Assembly (NCBI RefSeq): GCF_964194155.1
Contig: NC_135901.1
Location: 20,584,001 to 20,648,000 of the forward strand
DNA from: Cetorhinus maximus
Taxonomy: Eukaryota
Reading direction: 5' to 3'
Length of the DNA stretch: 64,000 nt
The notes beneath the pieces are model-generated. The model was not told the DNA's origin. It saw only the letters and a list, made by a program, of their open reading frames with translations, and made no database searches. Position numbers and translations under genes: made by a program. Positions 1 to 64,000 of this stretch are shown piece after piece; positions within the stretch are counted from its first letter, which is position 1; every line of letters starts with the position of its first letter.

Positions 1-8
1 CACCAGCT

Positions 9-1040
9 GTGGGCAGGAGTTCACCACCACAGCAACATGTCGTTTCAGAAACTCCAACACAGACAAACAAGGTGTCAGTAGAGATCATCCCACAACATGA
101 GTCAGGAATACCTTCATACGAGGCACTTTTGCCTTTACAGAATCGGCTTGTTCAGCCATCAGATGAAGTGCAGCAGATCATCTCATCTGATCTCACCAAA
201 GTTCTGAGGCTGCATTCCCATCATCTCTCACAGATGGACAGATGCTAAACATATGAGACAATCACATTAAAATCTGGAACTCAGATGGGGATAAGGATTG
301 GTGTTAGGTGGGATGATCTGGATCAATCAGCTCCAGGAAGCTTTAAAATCAGAATGACAGCATTTCAGAAATTATTCCTGTGATGTCAGTGATCCCATTC
401 CTATCTGTTAGTAAGACCAATGGAAGTACTTAGTGGAGACAGTAGCATGCTGGAAGATGATGTACACAAGGGTTTTCTGAACTGAGGATAATAGGGGAAA
501 GGAAGGGATCTTGAAAAAAACCAGATTCTCCATGTTGTTACAAAGGACATGGGACCTTCCACTTGGTTTGACACAACAAACATACACACAAACCCACATG
601 GATACACTTCCTATCGATCAGGTTTTGCCTCACACCGCCAACCCAACTGCTGACTAAGACTGGCGATAAAGTATCAGTGTTTGTAAGGACCAAAAAGTTA
701 TAGAAATTCAAGTAAACATCACCCTCCAGGGCCTCAAAGCAGTTTTGACTATCTAATTCCAGCACTTTCTCTGAACCTTAATCTATAACGGACAACATCT
801 TGAACAGACACAATGTCAAAAAGCTAAGCCACCAATAGACATTAGGTGGTCTTTGGCCACTCTGGTGATCAGCCCTGGTGGGAGATTTTAGACAATACAG
901 GACATCTTTGCATAATTGCAGCCCCTACTTTCCTATTGGTATTATGGGTAATTCCCCTTATATTGATGGTCTCGGTGAAAGTCAGGCCACAGAGCAGAAT
1001 GGATGAAAAGACGGCCCAAACTCCCTGTAAATCTAACATT
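9..1040 (+). pseudogene. Decayed retroviral envelope-like sequence (C-terminal part)
   Basis: Frame-broken translation gives RFCLTP..IEIQVNITLQG..FDYLIPAL, then DQPWWEIL and a hydrophobic stretch (IIAAPTFLLVLWVIPLILMV) with a short tail. This is the membrane-proximal/TM layout of an Env. Many stops are present; the family assignment is inference. Confidence 0.45.
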
Positions 1041-2412
1041 CTGATTTCGGTTTTGTAGCCATCTTTCCATCCATCTGCTGCCTGGCCCTTCACTCCACAC
1101 AGGCTGATCTTGGTCACCTTGTACACACTGTTATGGATAACAAGCGGGTTACAAAACAGAAAACAGAGAAGAGGTTAAGAGTAGCGACTCAGACTGGTAA
1201 AAGGTGGGAATTGATGTTCCATAGGGAGCAATGCTGGAACCACGGTTATTCAAATTTATACAAACGATTTGGACTCAGAAATCATAAACCCAATTTTAAA
1301 ATTTGGGAGCAGAAATACAGTAAATCACAGATAAGAATTCCCAGTTAACAAAACTTTGTTGTACAGCTCATTAAATCTTTAATTCAGTAGCAGAGTGTAC
1401 AATGACATGAGGAAGTGATGAACTGATTTATTTATGAATCAAATGATTCCTAAATTGGGAAGTACAGTTAATACTGGAGGAAGACTGCAACAAAATCCTG
1501 TGATCTAACACACACACATCAATATAGCAGGGAATTCTTGGAAACATGGTGTAGGTCCTTCTTTATCTGGAGATCAAATGTCTGTTGTATAATTGTCCCA
1601 GGAGTTAAAAGGATCCTGTGAATTCCTCCTTGTGTTATTTTAAGACAGACTTTACACTATTTATTTTTAGCTACGTTTTACTATGTTAAAGGTGCTATGT
1701 CAATACAAGTTGTTGTTGACATTGGCTTAAAGTTGTGGACTCAGGACTGTCACCAATAAATCTTAAAAACTTCACAGAATAATCACCACAGTTATTTTTA
1801 AACTGGAGACTCATTCCTGCCATTTCAGTTTCAGTCAGGAACAGAGCACAGTTTTACACCAATCTCTGATTTAACAGCACATTTCCAGACTGCCTGACTC
1901 AGGTTGTACAACCACAGTTGTAAAGGAGCCTTCTGCTCTCTGCCTAGCAGCTTTGAAACACGATGGTTACAAAACAGAAATCGGAGGGCTAGATTTACAG
2001 GGAGTTTGTATTTTTCCATCCATTTTTCTATGTGGCCTTGGACTCCACAGCCTGACCTTGGTCATCTTTAGTCTGTATGTACTGCACAGACGTGGCTGTG
2101 ACACATTTCTCACACCTCTAGATTAATCCACATGTGGGTTTTGCTGTCAGTGAAGAAATATGAGAAAGACCAAAGTGTCATTTGTCCCTCTCAGTGTGAC
2201 CCTAAAGGACTGTGTCCAGGCTGAAGTTCTGTTCCTGCCGTATGATCCTCCCCCACATTGTCCTTTCTGAGCTCCAGCCAGGTGATGTTAAACACTCAGA
2301 TGGGAAAGACAAAATTGTGCAACAATGTGTGAAAAACAAAGTTTGACATGCTATGTGACATTTATCCAGAATATTAAACAGCAGCCCATTGATATGGTTT
2401 ATTAACTTATAT

Positions 2413-4350
2413 ACGAACATACGAATTAGGAGCAGGAGTAGGCCACTCAGTCCCTCGGGCTTGTTCTGCCTTTCAATAAGATCATGGCTGATCTGATTGT
2501 AATCTCAACTACACATTCCTGCCGACCTCGATAACCTTTCACCCCCTTGCTTATCAAGAACCTATCTACCTCTGCCTTAAATATATTCAAATATTCTGTC
2601 TCAACTGTCTTTTGAGGAAGAGAATTCGAAAGTCTTACAACCCTATGAGAGAAGAAATAATTCCTCATCACTGACTTAAACGGGCGACACCTTAAAGAGT
2701 GGCCCCTAGTTAAAGATTCTCTCAGAAGAGAAAACATCCTTTCCACATCCACCCTGGCAAGACCCCTCATGATCTTATGTGTTTCAATCAAGTTGCCTCT
2801 TATCCCTCTAAACTCCAGCAGATACAAGCCTAGTCTGTCCAACCTTTCCTCATAAGACAACCTGCCCATTCCTGGTAATGATCAACTAAACCTTCGCTGA
2901 ACTGCTTCCAATGCATTTACATCTTTCCTTAAATAAGGAGACCAAGACTACATATAGTACTCCAGATGTGGGCTCACCAGTGCCCTGTATAACTGAAGCA
3001 TAACCTCCCTACTCTTGTATTCAGTTTCCCTTGCAATGAACGATAACATTCTTTCAGCTTTGCTAATTACTTGCTGGACTTGCACACTAACCTTTTGCGA
3101 TTCATTCAATAGGACACCCAGATCCCTCTGAATCTCAGAGCTCTGCAACCTCTCACCATTTAAATAATATGCTTCTTTTTTATCCTTCCTGCCAAAATGG
3201 ACACTGTCACATTTTCCCACATTATACTCCATTTGCCAGATTTTTGCCCACTCACCTAACCTATTTGTATCCTTTTGTAGCCTCCTTATGTCCTCTTCAC
3301 AATTTATTTTCCTACCTATGTGTCATCAGAAAATTTAGCAACCATACCATTGGTTCCTTAATCCAAATCATTTATATAAATTGTAAAGAGTTGAGGTCCC
3401 AGCACTGATCCTTGTGGCACACCAATCATCACATCCTGCTGATCAGAAAAAGACCCATTTCTGTCGACTCTGTTTCCTGTAGGTTGCTAATCTTCTATTC
3501 ATATCAATGTGTTACCCCCTACACCATGAGATTTCATTTTCTGCATAACCTTTACTGAGGCACCTTATCAAATGCCTTCTGGAAATATAGGTACAGTACA
3601 TCCACCAGTTCCCCTTTATCCACAGCACCTATTATTTCTTCAAAGAGCCCCAAAAAATTGGTTAAGCATGATTTCCCGCTCACAAAACCTTGTTGACTCT
3701 GCCTGATTAAACTTGAAGTTATCTAAGTGCCCTGTAATAACGCTTCTAACATTTTCCCTATGACAGATGTTAAGCTAACTGGCCTATAGTTTCCTGCTCT
3801 CTGTCTCCCTCCCTTTTTGAATAAAGGAGTTACATTTCCTATTTCCCTATCTGATGGAACCTTCCCCAAATCTAGCGAATTTTGGAAAATTAAAACCAAT
3901 GCATCAACTATCTCACTAGCCACTTTTTTTAAGACCCGAGGATGAAATTCTTCATGACCCGGGGACTTGTCAGCCTGCAGCTCCAACAATTTGCTCAGTA
4001 CCACTTCCCTGGTGATTGTAATTTTCTTCAGCTCCTCCCTCCCTTCCAATTCCTGATTTATAGCCATTCCTTGCATGTTACTTGTATCCTCCACAGTGAA
4101 GACGATGCAAAATACCTCTTCAATTCATCTGCCATCTCCTTATTTTCCATTATTAACTCTCCAGATTCCCTTTCTATAGGAGCAACCCTTACTTTGTTAA
4201 CTCTTTTCATTTTTAAATATCAATATTTACTTTTACTATCTGTCTTTATATTTCTACTTCGCTTTCTCTCTCTTTATTAAATCTTTCAGTCATTCTTTTC
4301 TTTTTAAAAATTCTATCCAGTCTTCTGAGCTGCCACCCATCTTTGCACAA
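2413..4350 (-). mobile_element. CR1 LINE, 5'-truncated, inserted in the 3' block of ZNF-1
   Basis: ORF2 fragments DKSPG..HPRVLK, VTPLFKKG..GNYRPVSLTSV, RDLGV, LYRALV.PHLEY, LSYEERL. The 3' tail tacgaacatacgaattaggagcagg is at 2412, and ttatat flanks both ends. Confidence 0.92.
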
Positions 4351-4446
4351 TTATATTTCAGCAGAAACGAACTCCAGCTGTCAGAATGAAAGAATTCAAT
4401 CCTGAACAGGATTAACAGCAACAGTAACCAGATTTCAAACCCAGTG

Positions 4447-5495
4447 TCACTTGTGAACTCGCTGATGTGTCAGCAGGGTGGATGACTGAGTGAATCCCTT
4501 CCCACACACGGAGCAGGTGAATGGCCTCTCCCCAGTGTGAACTCGCTGGTGTGTCAGCAGATCCTTTTTACTTTTAAAGGTCTTCTCACACTCAGAACAT
4601 TTAAAAGGTCTCTGATCAGTATGAACAAGTTGATGTGTCAGAAGGTGGGATGACCGAATGAATCCCTTTCCACACATGGAACATGTGAATGGCCTCTCGC
4701 CAGTGTGAACTCGCTGATGTGTCAACAGGTCAGATGAATTGGTGTATCCCTTCCCGTCCATGGAGCAGGTGAATGGCCTCTCCCCAGTGTGAATTCGCTG
4801 GTGTATCAGTAGTTTGGAAGGCCGATTAAATCCCTTGCCACAGATAAAGCAGGTGTATGGACTTTCCCCAGTGTGAATTCTCTGGTGATTCAGAAGCCCA
4901 GATAATCGCTTAAATCCTTCTCCACACAAGGAACAGATGAACGGACTCTCCCTCGTGTGAATGCGCTGGTGTGTCAGCAGGTAGGATGACTGAGTGAATC
5001 CCTTCCCACACACAGAGCAGATGAACGTCCTCTCTCCACTGTGAGTTTGCTGGTGCCTCTGAAAGTTTGATGAATGACACACACAGAGCAGATGACTGAA
5101 CTCTGCTCAGTGTGAATGTGCTGGTGTCTCATCAGGTTGGATGAATTAGTGAATCCCTTCCCACACACGGAGCAAGTGAACGGCCTCTCCCCAGTGTGAC
5201 TGCGTTGATGAATTTCCAGCTTTGACGGGGAACCAAATCCCTTCCCACAGTCCCCACATTTCCATGGTTTCTCCATGGTGCCGGTGTCCTCGTGGCTGTC
5301 CATGTTGGATGGTCAGACCAAACCTCGTACAGTTTATCCCTGCTGTGAATAATTAGATGTTTTTTCAGGCTGTGCAATTGGTTAAAACATTTCTCATTTA
5401 AGGTTCAATGATATCCAGCACCTGATGTATTGACTGAATCTGTCAGATTTTGACGTGATTTTTGGTTTGAGTTTCCTGTCAGCAAATCTTCCTGT
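4447..5495 (-). pseudogene. ZNF-1: C2H2 finger-array exon, frameshifted near 5085
   Basis: ORFs 4974-5303 ([14 protein letters not shown]...) and 4447-5082 (TGERPF-linked fingers ending HQRVHK*) lie in different frames. The leader is partly deleted and interrupted by a LINE fragment. Confidence 0.88.
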
Positions 5496-5496
5496 T

Positions 5497-5700
5497 CACT
5501 TCCTTGAACTGCTGTAGTCCATGTGGTGTCAGCGCTGTTAGGAAGGGAATTCCAGGATTTCGACCCAGCAACGATGATGGAACGGCAATATATTCCCAAG
5601 TCTGATTTATGATGGAATAAAGGTTATTGATAAAGCAGCTGAAGATGGTTGGGCCCAGGATACTGTCCTGAGGAATTCCTGCAGCGATGTCCTAGGATTG
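5497..5700 (-). mobile_element. Fragment of the LINE family seen at 31178-32672
   Basis: gttaggaagggaattccaggatttcgacccagc and aagcagctgaagatggttggg match 31323-31360 and 32120-32140. Confidence 0.7.
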
Positions 5701-6049
5701 AGATAAAGAATAAAAAAAATTAAACCGATAAATGTTAAATTGTGTTGTTGATAAAAGAGATACTCATTCAATTTTTCAGAGATGAATGATTCCCCAGGGG
5801 TTCACTCTGACTCCCCTGACTGACTGACTCAGGGTCCAGTCCTCAATCCCCCCGATTGGTGACTGAACTCGCTGCTCCTTTGCTCCTCCGGCCTCTGAGC
5901 TCCTCTTGCTGTTGTTTCCCAGGACAGTCAATGCCCGCTCTCCAACATGACCCTGTCAGATGGAGTTCAGGGGCTCAGAGGAAGAAAAGAAAATGAGGCG
6001 GTGAATCTGAGTTGGGAGAAACAAGGAGAGAAACAGGATTCAATGGAGA

Positions 6050-6400
6050 AACTGAGCGGGGGGCGAGCGCAGCCTCAGGAACAGCGGCTCTCAGAGGCCG
6101 AATGAGAGCGGCCGGGCCAGGCGGCCGTGCGGTGATCTCCCCGGGCTGGGGGTCAGGGGTCGGGGCTGCCCATTAAAACGATGCTGCAGCGCCTCCCCCA
6201 TCCTCGCCGCCGCTTCCCGGTCTCGTCTCCCGTTTCCACCGAGTCCGACTCGCAACAAAGGAACCGCCCAGAATGCCCCGCGGCTGGCCCTGGGGCGCAT
6301 GCGCACTCTCAGCGCCTGGGGGAAAGGCGCGAGTTGTATTGAGCGATTTCTGGGGCGCAGGGGATTGGGGGAGCTATGGCTGCCATTAGGAACATGGTCC
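6050..6400. promoter_or_regulatory. CpG island, probable ZNF-1 promoter
   Basis: CpG-dense in a CpG-poor background, with the NRF1-type palindrome GCGCATGCGC at 6295-6304, upstream of the minus-strand exon. Confidence 0.7.
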
Positions 6401-6409
6401 ACTGCAGTA

Positions 6410-7220
6410 ACCAGTTGACCGGGTATAGTGTATTATAAAAAAGGACTTTTATATATAAAATAGTGTATTGTAATTAGGGAGAAGGTCTAATGCAGTCAGC
6501 AGTAGACTGGGTCTCGTGTATTATAAACAGGCTCATGGTCTAATGTGGTATAAGCATGGACAGGGTCTAGCGCAGTAATCAGTAAACCAGGTCTAATGTA
6601 TTATAAACAGGGACAGGGTGTAGTGTATTTTAAACAGGGACAGGGTCCAGTGCCATAATCAGTAAACCGGGTCTAATGTATTATAAACAGGGGTAAGGTC
6701 CCATGCAATAATTAGTAGACCGAGTATCATGTATTATAAATGTACTTCCAAGGCCAGTATTTGATGCCGATCTAGAACAGGGCCTAGTGTGATATCGGTA
6801 GATATCATTAGAGACATGATCTATTACAGTAATAATTGAGACAAGGTCTAATAAAATATAAACAGAAACAAGATCTATTACATAATAACTGAGACAGGGC
6901 CTAGTGCCCCAGTAACTGAGGCAGAGTAATGTGTAGTATAAAGAGAGATATGGTCGAGTCTGGTAATAACCTGGTAATAATAGTCTGGTAATTGCCTTGT
7001 TAATTTAAATATAATCATGCTGAATTGTAAAAATAACAGACAGAAGAGTCTAATTTAACATATACAGATTCAGGGGCTCGTGCAGTAAGACAGGGCCTGG
7101 TGTAATATAAACAGTGATATTGGCTTAGTGCAGGAATCTGAGACAGTGTCTCAGTGTAATCAGAGATACATTCTACTTTAACATAAACACCAATACAGTC
7201 TATTTTAATATAAACAGTGA
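6410..7220. repeat. Degenerate tandem repeat (about 31-bp subunits, alternating)
   Basis: Recurrent gtctaatgtattataaacaggg and gcagtaatcagtaaaccggg units that decay rightwards. Confidence 0.75.
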
Positions 7221-8049
7221 CTCAATCTGTACTTTTGGGAGGTTTTAATTCCTCTTTTATCAACTGAAACAGACATAGTAACAAAGTTCAGTTGTGAAAC
7301 AACTTTATGGAGACAAAGTCAAGACAAGTTTATCAAGTTTCATGTAAACTACAGCAACAAACTCTGGCAGTGATTTACAGTTTAACGTGGGTTATTCTAC
7401 CTGTGTCAAATCTGTTTCTTCTCGGTTTCTCCTTCTCTTGGCTGCTGGTCTCGGCTTCTTCTCCTCCACATGGCCTTGCTCAGGAGGATCTCTTTCATGT
7501 TGCCTCTTACCCAATTAACCTCTTCCCCTTCCCAATCAATATTCATCCCTGTGATGATCATGCCCTGAGAATGTTTCTCTTAACCAATCAGGTACAGTTC
7601 AGGTCAGCAATGTTAGCCTTAGTTAATCACCTAAATTTATCGTATTCACAGTTCATGTCAGGAATGTTAGCCTTGGTTAATCATGTAATGTTCTGTGTAT
7701 TCACCGTGGTTCTATTTTCTTGTATCTGCAGGCTGCTACATCCTGTTGCCATTTATCTCAGAGAGGCCCCTACATTCCTGCCTTTGGCTCACACAAACAA
7801 TCTTCAAGACCTTTGGCTTTTAGCTGCAGTAAGTATTTTAAAGATTGTCATTATTTCCCAGAATCTTTCTCCCTTGGAATTAATTTATACTATGCCCTAT
7901 TTCTCCATTCTCCTTCCTCACTATACCACAAAAGGGGTTTTAACAGAGTTCAGTGTTAATAATTTTACACCATCTTCTATTGAAGACCTCTGGTTATTCT
8001 CTTTCCCACGAGAGAAAACATTCTCTCTGTTTCCTCTCTATCGAAATCT

Positions 8050-8485
8050 TTCACAATTTTAAAGACCTCTATTAGGCCTTCAGCCTGCTATTTTTCAGAG
8101 AGAAGAGACCCAGTCTGTCAATCCTTTCCTCATATGTACTTCTGGTATCATCCTTGTAAATCTTCTCTGCTCCCTCTCCAGTGTCTCTCTATTCGTTTTA
8201 TAAAATGGTGACCAGAGCTGTACTCATTACTCTCAGTGTGGTCTGACCAGGGTTCCAGGCAGCTTTAGCAGAACTTCCCCACATTCCAATTCCATTCCTC
8301 AAGAAATAAAATCTAGTGCTCGATTTGCTCGTTTTATGGCCTTGCTCTGAATGTTACAATTATACTCAGAGATCTCTTTGTTCCTCTTTTCCACCCAGAC
8401 TCATAACTTCCAAGTAATAAATGACCTCCTCATTCTTCTGACCAAAATCTACTACCTCACATTTATCTGTGTTCAACTTCATTTT
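8050..8485 (-). mobile_element. Degenerate CR1 ORF2 fragment
   Basis: ggtatcatccttgtaaatcttctctgctccctctcc and ggtgaccagagctgtactcattactc resemble the reverse strand of the CR1 RT C-terminus. Confidence 0.7.
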
Positions 8486-8489
8486 GCGC

Positions 8490-9170
8490 TTCTCCCCAGT
8501 TTCCCTACCCACTATCCGAAAAGTCGCTGGAGAACACATCCCCGCTATACTGCCTGCCCTGCAGTGATTCCACGCTCTAACAAGTGTTAATTAGCTGGAG
8601 ACGGGGCTTCCGCCCCTCACTCGGGAGGAAGTCCCGCCACGGAGACCAATCTGTGGCCAGCAGCTCTCCTGAGCCTGCAGCGTATGAAGCTGCAGTGGAC
8701 AAGACTGGGACTGCATGCAGTTCCCAGAGTCGATGTCCCAGGAGTCCGGGACCAGGTAAATGTGGGGATCTCAGGGTGGGGAGGGGAAGTTCAGACCAAG
8801 GGGAGCTGAGGGGGGAGGGTGCAGGTTTTGGTATAGAAGCCAGTGGGGGAGGGAGGCCCCACGGAGTCAGACCTTTTGAGGGGGCAGCCAATGTTAGAAG
8901 GGGGCTGCTGATGGAGGTGACCCCCTGCAACTTCCCAACCAAGAACCAAAAATGGTTCATTTTCAGGCTTGTCCCTCACCCCCGAACTCCGCCCACCAGC
9001 CTGATAATTGAGGCTGTGCAGGAAAAGGCTCTCAAATGGTCAATAATTGGCCAATTAAGGGCCTCAACAGATGTAAGGGCAGGCAGGCCAGCCTGGGTCT
9101 CGCTGGTCGAAGTGTAAAATTGTGGAGAGGGCGGATTGGGCGAGAGCCCGGTAGGAAGACTATCTGAGAA
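8490..9170. mobile_element. GC-rich non-autonomous DNA-transposon-like repeat (possibly Harbinger-associated)
   Basis: GC/CpG-rich block with cccgcc and aattaagggcc motifs and no credible ORF, near the Harbinger remnant. The classification is inference. Confidence 0.4.
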
Positions 9171-9255
9171 ACATGATGGTCACTCCTGACTACAAACCCA
9201 TTGGTGGAGGAACGTAAAATTCTGTCCAGGGAATATTGCTGAAAAAGGAGACATG

Positions 9256-9291
9256 CTGTTGAAGCTTTTCGTCTTCTGCTCATCAGGGCAG
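9256..9291 (-). ncRNA. Minimal type-I hammerhead ribozyme motif, family B, in a PLE-like terminal repeat (about 9235-9455)
   Basis: Minus strand reads CUGCC-CUGAUGA-G(CAGAAGA)C-GAAA-AGCU-UC-AACAG: canonical core, palindromic AAGCUU stem III, UUC triplet. Stem I has two mismatches. Confidence 0.75.
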
Positions 9292-9454
9292 ATTTGCAAG
9301 AAAACCAATAGTAAAGGGAACAAAAATTTATACTGCATGAGCAGAGAGTGCTGAAGTTGGCAAGTGGACTCTGATTGGTAGAGGCATTGCCATGGAGAAT
9401 GCAGCAGGGAATCGTTAACTGCAAAGCTTTTGCTTTAATACGAACCAGGTAGGT

Positions 9455-10108
9455 CATTATCCCCCAGACCCGAATATAAAACAGTGAACGTTATCCCCCC
9501 AGACTTAAATATAAAACAGTGAACATTGTCCTCCAGACCCGAATATAAAACAGTGAACATTATACCCCAAACCCGAATATAAAACAGTGAACATTATATC
9601 CAAGACCCGAATATAAAACAGTGAACATTATACCTCAGACCCGAATATAAAAGTGAACATTATACCCCAGAGCCGAATATAAAACAGTGAACATTATCCC
9701 CCCAGACTCAAATATAAAACAGTGAACATTATCCCCCAGACCCGAATATAAAACAGTGAACATTATCCCCCAGACCCGAATATAAAACAGTGAACATTAT
9801 CCCCCCAGACTCAAATATAAAACAGTGAACATTATCCCCCAGACCCGAATATAAAACAGTGAACATTATTCCCCAGACCCGAATATAAAACAGTGAACAT
9901 TATCCCCCAGACCCAAATATAAAACAGTGACCATTATCACCCAGACCTGAACATAAAACAGTGATCATTATCCCCCAGACCCGAATATAAAACAGTGAAC
10001 ATTATCCCCAGACCCGAATTTAAAACAGTGACCATTATCCCCCAGAACTGAATATAAAACAGTGAACATTTATCCCCAGACCCGAATATAAAACAGTGAA
10101 CATTGCCC
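9455..10108. repeat. 34-bp minisatellite, about 19 copies
   Basis: Unit cattatcccccagacccgaatataaaacagtgaa. Confidence 0.97.
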
Positions 10109-10249
10109 ACTGGTCAGGAGCTGTCTTGATGGATTGAGACTGCGAAATTCCAATATTCCAGATGTGTCTGTTCCAGGAACCAGGTTAAAGGGACACCCCC
10201 TTCAAACTGGGCTCATGTGAGGAACTGCACCAATGAGGTTCAGGAATGA

Positions 10250-10825
10250 TGCAACCAGTCACATCACCGCCAGATGTGTCATCGAGCAAAGCATCACAAT
10301 GTTGACAATGTGTTTTCAGGTGTCTGGGTAGGTCTGGAGGTGACTTTCAGTACTCGGCAGCCAGGGACTCCAGAATAATAGTGATGTGCTGCATCCTGTA
10401 CAACTTTGCACAGCAGAGGAGGAGGAGGGGGCAGACTCAGCGAGTGGGAGGTGAGGCAGCCTGTTGGGTACTTCCTGGGGGTGGTGGGCTTTGAAGTTGG
10501 ATAAACAGTGAGAAGTGGGAATGCCTTGATTGGATTTCCCACTTCCATGGCTCCTTTTTCCATCATCCCTCTCCTGGATCAGCGTCACATCATTCCTCCC
10601 ACTCTGCTGCAGACCAGCTTGGTGGAGATCAGTAACGTGTTGTAAGGTCACAGATAAAGTGTCTGTCATCCTGTTTAAGGCAGCAGATATCTCCTGCATG
10701 GCCGTGATCATGATCTGCATGGACCCATTTCAGCTTGAAGCTTCATGGAGGCAGCCACTCTCTCCATGACAAACAGTCTCTGGAACCTCCTCCAGCCCTA
10801 CGACCCTCCCTGTGCTCCTGCAATT
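10250..10825. mobile_element. PIF/Harbinger transposon remnant
   Basis: Plus strand 10260-10420 translates HITARCVIEQSITMLTMCF/CLGRSGGDFQYSAARDSRIIVMCCILYNFA, matching the HARBI1-type C-terminus (H..TR..IE...LK.RFRCLD.SGG.LQY.P....I..CC.LHN). The convergent minus-strand coiled-coil-like ORF is probably the partner ORF. Confidence 0.85.
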
Positions 10826-10832
10826 AAGGGGC

Positions 10833-11205
10833 TGGGGGCAGTGGTGTGGTGTGATGCTAATATCACTGCATCAGTAATTCCAAGATTCAGGCTAATCCTC
10901 TGGGGGCATGGGTTCAAATCCCATCACAGCAGTTGGTGGAGTTTAAATTCAATTAATGAATCTGGAATTGAAAGAAAGTCTCAGTAATTGATAGTTGTAA
11001 AAATCCATCAGGTTCACTAATGCCATTTAGGGAAGGAAATCTACCATCCTTACCCAGTCTGGCCTACATGTGACTCCAGACTCCCAAAGCAACACAGGTG
11101 ACTCTTGTGTTGAGCAACCCATCAGTTCAAGGGCAACAAGGATTGGGCAACAAATACTGGCCTTTCCAGTGACCCCCCACATCCCATGAAAGAACAAAAA
11201 TAAAA
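10833..11205 (+). mobile_element. tRNA-derived SINE
   Basis: Degenerate A box, B box ggttcaaatcc, core gggaaggaaatctaccatccttacccagtctggcctacatgtgactcc, and tail cccacatcccatgaaagaacaaaaa. Confidence 0.88.
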
Positions 11206-11521
11206 TTCTGACCCCTTCAGCTCCCCACACCTACATCACTCCACCATTGGCAGAGGCGCTTTCACCTGCTGAGGTCCTCGGGGCTTGAATTCCCTCACTA
11301 AACCTGTCTCCTTCTTACCTTTTCGACCCAGCTTTTGATCCTCTGTGAAGGGTCTTGGGACGTTTTAATCTGTTCAAGGGTAAATCCAAGTTGTTGTTGT
11401 CACTGCCTTACATTGGGAGACTTCAGAATGTCACATAAACGCTTGGAAATTTTCAGACTGGAAACTTCACTTTCAGTCAGGAACAGGTCGCAGTTTCACA
11501 CCAATCTCTGATTTAACAGCT

Positions 11522-12234
11522 TGTTTGGTAAAACATCACCATCTAATAATCTTCATAAGATGTTAAGAAATTAATTGAGTATTAATAGAAACAGCTCTCG
11601 TACTCTCTGTTATGAAGAAAGCTTCCACAGCAGCTTGCTGGGTGACAAACACAGGACAGGCCTGTTATCTCTACCAAGGACATCTCTCTATCAATGTCCT
11701 TGAAACAAGAGATCTCTAACCCTGATCAGGTTAGATCTCTTGACCCACATGTAAACCAACGATCTGAGTGAAGTTTAAACAGGCTCGAAAGGGAACATCA
11801 CTTTAGACAGTAAAGATTTTTTCAAACTGATCCATAATGATCTGGTTTCAGATTAACACCAAACACTTGGACTAGATCCAGAAGAATGAGAACAGAAGAG
11901 GCTGCCACATCCAGCTGCAGAGATCAGCTTCATCTGTCCGATCATCCAATCCAGGACCAGTAAACCATTCCAAAGAGACTGTCATCTCCAGCCACGGAGA
12001 TCAGCATCTCCCTGATCCGGGACCAGTAAACCATTCCGAGGAGACTGTCATCTCCAGCCACAGAGACCAGGATTGGTAAACCATTCTCAGCTGTTACAGG
12101 TTGTGTATCTTTTCTGAATATTTAGCTGATGTATCATATCTAAATGTTGCCTCTTAATAAAATGCTGAAAAATCACCAATGACTTCAACAGCTCCCTTTT
12201 TGGGTAATCTGTGATTCTGGACTAAAATCTTACA
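11522..12234 (+). mobile_element. Solo LTR
   Basis: TG...CA ends and AATAAA near 12156. It is absent from the paralogous flank at 1825-1960 and homologous to 24953-25390 and 27380-28166 in reverse. No clean TSD. Confidence 0.72.
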
Positions 12235-12384
12235 CTTTCCAGCATTCACAATTGCTCTTCTTGACTCCAAATACAGCTGTAAAGGAGCCTTCTGTTCCAT
12301 GCCTGGAGCTCTGAACTATGGAAGAGAGTGGCTGGGACACATTTCTTACACACCTCAGGATTAATACAGAGGTTAATACAGTGA

Positions 12385-13545
<1,161 letters not shown>

Positions 13546-13775
13546 GAGTTTACAAAAGTTAGCGCTGTCAGTAAAGACCAGAAATTTAGAGTGAAAAATT
13601 CTAGTTTCTATGAAGCATTTTTTTCTCTCTTTGTTCCCCGAAGGTTTAACTCCATGTCCCCCACACTCTCCCCCCTTACCTCCTGATGACTGGGATGCTG
13701 AAGTTGCACCAATTCTCTGTTCCCCAACAAGATGGCCAAACATGCACTCCGCTCACTGAAGCAGCCCCACCTTCA

Positions 13776-13995
13776 TAAGATTGTAAGAAATAGCAGCAGC
13801 AGAGGCCATTCGGCCCACCAAGCCTGCTCAGTAAGATCATGGCTGATTTGATTCTGGCCTTCACGCCACATTTCTCTTCGCACCCATAACTCATGACTGC
13901 CTTGTGGATCAAAATTAATGCAGCTAACTCAGCCTTGAAAATGTGCAATGACCCAGCCTTCACTGATCTCTGGGGAAGTGAATTCCATCTTACAA
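13776..13995 (-). mobile_element. CR1 3' fragment
   Basis: cataagattgtaagaaatagcagcagcagaggccattcggccc tail plus gatcatggctgat. Confidence 0.8.
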
Positions 13996-14029
13996 TGGGT
14001 CCCTGAGGCCCCGCCCACTGCCTCCTACC

Positions 14030-14710
14030 TCACCAAGATGGCCGCCCAAGAACCCCCTCATTGAACAAGCCCCGCCTTCCTCTCCCAAGATGGCGGCGGC
14101 CTGTTGCCCGGGTAACCGGATTCTCCTTTGCCTTCACCTATCACTGGCCTCCTATCCAGCTTCACCAGTCCTACCCCACCCTCCCCCCCCTTAAACAGTA
14201 TATATTTCACCAAATTTCTGCTTCTCTTCAGTTCTGAAGAACAGTGATACGGACTCGAAATGTTAACTCTGTCTCTCTCCACAGATGCTGTCAGACCTGC
14301 CGAGTTTTTCCAGCAATTTTTGTTATAATAACCCGGGTCTGTCACTGGGGAGGAAGCCCCGCCTCCCGGATCCGCCCTGTCGCGCAAGATGGCGGCCATT
14401 GAGCCCGCTGTCCCCGGGCCTGTCACCGTGGGGTAAACACGGGGCTTGGGGCCTCAGGCCTACCCTAGAAGTTGATCCAGTTCCCAGTCCAGCCGCGGTT
14501 TCCATTCCTACCCTGTGCTCATAATCTCCTCCTGAACCGTCCGCTCCTCCTCACTCTATCACCATGACTGACACTGAGCATGCTCAGAGCGCACACCCAC
14601 ACTGATCCTGCACACTGGACTCCTATAGTCATTGATAGGGGACCTTCTGAAGCGCGGGCTCTTCTGCGTAAATCAGCCGCCATTGATAGCTTGAATTGCG
14701 GGCAGAGAAT
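14030..14710. promoter_or_regulatory. CpG island, ZNF-2 promoter/first exon
   Basis: Three YY1-type CAAGATGGC motifs (about 14034, 14087, 14385) and the palindrome ctgagcatgctcag at about 14574. Homologous to 30380-30570 and 42590-42960. Confidence 0.75.
14120..14328 (+). mobile_element. Short PLE-tail element with a degenerate hammerhead (14230-14268)
   Basis: agtt-ctgaaga-a-cagtg-atacg-gactc-gaaa-tgtt-aact, then the cagatgctg..cctgc.gagtttttccag tail. Flanked by taacc(c)gg; the paralogous empty site is at 42901-42956 (reverse). Confidence 0.8.
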
Positions 14711-14899
14711 GTAATGTTTCGGCATCCAAATTACGATCAGTTCTAGAGGCACAATACATAAAATAAACACTTTGTTATGTGGAAACCCGGATGTCTGGAC
14801 CCTCCTCCCTGATGCAATCTATGCAATCACCACCACATCCACCCGCAATTTCAGATTGGAAGAAGGTTCAAAGTGGTGATCCAACACCATTATTCATAA

Positions 14900-15830
14900 C
14901 TTACACTACTGCCCGGGACTTGGGAACAATGAAAATATTGGCAGCTGATGCCAAACAGCATTTCTAACACTGAGGAAGAATGCAACGTAATACAAGAAGA
15001 CATTAGAACACCTGCAGACTGGCAAACGTTAAGTGGCAAACGAACTTCAACAACGAAGGGATGAATGGCCGACTCCTGCTCATTGCCCATATGTTCGTGT
15101 AATATGCAATGATATACCTTGGGAGCAAAAATACAAACATTACCTAGACCATAGAGAATAAGAAACTGAATGGAGAAGAAGAGAAATGCAATCTCTGGAA
15201 AGAGATGAATAATGAAAAACGTTATTGCAAGTCAGAAAATCAATTAAAAATGTTCACAAAAGACCCGGATTTATTTCCAGAGGTATCAAATTCAGAAATA
15301 ATTAAATATTGTTCAAATTGCTTAGGACCATGTAGGTATTTCTGCTCTCCATACAATTAAAAAGTCAAATAAGCATTGGAGCTTGTGCACAAAGGATTTT
15401 AAGGATGATATCCTGAGCAATTACAGTTATTGGGAAAAATTAACAGGATAGAGCTTTGTTCTTTAGAAAAGTGAAGGCTTAGAGGTGACCTGCCAGAGGA
15501 TTCTTTAAACTATGAATGGGTTGTACGGGGTAGAAGTGGAGCCAATGTTTCCATGTGGGGGGGAATCAAAAACCAGGACCATATGTACAAGATAGTTCCT
15601 AATAAGACCAACAGGAAAATAAGGAGAAATGTCTTTAATTAGAGAGTAGTTAGAAAGTGAAATTCACTACCACAGGAAGCAGTTGAGGTGAAGTAACTTA
15701 GCTGCTTTCAAAGGAAACTAGATGAGTACATGAGAGAAAGGAGATTAGAAAGAAAAGCTGAAAGGCTGAAGTGAGGGAGATGGAATGGAGTGAGATTCTT
15801 TGAAGATAACCATGAAAACAAATGAGTTGC
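14900..15830 (+). mobile_element. Old degenerate CR1 ORF2 3' region
   Basis: Decayed KLADDAK, aggcttagaggtgacct (RLRGDL) and gagagtagttagaaagtgaaattcactacc motifs. Confidence 0.7.
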
Positions 15831-16132
15831 ATCAAATAGTCTGTTTCCAGACTCGATATTCTCTGTCATTCAATGTCATCTCCTACCAAATCCTGATCAT
15901 CATGTTCCACATCCATCACTTGTACTGCATATGTTCAGAGTACAACCCAGTGCTGAGTAATCACACTGGGCTCTGTAGTCACTGATGGGACATATTCGGC
16001 CACGTGGAAAATTATGGATTGTAACAGTGTCATTGAAAGCCCAAATGGTGAACAGACATTTTTATCAGCAGATCGAGGTTGGGCTAAAAGGCCTGTTACT
16101 GTAATATAATCCTATGTGGCAGAGTTTGACTA

Positions 16133-17833
16133 GTTTGACTGAGTTTGTTCTCACACTGAACAATTTCTCCTTTAACTCCTCTCACTTCCTCCAAATAAAA
16201 GGTGTGGCTATGGGTACCCGCATGGGCCCCAGCTATGCCTGTCTCTTTATGGGGTATGTGGAACATTCCTTGTTCCAGTCCTACTCCGGCCCCCTCCCAC
16301 AACTCTTTCTCCGGTACATCGATGATTACTTCGGTGCTGCTTCATGCTCTCGTCGGGACCTGGAAAAATTTATTAATTTTGCTTCCAATCTCCACCCCTC
16401 CATCATCTTCACATGGTCCATCTCTGACACTTCTCTTCCCTTCCTTGACCTCTCTGTCTCAATTTCTGATGATAGACTGTCCACCAATATCCATTACAAG
16501 CCTACCGACTCCCACAGCTACCTCGACTACAGCTCCTCACACCCCGCTTCCTGTAAAGACTCCATCCCATTCTCTCAGTTCCTTCGCCTCCGTCGCATCT
16601 GTTCTGATGACCTACCTTCAAAAACAGCTCCTCTGACATGTCCTCCTTCTTCCTTAACCGAGGTTTTCCATCCACGGTCGTTGACAGGGCCCTCAACCGT
16701 GTCCGGCCCATATCCCGCGCATCCTCCCTTACGCCTTCTCCTCCTTCCCAGAAACATGATAGGGTCCCCCTTGTCCTCACTTATCACCCCACCAGCCTCT
16801 GCATTCAAAGGATCATCCTCCGCCATTTCCGCCAACTCCAGCATGATGCCACCACCAAACACATCTTCCCTTCACCCCCCTTGACGGCATTCCGTAGGGA
16901 TCGTTCCCTCCGGGACACCCTGGTCCACTCCTCCATCACCCCCTACTCCTCAACCCCCACTTATGGCACCTCCCCATGCCCACGCAGAAGATGCAACACC
17001 TGCCCCTTCACTTCCTCTCTCCTCACCGTCCAAGGGCCCAAACACTCCTTTTAAGTAAAGCAGCATTTCACTTGCATTTCCCCTAACTTAGTCTACTGCA
17101 TTCGTTGCTCCCAATGCGGTCTCCTCTACATTGGAGAGACCAAACGCAAACTGGGCCACCGTTTTGCGGAACACCTGCGGTCTGTCCGCAAGAAAGACCC
17201 AAACCTCCCTGTCGCTTGCCATTTTAACACTCCACCCTGCTCTCTTGCCCACATGTCTGCCCTTGGCTTGCTGCATTGTTCCAGTGAAGCCCAACGCAAA
17301 CTGGAGGAACAGCACCTCATCTTCCGACTAGGCACTTTACAGCCTTCTGGGCTGAATATTGAATTCAACAACTTTAGATCTTAAACCCCCCTCCCCCCAT
17401 CCCCACCCCGTTTCTTTTCCCCCCCCACCCGCCTTTTTTTTTCAATAATTTATATAGATTCTTCTTTCCCCACCTATTTCCATTATTTTTAAATCTAAAA
17501 CTAAAACCTTTAGTCTTTCCACCCCACCCCCACTAGAGCTGTACTTTGAATATCCTGTCTTGCATTCTTAATTAGCACTTTTCTCAGACAAAGACCACCA
17601 CCTTCAACACCTCTATGACCCTTTTGTCTCTGACATCTTTTGATTATCTGCTCACACCACACCCTCAATGTGTCTCTTCCCCCTCACCCACCTTAAACCA
17701 ATTTATATTTCTCCCTTGTTGAAACTATGCTTCAGTTCTGCTGAAGGGCCATGAGGGCTCGAAACGTTGACTGATTTCTTCTCCGCCGATGCTGCCAGAC
17801 TTGCTGAGTTTTTCCAGGTAATTCTGTTTTTAT
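16133..17833 (+). mobile_element. Penelope-like element (Neptune type), 5'-truncated
   Basis: RT motifs GVAMGTRMGPSYA, RYIDD, LPFLD; linker CPRRRCNTC; GIY-YIG region. One frameshift and one stop. Flanked by agagttt(t)gacta at 16121-16132 and 17834-17846. Confidence 0.93.
17732..17774 (+). ncRNA. Minimal hammerhead motif, family A (PLE tail)
   Basis: UCAGUU-CUGCUGA-A-GGGCC(AUGAG)GGCUC-GAAA-CGUU-GACUGA. Stems I and II pair; core position 6 is C instead of A. Confidence 0.7.
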
Positions 17834-17899
17834 AGAGTTTGACTAATGCTCAGGTCTGTACAGCTGCGGCCCATGAGGTGGATTAATACTCAGGCCTAT

Positions 17900-18530
17900 A
17901 AAAACCCACCATCATAAGATCAGTTACCCTCACTACCAACTCCACCCCTCTCCCTGCCACATTCTGAGGCTGGACCAGACCCATTGCAACCTTAGTTTCC
18001 GATCTGACTTTGAGCTGAGGGCTGAGCTACCGATGACATATCCTCTCCATCATGAAGATCACCTCCTTCCACCTCTATATCTGTTGTCTCCATCCCACGC
18101 CAACCCATTTGCTGCTCATCCACATCATTGTTACCTCGAGACTCGACTATTCCACTGCCCTCCTGGCTAGTCTCCCACCTTCCACCCTGCATAAACTTAC
18201 GCTCCTCCAAAACTCTCCTTAGTGGACAGCAATCCAGTGGGGATAGGGTAAATAGAGATGAAGTTGGGTCTCATGAACAAGATGAGCTTGTGAGAAGATA
18301 AGAGGATATGGGAGAGAGACTAAAGAAAAATGTGAGTTCAGGGTTGGGGCTGGTCAGATCTTTAGAGGAAGTTTAGCCCAGTGAACTAATGGAGTGGAGG
18401 GAAGCAGCAGAGGCAGCTGATCAGATTGTCCCAATCTTAGAGACAAAGTAGTCCATAAGCTCTTCAGTTGTCAGAGGTGAGGATGGAGAAAACGGGAGAG
18501 AGGGAACATTTCAAAAGGAACAAACTTGTA
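17900..18530. mobile_element. L2 LINE fragments
   Basis: gttacctcgagactcgactattcc (VTSRLDYS) and ctccaaaactct on the plus strand; 18400-18510 resembles 53210-53335. Confidence 0.7.
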
Positions 18531-18554
18531 TTAGGGATATTTAAATGACTCGTC

Positions 18555-18648
18555 ACTCTGTTTAACAAGAAGTTGATTTATTTGATTTTTATCCAGAATA
18601 TTAACATATATAACTGAGCTAGAGCTTCTTAACATCAGTAGAAACATA
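18555..18648 (-). pseudogene. Orphan copy of the conserved ZNF 3' block
   Basis: gatttatttgatttttatccagaatattaa...ttaacatcagtagaaaca matches 35163-35233 and the reverse of 24312-24400. No fingers are adjacent. Confidence 0.72.
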
Positions 18649-19049
18649 TACCAATGCTATTTTTGTTTTAAGACAAGTGATGGAGAAACATCTGGAAGGT
18701 CAATGCAACATGAGGAATGTAATCATTGATCTACAGAAGACTTATGACCGGATGCCCAGGGAGGAAGTCTGGAGATGTGTTGGAATTCATGGAGTCCCTG
18801 AGGAGCGTGTACGACTATTACAGGACACGTCCAAGGAGTGCCAAGGCAAGAGTAAGAAGCAGTATGGGGGGAGAGAGAGTTTCAACGTCAAAATTGAATT
18901 GTATCAAGGATGGACACTGAACCCCTTCCTCTTCCTGATGGCCACGGTTGATCTAACTGAGCAAGTATAACAGGAAATGCCATGGTCAATTATATTTGCA
19001 GATGACATTGAGCAATGTGTTGAGGATGATGAGAACATGACTGAGTACG

Positions 19050-19953
19050 TAGGGAAGTAAGTTGTGAAGAGGACATAAGGAGTTTACAAAGGGATTTAGT
19101 AAGGTTAAGTGAGTGGGCAACGATCTGGCAAATGGAGTATAATGTGGGAAAATGTGAAATTGTCCATTTTGGCAGGAAGAGTTAAAAAGCATATTATCTA
19201 AATGATGAGAGATTGCAGAGCTCTGAGATGCAGAGAGATCTGGGTGTCCCAGTGCATGAATCGCAAAAGGTTAATAAGCAGGTACAGCAAGCAATTAGGA
19301 AAGCTAATAGAATGTTATTGTTTATTGCGTGGGGAATTGAATACAAAAGTAGGGAGGTTATTGTCCAATTATACAGGGCACTGGTGATATCAAATCTTGA
19401 GTACTGTTTGTAGTATTGGTCTCCTTTTTAAGGAAAGATGTAAATTGAAGCATTACAGATGAGGTTTACTGTACTAATACCAGGAATGGGCAGGTCATCT
19501 TATAAGGAAAGATTGGACAGAGTGACCTTGTATCGGCTGGAGTTTAAAAGAGTAAGAGGTGACTTGATTGAAACATACAGGATCCTGAGAGGTGTTGACA
19601 GGATGGATGTGGAAGGATGTTTTCTCTTGTGGGAGAATCAAAACTAGGGGTCACTGTTTAAAAATAAGGGGTCGCTCATTTAAGTCAAAGATGAGGAGAA
19701 TTTTTTTCTCTTAGAGGGTAGTGAATCTTTGGAACTCTCTTCCTCTAAATGCAGTGGAAGCAGAGTCTTTGAATATGTTTAAGGCAGAGTTAGATTCTTG
19801 ATTAACAAGGGGGTGACAGGTTATCTTGGGGGGCGGGGGGTTGTACGTGGGAATGTGGAGGTGAGGTTACATTCAGATCAGCCATAATCTTATGGAATGG
19901 CACAGCAGGTTCGATGGGCTAAGTGGCCTACTCCTGCCCCTAATTCACATGTT
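19050..19953 (+). mobile_element. CR1 3' fragment nested in the RTE
   Basis: WQMEYNVGKC, QRDLGV, RVRGDLIETY; tail ggcctactcctgcccctaattc. Confidence 0.9.
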
Positions 19954-20009
19954 TGTATCAATATCTGGAGAACTGGAGAAATACACTGGAAGACAGAGGT
20001 ATGACGATT

Positions 20010-20222
20010 AATTTCATTTTTATTCTTTCATGGGATGTGGGAGTCGCTGACAAGACCAGCATTTGTTGCCCATCTCTAATTGCCTTTGAACTGACTGACT
20101 TGCTCGGTCATTGCAGAGGGCAGTTAAGAGTCAACCACATTGCTGTGGGACTGGGGTCACATGTAGGCCAAACTGGGTAAGGACAGCAGATTTCCTTTCC
20201 TAAAGGACATGAGTGAACCAAA
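20010..20222 (-). mobile_element. tRNA-derived SINE, 3' half
   Basis: ttcatgggatgtggg...gtcacatgtaggcc...agatttcct is the reverse of the SINE tail and core. Confidence 0.85.
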
Positions 20223-20245
20223 GACCCAATCTATGGTCCGTCAGA

Positions 20246-20387
20246 AGAGCTCTGAAGAAGGGTCATTCGGACTTGAAACATTAACTCTGTTTCTCTCTCC
20301 ACAGATGCTGCTAGACTTGCTGAGTTTTTCCAGCATTTTCTGTTTTTCTTTTAGATTTCAAACATCCACAGTATTTTGCTTTTATCT
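20246..20387 (+). mobile_element. Short PLE-tail element with hammerhead motif (20246-20288)
   Basis: agagct-ctgaaga-a-gggtc-attcg-gactt-gaaa-catt-aactct followed by the family tail. Confidence 0.8.
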
Positions 20388-21039
20388 ATGGGCTGTCAGT
20401 TCGAGCCTAGGGAAGAGAATCAGAGTGAAGGTGTAAGATTAGGGGCAAAGGCTTGGAAAATGTGAATAGCTTCAAGTACCTGGTTTCAGTGATGGCAGGA
20501 GATGGAAGTATGGAAATTAGGAAATGGATTAGCTCTGGTTGGAGTAATTGGAAGAAGTGCAGTGCAGTGTGATTTGATAGAAAAATGTCACTGAAATTGA
20601 AAAAGAAGAATCTACAGGGCAGTTGTGAGACCGGCCTTGTTACACAGAGCAGAAACTTGGGCAATCTCAAGAAGAGACGAACAATGCCTGGATACTAATG
20701 AGATAGAGATACTGAGATGGATGTGTGGAGTGATAAGAAAGTATAAGATCAGGAACCAGTACATCAGGGGGTCAGTAAAGATTGTGGAAACATTAAAGGA
20801 AGTAGCTGAGAAGAGATTGAAATGGTCTGGTCATCCAGTGTGGAAAGAGAGGAAACGTGGTGAGGCGAGTGATGGACGTGGGACTGTCAGGAAGAAGAGG
20901 AAGGTCTGAGACCAGATGGAAATATGCGGTGGCCAGAGACAGAAATGCAGTGGGATTTGATCCGAATGTTATTCATTGCGATACCCTGCCCCAATCTCTA
21001 CATCACAGCGAAAAATGACTATTCGCTTATTTGATTTTC

Positions 21040-21430
21040 GATGGCGGGGTCTATACCCAGCATTCCGAGCGGTAATGATTGTTCCCTAGCCACGCCTCAG
21101 GAGAGCAGTGCGCAGGCGCAGCGTCGGGTGCATGCGCAACACGAGGGATGGCGATGGGGAAAGTTGCTTCTTTGTCTCATCTGCAGCCGGTAAGAAAACG
21201 GAAACACAGAGGCAGCGGTGGAGCCGGCGGGTGGACAGGGAGGGTTTTTAAACGCCTGGTGAAGCCCTCAAATCTGGAATACGGACCTGCAGCTCCCGCG
21301 TTTGCAGCTTTTAGACTATTTCCCGAGAACAAGCCCAGGTTAACGGCCGCCATCTTGATTCAAGGGGGCAGAGTGAATGCGCGGCCATCTTGGTGATGTA
21401 AAAAAAGTGGGCGGGGTTTCAAGATTTGTG
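21040..21430. promoter_or_regulatory. CpG island, ZNF-3 promoter/first exon
   Basis: NRF1-like TGCGCAGGCGCA at 21109, donor-like cg/gtaaga at about 21189, YY1-type GCCGCCATCTT at 21346, and a GC box. 21220-21357 is homologous to the reverse of 30225-30362. Confidence 0.75.
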
Positions 21431-21669
21431 CTCCCAATCGGGTCCTATTGCTAGTTGAGTATTGTAGGGGCATGGAAATGTTCAGTGTGAGAGGCTGCAG
21501 TCCCCGTATTGTTACTGGAATGAGTTACACAACTTTTAGTTACACTTCAGCCCCAGGCTCCTAATCTTTGACTGCCCAGTGTGGAGGGGTGCGGGTGGGT
21601 AAGTCAGAGGATCTTCTCATTGTTACAGACAGAATTTAGGTGGTCCCTTCCAGTCCATAATCAGGATGT

Positions 21670-22865
21670 TTGTGTGTAATTTCCTAACCTTCTGAGTGAT
21701 TTTTCTTAATTTAAAATAAATTCCAGCATCAGGCTTTCTGGTGATTTTTAAAAGTAAAACAGGTTATTTATTGTCACACTCTTGCCCTGGATGTTTAAAT
21801 GCAACATCTCAATCACTCGTCTCACTCACAGTATCTCATACACAGAAGTTAGATACAGATAAAGTTAAAGCTGTAATTATAAAAATGGAATTTATAACTC
21901 AGTGTTTATATCAATATGGGCCTGTTGTCTTCTTGGCTGAGCTGATTCTTTAGTTGGAGTGAAGGTCTTTTAGAAGCAAATAATTCTCATCAAACGGTGC
22001 ATCCTTTTGTCAATGAACATCCAGGAGATTGGTTCTCAGGTAGACTTGGAAGCTGGAACAAGTACAGTACTTTGGCTGCATTGGTAGACTTTCAGCTATG
22101 ATGGTTCAGTTGTTTCAGATGTTTCCTGGTGCTTCAGATTTCTTTCAGACACAGATTTGCTTTGTTGAGGTTGTATTATACTGCAGTCACTGACAGTTAA
22201 TTCCAGTCACAAGATTGCAGGGTTAACACTTCTGGGGTCCAGACCACCATGAAACAAAAGAAGTTGATAATGGTCATTCACTCTTATCTCTGCCCATCCT
22301 TGAGCTCAAATATCCTCCTTTGTTCGATATAGCACTCTGAGACCGACAGTATAGAGACTTCATATTCCCCACATGCCTGTTCATCCTTACACAGTGAGAT
22401 GTTTAAACTTCACAGGTGCCTGTGAAATTCCCTTATTCAGGTCCATGTTTAACTAAATATTGGCCATGGAATCAAAGGCTGTCCACAGTTTAATGTCCGT
22501 AGTCACATGTTAAGTTGCAGCCATCTTAACAGAGTTTTGTGGCCAGTTTCACAAAGTATGATCTTACAGTCTCTAATATCCCGTATCTCATGCTTATACT
22601 GAGCGTGACGTCCTGGACCTGCTCCTGGACCTGGTTAAAACAGTCATTTGTCGATCCAGGATGGGTGAGTCCCATGGGGAGGGTGGTGGGGGGAATCACT
22701 CTCGGCACCAACCTATTTTCCATGGTCTTGTCTGTGCCCATGTGGCCCTGGAGAGGGAACAGTGTCCACTGGTACGCTTGGTACATTCCACAACTGGTGG
22801 GCACCTCAGGGTACAGTGTGTCTCAGACACTGGAAACAACATTCTGGTTTAGCTGGGAAAGTTCC
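21670..22865 (-). mobile_element. Probable Gypsy-like LTR retrotransposon remnant in the ZNF-3 intron
   Basis: Minus-strand QAYQWTLFPLQGHMGTDKTMENRL resembles the integrase HHCC region (PL.GH.G..KT..RL). It is followed by an LTR-like stretch with AATAAA near 21770. Confidence 0.5.
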
Positions 22866-23036
22866 CTTTGCTTTTGTTGGGACTTTGTTGCTGATTTTGG
22901 TTTCTTTTAGTTTGATTGGGCAACATGCTTGGAGGAAACAAGGAAGAGGAAAAAATGTTCCATAGAAACTAGAATAATCTGTTCTGAATTTCTATCCTGC
23001 ACTGACAGTGATGACTTTTGTAAACTCCTTTTACAG

Positions 23037-24243
23037 GATATTAGAATGGGAGGATTTGCAGAGAGAAATTTCAAATCAAACATCATGTCAAGATCTGACA
23101 GTTGCTCGATTCATCAGGACCTGAATATCATTGGCCATTGAATGTGGAATGAGAAATGTTTGTCTGTTCTGTCTGTCGGAAAAGATTTCAACCATCAGTG
23201 TGACTGGAAAAGTACCAAGACACACACACATCTCAGTGAGAGTGTCCAAGTGCACGGACCGTGGAAAGAGCTCTAACCAGCTACACAGCCTGAAAAAAAA
23301 TCACACCATTCACAGCGGGGAGAAAACGTGCACGTGTTCTGTGTGTGGACGAGGCTTCCATTGATCATTCAACCTAGAGAGAGACGAGGACACTGGCACC
23401 ACGGAGAAACCGTGGAAATGTGGCGACTGTGGGAAGGGCTTCAGATCCCCGTCCATGCTGGAAATTCGTCGACGCAGTCACACCAGGGAGAGACCGTTCA
23501 CCTGCTCCGTATGTGGGAAGGGATTCAATCAGTCATCCAGCTTACAAAAACACCATAGAACTCACACTGGGGAGAAGCCATTCACCTGCTCCGAGTGTGG
23601 GAAGGAATTCAGTCAAGTAACCGACCTCACGTCACACCATCTTATTCATTCTGACATGAGACCTTTTAAATGTGCTGACTGTGAGAAGAGCTTTAAAAGC
23701 AAAAAGGTTTTACTGTTGCACCAACAAATTCACACTGAGGAGAGGCCGTTCATCTGCTCCGTGTGTTGTAAGGGATTCACTCAGTCATCCAGCCTGCTGA
23801 AACACCAGAGAACTCACACTGGGGAGAGACCATTCACCTGCTCTGAGTGTGGGAAAGGATTCACCATTTCAGCCCACCTGCTGAGACACCAATGAGTTCA
23901 CTCTGACACGAGATCTTTTAAATGTTCTGACTGTGGGAGGAGCTTTAAAGGCAAATTGGATCTGCAGATTCACCAGCAAGTTCACACTGGAGAGAGGCCA
24001 TTCACCTGCTCCGCCTGTGGGAAGGGATTCACTCAGTCATGTACCCTGCTGAATCACCAGCGAGTTCACACTGGGGAGAGGCCATTCACCTGTTCCGTGT
24101 GTGCAAAGGGATTCACTCAGTTATCTCACTTGCAGAGACACCGACACACTCACACTGGGGAGAGACCGTTCACCTGCTCCGTCTGTGGGAAGGGATTCAC
24201 TTGTTCATCGTACCTGCTGAGACACCAGCAAGTTCATAAGTGA
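23037..24243 (+). pseudogene. ZNF-3: C2H2 finger-array exon with lost start and internal stop
   Basis: Acceptor tccttttacag at 23036. ACCATGGAG has become ACCACGGAG (about 23400), and a TGA at 23893 interrupts a colinear array that ends HQQVHK*. Confidence 0.85.
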
Positions 24244-24502
24244 CTGCAGGAGTTGGATTCTGCTGTTATTATGTGTTATGCTGTTACCATGTTCATTCTG
24301 ACAGCTGGAGTTTGTTTCAGTTGATGTTAATAATCTCTGCAACTAGGTTGGAGTTGAATATTCTGGATATAGGTTAAATAAATCAGCTTTGTGTCAAACA
24401 CACAGTGTTTGAGTCCTTGATTTCTCTAAGATAAGAGGACACTGATTGATATCCTGTTACCGACTGTACCATTTTTGGGTCTTTTCTCCTTTGTTAATGG
24501 AG

Positions 24503-24895
24503 ACTTGTATTTATATAGCGCTTTTCACAACTTCAGGATGTCCCAAAGTGCTTTACAGCCAATTAAGTTCTTTCGAAGCTAATGGAAATGTGACTTTGAC
24601 CAGGTAATCTGTTCAGTGATGTTTTTTGAGGGATAAATATGAAGCAGTGCACCAGGGAAAACTCCCCTGCTCTTTGGAATAACACTATTGGAACTTTTAC
24701 ACCAACTGAGAGGGCTGATGGGGCTGTAGTTGAATGTCTCATCTGGAAGATGGGACCTCTGACAGTGCAATGCTCCCTCAGTGTTGCATCAAAATATAAA
24801 CCTGGATTTTTTGCTCATGTTTTTGGATGTGGATTTGAACCCACAACCCCCTGACTCAGATATAAGAATACAATCACTGAGCCACAACTAACACC
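24503..24895 (-). mobile_element. DeuSINE (SacSINE1/AmnSINE1-like Deu domain)
   Basis: Reverse strand carries tgagggagcattgcactgtcagagg...gatgagacattcaac...agagcaggggagttttccctggtg...tttatccctca, a B box (gggttcaaatcc) and an L2-like tail gcgctatataaatacaag. Confidence 0.82.
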
Positions 24896-25134
24896 TCATC
24901 ATTACTGCAGATTATTTCAGTCATCATACCTTCGGTTACACTCATGGACGAGTGGAAGATTTTACTCTGGGAGTCACAGATTACCCAAAAAGTGGGTCGA
25001 AGTCCTAGGTGATCTTAAAGCATTTTATTAAGAAGCGACAGTTTAGATGTGATACATCAGTTAAATAGGCAGAAAGAACATACAACCCATAACAGAATGG
25101 TTTACTGGTCCCGGTGTGGACAAATGGATGGGGA

Positions 25135-25388
25135 GATGTAGTGGGGGGAACCTGATCTCCATGGTTGGAGGTGGCAGTCTCCTCGGAATGGTTTACTGGT
25201 CCCGGATCAGGGGGATGCTGATCTCCGTGGCTGGAGGTGATAGTCTCCTCGGAATGGTTTACTGGTCCTGGATCAGGGGGATGCTGATCTCCGTGGCTGG
25301 AGGTGGCAGACTCCTCGGAATGGTTTACTGGTCCTGGATCAGGGGGATGCTGATCTCCGTGGCTGGAGGTTGCAGTCTCCTCAGAATT
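25135..25388. repeat. Tandem repeat (about 66 bp, about 4 copies) inside the LTR
   Basis: Unit aatggtttactggtcctggatcagggggatgctgatctccgtggctggaggtggcagtctcctcgg. Confidence 0.92.
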
Positions 25389-27601
25389 TTTTCAAACGTT
25401 ACAAATCACACCTGCACACTCACATCGGTATGCTAGTATCATGCCACGTATGCTCCATCTGATACAAACCACTCTTGAACTTTCAGGTGATCTTATTGAA
25501 AGATCAAATGGGGCATCTGACTGAAGATCTTTGCTTATGGTTCTGATGCCTTGGGTAGTGGCCAGACTATCAAATGCAGTTTTCTTAGGAGTTCAGAGGC
25601 AAGGATACAAACAAAGAAAGCTATCAATTTACTCATCCCATCGAAACTTCTCTGAGTTTCACTAGAATGTTCATGGCTACCAGATTGATCTATTCTATTG
25701 AAGTATACCCAAGGTAGGGAGAGGGGCTTATTCCAATTCCCATTTGATAGCTTTTATTCTTAGTGTGGCATCGCATTAATTACCATTCCATCTCATTCAT
25801 GAGCCATGGAGGAACTTTGCCATCCAGTTTAATATTCTCATAATATGGTGTCATTGGATCAGAGAAAGAAGTCTAGGTACTTGCAATCAGTTTGGAGATA
25901 ACTCCCATTCTCAAGTACTTTGTCTTTAAAGATAACAAATGGGATAAAGCCAAATTTTTAGTTCAAAACATCACGTCATTGGAAAGGGTTAATTTTTCTG
26001 CATGTTTGCAAAAGCACAGAGCAAACATTCTCAAATGTGTACAATTGTGGAAACGTTACATAACTTCTTCAGATCAAAGATAAATGAAACTACCATTTTA
26101 AACTTGTTTTTCTAATCTTTTTTTTTATCTTTGCCCAAATTTTATTCTTTTGTTTGATTCTCTCTTCAAGTATTTTTCCAAATGACTGTTAAAACTGAGG
26201 AAAAATAAAATTTAAAAAGTTAGCTTTTACTGTTAAACGAAAGATTCAACCTTCTTAGACCAACAAGAGTTAGAGGAGGTGGAGCTTCCCACTGGTTATG
26301 TTTCAACTCTGAAACATAACTTGAAACCTAAAGTGTTTCTTCCATGAAGCAAACCTTTCAATGCCTTTTACAATTGTACAAGTGCATTGTAATTTGTACT
26401 TAAAGATTTACTTTCACTTAGTAATTATAACGTTTCACTTCTCTCAGCACCTAAGTTGGTGGCATTTTCGCTTAAATGCCAATTGGTTCCAAATTTTTGA
26501 GCTTCTTCCTTGAAAGAATTTTTGAATCTTTGAGATTTGCGAGCAACGCCCTGCATTAACAATGACTGAACGGTGTTTCGAATGTATGGTATACTCCCAG
26601 CAGGGTAAGGACACTTCTTCATGAGAGGATGTATCAGTCTGCTAATATCTTCCGGTTTGGTCATGTCTCCACAACCATGTGAATGCACCTGGCACAGATT
26701 CAAGAACTGCCTGGACCTCAGGATCATCAGAGGTGACGGGTTCGTACTCCTCTGCAAAGTCTGATAAAACTTGGGGCACACCTTTCATGGGGTCGGGGGG
26801 AAGATAGTGGATTATTGATGGCCTTCATTATCAATAGTGCAGAATACCGGTCTCCCACTATTGTTTCAGAGAGGGGAAACAACTCTGTGGGTGCCCTGCT
26901 GAAGTCACTGGGAGTCTGGAGATATGTGCCTGGGGTACCTGATACACTGTGACAGCCAGCAAAACTCTGTTACTAATTCACCTAGTCTCTATCGCTGCCT
27001 CCATTCTTTCCAGCCACTGATCAACAGGATCAGGGCTCACCTGTGCAGGGGGATGGGGAAAGCAGGACTCACGGTTACTGTCAGTCTCCACACTGCACCT
27101 ATCGTGACGGTGACAGGCATGGTGGCCCAGGCGGTTACAATTAGGACAGTGCACTGGGTCATCCCTTCCTGGCATGAAGTTCCTGGATGGTCCAGATTTC
27201 TGGCCAGGCAAGGGTCTTCCTCTTCGTGGGTGCTAGTGGAGTTATCACGGGTCTGTTCGTGGACCTATGGGAATGTTGAAACAACTTGTCCCAGGTCATT
27301 GCCATAGTGTCATAAACATCCCACATGCTACAGACTCATGGCTGGAGACCTTTCAGAAAGAGACCCTTGAAGCTGAAGGAGTGAGAACAGTTTACTGTCC
27401 CAGAGAACAAACAGATGGATGATGCAGAATAAGTGCTGGGCTCCGTTGCTGATGGCAGTGGTCTCTTCTGAACAGTTTGCTGGTGTGAGCCAAAGTGTGG
27501 GTGTTGTACTGGAGCCAATATGGATCAGTTTGGAATTTTCTTCCTGGTCAAAGAGATTTTTTTTTCCTCTCAAGAGCCTGTGTTAACCTTTACACAGTCA
27601 T

Positions 27602-27938
27602 TGGGGAGGTGGTGGAGTACTGGTATTGTCACTGGACTGGTATTGCAGAGAGTCAGATTAATGCTCTGGGGACCTGGGTTTGAATCCCACCATGGCAGAT
27701 GGTGAAATTTGAATTCATAAAAAAACTGATGCCCATGAAATCATTGTCATAAAAAACCCATCTAGTTCACTAATGTCCTTTTGGGAAGGAAATCTGCTGT
27801 CCTTACCTGGTCTGGTCTACATGTGACTCCAGACCCACAGTGATGTGGTTGATTCTTAAAATGCCCTCTGAACAAGGGCAATAAATGCTGGCTGAGCCAG
27901 CGATGTCTCCATCCTATGAATGAATTGAATTTAAAAAA
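27602..27938 (+). mobile_element. tRNA-derived SINE nested in the LTR
   Basis: A and B boxes, family core and tail. Confidence 0.9.
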
Positions 27939-28669
27939 CCACAGACAGCTGCTTTACATCTGGGTCATGGGATCCAGTTGTATCAGGGTTAGAAATGTCT
28001 TGCTTTAGGGCCTGTGCTAGAGACATGTCCTTAGACAACAGCCCTATCCATGCTTGTCAGCACCAAGCTGCTATGGAGTCTTTCTTCATAAGAAAGAGAG
28101 TTATTTCTACAATATTCAACAACTTACTTAAGATTTCTTACGGTTAATAGATGGTGATTTCCTACAGCCCGTGACATGGATTGGACTTGTCTCCATTCCC
28201 ACTCGAGGGATTTCTGTACCAGACTGGAGGGGTAATATTTGGGGACTCTCAATTCTCCACCAATTCCCATTCCCCTTCTTTCTGGTGGATAATGGAGTTG
28301 TCACTGTGTAATATGTATGTCAGTAAGAATTGTCAGCAAGGATTAATCAGCACTTTCTAATTGGAGATGTTAATCAGTGAAACCTTTCAGTCACTGTATT
28401 GTAGAGTTCGTACCAAAAATCAATTTAGGATTGAAGTAAAAGTTCATAATATTGTTCTGAACTAACTACTGATGCAAGTTCCTGAACTACAGGGAAGGTC
28501 ACAGACAGCAGTTCTTAAAAATTGCAGCCCCTAGAACACAATTAGCTACAGTTACAAATATTAAGCTCAAGCCCAGTTTCCGGGGGTATTAACATCAGCA
28601 GAACCAAAGCTGAACTGTCAGAATGATTCAGTCCTGGATGTGATTAACAGAATAATCCAGTCTCTGCAG

Positions 28670-29785
28670 TCACTTGTGAACTCGCTGGTGTGCCAAAAGG
28701 TTGGATGAATTAATGAATCCCTTCCCACACTTGGAGCAGGTGAACGGCCTCTCCCCAGTGTGAACTCGCTGGTGTGTCAGTAGGTTGGATGAATTAATGA
28801 ATCCCTTCCCACACTTGGAGCAGGTGAACAGCCTCTCCCCAGTGTGAACTCGTCGGTGTGCAATGAGGTGTGATGAACTCCTGAACCTCTTTCCGCAGTA
28901 AGTGCTGCTGAACGGTCTCTCCTCAGTGTGAGTTCGTTGATGTGACAGGAGGCAGGATGAATCAGTAAATCCTTTTCCACACATGGAGCAGATGAACGGT
29001 CTCTCCCCAGTGTGAACTCGCTGGTGTATCAGCAGGTGGGATGACCGTGTGAATCCCTCCCTACACACAGTGCAGGGGAATGGCCCCTCCCCAGTGTGAA
29101 TTCGCTGGTGTGTCAGCAGGTTGGATGACTTAGTGAATCTCTTCCCACACACAGAGCAGGTGAACGGCCTTTCCCCTGTGTGAACTCACTGGTGTGTAAT
29201 GAGTGCCTGACTGCCTGAAGCGCTTTCCACAGAAAGTGCAGCTGAATGGCTTCTCCTGAGTGTTAATTAGTTGGTGTGACTGGAGACAGGATAATTCTGT
29301 GAATCCCTTCCTGCACACAGAGCAGGTGAATGGTTTCTCCCCTGTGTGACTGCGTCGATGAGTTTCTAGCGTGGATGGGCATTTGAATCCCTTTCCACAG
29401 TCCCCACATTTCCACGGTTTCCCCATTGTGCCGGTGTCCTTGTGTTTCTCGAGGCTGGATGATCAGTTGAAGTCTCATCCGCACAAAGAACACGTTTATG
29501 GTTTCTCCCCACTACAAACAATGTGACGCTTTCTCAGGCTGTGTAACCGGTTAAAGATCTTTCCACAGTCAGTGTACTGGAACACTCTCACTCGGGTGTG
29601 TGTGTCTGGCTGCTTTTCTAGTCACACAAATGTTTGAAATCTTCCCTCCAGACTGAAGAGACAAACATTTATCCTTCCACATTCGAAGGCCGATGATGCT
29701 CAGGTTCAAATGAATTGAGTGACTGTCAGATCTTGATGTGATGTTTGGTTCGAGTTTCCCATCTGCAAACCCTCATCTAACCTGT
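28670..29785 (-). pseudogene. ZNF-4: C2H2 finger-array exon, frameshift near 29200
   Basis: ORFs 29130-29426 (MGKPWKC..) and 28670-29152. The last two fingers are a near-exact 84-bp duplication. Acceptor tccttttacag near 29782. Confidence 0.88.
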
Positions 29786-30214
29786 AAAAGGAGTTTGCAA
29801 AAGTCATCACTGTCAGTCCAGGACAGAAATTCAGAAAAAACAATTCTATTTTTGATGGAACATTTTTTCCTCTCTTGTTCCCCCAAAGCTGTAAATTCCC
29901 GTCCCACACACTCTCCCTCCTCCCAGGGCTGAAATCCAAACCCATCTCACCATTTGTTTCCTCCACTCCCATTTCTCCCTCTCTCTCCTCTGCCTGGGTT
30001 CAGTTCTCCAGCTCCTGTCTGCAGACTGACAATAAAATCAATGAGTCTTATTGGGGGTTTGGGGCCTCCAGCGGGTGTTTCTGAATCCTCCCCGCCCACC
30101 TCCCAGGGTTTCCTTCCTTCCCACAGATCAGATCCTCATCGATTTGAGCCCAAAGTGTAACCTCTTATTTATTGTCCCCCCTCCCCCATCCTCTGATGTG
30201 AACCATCCTCCACT

Positions 30215-30700
30215 CGCTGACCCAGGATGGCGGCCGTTAACCTGGGCCTGTTCCCGGGAGGGAGAAGCCCCGCAGCTGCAAACCAGGAGCTGACAATTAT
30301 TCCTCAGGGTTTGCGGATCCACAAAGTGTTTCCAAATCCTCCCCGTCCAGCCGCCGGCTCCATCGCTCCCTCCCCCCGGGCCTGTCACCGCGGGGTAAAC
30401 ACGGGGCCTGGGGCCTACCCCAGAAGTTGATCCAGTTCCCAATCCAGCCACGGTTTCCATTCCTACCCTGTGCTCACAATCTCCTCCCGCCTCCCGAACC
30501 GTCCGCTCCTCCTCACTCTGTCACCATGACTGACACTGAGCATGCTCAGAACGCACACCCACACTGCACCTGCGCACTGGGAACGGGTTCAACGGCCTCT
30601 GCCATCTTGGGAGAGGAAGGCGGGTCTTGTTCAGGGAGCAGAGCGCATGGGTGGCCATCTTGGTGAGGGAATGGGGACTGAGGGCGGGGCTTCCTCCATG
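30215..30700. promoter_or_regulatory. CpG island, ZNF-4 promoter/first exon
   Basis: GATGGCGGCC, two GCCATCTTGG, ctgagcatgctcag, tgcacctgcgca and a GC box. Confidence 0.75.
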
Positions 30701-31109
30701 GTCATGTTGGGGTTTATTTAAATCTAACAGCTTTTCTTTACATAAAAGAACCCAGGAATTTTGGTGAAAAGCAGAAAAATCCCAGCTATCACCATGGCTT
30801 TGTCATTCTCTCACTCACCGGCAAGGCCATATCTCTTTGCTTCCTTGTGTCCCTCACATTCCCTGTCCTTTTGTATCCACTCAGAAAAACTCTACCTAAG
30901 TCACTTACAGCAACTCTTTCAAACTCACAATGGTCTCGCCATTGGCCATCTATTTGTCACAATACTTCTACAACTGGTGATCTGCTCAAGTCACTCCCAC
31001 AACCTCTGATGCCTTTGCCCTCAGTTAAACCCAAACTCTCTCCTACCCCTTATCACTCTCCCATCTTTTCTTCTTCAAGTCCAAGGAACACAGAACATAC
31101 AACCAAAAC

Positions 31110-32728
31110 ACTGTGGATGCTGGAAATCTGAAATAAAAACAGAAAATGCTGGAAAAACTCAACAGGTCTGACGGCATCTTTTTTTAAAATTCATTCATGG
31201 GATGTGAGCTTCGCTGGCTGGGCCAGCATTTATTGCCCATCCCTAGTTGCCCTTGAGATGGTGCTGGTCGGCTGCCTCCTTGAACCACTGCAGTCCATCT
31301 GGTATAGGTACACCCACATTGTTGTTAGGAAGGGAGATCCAGGATTTTGACCCAGCAACAGTGAAGGAATGATATATTTCCAAGTCATGATGGTGAGTGA
31401 CTTGGAGGGGAGCATCCAGGTGGTGGTGTTCTTATCTATCTGCTGCCCTTTGTTCTTCCAGATGGTCGTGGTATAGGGTTTGGAAGGTGCTCTCTAAGGA
31501 GCCTTGGTGAGTTCCTGCAGTGCATCTTGTAGATGGTACACACTGCTGCTACTGTGCATCTCTGCTGAAAGGAGTAAATGTTTGTGGATGTGGAGCCAAT
31601 CAAGCAGGCCACTTTGTCCTGGATGGTGTCAAGCTTCTTGAGTGTTGTGGGAGCTGCACTCATCCAGGCAAGTGGGGAGTATTCCATCACGCTCTTGACT
31701 TGTGCCTTTAGATGGTGGACAGGCTTTGGGGAGTCTGGAGGTGGGTTACTCATCGCACGATTTCTAGCCTCTGACCTGCTCTTGCCACCACGGTATTTAT
31801 ATGGTTAGTCCAGTTCAGTTCATGGTCAATGGTCACCCCTAAGGTGTTGATAGCGGGGGATTCAGTTATGGTAATGCCATTGAACATCAAGGGGCGACGG
31901 TTGGATTCTCTCTTGTTGGAGATAGTCATTGCCTGGCATTTGTGTGGCACGAATGTTACTTGCCACTTGTCAGCCCAAGCCTGGATATTGTCCAGGTCTT
32001 GCTGCATTTGGACATGGACTGCTTCAGTATCTGAGAAGTTGCGAATGGTGCTAAACATTATGCAATCATCAGCGAACATCTCCAATTCTGACCTTATGAT
32101 GGAAGGTAGGTCATTGATGAAGCAGCTGAAGATGGTTGGGCTGAGGACGCTCCACCGAGGAACTCCTGCGGTGATGTCCTGGAGCTGAATGACTGACCTC
32201 CAACAAGCACAGCCATCTTCCTTTGTGCTAGGTGTGACTCCAACCGGTGAAGAATTTTCCCCCGATTCCCATTGACTCCAGTTTTTCTCGGGCTCCTTGA
32301 TGCCACACTCTGTCAAATACTGCCTTGATGTCAAGGTCAGTCATGCTCACCTCACTTCTGGAGTTCAGCTCTTTTGTCCATGTATGAACCCAGGCTGTAA
32401 TGAGGTCAGGAGCTGAGTGGCCCTGGCGGAACCCAAACTGAGTGTCAGTGAGCAGGTTATTGCTAAGCAAGTGCTGCTTGATAGCACTGTTGATAACCCC
32501 TTCCATTACTTTACTGATGATCGAGAGTTGACTGATGGGCTGGTAATTGGCCCGGTTGGATTTGACCTGCTTTTTGTGTACAGGACATACCTGGGCAATT
32601 TTCCACATAGCTGGGTAGATGCCAGTGTTGTAGCTGTACTGGAGCAGCTTGGCTAGGGGCATGGCAAGTTTTGTGGAGAGAGAAACAGAGTTCAAGATTT
32701 GAGTCAGTATGACTCTTCTTCAGAGCTC
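31110..32728 (-). mobile_element. Short PLE-tail element split in two (31110-31178 and 32673-32728), degenerate hammerhead at 32688-32728
   Basis: Removing 31179-32672 rejoins ...ggtctgacggcatct|gtggagagagaaacagagtt..., as in the intact copies. Confidence 0.8.
31178..32672 (-). mobile_element. CR1-group LINE (RT and 3' tail); probable partner of the tRNA SINE
   Basis: WKIAQVCPVHKK, QFGFRQGHS, DIKAVFDRVWH, GVPRWSVLSP, MFADD. Tail gggcaataaatgctggcc..cccatgaatgaat is shared with the SINEs. Confidence 0.9.
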
Positions 32729-32735
32729 AATCCCT

Positions 32736-34384
32736 CATCACGACTGTGTTGCCCTTTACCCCGACCATCCCCAAGTCCCACTCACGCATCACAACTGTGC
32801 TGCCCTTTACCCCGACCATCCCCAAGTCCCACTCACGCATCACGACTGTGCTGCCCTTTACCCCGAAAGTCCCCAAGTCCCACTCATGCATCATGACTGT
32901 GCTGCCCTTTGCCCCGACCATCCCCAAGTCCCACTCACGCATCACGACTGTGCTGCCCTTTACCCCGACCATCCCCAAGTCCCACTCACGCATCACGACT
33001 ATGCTGCCCTTTACCCCGACCATCCCCAAGTCCCACTCACGCATCACGACTGTGCTGCCCTTTACCCTGACCATCCCCAAGTCCCACTCACGCATCACGA
33101 CTGTGCTGCCCTTTACCCCGACCGTCCCCAAGTCCCACTCACGCATCACGACTGTGCTGCCCTTTCCCCCGAACGTCCCCAAGTCCCACTCAAGCATCAC
33201 GACTGTGCTGCCCTTTACCCCGATCGTCCCCAAGTCCCAATCATGCATCAAGACTGTGCTGCCCTTTACCCCGACCGTCCCCAAGTCCCACTCACGCATC
33301 ACGACCGTGCTGCCCTTTACCCCGAACGTCCCCAAGTCCCACTCACGCATCACGACCGTGCTGCCCTTTACCCCGAACGTCCCCAAGTCCCACTCACGCA
33401 TCACGACCGTGCTGCCCTTTACCCCGAACGTCCCCAAGTCCCACTCACGCATCACGACCGTGCTGCCCTTTACCCCGAACGTCCCCAAGTCCCACTCACG
33501 CATCACGACCGTGCTGCCCTTTACCCCGAACGTCCCCAAGTCCCACTCACGCATCACGACCGTGCTGCCCTTTACCCCGAACGTCCCCAAGTCCCACTCA
33601 CGCATCACGACCGTGCTGCCCTTTACCCCGAACGTCCCCAAGTCCCACTCACGCATCACGACCGTGCTGCCCTTTACCCCGAACGTCCCCAAGTCCCACT
33701 CACGCATCACGACCGTGCTGCCCTTTACCCCGAACGTCCCCAAGTCCCACTCACGCATCACGACCGTGCTGCCCTTTACCCCGAACGTCCCCAAGTCCCA
33801 CTCACGCATCACGACTGTGCTGCCCTTTACCCCGAACGTCCCCAAGTCCCATTCAAGCATCACGACTGTGCTGACCTTTACCCCGACCGTCCCCAAGTCC
33901 CACTCACGCGTCACGACTGTGCTGCCCTTTACCCCGACCGTCCCCAAGTCCCACTCACGCGTCACGACCGTGCTGCCCTTTACCCCGAACGTCCCCAAGT
34001 CCCACTCACGCGTCACGACTGTGCTGCCCTTTACCCCGAACGTCCCCAAGTCCCACTCACGCGTCACGACTGTGCTGCCCTTTACCCCGACCGTCCCCAA
34101 GTCCCACTCACGCGTCACGACTGTGCTGCCCTTTACCCCGACCGTCCCCAAGTCCCACTCAAGCATCAAGACTGTGCTGCCCTGTGCCCCGACCGTCCCC
34201 CAAGTCCCACTCCCCCATCACGACTGTGCTGTCCTTTACCCCGACCATCCCCAAGTCCCACTCACGCATCACGACTGTGCTGCCCTTTACGCCGAACATC
34301 CCCAAGTCCCACTCACGCATCAAGACTGTGCTGCCCTTTACCCCGACCGTCCCCAAGTCCCACTCCCCCAACATGACTGTGCTC
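32736..34384. repeat. 51-bp minisatellite, about 32 copies
   Basis: Unit catcacgactgtgctgccctttaccccgaccatccccaagtcccactcacg, with about 10 identical units in the centre. Confidence 0.98.
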
Positions 34385-34815
34385 ACTGACCTACAAAGGC
34401 TCCAGCTCCACCAATGCCTCCATTTTCAAATTCTAATCTCCTGTTCAAATCCCTTCAGTTCCACACCCCCTGCCGATGTCTGTAACATTCTCCAACCGTA
34501 CAACCCTCAGAGAGCTCTGTATCCCGCCATCTCAGGCCTCTTACACATCCCTCACTCTCTCTGTCCCATTGGCCATGCCTTCAGTCATCGGCCTTAACCC
34601 TGGACTTCCTTCCCTATCCCTCTCTGCCGGTCCACAGCTCTACCCCTTTAAGAGCCTCTTAAACATATATATCTTTTACTAAGCCTTTAGTTAGCCCTCT
34701 TAATGTCCTCTTCTTTGGCTCAGTGTCAGGTTTTGTCTGATTTGTCAGTTTATGCTTCTGAGATTCACCATGAGACATCACACCCTAAAGGTGTGATGTA
34801 AAGGAAAGTTATTTT
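34360..34815 (+). mobile_element. L2 LINE 3' end
   Basis: VLTDLQRLQLHQCLHFQIL..CNILQPYNPQRAL..SGLLHIP..IGHAFS matches the L2 ORF2 end (VL..LHWLP...R..FKIL...P.R.LRS...G.RAFS). Confidence 0.82.
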
Positions 34816-35252
34816 TCAATCACATTGTGACAGACTGGGGAAGCCAGGGTTAAAATAACATCTGAGGAAATGGAGTGAGGTCACAGATCAGCCATGACCT
34901 CAAGGAATGAGCGAACAGGCTCGAGCGAGTAAATGACCTTCTCCTGTCCCTAATAAACTTGGACTCAAACACCAGCTGATAAATGGAAAGTCATGGGAGA
35001 ACTGGGGAGAAGACACTTCAGCAGAAACCAGCACTGGAGCAGAGTTAGAGAGGGGGAGAAGTCTAGGCAGAAACTACACAGGAACTGGAGTAGGTCATTC
35101 AGTCCTTCAAGCCTGCTCTGTCATTCAATTAGACTCTGGCTAATCAATTGGTTTCTCATGAAGATTTATTTGATTTATATCCAGAATATTAAGCTACAGC
35201 CCAGTTATAAGGGAAATTAACATCAGCAGAAACAAACCCCAACTGTCAGAAT

Positions 35253-36559
35253 ACGAACATACGAATTAGGAGTAGGATTAGGCCATTCAGCCCCTTGAAC
35301 TTGCTCCACCATTCAACAGGATCATGACTGATCTGAATGTGCCCTCAAGTCCACTTCCCTGCCTACCCCTGATAATCTTTGAATGCCTTGTCAATCAAGA
35401 ATCTATCAAACTCAGCTTTAAAAATATTCAATGACCCTGCCTCCACCACTCTCTGGGGAAGAGAGTTTCACAGACTTACGACCCTCTGAGAGAAAAAGAA
35501 TTCTTCTTATCTCCACCTTAAATGAGAGACCTCTTATTTTTAAACTGTGCGCTAGTTCTAGCCTCTCCACAATCAACATCCACCCTGTCAATTCCGCTCA
35601 GGATTTTATGTTTCAATAAGATCACCTCTCATTCTTCTCAATTCCAGTGGATACTGGCCCAACCTGTCCAACCTTTCCTCATAACATAATCCCCTCCCAT
35701 CCCCAGAATCAGTTGAGTGAACCTTCTCTGAACTGCTTCAAATGCAATTGTACCCTTTCTTTAATAAGGAGAGCAAAACTGTACACAGTATTCTAGATGT
35801 GGCCTCATGAAAACCCTGTAGCAAAACATGCCTGAGCAATAAATGACAATATTCCATTTGCCTTCCTAATCACTTACTGTACCTGCATACTAACCTTTCC
35901 TGATTCATGTACCAGGACACCCAGATCCCTCTGTACCTTTCAATTCTGTAATTTCTCCCCATTTCAATAATATACTGCTTTTTTATTCCTCCTCCAAAGT
36001 GGACAAGTTCATTTTTTCCCACATTATACTCCATCTGCCAAATCTTTTTCCCATTCACTTAACCTGTCTATATCCCTTTGCAGACTCCTTATGGTGATTA
36101 ACAACTTACTTTCCAACCTATCTTTGCATCATCAGCAAATTTAACAACTATACATTTGATCCTGTCATTCAAGTCATTAATATAAATTGTAAATGGTTGA
36201 GGCCCCGATGCTGATTTTTGTGGCACACCACAGGTGACATCTTGTCAACTCAAAAATGACCCACTTATCCCTTCTCTCTGTTTCCTGTTAGCCAACCAAT
36301 CTCTATCCAAGCTAATATATTATCCCAACATGATGAGCTCTTATTTTGCATAGTAACGTTTGATATGGTACCTTGTCAATTGCCTTCTGGAAATCTAAAT
36401 ACACCACATCCACAGGTTCTCCTTTATCTACACTGCTTGTTACTTCCTCAAAGACCTCCAATAAATTAGTCAAACATGATTTCCTTTGCACAAAACCATG
36501 TTGACCCTGCCTGATTGCATTGAGATTATCTAATTGCCCCACTCCAGCCTCCTTAACAA
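35253..36559 (-). mobile_element. CR1 LINE in the 3' block of ZNF-5
   Basis: QHGFVQRKSCLTNLLE, VYLDFQKAIDKVP; tail tacgaacatacgaattaggag; cagaat at both ends. Confidence 0.9.
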
Positions 36560-36628
36560 CAGAATTCTCTTGGTTCAATCCTGGATGTGATGAACAGCAG
36601 CAATAACAGCAGAATTTCACACTTGCAG

Positions 36629-38170
36629 TCACTTGGGAATTCCCTGGTGTCTCAGAAGATTGGATGACTGAGCAAATCTGTTCCCACATGTGGAGCAAGT
36701 GAATGACCTCTCTCTAGTGTGAAGCTGCTGGTGTCTCAGCAGGTGGGATGACTGAGTGAATCTCTTCCCACATGTGGAGCAGGTGAATGACCTCTCTCCT
36801 GTGTGAGTTTGCTGGTGTCTCAGCAGGTCCTTTGTGTTCTTAAAGCTCTTCTCACAGTCAGGACATTTAAAAGGTCTGTGATCAGTGTGAACAAGTTGAT
36901 GTACAGTGAGCTGGGATGGCTGAGTGAACCCCATTCCCACACGTGGAGCAAGTGAACGGTCTCTCCCTAGTGTGAATTCGCTCATGTATCAGAAGGTGGG
37001 GTGAATTAGTGAACCCCTTCCCACACACAGAGCAAATGAATGGCCTCTCGCCGGTGTGAACTCGCTGGTGTCTCAGATGCTGGGATGAATGGGTGAATCC
37101 TATCCCACTCACAGAGCAGGTGCATGGCCTCTCCCCTGTGTGAATTCGCTGGTGTGTCGCGAGATCCTGTTTGCTTTTAAAGCTCTTCTCACAGTCAGAA
37201 TATTGAAATGGTCTCTTGTCAGAGTGAACGCGTTGGTGTGTCAGCAGGTGGGATAAAAGTCTGAATCTCTTCTCACACAGGGGGCAGATGAATGGTTTCT
37301 CCTCAGTGTGAGTGCGTTGATGGGCTTGTAAATCATTTTCACTTTTAAAACACTTCCAACAGTGAGAACATTGAAAAGGTCGCTGATCAGAGTGAACAAG
37401 TTGGTGTCTCAGAAGGTGGGATGATTGAGTGAATCCCTTTCCATACACGGAGCAGAGGAAAGGCCTCACCCCCATATGAGTGCGTTGGTGTCTCTGCAGG
37501 TCCTTTGTGCTTTTAAAGCTTTTCTCACAGGGAGAACATTGAAAAGGTCTCTGATCAGAGTGAATCTGCTGGTGAATCAGGAGGTTTGATAAAGCATTAC
37601 ATCCATTCCCACATTCGAGGCAGGTCAATGGCCTCTCGCCAGTATGAACACGGTGTGTATAGAGACTGGATGAGAGAGCAAATCCCTTCTCATGCTCAGA
37701 GCAGGTGAATGGCCTCTCTCCGGTGTGACTGTGTTGATGAATATCCAGTTCAGATTGGTAACTGAATCCCTTCCCACAGTCCCCAAATTTCCACAGTTTC
37801 CCTGTGGTGTGGCTATCCTCATGTGTCTCCAGGTTGGATGATCAGTTGAAGCCCTCTTTGCAAAGAATACGTGTATGGTTTCTACTCACTGTCAATGGTG
37901 TGAAGATTTTTAGGCTGTGTAACTGGTTATAGCTCTTTCTGCAGTCAATACACTGGAACACACACACTCTGGTTGGTGTGTCTCACTGCTTTTCCAGTCA
38001 CACAGATGTTTGAAATCTTTTCCCACAGAAAGAATAGACAAACATTTCTCCTTCCACATTCAAAGGCTGATGAAATTCAGGTCCTTATGAATGGTGTGAC
38101 TTTTAAATCTTGGATGTGAAGATTGATTTGAGTTTCCTGTCTGTAAATATTCCACTTCTGATACTGTGTA
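36629..38170 (-). pseudogene. ZNF-5: C2H2 finger-array exon, start lost and at least two frameshifts
   Basis: Fingers continue across ORFs 36882-37628 and 36629-36985. The leader has ACCACAGGG in place of ACCATGGAG. Confidence 0.88.
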
Positions 38171-38444
38171 AAATGTGAATACAAAAGTCATCACTGTCAG
38201 TGCAGGTTAGAAATTCAGAACGTGCAATTCTAGTTTTAATGGAACATTTATTCCTCTCTTGTTCCCCCCAAAGCTGTAAATCCCCGTCCCACACACTCTC
38301 CCTCCTCCCTGGGCTGAAATCCAAACCCATCTCACCATCTCTTTCCTCCACTCCCAGTTTTCTCCCTCCCTCTCCTCTGCCTGGGTTCAGTTCTCCAGCT
38401 CCTGTCTGCAGACTGACAATAAAATCAATGAGTCTTGTTGGGGT

Positions 38445-40346
38445 AAAAACAAAAAACTACTGCGGATGCTGGAAATCCAAAACAAAAACAGAATTACCTG
38501 GAAAAACTCAGCAGGTCTGGCAGCATCGGCGGAGAAGAAAAGAGTTGACGTTTCGAGTCCTCATGACCCTTTAACAGAACTAAGTAAAAATAGGAGAGGG
38601 GTGAAATATAAGCTGGTTGAAGGTGGGTGTGGAGAGAAGTTGGTGGGGGGGGGTGGTGGTTGTAGGGACAAGCAAGCAGTGATAGGAGCAGATAATCAAA
38701 AGATGTCACAGATAAAGGAACAAAGAGGTGTTGAAGGTGGTGATGTTATCTAAGAGAATGTGCTAATTAAGAATGGATGGCAGGGCACTCAAGGTGCAGC
38801 TCTAGTGGGGGTGGGGTGGAAAGACTGACAGAGCATTACAGGTATAGATTTAAAAATAATGGAAATAGGTGGGAAAAGAAAAATCTATATAAATTATTGG
38901 AAAAAACAAAAGGGAGGGGGAAGAAAAGGAAAGGGGGTGGGGATGGACGAGGGAGTTCAAGATCTAAAGTTGTTGAATTCAATATTCAGTCCAGAAGGTT
39001 GTAAAGTGCCTAGTCGGAAGATGAGGTGCTGTTCCTCCAGTTTGCGTTGGGCTTCACTGGAACAATGCAGCAAGCCAAGGACAGACATGTTGGCAAGAGA
39101 GCAGGGTGGAGTGTTAAAATGGCAAGCGACAGGGAGGTTTGGGTCTTTCTTGCGGACAGACCGCAGGTGTTCTGCAAAGCGGTCACCCAGTTTACGTTTG
39201 GTCTCTCCAATGTAGAGGAGACCGCATTGGGAGCAATGAATGCAGTAGACTAAGTTAGGGGAAATGCAAGTGAAATGTTGCTTCACTTGAAAGGAGTGTT
39301 TGGGCCCTTGGACGGTGAGGAGAGAGGAAGTGAAGGGGCAGGTGTTGCATCTTCTGCGTGGGCATGGGGAGGTACCATAGGTGAGAGTTGAGGAGTAGGG
39401 GGTGATGGAGGAGTGGACCAGGGTTGCCCAGAGGGAACGATCCCTATGGAATGCCACCAGGGGGGGTGAAGGGAAGATGTGTTTGGTGGTGGCATCATGC
39501 TGGAGTTGGCGGAAATGGCGGAGGATGATCCTTTGAATGCGGAGGCTGGTGGGGTGATAAGTGAGGACAAGGGGGACCCTAGCATGTTTCTGGGAGGGAG
39601 GAGAAGGCATGAGGGCGGATGTGCGGGAGATGGGCCGGACACCTTTGAGGGCCCTGTCAACGACCGTCGGTGGAAAACCTCGGTTAAGGAAGGAGGATGA
39701 CATGTCAGAGGAACTGTTTTTGAAGGTAGCATCAACAGAACAGATGCGACGGAGGCGAAGGAACTGAGAGAATGGGATGGAGTCCTTACAGGAAGCGGGG
39801 TGTGAGGAGCTGTAGTCGTGGTAGCTGTGGGAGTCGGTAGGCTTGTAATGGATATTGGTGGACAGTCTATCACCAGAAATTGAGACAGAGCGGTCAAGGA
39901 AGGGAAGGGAAGTTTCAGAGATGGACCATGTGAAAATGATGGAGGGGTGGAGATTGGAAGCAAAATTAATAAATTTTTCCAGGTCCCTACGAGAGCATGA
40001 AGCAGCACCGAAGTAATCGTCGATGTACCGGAGAAAGAGTTGTGGGAGGGGGCCGGAGTAGGACTGGTACAAGGAATGTTCCACATACCCCATAAAGAGA
40101 CAGGCATAGCTGGGGCCCATGCGGGTACCCATAGCCACACCTTTTATTTGGAGGAAGTGAGAGGATTTTAAAGAGAAATTGTTCAGTGTGAGAACAAGTT
40201 CAGCCACACGAAGGAGAGTAGTGGTGGATGGGGATTGTTCGGGCCTCTGTTCAAGGAAGAAGCTAAGGGCCCTCAGACCATCTTGGTGGGGGATGGAGAT
40301 GTAGAGGGATTGGACATCCATGGTGAAGAGGAAGCGGTTGGGGCCA
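38445..40346 (-). mobile_element. Penelope-like element (Neptune type), left arm of palindrome; RT plus GIY-YIG frame open to the stop at 38957
   Basis: MDVQSLY, GVAMGTRMGPSYA, RYIDD, CPRRRCNTC, LVYCIHCSQCGLLYIGET..R..EH, HFN, GLN. Confidence 0.95.
38543..38581 (-). ncRNA. Minimal hammerhead motif, family A (left arm), G8 mutated
   Basis: AGUU-CUGUUAA-A-GGGUC(AUGAG)GACUC-GAAA-CGUC-AACU. Confidence 0.62.
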
Positions 40347-42257
40347 ATTTCCAGTTCCCTGGCCCCAACCGCTTCCTCTTCACCATGGATGTCCAATCCC
40401 TCTACATCTCCATCCCCCACCAAGATGGTCTGAGGGCCCTTAGCTTCTTCCTTGAACAGAGGCCCGAACAATCCCCATCCACCACTACTCTCCTTCGTGT
40501 GGCTGAACTTGTTCTCACACTGAACAATTTCTCCTTAAACTCCTCTCACTTCCTCCAAATAAAAGGTGTGGCTATGGGTACACGCATGGGCCCCAGCTAT
40601 GCCTGTCTCTTTATGGGGTATGTGGAACATTCCTTGTTCCAGTCCTACTCCGGCCCCCTCCCACAACTCTTTCTCCGGTACATCGATGATTACTTTGGTG
40701 CTGCTTCATGCTCTCGTCGGGACCTGGAAAAATTTGTTAATTTTGCTTCCAATCTCCATCATTTTCACATGGTCCATCTCTGACACTTCCCTTCCCTTCC
40801 TTGACCTCTCTGTCTCAATTTCTGATGATAGACTGTCCACCAATATCCATTACAAGCCTACCGACTCCCACAGCTACCTCGACTACAGCTCCTCACACCC
40901 CGCTTCCTGTAAGGACTCCATCCCATTCTCTCAGTTCCTTCGCCTCCGTCACATCTGTTCTGATGATGCTACCTTCAAAAACAGTTCCTCTGACTTGTCC
41001 TCCTTCTTCCTTAACCGAGATTTTCCACCCACGGCCGTTGACAGGGCCCTCAACCGTGTCCGGCCCATCTCCTGCGCATCTGCCCATACGCCTTCTCCTC
41101 CCTCCCGGAAACATGATAGGGTCACCCTTGTCCTCACTTATCACCCCACCAGCCTCCGCATTCAAAGGATCATCCTCCGCCATTTCCGCCAACTCCAGCA
41201 TGATGCCACCACCAAACACATCTTCCCTTCACCCCCCTGGCGTCATTCCGTAGGGATCGTTCCCTCCGGGACACCTTGGTCCACTCTCCATCACCCCCTA
41301 CTCCTCAACCCCCACCTATGGCACCTCCCCATGCCCACGCAGAAGATACAACACCTGCCCCTTCACTTCCTCTCTCCTCACCGTCCAAGGGCCAAACACT
41401 CCTTTAAAGTGAAGCAACATTTCACTTGCATTTCCACTAACTTAGTCTACTGCATTCATTGCTCCCAATGCGGTCTCCTCTACATTGGAGAGACCAAAGG
41501 TAAACCGGGCGACCACTTTGCAGAACACCTGCGGTCTGTCCGCAAGAAAGACCCAAACCTCCTGTCGCTTGCCATTTTAACACTCCACCCTGCTCTCTTG
41601 CCAACATGTCTGTCCTTGGCTTGCTGCATTGTTCCAGTGAAGCCCAACGCAAACTGGAGGAACAGCACCTCATCTCCCGACTAGGCACTTTACAGCCTTC
41701 CGGACTGAATACTGAATTCAACAACTTTAGATCTTGAACTCCCTCGTCCATCCCCACCCCCTTTCCGTTTCTCCCCCCTCCCTTTTGTTTTTTCCAATAA
41801 TTTACATAGATTTTTCTTTTCCCACCTATTTCCATTATTTTTAAATCTATACCTGTAATGCTCTGTCAGTCTTTCCACCCCACCCCCACTAGAGCTGCAC
41901 CTTGAGTGTCCTGCCATCCATTTTTAATTAGCACATTCTCTTAGATAATATCACCACCTTCAACAGCTCTTTGTTCCTTTATCTGTGACATCTTTTGATT
42001 ATCTGCTCCTATCACTGCTTGCTTGTCCCTAAAACCACCCCCCCTCCCAACTTCTCTCCCCCAACCCCCCCCCCCTCCCCACCTTAAACCAGCTTATATT
42101 TCACTCCTCCTATTTTTACTTAGTTCTGTTGAAGGGTCATGAGGACTCGAAACGTCAACTCTTTTCTTCTCCGCCGATGCTGCCAGACCTGCTGAGTTTT
42201 TCCAGGTATTTCTGTTTTTGTTTTGGATTTCCAGCATCCGCGGTTTTTTGTTTTTGT
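40346..42257 (+). mobile_element. Penelope-like element, right arm of palindrome (frameshifted)
   Basis: Reverse complement of the left arm with several small deletions. Confidence 0.95.
42122..42160 (+). ncRNA. Minimal hammerhead motif, family A (right arm)
   Basis: AGUU-CUGUUGA-A-GGGUC(AUGAG)GACUC-GAAA-CGUC-AACU; palindromic ACGU stem III; predicted cleavage after GUC (C42156). Confidence 0.75.
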
Positions 42258-42419
42258 TCTTATTGGGGGTTTGGGGCCTCCAGCGGGTGTTTCTGAATCC
42301 TCCCCGCCCACCTCCCAGGGTTTGCTTCCTTCCCACTGATCAGATTCCTCATTGGTTTGAGCCCAAAGTGTAACCTCTTATTTATTGTCCCCCCTCCCCC
42401 ATCCTCTGATGTGAACCAT

Positions 42420-42965
42420 CCTCCACTCGCTGACCCAGGATGGCGGCCGTTAACCTGGGCCTGTTCCCGGGAGGGAGAAGCCCCGCAGCTGCAAACCAGG
42501 AGCTGACAATTATTCCTCAGGGTTTGCGGATCCACAAAGTGTTTCCAAATTCTCCCCGTCCTGCCGCCGGCTCCATCGCTCCCTCCCCCCGGGCCTGTCA
42601 CCGCGGGGTAAACACGGGGCCTGGGGCCTACCCCAGAAGTTGATCCAGTTCCTAGTCCAGCCTCGGTTTCCATTCCTACCCTGTGCTCACTATCTCCTCC
42701 CGCCTCCCGAACCGTCCGCTCCTCCTCACTGTCACCATGACTGACACTGAGCATGCTCAGAGCGCACACCCACACTGCACCTGCGCACTGGGAACGGGAT
42801 CACCGGCCTCTGCCATCTTGGGAGAGGAAAGCGGGTCTTGCTCAGGGTGCCGGGCGCATGGGTGGCCATCTTGGTGGGGGAAGAGAGGAGTGAGGACGGG
42901 GCTACCTCCCCGGTGACAGGTCCAGGTTACCCGGGCAACCGGCCGCCGCCATCTTGCACTGACGT
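42420..42965. promoter_or_regulatory. CpG island between divergent ZNF-5 and ZNF-6; candidate bidirectional promoter
   Basis: YY1-type motifs face outwards on both sides (GATGGCGGCC at about 42439; GCCATCTTG at about 42812, 42865, 42948) around ctgagcatgctcag. Confidence 0.72.
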
Positions 42966-43101
42966 TTTTCCATCCGGGTCTTTAGTGAAGGAATGGACAA
43001 TGAGCTGGAGTCAGTTTGAAAGCTGTTCAGAGGAAGGTCTGAAATCAGATTTACATCCAGATACCTGTAAGGACAATAAAGTTTACATCAATTATGTGTT
43101 T

Positions 43102-43263
43102 AAAATGAAATCAGAATGCTGGAAATACTCAGTTCTGAAGAACAATCATATTGGATTGGAAATGTTAAATCTGTTTCTCTCTCTTCACAGAAGCTGCCGA
43201 ACCTGCTGAGGATTTCCAGAACTTTCTGTTTTTATTTCAGATTTCCAGCATTCACAGTATTTT
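43102..43263 (+). mobile_element. Short PLE-tail element with hammerhead motif (43131-43170) and a short inverted tail at its 5' end
   Basis: cagaatgctggaaatactcag (inverted tail) is fused to agtt-ctgaaga-a-caatc-atattg-gattg-gaaa-tgtt-aaat. Confidence 0.78.
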
Positions 43264-43559
43264 ACTAAAATGATGTTTCTTTGCAATTTTGTTGCATAAC
43301 TAGTTAAGAGTAAAATAATTGTTACAATTTAAATATACAAATCAGTGATATTTATTTGTGTAACTGAGACTCGGCTGTTAAGGAACAATGTTAGAAATCA
43401 CTTCACAGAAAATATGGCGGAAATCTGAAATTCTGTTGAGGTTTCATCAGTTAACAATTTAAAAACTGAGATTGCTGGACATTTATGAGGCAAGAGTAGT
43501 GAGGGTTATGGAATCAAGGCATGTGGATGGATTTAATGTAGAAATCAGGCATCTACCTG

Positions 43560-46500
43560 ATGCCTGAAGGAGGGATGAGGCCTTGCATCAAGAATTCAAG
43601 GAGTTGGGCAGTAGACTAAAAAGCAGTACCTCTCTGGGTGTAATCTCTGGATTACTCCCAGTGCCACGTGCTAACGAGCACAGAAATAGGAGAATCGCGC
43701 AGTTGAATACGTGGCTTAAGAGTTGATGCAGGAGGGAGGGTTTTAGATTCCTGGATCACTGGGACCGTTTCTGGGGTAGATGGGACCTGTACAAGCAGGA
43801 CGGTCTACATCTGAACCAGAGCGGGATTAACATCCTTGCGGGCGGGTTTGCTAGTGCTGTTGGGAGGAGTTTAAACTAATTCAGCAGGGGGGAGGGGACA
43901 CAGAATGTTAGCAGAATAGGGACACATCATAATACAGTAAAACAATCAAGACAGAGGGAGTACAGCTGCATTAAGTTTCAAGGGAGTAAGGCAAGGCTGG
44001 ATGGACTTTACTTTAATGCCAGCAGTATTACAGGTAAAACGGATGAGTTAAGGGTGAGGATTGACACGTGGAATTGTGATATAGTAGCCATCACTGAGAC
44101 GTGGTTGAGAGAGGAGCAGGATTGGCAGCTCAACATTCCGGGATACAGAATCTTCAGGTGAGACAGGAGAGGGGGTAAAAGAGGAGAAGGCATTGCATTA
44201 TTAGTTAAGGAGTCAGTTACTGCAGTAAGGAGAGATGATATCTTGGAGGGGGCATCGAATGAAGCTTTGTGGGTAGACCTTAGGAATGAAAAAAGGGCAG
44301 CCACATTGTTAGATGTTTATTATAGACCCCCAGATAGTCAGTGGGAAATTGAGGAGCAAATATGAGCACAATTTGCAGAGGTGTGTTAAAAACAATAACA
44401 ATAGGGTAATTACATTAGGTGATTTCAACTTTCGCAACATTAATTGGGATAGACATAGTGGCTATCTTGGATGGAGTGGATTTCTTGAAATGTATAAAGG
44501 AGAACTTTTTAGGTCAATATGTAGGGAGTCCAACAAGGGACGGTGCAGTGCTGGACCTAATTCTGGGGAATGAAGCCAGACAGGTGGCTGAGGTGGTGGT
44601 GGTGGAGCGTTTTAGTGACAGCGACCACAACATGGTACGAAGGGATCGAAATAGGCTGAAAGGTGGAGATAAAACAATAGATGGAAATAAATTTTAAAAT
44701 AATGGAAATAGGTGGGGAAAGAAGAATATATTTTAAAAATTATAAATTATTGGAAAAAGGGGGATCAGAAAGGGGGGTGGGGATGTAGGTGAGAGTTCAC
44801 GATCTGAAGTTGTTGAACTCAATGTTAAGTCCGGAAGGCTGTAAAGTGCCTAGTCGGAAGATGAAGTGCTGTTCCTCCAGTTTGTGTTGAGCTTCACTGG
44901 AACATTGCAGCAGGCCAAGGACGGACATGTGGGCATGAGAGCAGGGTGGTGTGTTGAAATGGCAAGCGACAGGGAAGTCTGGGTCATGCTTATGGACAGA
45001 CCGAAGGTGTTCCGCAAAGCGGTCACCCAGTCTGCATTTGGGGTCTCATATGTAGAGAAGACCACATTGGGAGCAGCAAGTGAAGTGTTGCTTCACTTGA
45101 AAGGAATATTTGGGGCATAAGAACAGATGCAATGCTACAATTTAAGCTTGTTATGGACAAAGAAATAGTCAAGTTGCAAAAAAAATGTTTTGGATTGGGG
45201 GAGAGCGGATTTTAGTAAAATAAGGCAGGATCTGGCCAAGGTAGACTGGGAACAGCTACTTGTGGGGAAATCTACAGAGGAGCAGTGGGAAGCGTTCAAA
45301 AAGGAAATGGGGAGGGTACAGGCTCAACATATTCCCTCGAGTGTGATAGGAAGGAGTAACAAGCCCAGAAAACCATGGATGACCAGAGATATACAGGGTA
45401 CGATGAGAAGGAAAAGAGAGGCTTTTAGCAGGTACAAGGGGAGCAAATTAGCGGAGGCATTAGTGGAGCACAGAAAGTGCAGGGTGGAGCTTAAGAAAGC
45501 AATTAGGAGAGCAAAGAGGGGCTATGAGAAAGCTCTGGCTGGTAAAAGTAGGGAAAATCCCAAGATATTCCATAAGTAGATCAATGGAAAGAGTAGGGCC
45601 CATTAGGGACCAAGGGGGCAATCTATAGGTGGAGCCAGAGGATATCGGTAGAGTATTGAATGAATACTTCACATCCGTCTTCACCCAAGAGAATGAGGAT
45701 GAAAGTATGGAATTCGTGGAGAGAGACTGCGAGGTTCTTGAGAAAATTGATATAGGGAATGACAAGGTATTGATTTGTGTCCCAGCAGGAGATCGCAGGG
45801 AATCTGACCCAAATTTTTAATTGCTTTCTGATCGGGGGTCGGTAGGGGGCGGTGGGGGTGTGGTGGTGGGGGGGGCGGGATTGGTAGGGAGTGGGTGGAG
45901 AACATCGAATGTGTTTCCACTATTTTAGAAGGGTTGTTGAGATAAACCAGGGAACTGCAGGCCAGTAAGTCTCACGTCAGTGGCAGGGAAACTATTGGAG
46001 ACAATTCTGAAGGAGAGAATCTATCTGCACTTGGAGAGGCAAGGTTTGATCAGGGATAGTCAGCATAGCTTTGTCAGAGGGAGGTCATGCCTAACAAATT
46101 TGATTGAATTTTTTAAGAGGTGACCAGGTGTGTAGATGTGTAGGGTAGTGCAGGTGATGTAGTTTATATGGATTTCAGCAAAGCCTTTGACAAGGTCCCA
46201 CATTGGACACTTATAAAGAAGGCAAATGCACATGGGATACAGGGTAATTTGATAAGGTGGATTCAAAATTGGCTTAGTTGTAGGAGATAGATTGTGATGA
46301 CAGAAGGCTGCTTTAGTGACTGGAAGCCAATGTCCAGTGGCTTACCACAGGGATCTGTGCTGGGTCACCTATTATTCATAATTTATATAAACAACATAGA
46401 TGACTATGTCAGGGCTAGGATTAGTAAGTTTGCAGATGACACAAAGATTGGCCGAGTGGTTAACAGTGAGGTTGAGTGTCTTGAGCGATAGGAAGATATA

Positions 46501-47343
46501 GATGGAATGGTCAAATGGGCAGATAAGTGGCAGGTAGAATTTAACCCTGAAAAGCGTGAGGTGATATGCTTTGGAAGGACTAATTTGACAAGGAAGTATT
46601 CAATGAACGGCATGACAGGAAGTTCTGAGGAACAAAGGCACCTTGGCGTGTGTGTCCATAGATCTCTGAAGGTGGAGGGGTATGTTAGTGGGGTGGTGAA
46701 AAAGGCATATGGGACACTTGCCTTTATCAGTTGAGGCATAGATTACAAAAGTAGGGAGGTCATGTTGGAGTTATATAGAACCTTGGTGAGGCCACAGCTG
46801 GAGCACTGTGTGCAGTTCTGGTCGCCATATTATAGGAAGGATGTGATTGCAGTGGAGGGGGTGCAGAGGAGATTCACCAGGATGTTGCCTGGGATGAAAC
46901 ATTTAAGTTATGAAGAGAGGTTGGATAGACTTGGGTTGTTTTCGTTGGAGCAGAGAAGACTGAGAGGCGACCTGATCGAGGTGTACAAGATTATGAGGGA
47001 CATGGACAGGGTGAATAGGGAGCAGTTGTTCCCCTTAGTTGAAGGGTCAGTCACAAGGGGACATAAGTTCAAGGTGAGGGGCAGGAGGTTTGGGGGGGAT
47101 GTGAGGAAAACTTTTTTACCCAGAGGGTGGTGACGGTCTGGAATGCACTGCCTGGGAGGGTGGTGGAGGCGGGTTGTCTCACATCCTTTAAAAAGTACCT
47201 GGGTGAGCACTTGGCACGTCATAACATTCAAGGCTATGGGCCAAGTGCTGGTAAATGGGATTAGGTGGGTAGATCAGGTGTTTCTCACATGTCAGTGCAG
47301 ACTCGATTGGCCGAAAGGCCTCTTCTGCACTCTGTGATTCTGT
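43560..47343 (+). mobile_element. CR1 LINE (end of ORF1 esterase, APE, RT, tail), decayed
   Basis: VISGLLPVP..WCRREGFRFLDHW..DGLHLN; VAITETWL, GDFNF, LDLIL, SDHN; GLPQGSVLG, KFADDTK; tail ctctgtgattctgtga. Confidence 0.92.
44640..45130 (-). mobile_element. PLE GIY-YIG fragment nested in the CR1
   Basis: Homologous to 38850-39305; atggtac/atgctac flanks. Confidence 0.85.
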
Positions 47344-47344
47344 G

Positions 47345-48170
47345 AAAATGAAGAACAGACTGTCTGAGGACCAGGATGTCAAACCTGAGACTCAGGTCCT
47401 GGTTTACTGGGCAGCAGTGATCCCTGTGCTCCTAAAGGCTTCAGAGACTTGGACAATCTACATTACGCACCTCAGAACACTGGAGAAGTCCCACCAGCGA
47501 TGCCTTCACAAGATCCTCCAAATACAGTGGCAAGAAAGGCAGTCCAACAGCAATGTCCTCTCCCAAGCCACCTCGCCCGGCATTGAGGGGCCGATCACTC
47601 AAAACCAGCTCTGCTGGGTGGGACATTTGTTGGTATTCTGGACACCAGACTCCCAAAGCAACTGTTCTACTTGGGACTCATTCACAGCAGGAGTCTCCCA
47701 GGAGGACAGTGGATAAGCTTTAGAGAACGATGTGATTGCACTGGAAAGAATGCAGAGGAGATTCACTGGGACATTGCCTGGGCTGGAGCGTTTCATCTAT
47801 GAAGAGAGACTAGACAGGTGGGGATTATTTTCCTTGGGGCAGAGAAGGCTGAGGGGGGACCTGATTGAGGTGTACAAAGTTATGAGGGGCATGGATAGGA
47901 AGAAACTTTTCTCCTTCGTGGAGGGGTCAGTAACCAGGGCGCATGGATTTAAGGTGAGGGGTAGGTTTAGTGGGGATGTGAGGAAAATATTTTCACCCAG
48001 AGGGTGGGGGTTATCTGTAACTCACTGCCTGAAAGGATGGTATAGGCAGGAACCCTCACAACATTTAAGTATCGAGATGAACACTTGAAATGCCATAGCA
48101 TACAAGGCTATGGGCCAAGTGCTGGAAAATGGGATGAGAATAGATGGGGACTTGATGACCGGCACAGAAG
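47345..48170 (+). mobile_element. RTE fragment (47345-47710) joined to a CR1 3' fragment (47712-48170)
   Basis: VYWAAVIPVLLKASETWT..HQRCLHKIL.I.WQ; then ALERMQRRFT..RRLRGDLIEVYK. Confidence 0.82.
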
Positions 48171-49040
48171 ATCAAGCATTGAACTTATCAGCCATCACAG
48201 AACCCAACAAATCAGAGTGGAAGCAAGTCATCCTCGATCCTGAGGGACTGCCTAAGATATAGGCAGTTTGGGCAGATCAGGGAGGTGGGTCTCCCTTCCT
48301 GGTGACAGGCCCTTGTTACTCCAGCTGCTGGTTCCCATTTGAGTGAGGAAGACAGGGCTTGTTCAACCAGCAGGGTGCAAGTGCAGCCATCTTGGTGAGA
48401 GCCAATCTAGTAGGCAGGACTTCGGGGTCCCAGTGACCAGGAAAGAAAATTATTGACTCATTGATTTTACTCTCAGTCTGCAAACAGGGAGTAGCAAACT
48501 GAACCCAGACAGATTAAAGAGAGAGAGAGAGAAAACTGGGAATGGAGGTAAGAAACTTAACTGGATTCTGTGCAGGCAAGAGGGAGAGTGTGTGGGATGG
48601 GGAGCAAAAGTGAAAAATGTTCCACAGAAACTAGAACTGTCAGTTCTGAATTTCTATCCTGGACTTAAAGTGATGACATTTGTAAACTCCTTTCACAGGG
48701 CATTAGAAAGGGAGGATTTACAGACAGGAAACTCAAACCAAACATCACATCAAGATCTGACAGAACCACTCAATGCATCTGGACCTGAATATCATTGGCA
48801 TTTAAATGTGAAGGAGAAATATTTGTCTCTTCTGTCTGTGGGAAAAGATTTCAAACATCAGTGTGACAGGAAAAACACTGAGACACACACACCCGAGTGA
48901 GTGTGTTCCAATGCACAACTGTGGAAAGAGCTTTAACCAGTTAGCCTGAAAAAGCATCGCATTGTTCACAGTGGGAGAAACTGTACATGTGTTGTGTGTA
49001 TGGATGAGGCTTCAACTAATTATCCAACCTGGAGAGAGAC

Positions 49041-50162
49041 ATGGACACGGGGACCATGGAGAAACCGTGGAAATGTGAGGACTGTGGGAAAGGATTCAAT
49101 TATCCATCCCTTCTGGAAATCCATCGACGCAGCCACATTAGGGCCGACACTTTGGAGAAACCGTGGAAATGTGAGGACTGTGGTAAAGGATTCTATTATC
49201 CACGCCAGCTGGAAATGCATCAGCGCAGTCACACTGGGGAGAAGCCGTTCATCTGTTCCATATGTGGGAAGGGATTTACTCGAACATCCTGCCTCATGTT
49301 ACACCAGAGAATTCACACTGAAGAGAGGCCGTTCAGCTGCACATACTGTGGAAAGAGGTTCAGGCGGTCATCCCATCTCACTGCACACCAGCAACTTCAC
49401 ACTGGGGAGAGGCTGTTCACCTGCTCTGTGTGTGGGAAGGGATTCACTCATTCATCCGGTCTTCAGTCACACCAACAAATTCACACTGAAGAGAAGCCAT
49501 TCAACTGTACTTCCTGTAGAAAGAGGTTCAGGCATTCATCTGCCCTTGTTGAACACCAGCGAGTTCACACTGGGGAGAAGCCATTCACCTGTTCTGTGTG
49601 TGGGAGGGGATTTGCTCGGTCATCCACCCTGCTGTCACACCAGCGAATTCACACAGGGGAGAGGCCATTTTACTGTACTTGCTGTGGAACGAGGTTCAGG
49701 CGTTCAGCCGACCTCGATTCACATAAGCGAGTTCACACCGGGGAGAGGCCGTTCACCTGCTCTGTGTGTGGGAAGGGATTCGCTCAGTCATCCACCCTGC
49801 TGACACACCAGCGAGTTCACACTGGGGAGAAGCCATTCAGCTGCACTTCATGTGGGAAGAGTTTCAGGCTGTCATCCGCCCTCACTGCTCACCAACGCAC
49901 ACACACTGGGGAGAGACCGTTCACCTGTTCCGTGTGTGGGAAGGGATTCACTCAGTCTGGGAGCCTGCAATTACACGAACGCACTCACACTGGGGAGAAG
50001 CCATTCACCTGCTCCACGTGTGGGAAGGGATTCACTCAGTCTGGCAGCCTGCATTTACATGAACGCACTCATACCGGAGAGAAGCCATTCATCTGCTCCG
50101 TGTGTGGGAAGGGATTCACTCAGCCTGGCAGCCTGCTGAGACACCAGCGAGTTCACAAGTGA
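49041..50162 (+). CDS. ZNF-6: intact 13-finger C2H2 zinc-finger protein, no KRAB/SCAN/BTB visible
   Basis: Open 373-codon frame; Kozak ACCATGG at MEKPWKC (49056); 13 CX2CX12HX3H fingers with TGE(K/R)PF-type linkers; acceptor tcctttcacag near 48698. Confidence 0.9.
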
Positions 50163-50529
50163 CTGCAAGGATTGGATTCTGCTATTATTGCTGCTGTTAA
50201 TCACGTCCAGAACTGATAGTCTGACAATATCTGGTTTGTTTCTGTTGATGTTAACAACCCAATAACTGGCTGGAGTTTAATACTCTGGAGATGTCACTGA
50301 TTTTCGGGGCTGCAGTATCCCTTTTTAAAAACACCATCTGTGATCTTTCCCCTTAATTCAAGAACCCTCAACAGGAACTCATTTACAATAAAATTATGAA
50401 CTTTTACTTCAATCTTAAATTGGCCTTTGCAAATTCAGTGTCTGACAGGTTCCACTGATTAACATCTCCAATTAGAAAGTGCGAATTAATCTTTGCTGAC
50501 AATCAGGATCAGTTCCACAGGACATGTGT

Positions 50530-50895
50530 GATACAAATATTTCGGAAAAACAAAGGTGACGGAGGAGATTGCAACAAACTACAGGGACATCTCACTCCTT
50601 CGTGTCACTGGGAAGGTCATCGCTGGGGTCATGCTTAAAGATTTCATCTACTTGTAGACTGAGTGTATCCAGAAGCACAGAGCTGACAGATCTACAGTGA
50701 GCGTGATCTTCTCCAGATGCCAGCTATGAGAGAAGTGCAGAGAACAGGATATACCTCTTTACCTTACAGCGTAGATCTCAGGAAAGCATTTGGCACCCTC
50801 AGCAGGGTAGGACTCGACAAGATTTTGGAGAAAATTGACTGTCCACCAAAACTACTCAGTCTCAGCCACTCCTTTCATGGCAACATGCAGTGTCC
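50530..50895 (+). mobile_element. RTE LINE fragment
   Basis: KGDGGDCN.YRDISLL..TGKV and VDLRKAFGTLSR.GL..IL.K..CPPKL. Confidence 0.82.
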
Positions 50896-50914
50896 TGATT
50901 ATTGACGCCATAAG

Positions 50915-51332
50915 ACTCTGATTATTAATTGAAATAATTCTGATTATTAATTAGCATCCTGGTAAGTGCAATAATTTTTTGGTTATTGAAGCGGTAGGCA
51001 GCTGATTATTATTGGGATTGGAACTGTAATTAATGTAATTAATGCTGATTATTAATGTATTAGGATGATGATTATTTATACAATAAGATCCTGATTGTTG
51101 ATGCAATGGCCACCAGAATATTAATGTAATAATATCATGATTATTAATGTGTTGAGATCCTGAATCTTAAAGTAATTGGACTCTAATCATTAATTTAATA
51201 GGAACCTGAGCATTGATGTAATAGGATCCTCATTTTGATGCAATAGGATTCTGATTATTAATGTTACAGTGTCTTGATTGTTAAATACATTATGATCCTG
51301 ATTATTAATACATTATGATCCTGATTGTTGAA
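50915..51332. repeat. Degenerate 23-bp AT-rich minisatellite
   Basis: Recurrent ctgattattaatgtaataggatc-like units. Confidence 0.85.
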
Positions 51333-51589
51333 GAAATCGACTTTTCAGAAAAAAATGAACACCGACCTTTTCGCAAGTGTTTTTTGCAGCAGCAATTGAG
51401 CCTCAGAGAGTCGTCCATTAGGCCACACCCACTAACAAAACAAAAACCGTGAGGATTTAAAGGGGCCTCGCAGCTGTCAGGAAACAGTTGGAGCTCCACG
51501 GCAGCCATTGCTGCCTCGGAGCTCGCGAGCCCAAATTCTTGTCTCACACCCCATTGCGGTCACGACCCTCAGTTTGGGAAGCCCCTCAC

Positions 51590-51880
51590 TTACACAGACT
51601 ATAAAATGGGAACTGGCTTTGAAAGCTCTTGTCACAGTCGAAGCATTTAAACCCTCTCCAGTATGAACTCGTTGGTGTGTTTGGAGGCTGGATGACTGAG
51701 TGAACCCCTTCCCACGCATGGAACAAGTGAACAGCCTCTCCCTGGTGTGCAGGCACTGATGACTTTCCAACTCAAATGAGTAATTAATCCCTTCCATTGT
51801 CCCCGCATTAACACGGTTTCTCCCCAGTGTGACTGAGCTTGTGTCTTGACGGGCCAGATGATTGGCTGAATCCTCGTTTA
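51590..51880 (-). pseudogene. ZNF remnant (ZNF-7 subfamily), truncated by a possible hAT-like MITE (about 51333-51586)
   Basis: [40 protein letters not shown]; cttgtgtcttgac..cagatgattggctgaa shared with 54914-54946. The adjacent agggcttcccaaactgagggtcgtgacc (minus) resembles a hAT terminus. Confidence 0.8.
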
Positions 51881-52269
51881 GGGATATGGGTTAAGAGTGG
51901 GGCAGTGGGATTAACCGGATTGCTCTTTGAAAGAGCCAGTGCAGATTCGATGAGCCAAGTGGCCTCCTTCTGTGCTGTACTATAATGAGATCATGTGATT
52001 CTATTACAGGATAATGATTCATAATAAACACCATATAATCGAATCATAGAACTGAGAAGGTGGACATTCCACACAAAGAAGGCAAACATTTCCCGCCTGA
52101 TTCAGGTCACTGTGTTTATGCATAAATACTAATTGGAAATTTTTTGCTAAAAATGTCTGCAGAAGGTTTGGGTAGAATGTGGGATTTGAACTCACGTTCC
52201 CAGATCCAAAGCCTCGGCCTCTGGAATACTAGTCCAGTGACATTATCACTGTGACATCATCAGCCCAAT

Positions 52270-53345
52270 GTTTAGGGTGAGAACACACACGGGCAGCAGA
52301 GTTTTGGATGATCTCGTCTCCAGGTTGTTGCGGGGGGGTGGGGTGGCAGGGCAGGGTGAATGTGAGAGACTGGCCAGGAATGTATTAGAATAGTCAAGTC
52401 ATGGGTATGAGGAGAATTTCAGCAACAGTTGAGCTGGGGTAGGGTGGAGATGGGTGACATTACGGAGGTGGAAATATCTGGTATTAATGATGGTGTGGAT
52501 ATGTGGCTGGAAAGTCATCTTGGGGTCAAATATGACACCAAGATTGTGAAAAGTGTGGTTCAGCCTCAGACAGTTCCCAGGGAGAGAGATGGACTCGGTA
52601 GTTAGGGAACGGAATTTGTAGCGGTGACTGAAGACAATGGCTTTTGTCTTCCCAATTTTTAATTGGAATAAATTTCTGCTCATCAAGTGCTGGATGTCGG
52701 ATAAACAGTTTGATAATTTAGTAATAGTGGAGGAATGGAGAGGGATGTTGGGGAGGTAGTACTGGGTGTTGTCAGTGTACATGGGAAAACTAACACAATG
52801 TTTTTGGATGATGTCGCCTAGTGGCAGCATGTAGATGAGAAATAGGAGGGTCCAAGAATAGATCCTTGGGGAAAATCAAGTTCAAGGACGTTGGAGAAGA
52901 AAGGGAGGTTGCAGGTGGTGTGGCAGTTTGCAAGGAAGGTGGGGTGAAGGGGTTTTTTCAGGAAGGGTAAGGATGAGAGGGGCATAACCAGAAGAAAGCG
53001 CACTCTGTTAACAATATCAGCAACATGGGGAAGATAGATGGTCAGCAATTTGGCAGGAATAGAATCGAGGGACCAGGAGGTGGGTTGCCTGCAGAAGAAG
53101 AGCTCTGACCGGGCATGATGGGAGATAGGAGAGGAACTGTGAATTCAGGGCTCAGACAAGGGGGAACTTTAGAGACAGTTTGGCCCATTGGCATAGTGGA
53201 AGGGAGGGGAGTAGCAGAGGCAGGTGAAAGGATTGTCTCAATCTTAGTGACAAAGAAGCTCCATGATCTCCTCACACTTGTGGTTGTTGGTAAGGATGGA
53301 GGAGACAGAGGAGAGGGAGAGCCCTTCAAAAGGAATTAACTTATA
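52270..53345 (-). mobile_element. L2 LINE fragment
   Basis: PQGSILGP, MLPLGDII.KH...YTDNTQ.Y, CLSDI..M..N.FQL.IGKT, NLGVIFD. Confidence 0.88.
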
Positions 53346-53361
53346 TATTAGCGACATCAAA

Positions 53362-53812
53362 GGGGGAGGCAGTGGTGTAGTAGTATCGTCATTGGATGAA
53401 TAATCCTGAGACCAGCTGGTAATGGTCTGAGGACCTAGGTTCAAATCCCACCACGGCATATGGTGTAATTTAAATTCAGTAAAAATCTTGAACAAAAAGT
53501 TTAATGATGACCATAAATTGATTGTTGTAAAAACCCATCTAGTTCACTCATGCCCTTTAGGGAATGAAATCTGCCGTCCTTTCCCGGTCTGGTCTACCAA
53601 AGCACTGTGGTTTATTTTTAAATGGCCCAGCAAGACACTCGGTCGTATCAAACCGTTATGATGTCTATAAGGAAAGAAACTAGACCTACACCACATGGAC
53701 TGCAGCGGTTCAAGAAGGCAGCTCACCACAGCCTTCTCAAGGGCAATTAGGGATGGGCAATAAAGGCTGGCCTAGCCAGCAAGGTCCACATCCCATGAAT
53801 GAACAAAAAAAG
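53362..53812 (+). mobile_element. tRNA-derived SINE with a long LINE-derived tail
   Basis: A and B boxes; ggactgcagcggttcaagaaggcagc..tcaagggcaattagggatgggcaataaa matches the LINE end at 31190-31297. Confidence 0.9.
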
Positions 53813-53975
53813 ATTCAACACACTGCATGTTTAGTACAAAGCTGATTTATTTTTTTCTTGTCAACAATATTTTCCCCTATAACTGATCTGGGATTTATTA
53901 ACATGAATAGGAACAGACACCACTGAACATGGTTCAGTCTTAGATGTGATTATCAGCAAAATCTAATCATTGTAG

Positions 53976-55138
<1,163 letters not shown>

Positions 55139-55744
55139 TGAAATCAATTTAAAACAGAAAAAAAGGAGTGAGAGAGACCCCACACAAACACAAAGACAGG
55201 TTGTGAAACTGAGCTGAAAGAATCTGGTAATTTGTGGGGCCGGCACCAGGAAAAAGTGACCATGAAAACTGCTGGATTGTCACAGAAACCCAACTGGTTC
55301 ACTGATATCCTTCAGGGAAGGGAACCTGTCACCCAGTCTGGGCCTACACAAGACTCTAGCCTCCATGTGGAGAGGAGAGTGAGAGAGGATTGGGATCCGA
55401 AGCAGAGGAGGAGAGGGATTTTCTATTTCTGCAACTTGACCAGAAATTTGACAGACTTTCTAAAACACTCCACCTCCACCACCTAGAGGAACAGGGTAAC
55501 AGGTGTATATGAACAGCATCACCTCCAATCTCCCCTCCAAGTCACACTCTGTCCTGACTTGACTGACATCCAGTACTGGATGAACACAAATTTCCTCCAT
55601 TTAAACATTGCCTTCAGTCCCCACTACCAACCCTAGACACTGACTCCAGCCCTCTGCTTGACAACAGTCTGAGTGTGAAACATCAGTATCATATTTGACC
55701 CCGAGACAAGCTCCCAACCACATATTGGCATCATCGTCAACACT

Positions 55745-58700
55745 TAAATGCCTTTTACCCGCACTATTCCCATAACCCTTTACATTATTGTTAATTAGAA
55801 ATCCATCAATCTCTACCTTAAACATACTCAGAGCTTCCACAGCCCCCTGGGGTAGAGAATTCCAAAAATTCACAACCGTCTGAGTAAAGAAATTTCTCCT
55901 CATCTCAGTCCTCAGTGGCTTACTTTGAAATTGTGTCCCTTAGTACTAGACTCCCCAACCAGGGGACACATCTTACCTGCATCTACCCTGTCTTATTTCT
56001 TTAAGTATTTTGTAGGTTTCAATGAGATCACCTCTCATTTTTTGAAACTGTAGAGAATACAGGCCCATTTTCTCCAAGGTCTCCTTATAAGACAGTCCTG
56101 TCATCCCCGGAACAAGTCTGGTGAACCGTTGTTGCATTCCCTCTATGGCAATAATATCCTTTCTGAGGTAAGGGGTCAAAACTGCACACACTGCTCCAGA
56201 GGCAGTCTAACCAAGCTTCTATATAAGTGAAGCAAGACTTCACTACTCCTGTACTCAAATCCTATTGCGATAAAGGCTAACATTCCATGAGCTGCATCTG
56301 CATGTTAGCTTTCAGTGACTTATGGACAAGGACACCCAGGTCCCTTTGTGCATCTACACTTTCTAAACTCTTACCATTTAGGAAATGCTCTACACATCTG
56401 TTCCTTCTACCAAAGTGGATAACCTCACATTTTTCCACATTATATTCCATCTGCCATGTCCTTGCCCACTCAGTCTGTCCAAATCCTTTTTTTTTGTTCG
56501 TTCATGGGATGTGGGCATCACTGGCCAGGCCAGCGTTCATTGCCCATCCCTAATTGCCCTAGTTCAGAGGGTATTTACGAGTCAATCACATTGTGGGGTC
56601 TGGAGTCACATGTAGACCAGTTAAAGATGGCAGATTTCCTTCCCTAAAGGGGCATTAGTGAACTAGATGGGTCTTTACAACATTCAACAATGGTTTCATC
56701 ATTTAGGCATTTAATTCCAGATTTTAAGTGAATTCAAATTCTCCCATCTGCCATGGCCGGATTCAAACCCAGGTCCCCAGAGCTTACCTGGGGTCTCTGG
56801 ATTACTAGTCCAACGACAATACCACGATGCCATCACCTCCCCTTGTAGCCACTTCACATCTTCCCCACAACACACATTCCCGCCTAGGTTTGTATCATCC
56901 ATGAACTTGGAAATATTACATTTGGTCCCCACATCCAAATCATTGACGTATTGTGAACAGCTGGGGCCCAAGTATTGATCCTTGAGGCCACGAGTCACAG
57001 CTTGCCAACACGAGAAAGACCTGCTTATTCCTGCTCTCTGTTTTCTGCCTGTTAGCCAATCCTTAATCCATGCCAGTATATTGCCTCTTATCCCATTTGC
57101 TTTTATTTTGCTAATCAACCTCCTGTGGGGGCACTTTATCAAAAGCCTTCTGAAAATCCAAGTACACCATGTCCATCGACTCTCCTTTACCAATTTTGTT
57201 TGTAACATCCTCAAAAAGCTCCAACAAGTTTGTCAAACATGATTTCCCATTTGCAAATCCATGCTGACTATGCCCAATCAGATCATGATTATCCAAGTAT
57301 CCATTTATCACACCCTTTACAATGGATTCTAGCATTTTCCTTACTACTGATGTAAGGCTAACAGGTCTGTAGTTCCCTGTTTTCTTTCTCCCTCCCTTCT
57401 TAAATAGTGGGGTGAAATTTGCTACCTTCTAATCTTCAGGAACCATTTCAGAATCTATAGAATTTTGGAAAATGATCACCAGTGTATCCACTATCTCTAT
57501 AGCAACCTCTTTCAACCCTCTGGGGTGCAGAATATCAGATCCCGGGAATTTATCAACTTTCACTCCCATTAAATTCTTCAATACAACCTTCTTACTTATA
57601 CTAAGTTCCTTCAACTCCTCATTTTCCCTAGTCCCTTGGATCTCTAAATCTGGGAGATTCCCTTTACCTTCCTGTGAAAACAGACACAAACTAATCATTT
57701 AGATTCTCTGCAATTTCTCTATTCCCCATTATGAATTCTCCTGACTCTGCCTGTAATGGACCCACATTTGTCTTAGCCAAATGCTTCCTTTTTACATCCC
57801 TACAGAAGCTTTTATAGTCCACTTTTATATTTTTTGCTGGATTGCATTCAAATTCTATTCTCTCTTTCCTTACTAGTTTCTTGGTCTTCCTTTGCTGTAT
57901 TCTAAAAACCTCCCAAACCTCAGGTTTACTACTACTTCTGCCAACATTATAAGCCTTTTCGTTTAGTCTTATGCAATCCTTAACTTCCTTTGTCAGCCAC
58001 GGTTGACTGACTTTTTGGGTTTTTGCACCTTGAATGAATGTATAGGTGCTGTAAGCTATGTAATAGTTCTTTGAAGCCTATCCATTGCCTATGTACAGAC
58101 ACATTTTAATGTATTTTCCCAATCCATCTCAGCCAATTTGTCCCTCACTCCTTCATAATTTCCTTTGTTCAACTTTAACACCCTTGCTTCAGAGTGAATT
58201 ACCTCACTTTCAAACATAATGTGAAATTCTATCATATTGTGGTCACTCATCCCTAAAGGATCTTTTACAAGATTATTAATTAGCCTCTTTTCATTACATA
58301 ATACCAAATCTAAAATATCCTGCCCTCTAGTCAGTTCCTTAATACACTGCTCGAGAAAACCATCCCTAACACATTCCAGAAACTCATCTTCCACAGCTTT
58401 AGTGCTCAATTGGTTTACCCGGTCTTTATGCAGATTGAAGTCATCCATGATTACTGCATTGCCCACGCTACATGCTTCTCTCACCCCTGATTAATACCAT
58501 GCCCCACATTACCACCACTGTTTGGTGGCTGATAAACAACTCCAATCAATGTCTAATGCCCTTTGCTGTTTCTTAGCTCCACTCAAACAAATTCCATGTA
58601 TTGTTCTTCCGATCTGAGATCCACCCTTACTAATGCACTGATTCCATCTCTTATTATCGGCGTAAGTCCACCTCCTTTCCCTTCTTGTCTGTCCTTCCTA

Positions 58701-59815
58701 AATGTCGAATATTCTTGAATATTCATGTCCCAGCCTTGGTCACCATGCAGCCATGTTTCTGTAATGGTGATTATATCATACTCATTCACCTCTATTTGTG
58801 CCTTCAGATCATCTACCTTACTGCAAATGCTGCGCGCATTCAGGTGGAGTGCCCTTAACTTTGTCTTTTTGACATAATTTCATATTCAAAGCATACTCAA
58901 AGCTCTGTTATTTCTTTTGCTTTATGGTCTCAATACTACTTCCTGTTACCAACTTTACTTTCTTCCAATTTGGACTACCCCCCCGACAAGCTTGTTTAAA
59001 CCCATGCGAACAGCACTAGCAATTCTCCCTGCAAGTATATCAGTCCCAGTCCTGTTAAGATGTAATCTGTCCAGCTTGTACAGGTCCAACCTGCCCCAGA
59101 AATGGTCCCAATGCCTCAGAAATCTGATGCCCTCCCTCCTACACCAGTTCTCCAGCCACGTATTTAATCGATCAATCCTCCTATTCCCATGCTCAGTAGC
59201 ATGTGGCACTGGGCGTAATCCTGAGATTACTGCTCTTGAGCTCCTGCTTTTTAATTTGCTCCCTAACTCCTTGAAATCTACTTTCAGGACCTCACCCCTC
59301 TTCATACTTATGTTGTTGGTATCATTGTGGACCATGACTTCCGGCTGATCCCCCTCCCCCCGAAGGATATCTGCAGCCACTCTGTGACATCCTTCACCCT
59401 GGCACCAGGGAGGCAACACACCATCCCCGAGGCACGTTTCTGCCACAGAAACACGTGTCTGATCCCCTGATTATGAAATCCCCTATCACTATTGCCCTTC
59501 CATTCTTCTTCCTCCCCACCCCCCGTACAGCTGAATCGCCTGTGGTGCCACAGGCTTGGCTCTGGCTGCACTCCTGAGAAACTATCGCCCTTATCAGCAT
59601 TCAAAATGGAAAACCAATTAGCAAGCAGGTTAGACTCAGAGGCTCCTGCACTACCTGCCTGGTTCTCTTAGACTGCCTGGTGGTCACCCATTCCCTCTCT
59701 GGCTGTACGTTTCTGATCTGCGGTGTGACTACCTCCCTAAATGTGCTTTCCACGTAGTCCTCTGCCTTGCAGGTGCACAACAGTGACTCCAGCCGCCACT
59801 CAAGTTCTGAAACCC
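55745..59815 (-). mobile_element. Near full-length decayed CR1 (ORF1 SGNH esterase, APE, RT)
   Basis: AIVIGDFIIRG, CCLPGARV, WCRREGIRFL..DRLHLN; ITETWL, DFN, SDHN; QHGF..KSCLTNLL. Confidence 0.92.
56488..56842 (-). mobile_element. tRNA-derived SINE nested in the CR1
   Basis: Reverse head, core and tail of the SINE family. Confidence 0.88.
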
Positions 59816-59819
59816 AGAA

Positions 59820-59955
59820 ATTCAGACAATGTAAATATTTTTCTTGGTTTGCGTTTACTGTGTGTGAATCCTCCCCTTCTAACCCCCTGTAAAAGGAGTT
59901 TCCAAAATCTATCCCTGTCAGTCCATGATGGAAATTCATAACATTCTCTTCTCGT
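59820..59955 (-). pseudogene. Extra copy of the ZNF acceptor/leader module
   Basis: Minus strand aactccttttacagGGGGTTAGAAGGGGAGGATT..CAAACCAA matches the start of every ZNF exon here. Confidence 0.78.
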
Positions 59956-60294
59956 GCTTCCTGGCCCAGGATGATCGCGTAAGCGCCCTGCTGCACATTG
60001 CCTTTTGTGGTCATTAGCAGTCCCTCGATTTGAGGATGATGTCTACTCAGGGTCATGAGTTTCTGCAATGGGTCTTCATGTCGCTGAACAGAGATGTGGG
60101 TGTTTGGACACATGAGGCAGAAGAACCCATGAGGTATTGGGATCAGAAGAGCAGGATTTGCTTCCTTTTCTTGCCTTCTGTGCACCGCACTGCCTCATCA
60201 ATAAGAGACTGGGATTTAAAGGGTAATGCAGGTTGATGGTCAAGTTGTCGCCATTCTGAACTATGGGGAACAAACTTTTCCCAATCATTAAAAA

Positions 60295-60660
60295 CATTGC
60301 CCCCTACAAAGATGGCGGCCGTACATGCGCCTGCTGCACGTTGCCCCCAATAAAGATGGCGACCCGGTCACTGGAAGTTGTGGCCTCGCTCCATGCAAAC
60401 GGGGGACCGATAAGATGTTTTTCTGGGTTTGGGCTTGCCCAACATGTTTACGAAGCCTCCCCGCCCACCCGCTGGATCCATCGCTCTCTCCGTCCCGCCA
60501 TCTCCCTCTTACCGATTGCGGATCTGACAAGAGTCTCTGCATCACCATTACCTGCACTATGCATGCTTCAGTCACAGCCCGGCCCCGCCCCTCGTTCACT
60601 CCGATTGGTTGGAGAACCAACCACCCCTGCGCGGTCCTCCAACCCCACCCCTTCTGATTG
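60295..60660. promoter_or_regulatory. CpG island, probable ZNF-7 promoter
   Basis: YY1-type AAGATGGCG at about 60309 and 60353, GC box ggccccgcccc at 60581, reverse CCAAT at about 60604. Confidence 0.72.
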
Positions 60661-60882
60661 ATACAAGCTTTTCAGAGATCTTGGGATTCACCTCAAATCG
60701 TTCCAGGGTGTTGCCCTTAAAGGGTAAATACACATCGTATTTTCATATAATTCTCTGCATCCAGATCTTTTTAAGCAAGCCTCGGAAATTAGGTAATAAT
60801 GAGTTGTTGCCCAGATTTAAAGTGATTTGCAAAAGAAGCAAATATGACGTGAGAAAAAACTTTTTCACACAACGAGTGGTTT

Positions 60883-61091
60883 GCTGGAAATCTGAAATAA
60901 AAACAGAAAATGCTGGAAAACTCAGCAGATCTGGCAACATCTGTGGAGCGAGAAACAGAGTTAACATTTAAAGTCCATATGACTTCTTAAGCTTTGAAGA
61001 AGAGTCATACGGACTCAAACGTTAACTCGATTTCTTTCTCCACAGATGCTGCCAGAGCTGTTGAGTTTTACCAACATTTTCTGTTTTTATT
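60883..61091. mobile_element. Miniature tails-out palindrome of two short PLE-tail elements, each with a decayed hammerhead
   Basis: Inverted arms of about 95 bp around aagctt (60989-60994). The plus arm reads agct-ttgaaga-a-gagtc-atacg-gactc-aaa-cgtt-aact. Confidence 0.85.
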
Positions 61092-61195
61092 AAACTATTA
61101 ATTTCTGTTCACAGGTTCTGATCTTATCCTAACCATGACTTGCTAGAACCAACTTTGATTGCAGATCATCAATTTTAAAATGTGTAAGTGCCTTT

Positions 61196-61972
61196 ACATA
61201 GAAAATAGGAGCAGGAGTAGGCCATTCGGCCCTTCGAGCCTGCTCCGCCATTCATTATGATCATGGCTGATCATTCAACTCAATAGCCTGCTCCCGCTTT
61301 CTCCCCATATCCTTTGATCCTTTTCGCCCCAAGAGCTATATCTAACTCCTTCTTGAAAACATACAATGTTTTGGCCTCAACTACTTTCTGTGGTGGTGAA
61401 TTCCACAGGCTCACCACTCTCTGGGTGAAGAGATTTCTCCTCATCTCAGTCCTGAATGGTCTACCCCATATCCTCAGACTGTGACCCTTGGTTCTGGATC
61501 CTCGCACCATCGGGAACATCTTTCCTGCATCTACCCTGTCTAGCCCTGTTAGAATTTTATAGGTTTCGATGAGATCCCCCCTCATTCTTCTGAACTCCAG
61601 CGAATATAATCCTAACCGACTCAATCTCTCCTCATATGACAGTCCCACCATCCCAGGTATCAGTCTGGTAAACCTTCGCTGCACTCCCTCTATAGCAAGA
61701 ACATCCTTCCTCAGATAAGGAGACCAATACTGCATACAATATTCCAGGTGTGGTCTCACCAAGGTCCTGTACAATTGCAGCAAGACATCCCTGTTCCTGT
61801 ATTCGAATCCTCTGGCTATGAAGGCCAACATACCATTTGCCTTCTTTACTGCCTGCTGTACCTGCATGCTTACCTTCAGCGACTGGTGTACGAGGACACC
61901 CAGGTCTCGTTACCCATTCCCCTCTCTCAACTTATAGCCATTCAGATAATAATCTGCCTTCCTGTTTTTGCT
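61196..61972 (-). mobile_element. Well-preserved CR1 3' segment
   Basis: Open 195-aa ORF2 C-terminus and tail catagaaaataggagcaggagtaggccattcggccc. Confidence 0.93.
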
Positions 61973-62204
61973 TACCCCTTTAAATTAAGTTAAACCTTTT
62001 GGAATATACTTAATATCAAATAATACTGATTACTCTAGGGCCCTTCTTCCCTGCTCCTCGTTGTTACAGAATATAGCCCTTACAAATGATGAATCACAAA
62101 ATAAGGCCTTAAAAACTATAAGCGATAAAAGTAGTAAATACTTACCCGACCGCACTTACAGGATCACCCCGTTCCCTCCTCACTGAACTCCCTCAGTCAC
62201 CTCT

Positions 62205-62340
62205 GCTGTCCTAGCTTCTCTTCAACTCCCGGCTCCTCTCGCGCTTCTCCTCAACTCTCGGCTCCTCTCACGCTTCTTTTCAACTCTCGGCTCCTCTCGC
62301 GCTTCTCTTCAACTCTCAGCTCCTCTCGCGCTTCTCTTTG
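62205..62340. repeat. 29-bp tandem repeat, about 4.5 copies
   Basis: Unit ttcaactctcggctcctctcgcgcttctc. Confidence 0.9.
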
Positions 62341-63167
62341 ACTTCTGATATCTTTCCAGCTGCCGGCTCCAGCAGGAGATTTTAATATTGGAAACTGAAA
62401 TTGCTTCAGAGGTGAGTACTTTTGACCATTCATTTACAATTTATAGCTGTTCGTGCTCTGCTCTGTTTTCTGTGAGAGGTTCCATGGCTCTGGGGCTGGT
62501 GTGACTCCTTTACTGTGAATCTGACTCCATGTCCATCCATTGCTCTGTTTCACCTCTGCCTTCCTTAATCACCTCTCTGCCATTGTCTAACTTCCTCTGT
62601 CTCTAATAATGAATGTATTTTAGTTATGTTTCGCATTTTACTGTTCCCTCTGCCAACCATATCTAAATGAGGTTTCCACCGCTACCCATCCCCCGACCAT
62701 GTTCCGCTGGCTTACCAGCTCTTCTGCTTTTGAGCTTTTATTGATCATCAAATTTTGCACCATTTTTGTTGCCTGTAATTCATTCTACAGATCCTGAATC
62801 ATTAATTTTGTTTCTCTCCACTGATTCCAGCATATATTGTCAGTCCCAGTTGCCTGTGGAGATGATGTTTGACCTTCTTGAACTGCTGCAGTCCATGTGG
62901 TGAAGGTGCTCCCACAATGCTGTTGGGTAAGCAGTTGCAGGATTTTCACCCAGTGATGATGCAGGCAAACACTTCTGTCTCTGATCTACAGACACCACAT
63001 TCTGAGAAGACTGAATTGAACAGTAAAGTTCCCCCAGGGCTCATGAGTGAGATGGAATGGCAATTATTGGAATTCTCCACTTAGAATAAAAGAGCAAAAT
63101 CACACCACCAAATGGTAATTGCAATGACTCACCCTGGGTACAGTTAATGGAATTTGTCAATCCATCA

Positions 63168-63440
63168 GGGGGAGATGGTGGCGTAGTTGCAATATCACTG
63201 GACCTGTAACCCAAATGTTCAGGCTAATGCTTGGAGACATGGGTTCAAATTCCACCATGACTGCTAGTGGAATTTAAAGTCAATTAATTGAATCTTGGGT
63301 TCACTACAGAATCTGCTGTCCTCACCTGGTTTGGCCTACATGTGACTCCACAGCAATGTGGTTGACTCTTAACTGCGTTCTGAAATGGTCTGAGTGCAAT
63401 TAGGAATGGCCACATTCCATGAAAGAATAATTTTTTTAAA
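63168..63440 (+). mobile_element. tRNA-derived SINE with internal deletions
   Basis: tggcgtagttg A box, ggttcaaattcc B box, ggcctacatgtgactcc core. Confidence 0.85.
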
Positions 63441-64000
63441 ATTGTCATCGTGAAAGTGTCCCTGAAACTAATAAAATGTCTAGGGAGATGTTTGTATTTT
63501 TTTTAAGGAAAATTGCATTTAAAACCTGGCCACTTTCAGAGGGAGTAAAATTAAAGTGGAGAGGGATATAGAATCTGGATTTAGAAAATATCCACAAGCT
63601 GGATGCAGGTGAACAGAGAGCTGGAGAATCTTTAAGGTTCATGCATGAACTTTTGTTTGAACCATATGTATTTACGACTTGCCAATAATTTAGAATTCTA
63701 TGAGATAAACTGCAGGTGGGGAGGACGAATCAAAGTCAATAGTTATCACCATTTACTGGAAAAGTTTTTACATTTATTCTTGGTGCAGTTCATGGGTTTG
63801 TGTTGCTGATTCTGATAATTCTAGTAGCTTTAATATGTTATTTACGGAATGTAATCAAGACATTATGAAAACACAGCTTAGAAATAGCTGGGTTAAGCAG
63901 AAATCAGTTTGTGAGAGGTCAATAAGAATGTTCCCTTCTTGAGGTGGGGAGATCTGTAATAAATCACTGCCCAATAATCTTATAAAATCTTAAGAAATTG

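Follow-up and report, generated by a model that had tools for sequence, protein, structure and literature searches.

The stretch of DNA analysed here (the window, 64,000 nucleotides) carries a dispersed hammerhead motif both in long, reverse transcriptase (RT)-bearing copies and in much shorter ones, which raises the question of whether the short copies constitute a ribozyme-headed non-autonomous retroelement of their own, as the preliminary description proposed, or derive from the long element. What the window contains is the minimal type I hammerhead, as already published, within the pseudo-LTR (pLTR) of a Neptune-type Penelope-like element (PLE). The locus represents mostly known biology, the hammerhead motif having been described already, and the remaining real signal is a pile-up of 5' ends at stem I.

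All nine motifs recognised earlier are present, in seven insertions, and each has the layout and stem II pairs that had been read in it, while the minus-strand coordinates were wrong and had to be corrected to true starts at 32727, 38581 and about 60988. A profile search returned 10 matches in the window and 128 in 1.4 Mb of random genome, as opposed to 0 in the reversed control, and the motifs are therefore not chance occurrences; there are roughly 360,000 relatives genome-wide. An Rfam scan of the window gave 15 matches at E<=5, none of them to a hammerhead.

Column counts over 67 copies revealed the minimal type I core (C3-A9, G12-A14, A15.1-U16.1, H17 and the CG palindrome), and confirmed the extra base after A9. 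Position 6 is A in 33, U in 20 and C in 7 of these copies, and apart from A6 the core is intact in 23 of the 67. Both an intact core and the ACGU palindrome are kept by two of the nine window motifs, 17732 and 42122 (two minus copies were read by eye), and the core counts agree with the earlier expectation that most copies are decayed. As for the proposed covariation, stem II is 92% paired and has double changes at 4 of 5 pairs, the overall signal being modest: there were 28 cells as opposed to 11 after shuffling (0/500 shuffles), and pair and type counts lay within the shuffle range (62/500 and 147/500), all in copies that are relatives of one another. Stem I displayed almost no covariation, and one of its pairs was broken by a C-A mismatch or otherwise in 22 of 66 copies. 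Two-strand folding predicted stem II in most copies and an active dimer for 0 of the 9 window copies.

The expectation that the motif belongs to PLE terminal repeats was borne out by a Neptune-type tandem unit of 3,292 bp, whose RT and GIY-YIG frame spans 924 codons and whose terminal repeat carries the hammerhead 350 bases 3' of the stop of one ORF and about 190 before the next ATG. The single ORF (917 aa from the first Met) matches RVT_1 (E=6e-7) and GIY-YIG (E=4e-4, below the curated cut-off) and contains the motifs DKG, YIDD and VY..YIGET. The element has the features of an EN+ PLE, namely, one ORF encoding RT plus, C-terminally, the GIY-YIG endonuclease, partial tandems forming pLTRs, an inverted 5'-truncated arm and a one-ended tail. 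Between RT and endonuclease lies CPRRRCNTC, at residue 783, a zinc-finger linker of the CX2-5CxxC type that defines Neptune and is also common to Nematis (PMC8557442); vertebrate PLEs in one survey comprised only Neptune and Poseidon (bioRxiv 10.64898/2026.07.22.740005). Invertebrate relatives are 50% identical. Of 22 runs, all in the form of assembled contigs and most only guessed to be RNA, four were compared with the element; they cover it, and neither a transcript start nor a strand nor a splice joint could be read from them. Insertions end about 100 or 150 bases beyond the motif start, and many are head-to-head with target duplications of 13-15 bp; among 43 loosely defined head-to-head pairs, one arm was tailed in 31, both were tailed in 1 and 11 were unclassified.

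The seven insertions of the window illustrate this range of structures. At 14130..14328 (plus strand) lies a tailless, 5'-truncated PLE 3' end of about 200 bp. Its hammerhead, from 14230, is decayed and follows a piece of upstream pLTR, the copy starting about 100 bases 5' of stem I. The 1.7-kb 5'-truncated copy at 16133..17831 (plus strand) belongs to the youngest subfamily (98.8% identity to the full unit), and has a hammerhead from 17734 in which A6 is changed to C, a 12-bp target duplication and no tail. A 140-bp tailed copy at 20246..20385 (plus strand) opens at the stem I edge, with the target duplication adjoining both ends, and sits within a stretch repeated many times on its contig. 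One short edge-starting copy on the minus strand, 31097..32727, exists in two pieces (32727-32672 and 31179-31097), one on either side of a LINE-like insertion of 1,492 bp that bears RT; the tenth profile match, 31179(-), is the 3' half of this copy, first recorded at 32688. The motifs recorded at 38543 and 42122 belong to one head-to-head insertion, 38445..42255, with two 1.9-kb PLE 3' arms on opposite strands (94.5% alike, junction 40346-40360), an RT and GIY-YIG frame at 38957-40534 on the minus strand, hammerheads from 38581(-) and 42122(+) in which A6 is changed to U, tails on both arms and an imperfect target duplication of 11-13 bp. At 43100..43266 (plus strand), a tailed edge-starting copy with its hammerhead from 43131 follows an inverted 33-bp segment that derives from the 3' part of the element itself. 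Finally, the motifs at 60960 and 60990 form a head-to-head pair of short arms on opposite strands, 60882..61092, which meet at stem I's AGCT palindrome, the left arm being tailed and the right one tailless.

The earlier statement that several short copies begin almost exactly at stem I was supported, 5' ends piling up within about three bases of the stem I edge. In a genome-wide count, 662 of 10,884 young copies (6.1%) opened at the 5' edge of stem I, compared to 16 of 4,077 (0.39%) at a matched control position 24 bases upstream; the ribozyme cut site, with 73 of 11,545 (0.63%), had no excess of 5' ends over the near-background level. Edge starts in the older subfamily amounted to 1,598 of 15,080 through a stricter filter, or about half by a rough correction for that filter, the matched control covering the young subfamily only. 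Of 30 young copies taken in genome order, four had their start in the interval -4 to -1, and no start fell between -5 and -140. Since a first DNA search was biased, 19 of its 30 loci sharing flanks with the 20246 copy and thus being duplications of one insertion, random genome stretches were used instead; of the 128 copies found there, 43 start at the edge and 44 within the motif or shortly beyond it. Of the 100 edge junctions listed, about 70 are inverted pairs, some counted twice, and in such pairs the joint can be pulled to the stem I edge by short self-complementary words. An extra G at the edge of 9 of 26 random edge copies hinted at a cap-derived G, and the larger list, read by eye, contained no such excess (GG in 13 of 74 G-ending junctions).

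The idea of an independent short retroelement, with its own source copies and mobilised in trans by the PLE, draws on the high copy number, on the shared start and on the existence of non-autonomous PLE derivatives (PMC8557442; bioRxiv 10.64898/2026.07.22.740005). It was not upheld, and we consider it very unlikely, as the short copies do not group into a separate lineage: they interleave with long copies in every subfamily, a long copy is the nearest neighbour of 23 of 34 short ones, and a tree of 102 columns, poorly resolved, required 21 label changes as opposed to 24.5 after shuffling, with no clade and no private variants. The youngest subfamily, too, includes short copies, which are 95-100% identical to the full unit. 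Short copies lack the TATA-like box described below, and their ends are not enriched at the cut site. They have PLE tails, target duplications and the head-to-head layout.

The short copies are probably by-products of the PLE itself: cDNA synthesis would be initiated internally, at a tail site, and would continue until the template, an uncleaved RNA that likely begins at stem I, comes to its 5' end. Among the 39 copies that extend upstream, 28 have a TATA-like word at -32 to -27, compared to 0-1 in five other windows, the word having been chosen after inspecting the data and the 39 copies being relatives; in the window, the putative promoter box lies at 17704..17710 (plus strand), 30 bases 5' of where stem I begins, and an A-run is all that occupies this position in one divergent subfamily. 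Such a box would start transcription at stem I. The PLE protein would then nick both target strands and prime two cDNAs, with reverse transcription beginning at internal tail sites 100-150 bases downstream of the stem I start, so that a cDNA initiated at the tail-site copy that is 5'-proximal would have only 100-150 bases left to copy before the enzyme ran off the uncut RNA at stem I. The resulting short copies would be promoterless and hence dead ends. In an anole PLE, internal initiation occurs at two sites matching the tail, both strands are extended and uncut RNA is the main substrate (PMC11167929). The by-product reading is weakened by Drosophila Penelope, which has a TATA-less promoter and an intron that ends at the edge of helix I (PMC2377424, PMC4209133).

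The same pile-up can be explained by several other lines of reasoning. The ribozyme fold might itself set the 5' end, either because a 5'-to-3' exonuclease trims a longer RNA to stem I or because RT dissociates on exiting the folded or dimerised motif. This explanation, which we hold to be rather doubtful, accounts for a peak on a structural edge in both subfamilies tested, for the missing cap-G excess and for the starts inside the motif or just after it; the placement of the TATA-like box at promoter distance, the weakness of stem I with its frequently broken pair, and the fact that RT usually stalls on entering a helix, at its 3' side, argue against it. It is unlikely that the hammerhead, rather than cutting during insertion, marks the transcript 5' end and pairs two RNAs through the ACGU palindrome, a protein dimer priming both strands to give head-to-head insertions, in which case hundreds of thousands of strong-stop-like cDNAs would preserve, to the base, the position where the RNA starts. 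Naiad elements count against this, since they have no hammerhead and yet produce insertions that are inverted and tailed (PMC8557442).

Alternatively, the AG opening stem I could be a splice acceptor and the short copies could stem from spliced RNA, as the intron ending at helix I in Drosophila virilis Penelope (PMC4209133) and the pyrimidine-rich upstream sequence, with its YAG end and conserved A at -10, would suggest. We regard this as highly improbable: the 100 edge junctions listed have no recurring upstream exon except the element's own inverted arm, a donor was not found in 300 bases upstream in the full unit, and in six of ten single short copies target DNA adjoins the edge, their target duplication lying 0-5 bases from it (three of the six being only 7-8 bases long, and the other four copies having none), so that no upstream exon was copied. 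A retrozyme-like cycle, in which dimeric self-cleavage frees unit RNAs or circles that are then copied into the genome, would agree with the core and ACGU palindrome of the dimer model (PMC4209133) and with the origin of retrozymes from PLE ends (bioRxiv 10.64898/2026.07.22.740005). The near-background count at the cut site, the retention of sequence on both sides of the cut, and the arrangement of the nine window motifs as single or head-to-head copies instead of short head-to-tail arrays with a hammerhead per unit make it the most remote of these explanations.

The role of PLE hammerheads is still regarded as open (PMC8557442, PMC11167929), and this genome offers a large natural read-out of it, with insertions made from uncut RNA, a tenth to a half of them stopping at the first bases of the ribozyme. 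Should transcription start at stem I, PLEs would yield a product of the strong-stop kind, which would account for the great numbers of solitary minimal hammerheads in fish-type genomes with no need for a separate SINE. A ready test system is provided by the young subfamily, whose copies are near-identical, have intact ORFs and differ at A6.

With non-LTR retrozymes the short copies have in common that they are non-coding, bear hammerheads and come from PLE ends, whereas retrozymes form head-to-tail arrays, have mostly canonical hammerheads and are processed at the cut site, in contrast to the single or head-to-head copies without a cut-site peak observed here (PMC7229834; bioRxiv 10.64898/2026.07.22.740005). 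The insertions resemble the complex ones of EN+ PLEs, including anole Poseidon, in their tandem unit, head-to-head arms, two 3' end points, target duplications and optional tail of about 35-50 bases (PMC8557442, PMC3846280, PMC11167929); the duplications are longer, 13-15 bp compared to 8-10 bp in rotifers (PMC8557442, PMC3846280), and a sharply defined 5' end at the edge of stem I is not described in the available portions of these three sources. The hammerheads described in metazoan PLEs by Cervera and de la Pena in 2014 (PMC4209133) likewise have an extra base between A9 and 10.1, a G10.1-C11.1 pair, a palindromic 15.2-16.2 without loop 3 and a short helix I, while helix II is 5 bp here and 7-8 bp in the Schistosoma example, and position 6 carries U or C instead of A in the young subfamilies here, unlike in the hammerheads of that account. 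The 5' end positions mapped here are not mapped in the available part of that study, which reports, as here, dispersed single copies by the thousand, derived from truncated PLEs, known also in fish Neptune elements; the copies number 4,000-9,000 in coelacanth and frog, compared to about 360,000 here by a different search method.

The hammerhead motif belongs to a Penelope-like element (PLE), whose RT and GIY-YIG frame is found by domain matches at 38957-40534 on the minus strand of the window. A genome search gave 147,882 candidates, and many of the 82 that were scored have open reading frames 920-931 codons long; among 20 open-frame loci examined, the best cases are arranged as a head-to-tail unit of 3,292 bp. 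In the tandem unit, the motif lies 350 bases past the stop and about 190 ahead of the next ATG and, being between the two, is therefore part of the pseudo-LTR (pLTR), which serves as the 3' end of one unit and as the 5' leader of the following one. The protein carries DKG, YIDD, a CX4CXXC linker and GIY-YIG, with its closest named matches in bamboo shark (65-69% identity), which point to a shark-like host; a CX4CXXC-type linker is described as a mark of Neptune or Nematis (PMC8557442), and a vertebrate survey, which takes in one cartilaginous fish, recovered only Neptune and Poseidon among PLEs (bioRxiv 10.64898/2026.07.22.740005). Tandem units at L104-L108, loci elsewhere in the genome, are 99.8-100% identical with open 924-codon frames, which suggests that the PLE was active very recently.

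All nine motifs listed in the preliminary description are present. They represent seven insertions, because two of these, 38543/42122 and 60960/60990, each unite two motifs head to head. Searching with a profile made from eight of the nine gave 10 matches in the window; the tenth (31179) is the 3' half of the copy at 32688, which is interrupted by a 1,492-bp insertion bearing RT matches. The same profile gave 128 matches in 1.4 Mb of random stretches, sampled at 35 places across the 3.99-Gb genome, and none in the reversed control; this density scales to about 360,000 copies. The window also holds a C2H2 zinc-finger gene cluster (4447-54845, both strands; 84-bp repeats, zf-C2H2 match in 7/7 frames tested). 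Together with its flanks, the 20246 insertion (20246-20385) is found again at 18 or more further places (loci L002-L013, L015-L018 and L021), most of them on contig C24, pointing to segmental duplication of the zinc-finger cluster or to a larger repeat. Other repeats are a 34-bp minisatellite (~19 copies, 9421-10104), a 51-bp tandem repeat (~32 copies, 32728-34400) whose start coincides exactly with the 5' edge of the interrupted short copy, and a duplicated stretch (30046-30432 and 42258-42645, 99% identical) directly adjoining the right end of a head-to-head PLE.

The claim that short copies begin almost exactly at stem I held when 5' ends were mapped relative to the ribozyme, the peak lying at the 5' edge of stem I. 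With +1 as the base directly after the opening AG, a set of 30 young copies, drawn in order along the genome, has four that begin at -4 to -1 and none at -5 to -140. Using genome-wide exact patterns (a 17-base anchor, with non-reference letters required 5 and 7 bases upstream), ends at the edge numbered 662 of 10,884 (6.1%), compared with 16 of 4,077 (0.39%) at a matched anchor 24 bases upstream and 73 of 11,545 (0.63%) at the cut site; these counts are floors, because the filter lets through under half of true ends, and the three anchors catch somewhat different subfamilies. For an older subfamily, counted at the edge only, the figure is 1,598 of 15,080 copies; random DNA passes the filter used here about one time in five and, after a rough correction for this, about half of the subfamily's copies start at the edge. 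The random sample comprised 41 copies with upstream pLTR, 44 starting inside or after the motif, 27 single starts at the edge and 16 edge starts at an inverted joint, classes that include three hand corrections and in which old copies without a sampled relative may be misplaced into the edge class. Edge ends are scattered over three bases, the anchor being preceded by G in 74 and by AG in 43 of 100 listed (counted by eye).

A separate short non-autonomous element, as previously proposed, is not borne out, since edge copies are intermixed with long ones on the tree and in each of four core classes. The nearest neighbour is a long copy for 23 of 34 edge copies, leaving 11 with an edge neighbour against 15.6 expected at random; label changes number 21 compared with 24.5 after shuffling, at least nine being forced by well-supported branches. 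The short copies are by-products of every wave of the autonomous element.

Regarding what sets the 5' end, a target duplication lies 0-5 bases from the edge in six of ten single short copies and was looked for and not found in four; an eleventh record is a long copy of another subfamily. Where the duplication abuts the edge, no upstream exon was therefore copied, as far as can be told. Of 39 mutually related copies bearing upstream sequence, 28 have a TATA-like word, picked after inspection, that begins at -32 to -27, against 0-1 at five other intervals. We infer from these sequence features that transcription starts at stem I; the main rival is that RNA trimming or RT release sets the end at the ribozyme fold. 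Extra G showed no excess at edge junctions, and the RNA data, in the form of assembled contigs, showed no transcript start. A TATA box and initiator have been proposed in the pLTR of a rotifer PLE (PMC3846280), whereas the Drosophila Penelope promoter is TATA-less (PMC2377424) and the leader intron of that element ends at helix I (PMC4209133). A splice-donor-like CAG/GTAAT occurs 82 bases past the motif start in young subfamilies (L104:7930-7945, minus strand, in a locus carrying a full unit) and is absent from older ones; the search as far as the ATG gave no convincing acceptor. At -10, within a pyrimidine-rich stretch, A is retained in 35 of 44 rows and resembles a branch point in some subfamilies only.

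The proposed stem II covariation may hold in part. In 67 of 72 full motifs (four with large indels and one identical sister arm were left out, a choice that favours pairing), stem II is paired at 92%, with double changes at 4/5 pairs and 28 doubly changed cells versus 11 in shuffles (0/500); counts of pairs and pair types did not exceed shuffles (62/500 and 147/500). Covariation is almost absent from stem I, where one position is unpaired in 22/66. The core apart from A6 is kept in 23/67; A6 itself is unchanged in 33 and has become U in 20 and C in 7, the changed forms being the younger subfamilies, and a natural A6C variant preferring Mn2+ is on record (PMC7151607).

The passages of main text searched yielded no description of an edge pile-up without a cut-site pile-up; the PLE hammerhead, the insertion layout and non-autonomous PLE derivatives are already published (also PMC7229834, PMC6765202). 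In the extra base after A9, in G10.1-C11.1, in the CG palindrome without loop 3 and in occurring mostly as lone copies, the motifs agree with the minimal type I hammerheads described for PLEs (PMC4209133). The 3' ends of copies lie about 100 or 150 bases past the motif start, and the optional tail is on a single arm in 31/43 head-to-head pairs of the random sample, on both in 1/43 and unclassified in 11/43, pairs being defined loosely (≤4 kb apart) so that some are chance neighbours. A duplication of at least 13 bases is found at the outer ends of 15/18 distinct inverted insertions. This anatomy is the same as the PLE layout in print (PMC8557442, PMC3846280), and is consistent with the anole PLE, for which two internal initiation sites and extension of two strands have been demonstrated (PMC11167929).

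Follow-up and report, generated by a model that had tools for sequence, protein, structure and literature searches.

Shared in-frame stops in a shark zinc-finger family as probable fossils of a founder truncation

Why should neighbouring zinc-finger genes carry in-frame stops at the same codons, in fingers that lie ahead of their start codon? The question is raised by a 64-kb stretch of the Cetorhinus maximus genome (C24:20584001-20648000; C24 is a chromosome of 65.16 Mb), referred to here as the window, which contains seven exons encoding arrays of C2H2 zinc fingers. An earlier note on this sequence had proposed that the founder of the family lost its N-terminal region, restarted internally at MEKPWKC and then expanded, three former fingers being left in the 5′ leader.

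The zinc-finger exons of the window

The exons and associated features are listed by window position; F1 to F3 are the leader fingers, and types A and B are the two layouts described below.

4974..5492, minus strand: ZNF-1, type A with a leader deletion; stop 2 at 5313-5315, ATG at 5274-5276, frameshift past two fingers
12722..13536, minus strand: ZNF-2; stops at 13369-13371, 13321-13323 (the F2 Cys) and 13211-13213, ATG at 13172-13174, array broken
21130..21189, plus strand: candidate short non-coding exon 1 of ZNF-3, with a putative start site and a GCATGCGC box, then a donor GT at 21190
23035..23036, plus strand: splice acceptor AG of the ZNF-3 main exon; the homologous site is where contigs of runs guessed to be RNA switch sequence
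23037..23155, plus strand: linker part of the ZNF-3 leader, homologous to the open N-terminal peptide of L118, L169 and L183 and of shark and ray protein models
23156..23400, plus strand: dead fingers F1-F3 of ZNF-3, with a frameshift between F1 and F2
23201..23203, plus strand: stop 1 of ZNF-3, TGA at helix +3 of F1 (TGG, Trp, in the three open paralogues)
23362..23364, plus strand: stop 2 of ZNF-3, TGA at helix -1 of F3 (CGG, CGA and GGC in the open paralogues, CGA or CAA in type B)
23401..24243, plus strand: ZNF-3 array; restart codon ACG (ATG in the close paralogues L002-L008), TGA at 23893-23895
29130..29781, minus strand: ZNF-4; stops at 29622-29624 and 29463-29465, ATG at 29424-29426, array frameshifted early
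36882..38165, minus strand: ZNF-5; stops at 37998-38000 and 37842-37844, ACA at the restart position
48699..50162, plus strand: ZNF-6; stops at 48864-48866 (TGA) and 49017-49019 (TAA), ATG at 49056 and a second in-frame ATG at 49041
53976..55135, minus strand: ZNF-7, type B, without F1-F2; ATG (MEGK) at 55010-55012, CAA at site 2, TAG at 54887-54889
59844..59886, minus strand: orphan acceptor and start of a linker, without fingers, between a candidate exon 1 (about 60513-60565, minus strand) and ZNF-7

All 11 stop positions given in the earlier note, which quotes the lowest base of the codon for genes on the minus strand, were correct: site 1 is TGA in ZNF-2 to ZNF-6, and site 2 is TGA in ZNF-1 to ZNF-5 and TAA in ZNF-6. 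Their placement at helix positions +3 and -1 was reproduced from the C-x2-C-x3-F pattern. That the leader is derived from fingers was also borne out, since its in-frame translation, with stops written as X, matches Pfam zf-C2H2 over four stretches, including the first array finger (E 9.6e-23). Other points needed amendment. A linker and three leader fingers had been described for each exon, but in ZNF-1 finger 1, parts of fingers 2 and 3 and the acceptor are gone, and ZNF-7 is without fingers 1 and 2. The restart sequence ACCATGGAG, ascribed to the family as a whole, is exact only in ZNF-1 and ZNF-6 (two of six), although an ATG is present in four of six; the context is ACTATGG in ZNF-2 and ACAATGG (giving MGKP) in ZNF-4, and the codon itself is ACG in ZNF-3 and ACA in ZNF-5. 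ZNF-7 does have Gln at site 2 (CAA), but as a member of a different layout with an earlier ATG, not as an exception to the stop at that site.

ZNF-6 is the sole intact type-A gene of the window, a single ORF of 368 aa with 13 fingers, in which a Pfam scan gave 12 PF00096 stretches (E 5.5e-78) and families of finger type only. The other type-A copies run into a stop or a frame shift after 1-5 fingers. ZNF-3 is likely to be a pseudogene copy; an upstream ATG at 23156 opens a 15-codon frame that terminates at stop 1.

The orphan at 59844-59886 (minus strand) is one of a number of stand-alone, fingerless copies of the acceptor and linker, many of them ending at a GT donor, that were seen inside or between ZNF genes (L128:658, L066, L095, L102, L158 and others). 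These are likely to be additional non-coding 5′ exons produced by duplication of the module. A CpG-rich block upstream of ZNF-4 (30046-30697) is 96% identical to one upstream of ZNF-5 (42258-42909), whereas the exons of the two genes are only about 75% alike, which suggests promoter swapping or conversion; a related block also lies upstream of ZNF-2. The window further contains a 3.8-kb inverted repeat (38445-42255, 94% identical) in which a reverse-transcriptase element, its ORFs reaching 525 aa, is present twice, head to head. Another copy of this element lies at 16133-17831, and there are long tandem repeats at 32703-34597 and 9454-10108, one a CpG-rich array with several open frames and one a 69-bp-type repeat.

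Family size, layouts and selection on the leader

The exact restart motif occurs 853 times in the genome. As only 14 of 55 diverse type-A copies match it exactly, this number is a floor for the size of the family. A 31-nt pattern around site 1 gave 243 exact genome copies with TGA (none for the reversed control) and 34 with a codon that does not start with T; in the 30 of these 34 that were read, other leader stops or frameshifts remain, and none of these copies proved open in the long-layout comparison below. An evenly spaced sample of C24 (57 x 10 kb) yielded 13 type-A copies, 2 type-A copies with deletions, 16 type-B copies and 16 partial ones, from which rough scaling gives 1,500-1,700 type-A and 1,800 type-B copies on the chromosome. 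Copies were also seen scattered on C32, C37, C22, C1, C6, C7 and C13, several on C32 having the same score.

The second family, type B, to which ZNF-7 belongs, had gone unmentioned in the earlier note. It came to light at site 2, where the genome has 737 copies with a sense codon vs 284 with TGA or TAA: 29 of the 30 sense-codon loci read were type B and the other was L118. In type B the linker is joined directly to finger 3 and an ATG opens the sequence MEGK. The linker has an in-frame stop upstream of this ATG in 25 of 27 copies, and none of 28 is out of frame between F3 and F4. Since both types leave the linker untranslated but use restart ATGs that are not homologous, we infer two independent truncations, that of type B one finger earlier. 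The short layout also occurs with an open linker, in models from sawshark, zebra shark, bamboo shark and ray, and fingers 1-2 may have been either gained or lost between the short and long layouts.

Several rearranged forms were noted in passing. A third layout, derived from type B by deletion of finger 3 so that the signature finger (see below) leads, is found at L101:4949, L155:3606 (minus strand) and L075:5021 (minus strand). Two tandem leaders (leader, finger-4 start, second leader) in L182, L199, L203 and L164 imply that the leader itself duplicates. Tail-to-tail pairs of type-B genes about 5.2 kb apart recur in C24:2-18 Mb (L128/L129, L133/L134, L138/L139, L144/L145), pointing to large segmental duplications.

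The leader was analysed in a set of 55 type-A representatives less than 93% identical to one another, a mixture of evenly spaced and similarity-picked loci from which two very divergent long rows and four mis-typed rows were left out. Site 1 is TGA in 40, TAA in 2 and a sense codon in 13; site 2 is TGA in 42, TAA in 5, sense in 6 (AGA in 3) and unreadable in 2. Both stops are present in 35 copies and at least one in 54. Some of the copies with sense codons could predate a stop rather than be reversions, and the two stops may not have been simultaneous. Five C24 matches listed as free of stops were all frameshifted type A. In pooled contigs of organisms A, C, D and F no alternative letter reaches 30% or more at either stop (among 40 of 43 rows). 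The first Cys codon of finger 2 is the site of a third stop, which the earlier note does not mention and which 19 of the 55 copies carry; as this stop is confined to part of the family and Cys predominates at the codon in organisms C, D and F, it is younger.

The leader evolves like non-coding DNA and purifying selection acts from MEKPWKC onward. The frame is broken between F1 and F4 in 31 of 52 type-A copies but between F4 and F5 in only 4 of 52. Extra stops occupy 110 of 4186 leader codons (2.63%; 20 of them at the partly shared F2 Cys site) vs 3 of 1463 and 3 of 1483 (0.2%) in F4 and F5. Divergence at the three codon positions of the leader shows no periodicity (0.108/0.118/0.120). With the leader's own spectrum of substitutions as the null, dN/dS in the leader is 0.64 (expected 0.73), in F4 0.36 (0.75) and in F5 0.47 (0.73). 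The restart ATG is kept in 47 of 55 copies, of which 45 have a purine at -3 and 46 a G at +4; a run of at least five fingers follows in 26 of the 47, and the remaining 21 have under five before a stop. Within the leader, stop 1 (40/55) and stop 2 (42/53) rank 47th and 33rd of 80 codons in retention, the leader median being 0.77. The stops are thus kept no better than adjacent codons and are passively inherited, not maintained. Two upstream ATGs fare no better (32/47 and 27/54), and a selected uORF role for what the earlier note called a finger-derived leader/uORF is not supported.

Origin of the stops and use of the start codon

An open frame from F1 to F4 is found in only three of 111 long-layout copies: L118 (on C6), L169 (C1) and L183 (C1920), the last two identified by a protein search with the N-terminus of L118 (150 listed of 152 matches). 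In each of them site 1 codes for Trp (TGG) and site 2 for Arg or Gly, and the restart position lacks an ATG. In-frame ATGs lie close to the acceptor in L118 and L169. L183 has none ahead of finger 1 and would need an upstream exon, which is absent from its scaffold; this locus (C1920:51251-52500) has strongly GC-rich codons and lies directly after 51 kb of satellite. A search for an upstream coding exon shared by the three genes matched only repeats. The loss that can be demonstrated is thus one of about 40 residues and three fingers and not of an effector domain, and a lost upstream effector exon is not supported. Expressed paralogues with an open leader had been named in the earlier note as a refutation of the founder proposal. 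Open-leader paralogues exist, but as they lie off C24 and mostly fall outside type A in trees, they represent the ancestral state of the leader, in all likelihood, and not a refutation. When the protein collection was searched for orthologues of these open genes, most candidates (82/93 and 18/24) were unrelated finger proteins. In catshark model P0134 the leader is frameshifted, site 1 encodes Trp and site 2 has an N-G-G codon; this model is possibly a relative of the open genes that has decayed.

Trees of the family are star-like in shape. With the trait codons masked (27 of the 55 type-A copies, 13 type B and the 3 open genes), type A falls on one side of a branch (94/85, unstarred). In the best tree of all 55 type-A copies and the 3 open genes type A is not together, although a type-A clade is not rejected (AU p 0.445), and a reference-projected alignment puts L169 within type A, unsupported. 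From these sequences a single origin of stop-bearing type A is likely. The MEKPWKC context occurs at the start of, or within, source-named models from Heterodontus, Chiloscyllium, Scyliorhinus and Pristiophorus, and the Pristiophorus (sawshark) model, in a shifted frame, implies T-N-A at site 2; together these suggest that the truncation arose early in sharks.

A short exon 1 with a GT donor lies upstream of both type-A and type-B genes. Its ATG is in phase 0, 1 or 2 relative to the donor depending on the gene, so exon 1 is likely to be non-coding. Contigs from seven runs guessed to be RNA, although none is on record as such, and from one DNA-like run were compared with paralogue L154. Several contigs match from the acceptor onward and carry different sequence ahead of it, and some bridge both stop sites and reach the start; the loose end of the DNA-like run at the acceptor is pyrimidine-rich intron sequence. 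Depth at the acceptor steps 13-61 fold in three guessed-RNA runs and 2.4 fold in the DNA-like run X21, these being summed contig depths that cannot rank gene parts. A loose-end motif from run X9 had no match among the fetched loci. These data give hints that the leader is retained in mature mRNA as 5′ UTR. Upstream ATGs are present in all 47 ATG-bearing leaders (mean 4.3), and in 25 an out-of-frame uORF overlaps the start. Passage beyond upstream ATGs occurs by leaky scanning or re-initiation, and initiation at MEKPWKC, the predicted translation start, would need one or the other; type-A translation may be poor as a result.

It is very probable, in our judgement, that the shared stops are fossils of one founder whose leader fingers became 5′ UTR before tandem duplication, and we infer both the single origin and the following order of events. 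Nonsense changes in the founder would have converted TGG to TGA in finger 1 and CGA to TGA in finger 3. A new ATG in Kozak context ahead of finger 4 would have made the first three fingers an untranslated 5′ leader, and tandem duplication would have spread this dead-finger leader to many hundreds of genes. Ribosomes would get past about four upstream ATGs to MEKPWKC, giving a finger-only protein that opens with the signature finger. The sister family, type B, would have undergone the same kind of truncation independently. In its core, then, the proposal of a founder that lost its N-terminus, restarted and expanded has survived the family-wide count of stops, the open paralogues, the comparison of selection in leader and array and the CpG control described next.

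Site 2 derives from CGA, a CpG hotspot, and its stop could have recurred by deamination in many decaying copies; type B, in which the site is coding, has acquired one independent TGA (28 copies: CGA 18, CAA 8, TGA 1), and sense codons are common at the site (the 737 copies above). Yet three other CGA codons in the type-A leader, used as a control, have become TGA and CAA in 11 and 8, 7 and 9, and 16 and 22 copies, whereas site 2 is TGA in 42, CAA in none and CGA in one. This difference from the control codons excludes recurrent deamination at site 2. Site 1 derives from TGG, which contains no CpG, and the sense-pattern loci inspected were type B apart from L118, so that this explanation, which the earlier note had named as a possible refutation, is highly improbable. 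Recoding of UGA, as selenocysteine or by read-through, would give full-length proteins with three more fingers, and it could draw on the predominance of TGA, the CT that follows stop 1 and the Cys codon under the third stop in 19 of 55 copies. The earlier note disfavoured it on account of leader frameshifts, and 31 of 52 leaders are out of frame, which refutes it for most copies. In 2 and 5 copies, moreover, the stop is TAA and not TGA, additional stops accumulate at the neutral rate, CT belongs to the ordinary Leu of helix +4, and neither SECIS nor any other Rfam family was matched in the window (0 matches). Recoding can hardly be credited at all.

If the dead fingers were instead spliced out, an upstream coding (effector) exon might be joined to the array. 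Heterodontus gene model P0087 jumps from the linker to just ahead of MEKPWKC and the N-terminus of catshark model P0010, on a type-B-like exon, is long and acidic, but no GT-AG joint was among the best 15 joints listed in either comparison (with 191 and 91 further joints), and Pfam found no non-finger domain in P0010. Contigs of the guessed-RNA runs, X1 record 5 and X13 record 13 for instance, span both stop sites and continue into the start, and the varying phase of the exon-1 ATG and the lack of a coding exon common to the three open genes also tell against splicing, which is very unlikely. Type A might also be mostly an array of pseudogenes with MEKPWKC unused, given that 5 of 6 type-A copies in the window are broken, that 21 of 47 ATG-bearing copies have fewer than 5 fingers and that the load of upstream ATGs is heavy. 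Against this, purifying selection starts exactly at the ATG (stops 0.2% vs 2.3-2.8% expected; F4 dN/dS 0.36), and the restart ATG and subsequent codons are among the best kept. A family consisting mostly of pseudogenes with MEKPWKC unused is very improbable.

Besides this founder truncation, which it would supplement, the dead-finger leader may have been kept and co-opted to tune the family, as a cis-element in DNA or RNA or as a uORF brake; we regard this as possible but doubtful. Divergence in a 90-nt core just past stop 1 (leader +168 to +258) is 0.61 of that expected from composition, below all 5000 column and 5000 block permutations, although this segment was picked after the data had been seen and local differences in mutation rate could also apply. 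The core shows little codon periodicity (0.53/0.57/0.67). In pooled contigs of other organisms one majority difference is listed in L154:9010-9150 vs 12 sites in 9152-9255, and upstream ATGs are present in every leader. However, neither these ATGs nor the stops exceed the leader median in retention, the leader has no conserved RNA fold (mean z -1.3, SCI 0.27), there is no Rfam match in the window, and the core is missing from type B and, through deletion, from certain intact type-A copies, e.g. L066_2807p. Linkage gave no clear signal of gene conversion either way, r2 showing no significant fall with distance (Spearman -0.03, p 0.13).

The signature finger and relation to known families

Whatever the fate of the leader, the finger that follows it is unusual. 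Finger 4 has the signature W-K-C...P-S-x-L-E, with Pro at helix +1 in 58 of 59 copies and, in 53 of these 59, a Trp preceding the first Cys; the two occur jointly in only 2 of 424 downstream fingers, whose contact positions are variable, and are present in two ray models. The signature finger is first or second in type A, in type B and in the deletion variants L101, L155 and L075. A more far-reaching reading, which is speculative and on the whole unlikely, would see in sharks and rays a KRAB-free ZNF system of thousands of finger-only proteins. Its signature finger (W-K-C, Pro +1, Glu +5) would be a co-repressor docking site kept N-terminal by at least three independent truncations, and the fossil fingers of type A would be recycled as a shared cis-element controlling expression.

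The genes are tandem C2H2 (Kruppel-type) genes, with PF00096 fingers and H-C linkers in one exon. KZNF genes have tandem C2H2 arrays with KRAB at the N-terminus, as described for their gene structure in the consulted parts of PMC10547256. The KRAB-ZNF clusters of tetrapods and other sarcopterygians resemble the shark family in their tandem arrays in a large terminal exon, TGEKP linkers, birth-and-death evolution and many pseudogenes. They differ from it in that the shark genes have a probably non-coding exon 1, a fossil leader and, in the proteins submitted to Pfam (ZNF-6, L118, L169 and P0010), neither KRAB nor any other N-terminal domain. The upstream in-frame stops bar any N-terminal extension of type-A and type-B proteins. 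According to the portions of two papers that were available, KRAB families were lost in cartilaginous fishes (PMC8455134) and PRDM9 alone was found in the whale shark (PMC11603059).

A closer parallel is offered by the cyprinid FiNZ-ZNF genes (about 700 in zebrafish), a lineage-specific expansion with an N-terminal hallmark according to the sections seen of PMC10547256. Both families have undergone mass expansion in one lineage with a common N-terminal hallmark, but the FiNZ hallmark is a translated acidic domain of 28 aa on its own exon, whereas that of the sharks is untranslated dead coding sequence and their translated hallmark is a finger. Types A and B have no translated N-terminal domain; the open linker peptide of L118, L169 and L183 stands outside this comparison. 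The supplement of Wells et al. 2023, so far as it was available, puts the ZNF ORFs of six shark assemblies at 703-3586 and those of a skate at 1223 (PMC10547256). In that form the shark expansion is known as a count, the available text offering no account of gene structure for sharks and its main text no match to the terms shark, chondrichth or cartilaginous. A literature search of mainly open-access sources, some of them in part only, found no account of this dead-finger leader.

The expansion of tandem ZNF genes is itself known; what is new here is a probable founder truncation that duplication has preserved in hundreds to thousands of genes. Loss of an N-terminus through a nonsense mutation, with restart farther downstream, is known from single genes or alleles, as are uORF leaders. 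The elementary mechanism is the same, but in the shark case it probably stands at the root of hundreds to thousands of copies and has happened twice, in sister families.

Cartilaginous fishes have thousands of ZNF genes, reportedly without KRAB families, and the mechanism of their expansion now has a gene structure: two mega-families, each born of a truncation, finger-only and keeping one unusual finger. The dead leader also accounts for peculiar automatic gene models in which introns or frame shifts have been invented across it. The leader copies form a large natural data set on coding sequence decaying into UTR, for which the open-frame paralogues L118, L169 and L183 are living models of the ancestor. 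Zebrafish FZNFs are said to have been knocked down together, and hundreds of the shark genes could likewise be knocked down jointly via their shared start sequence.
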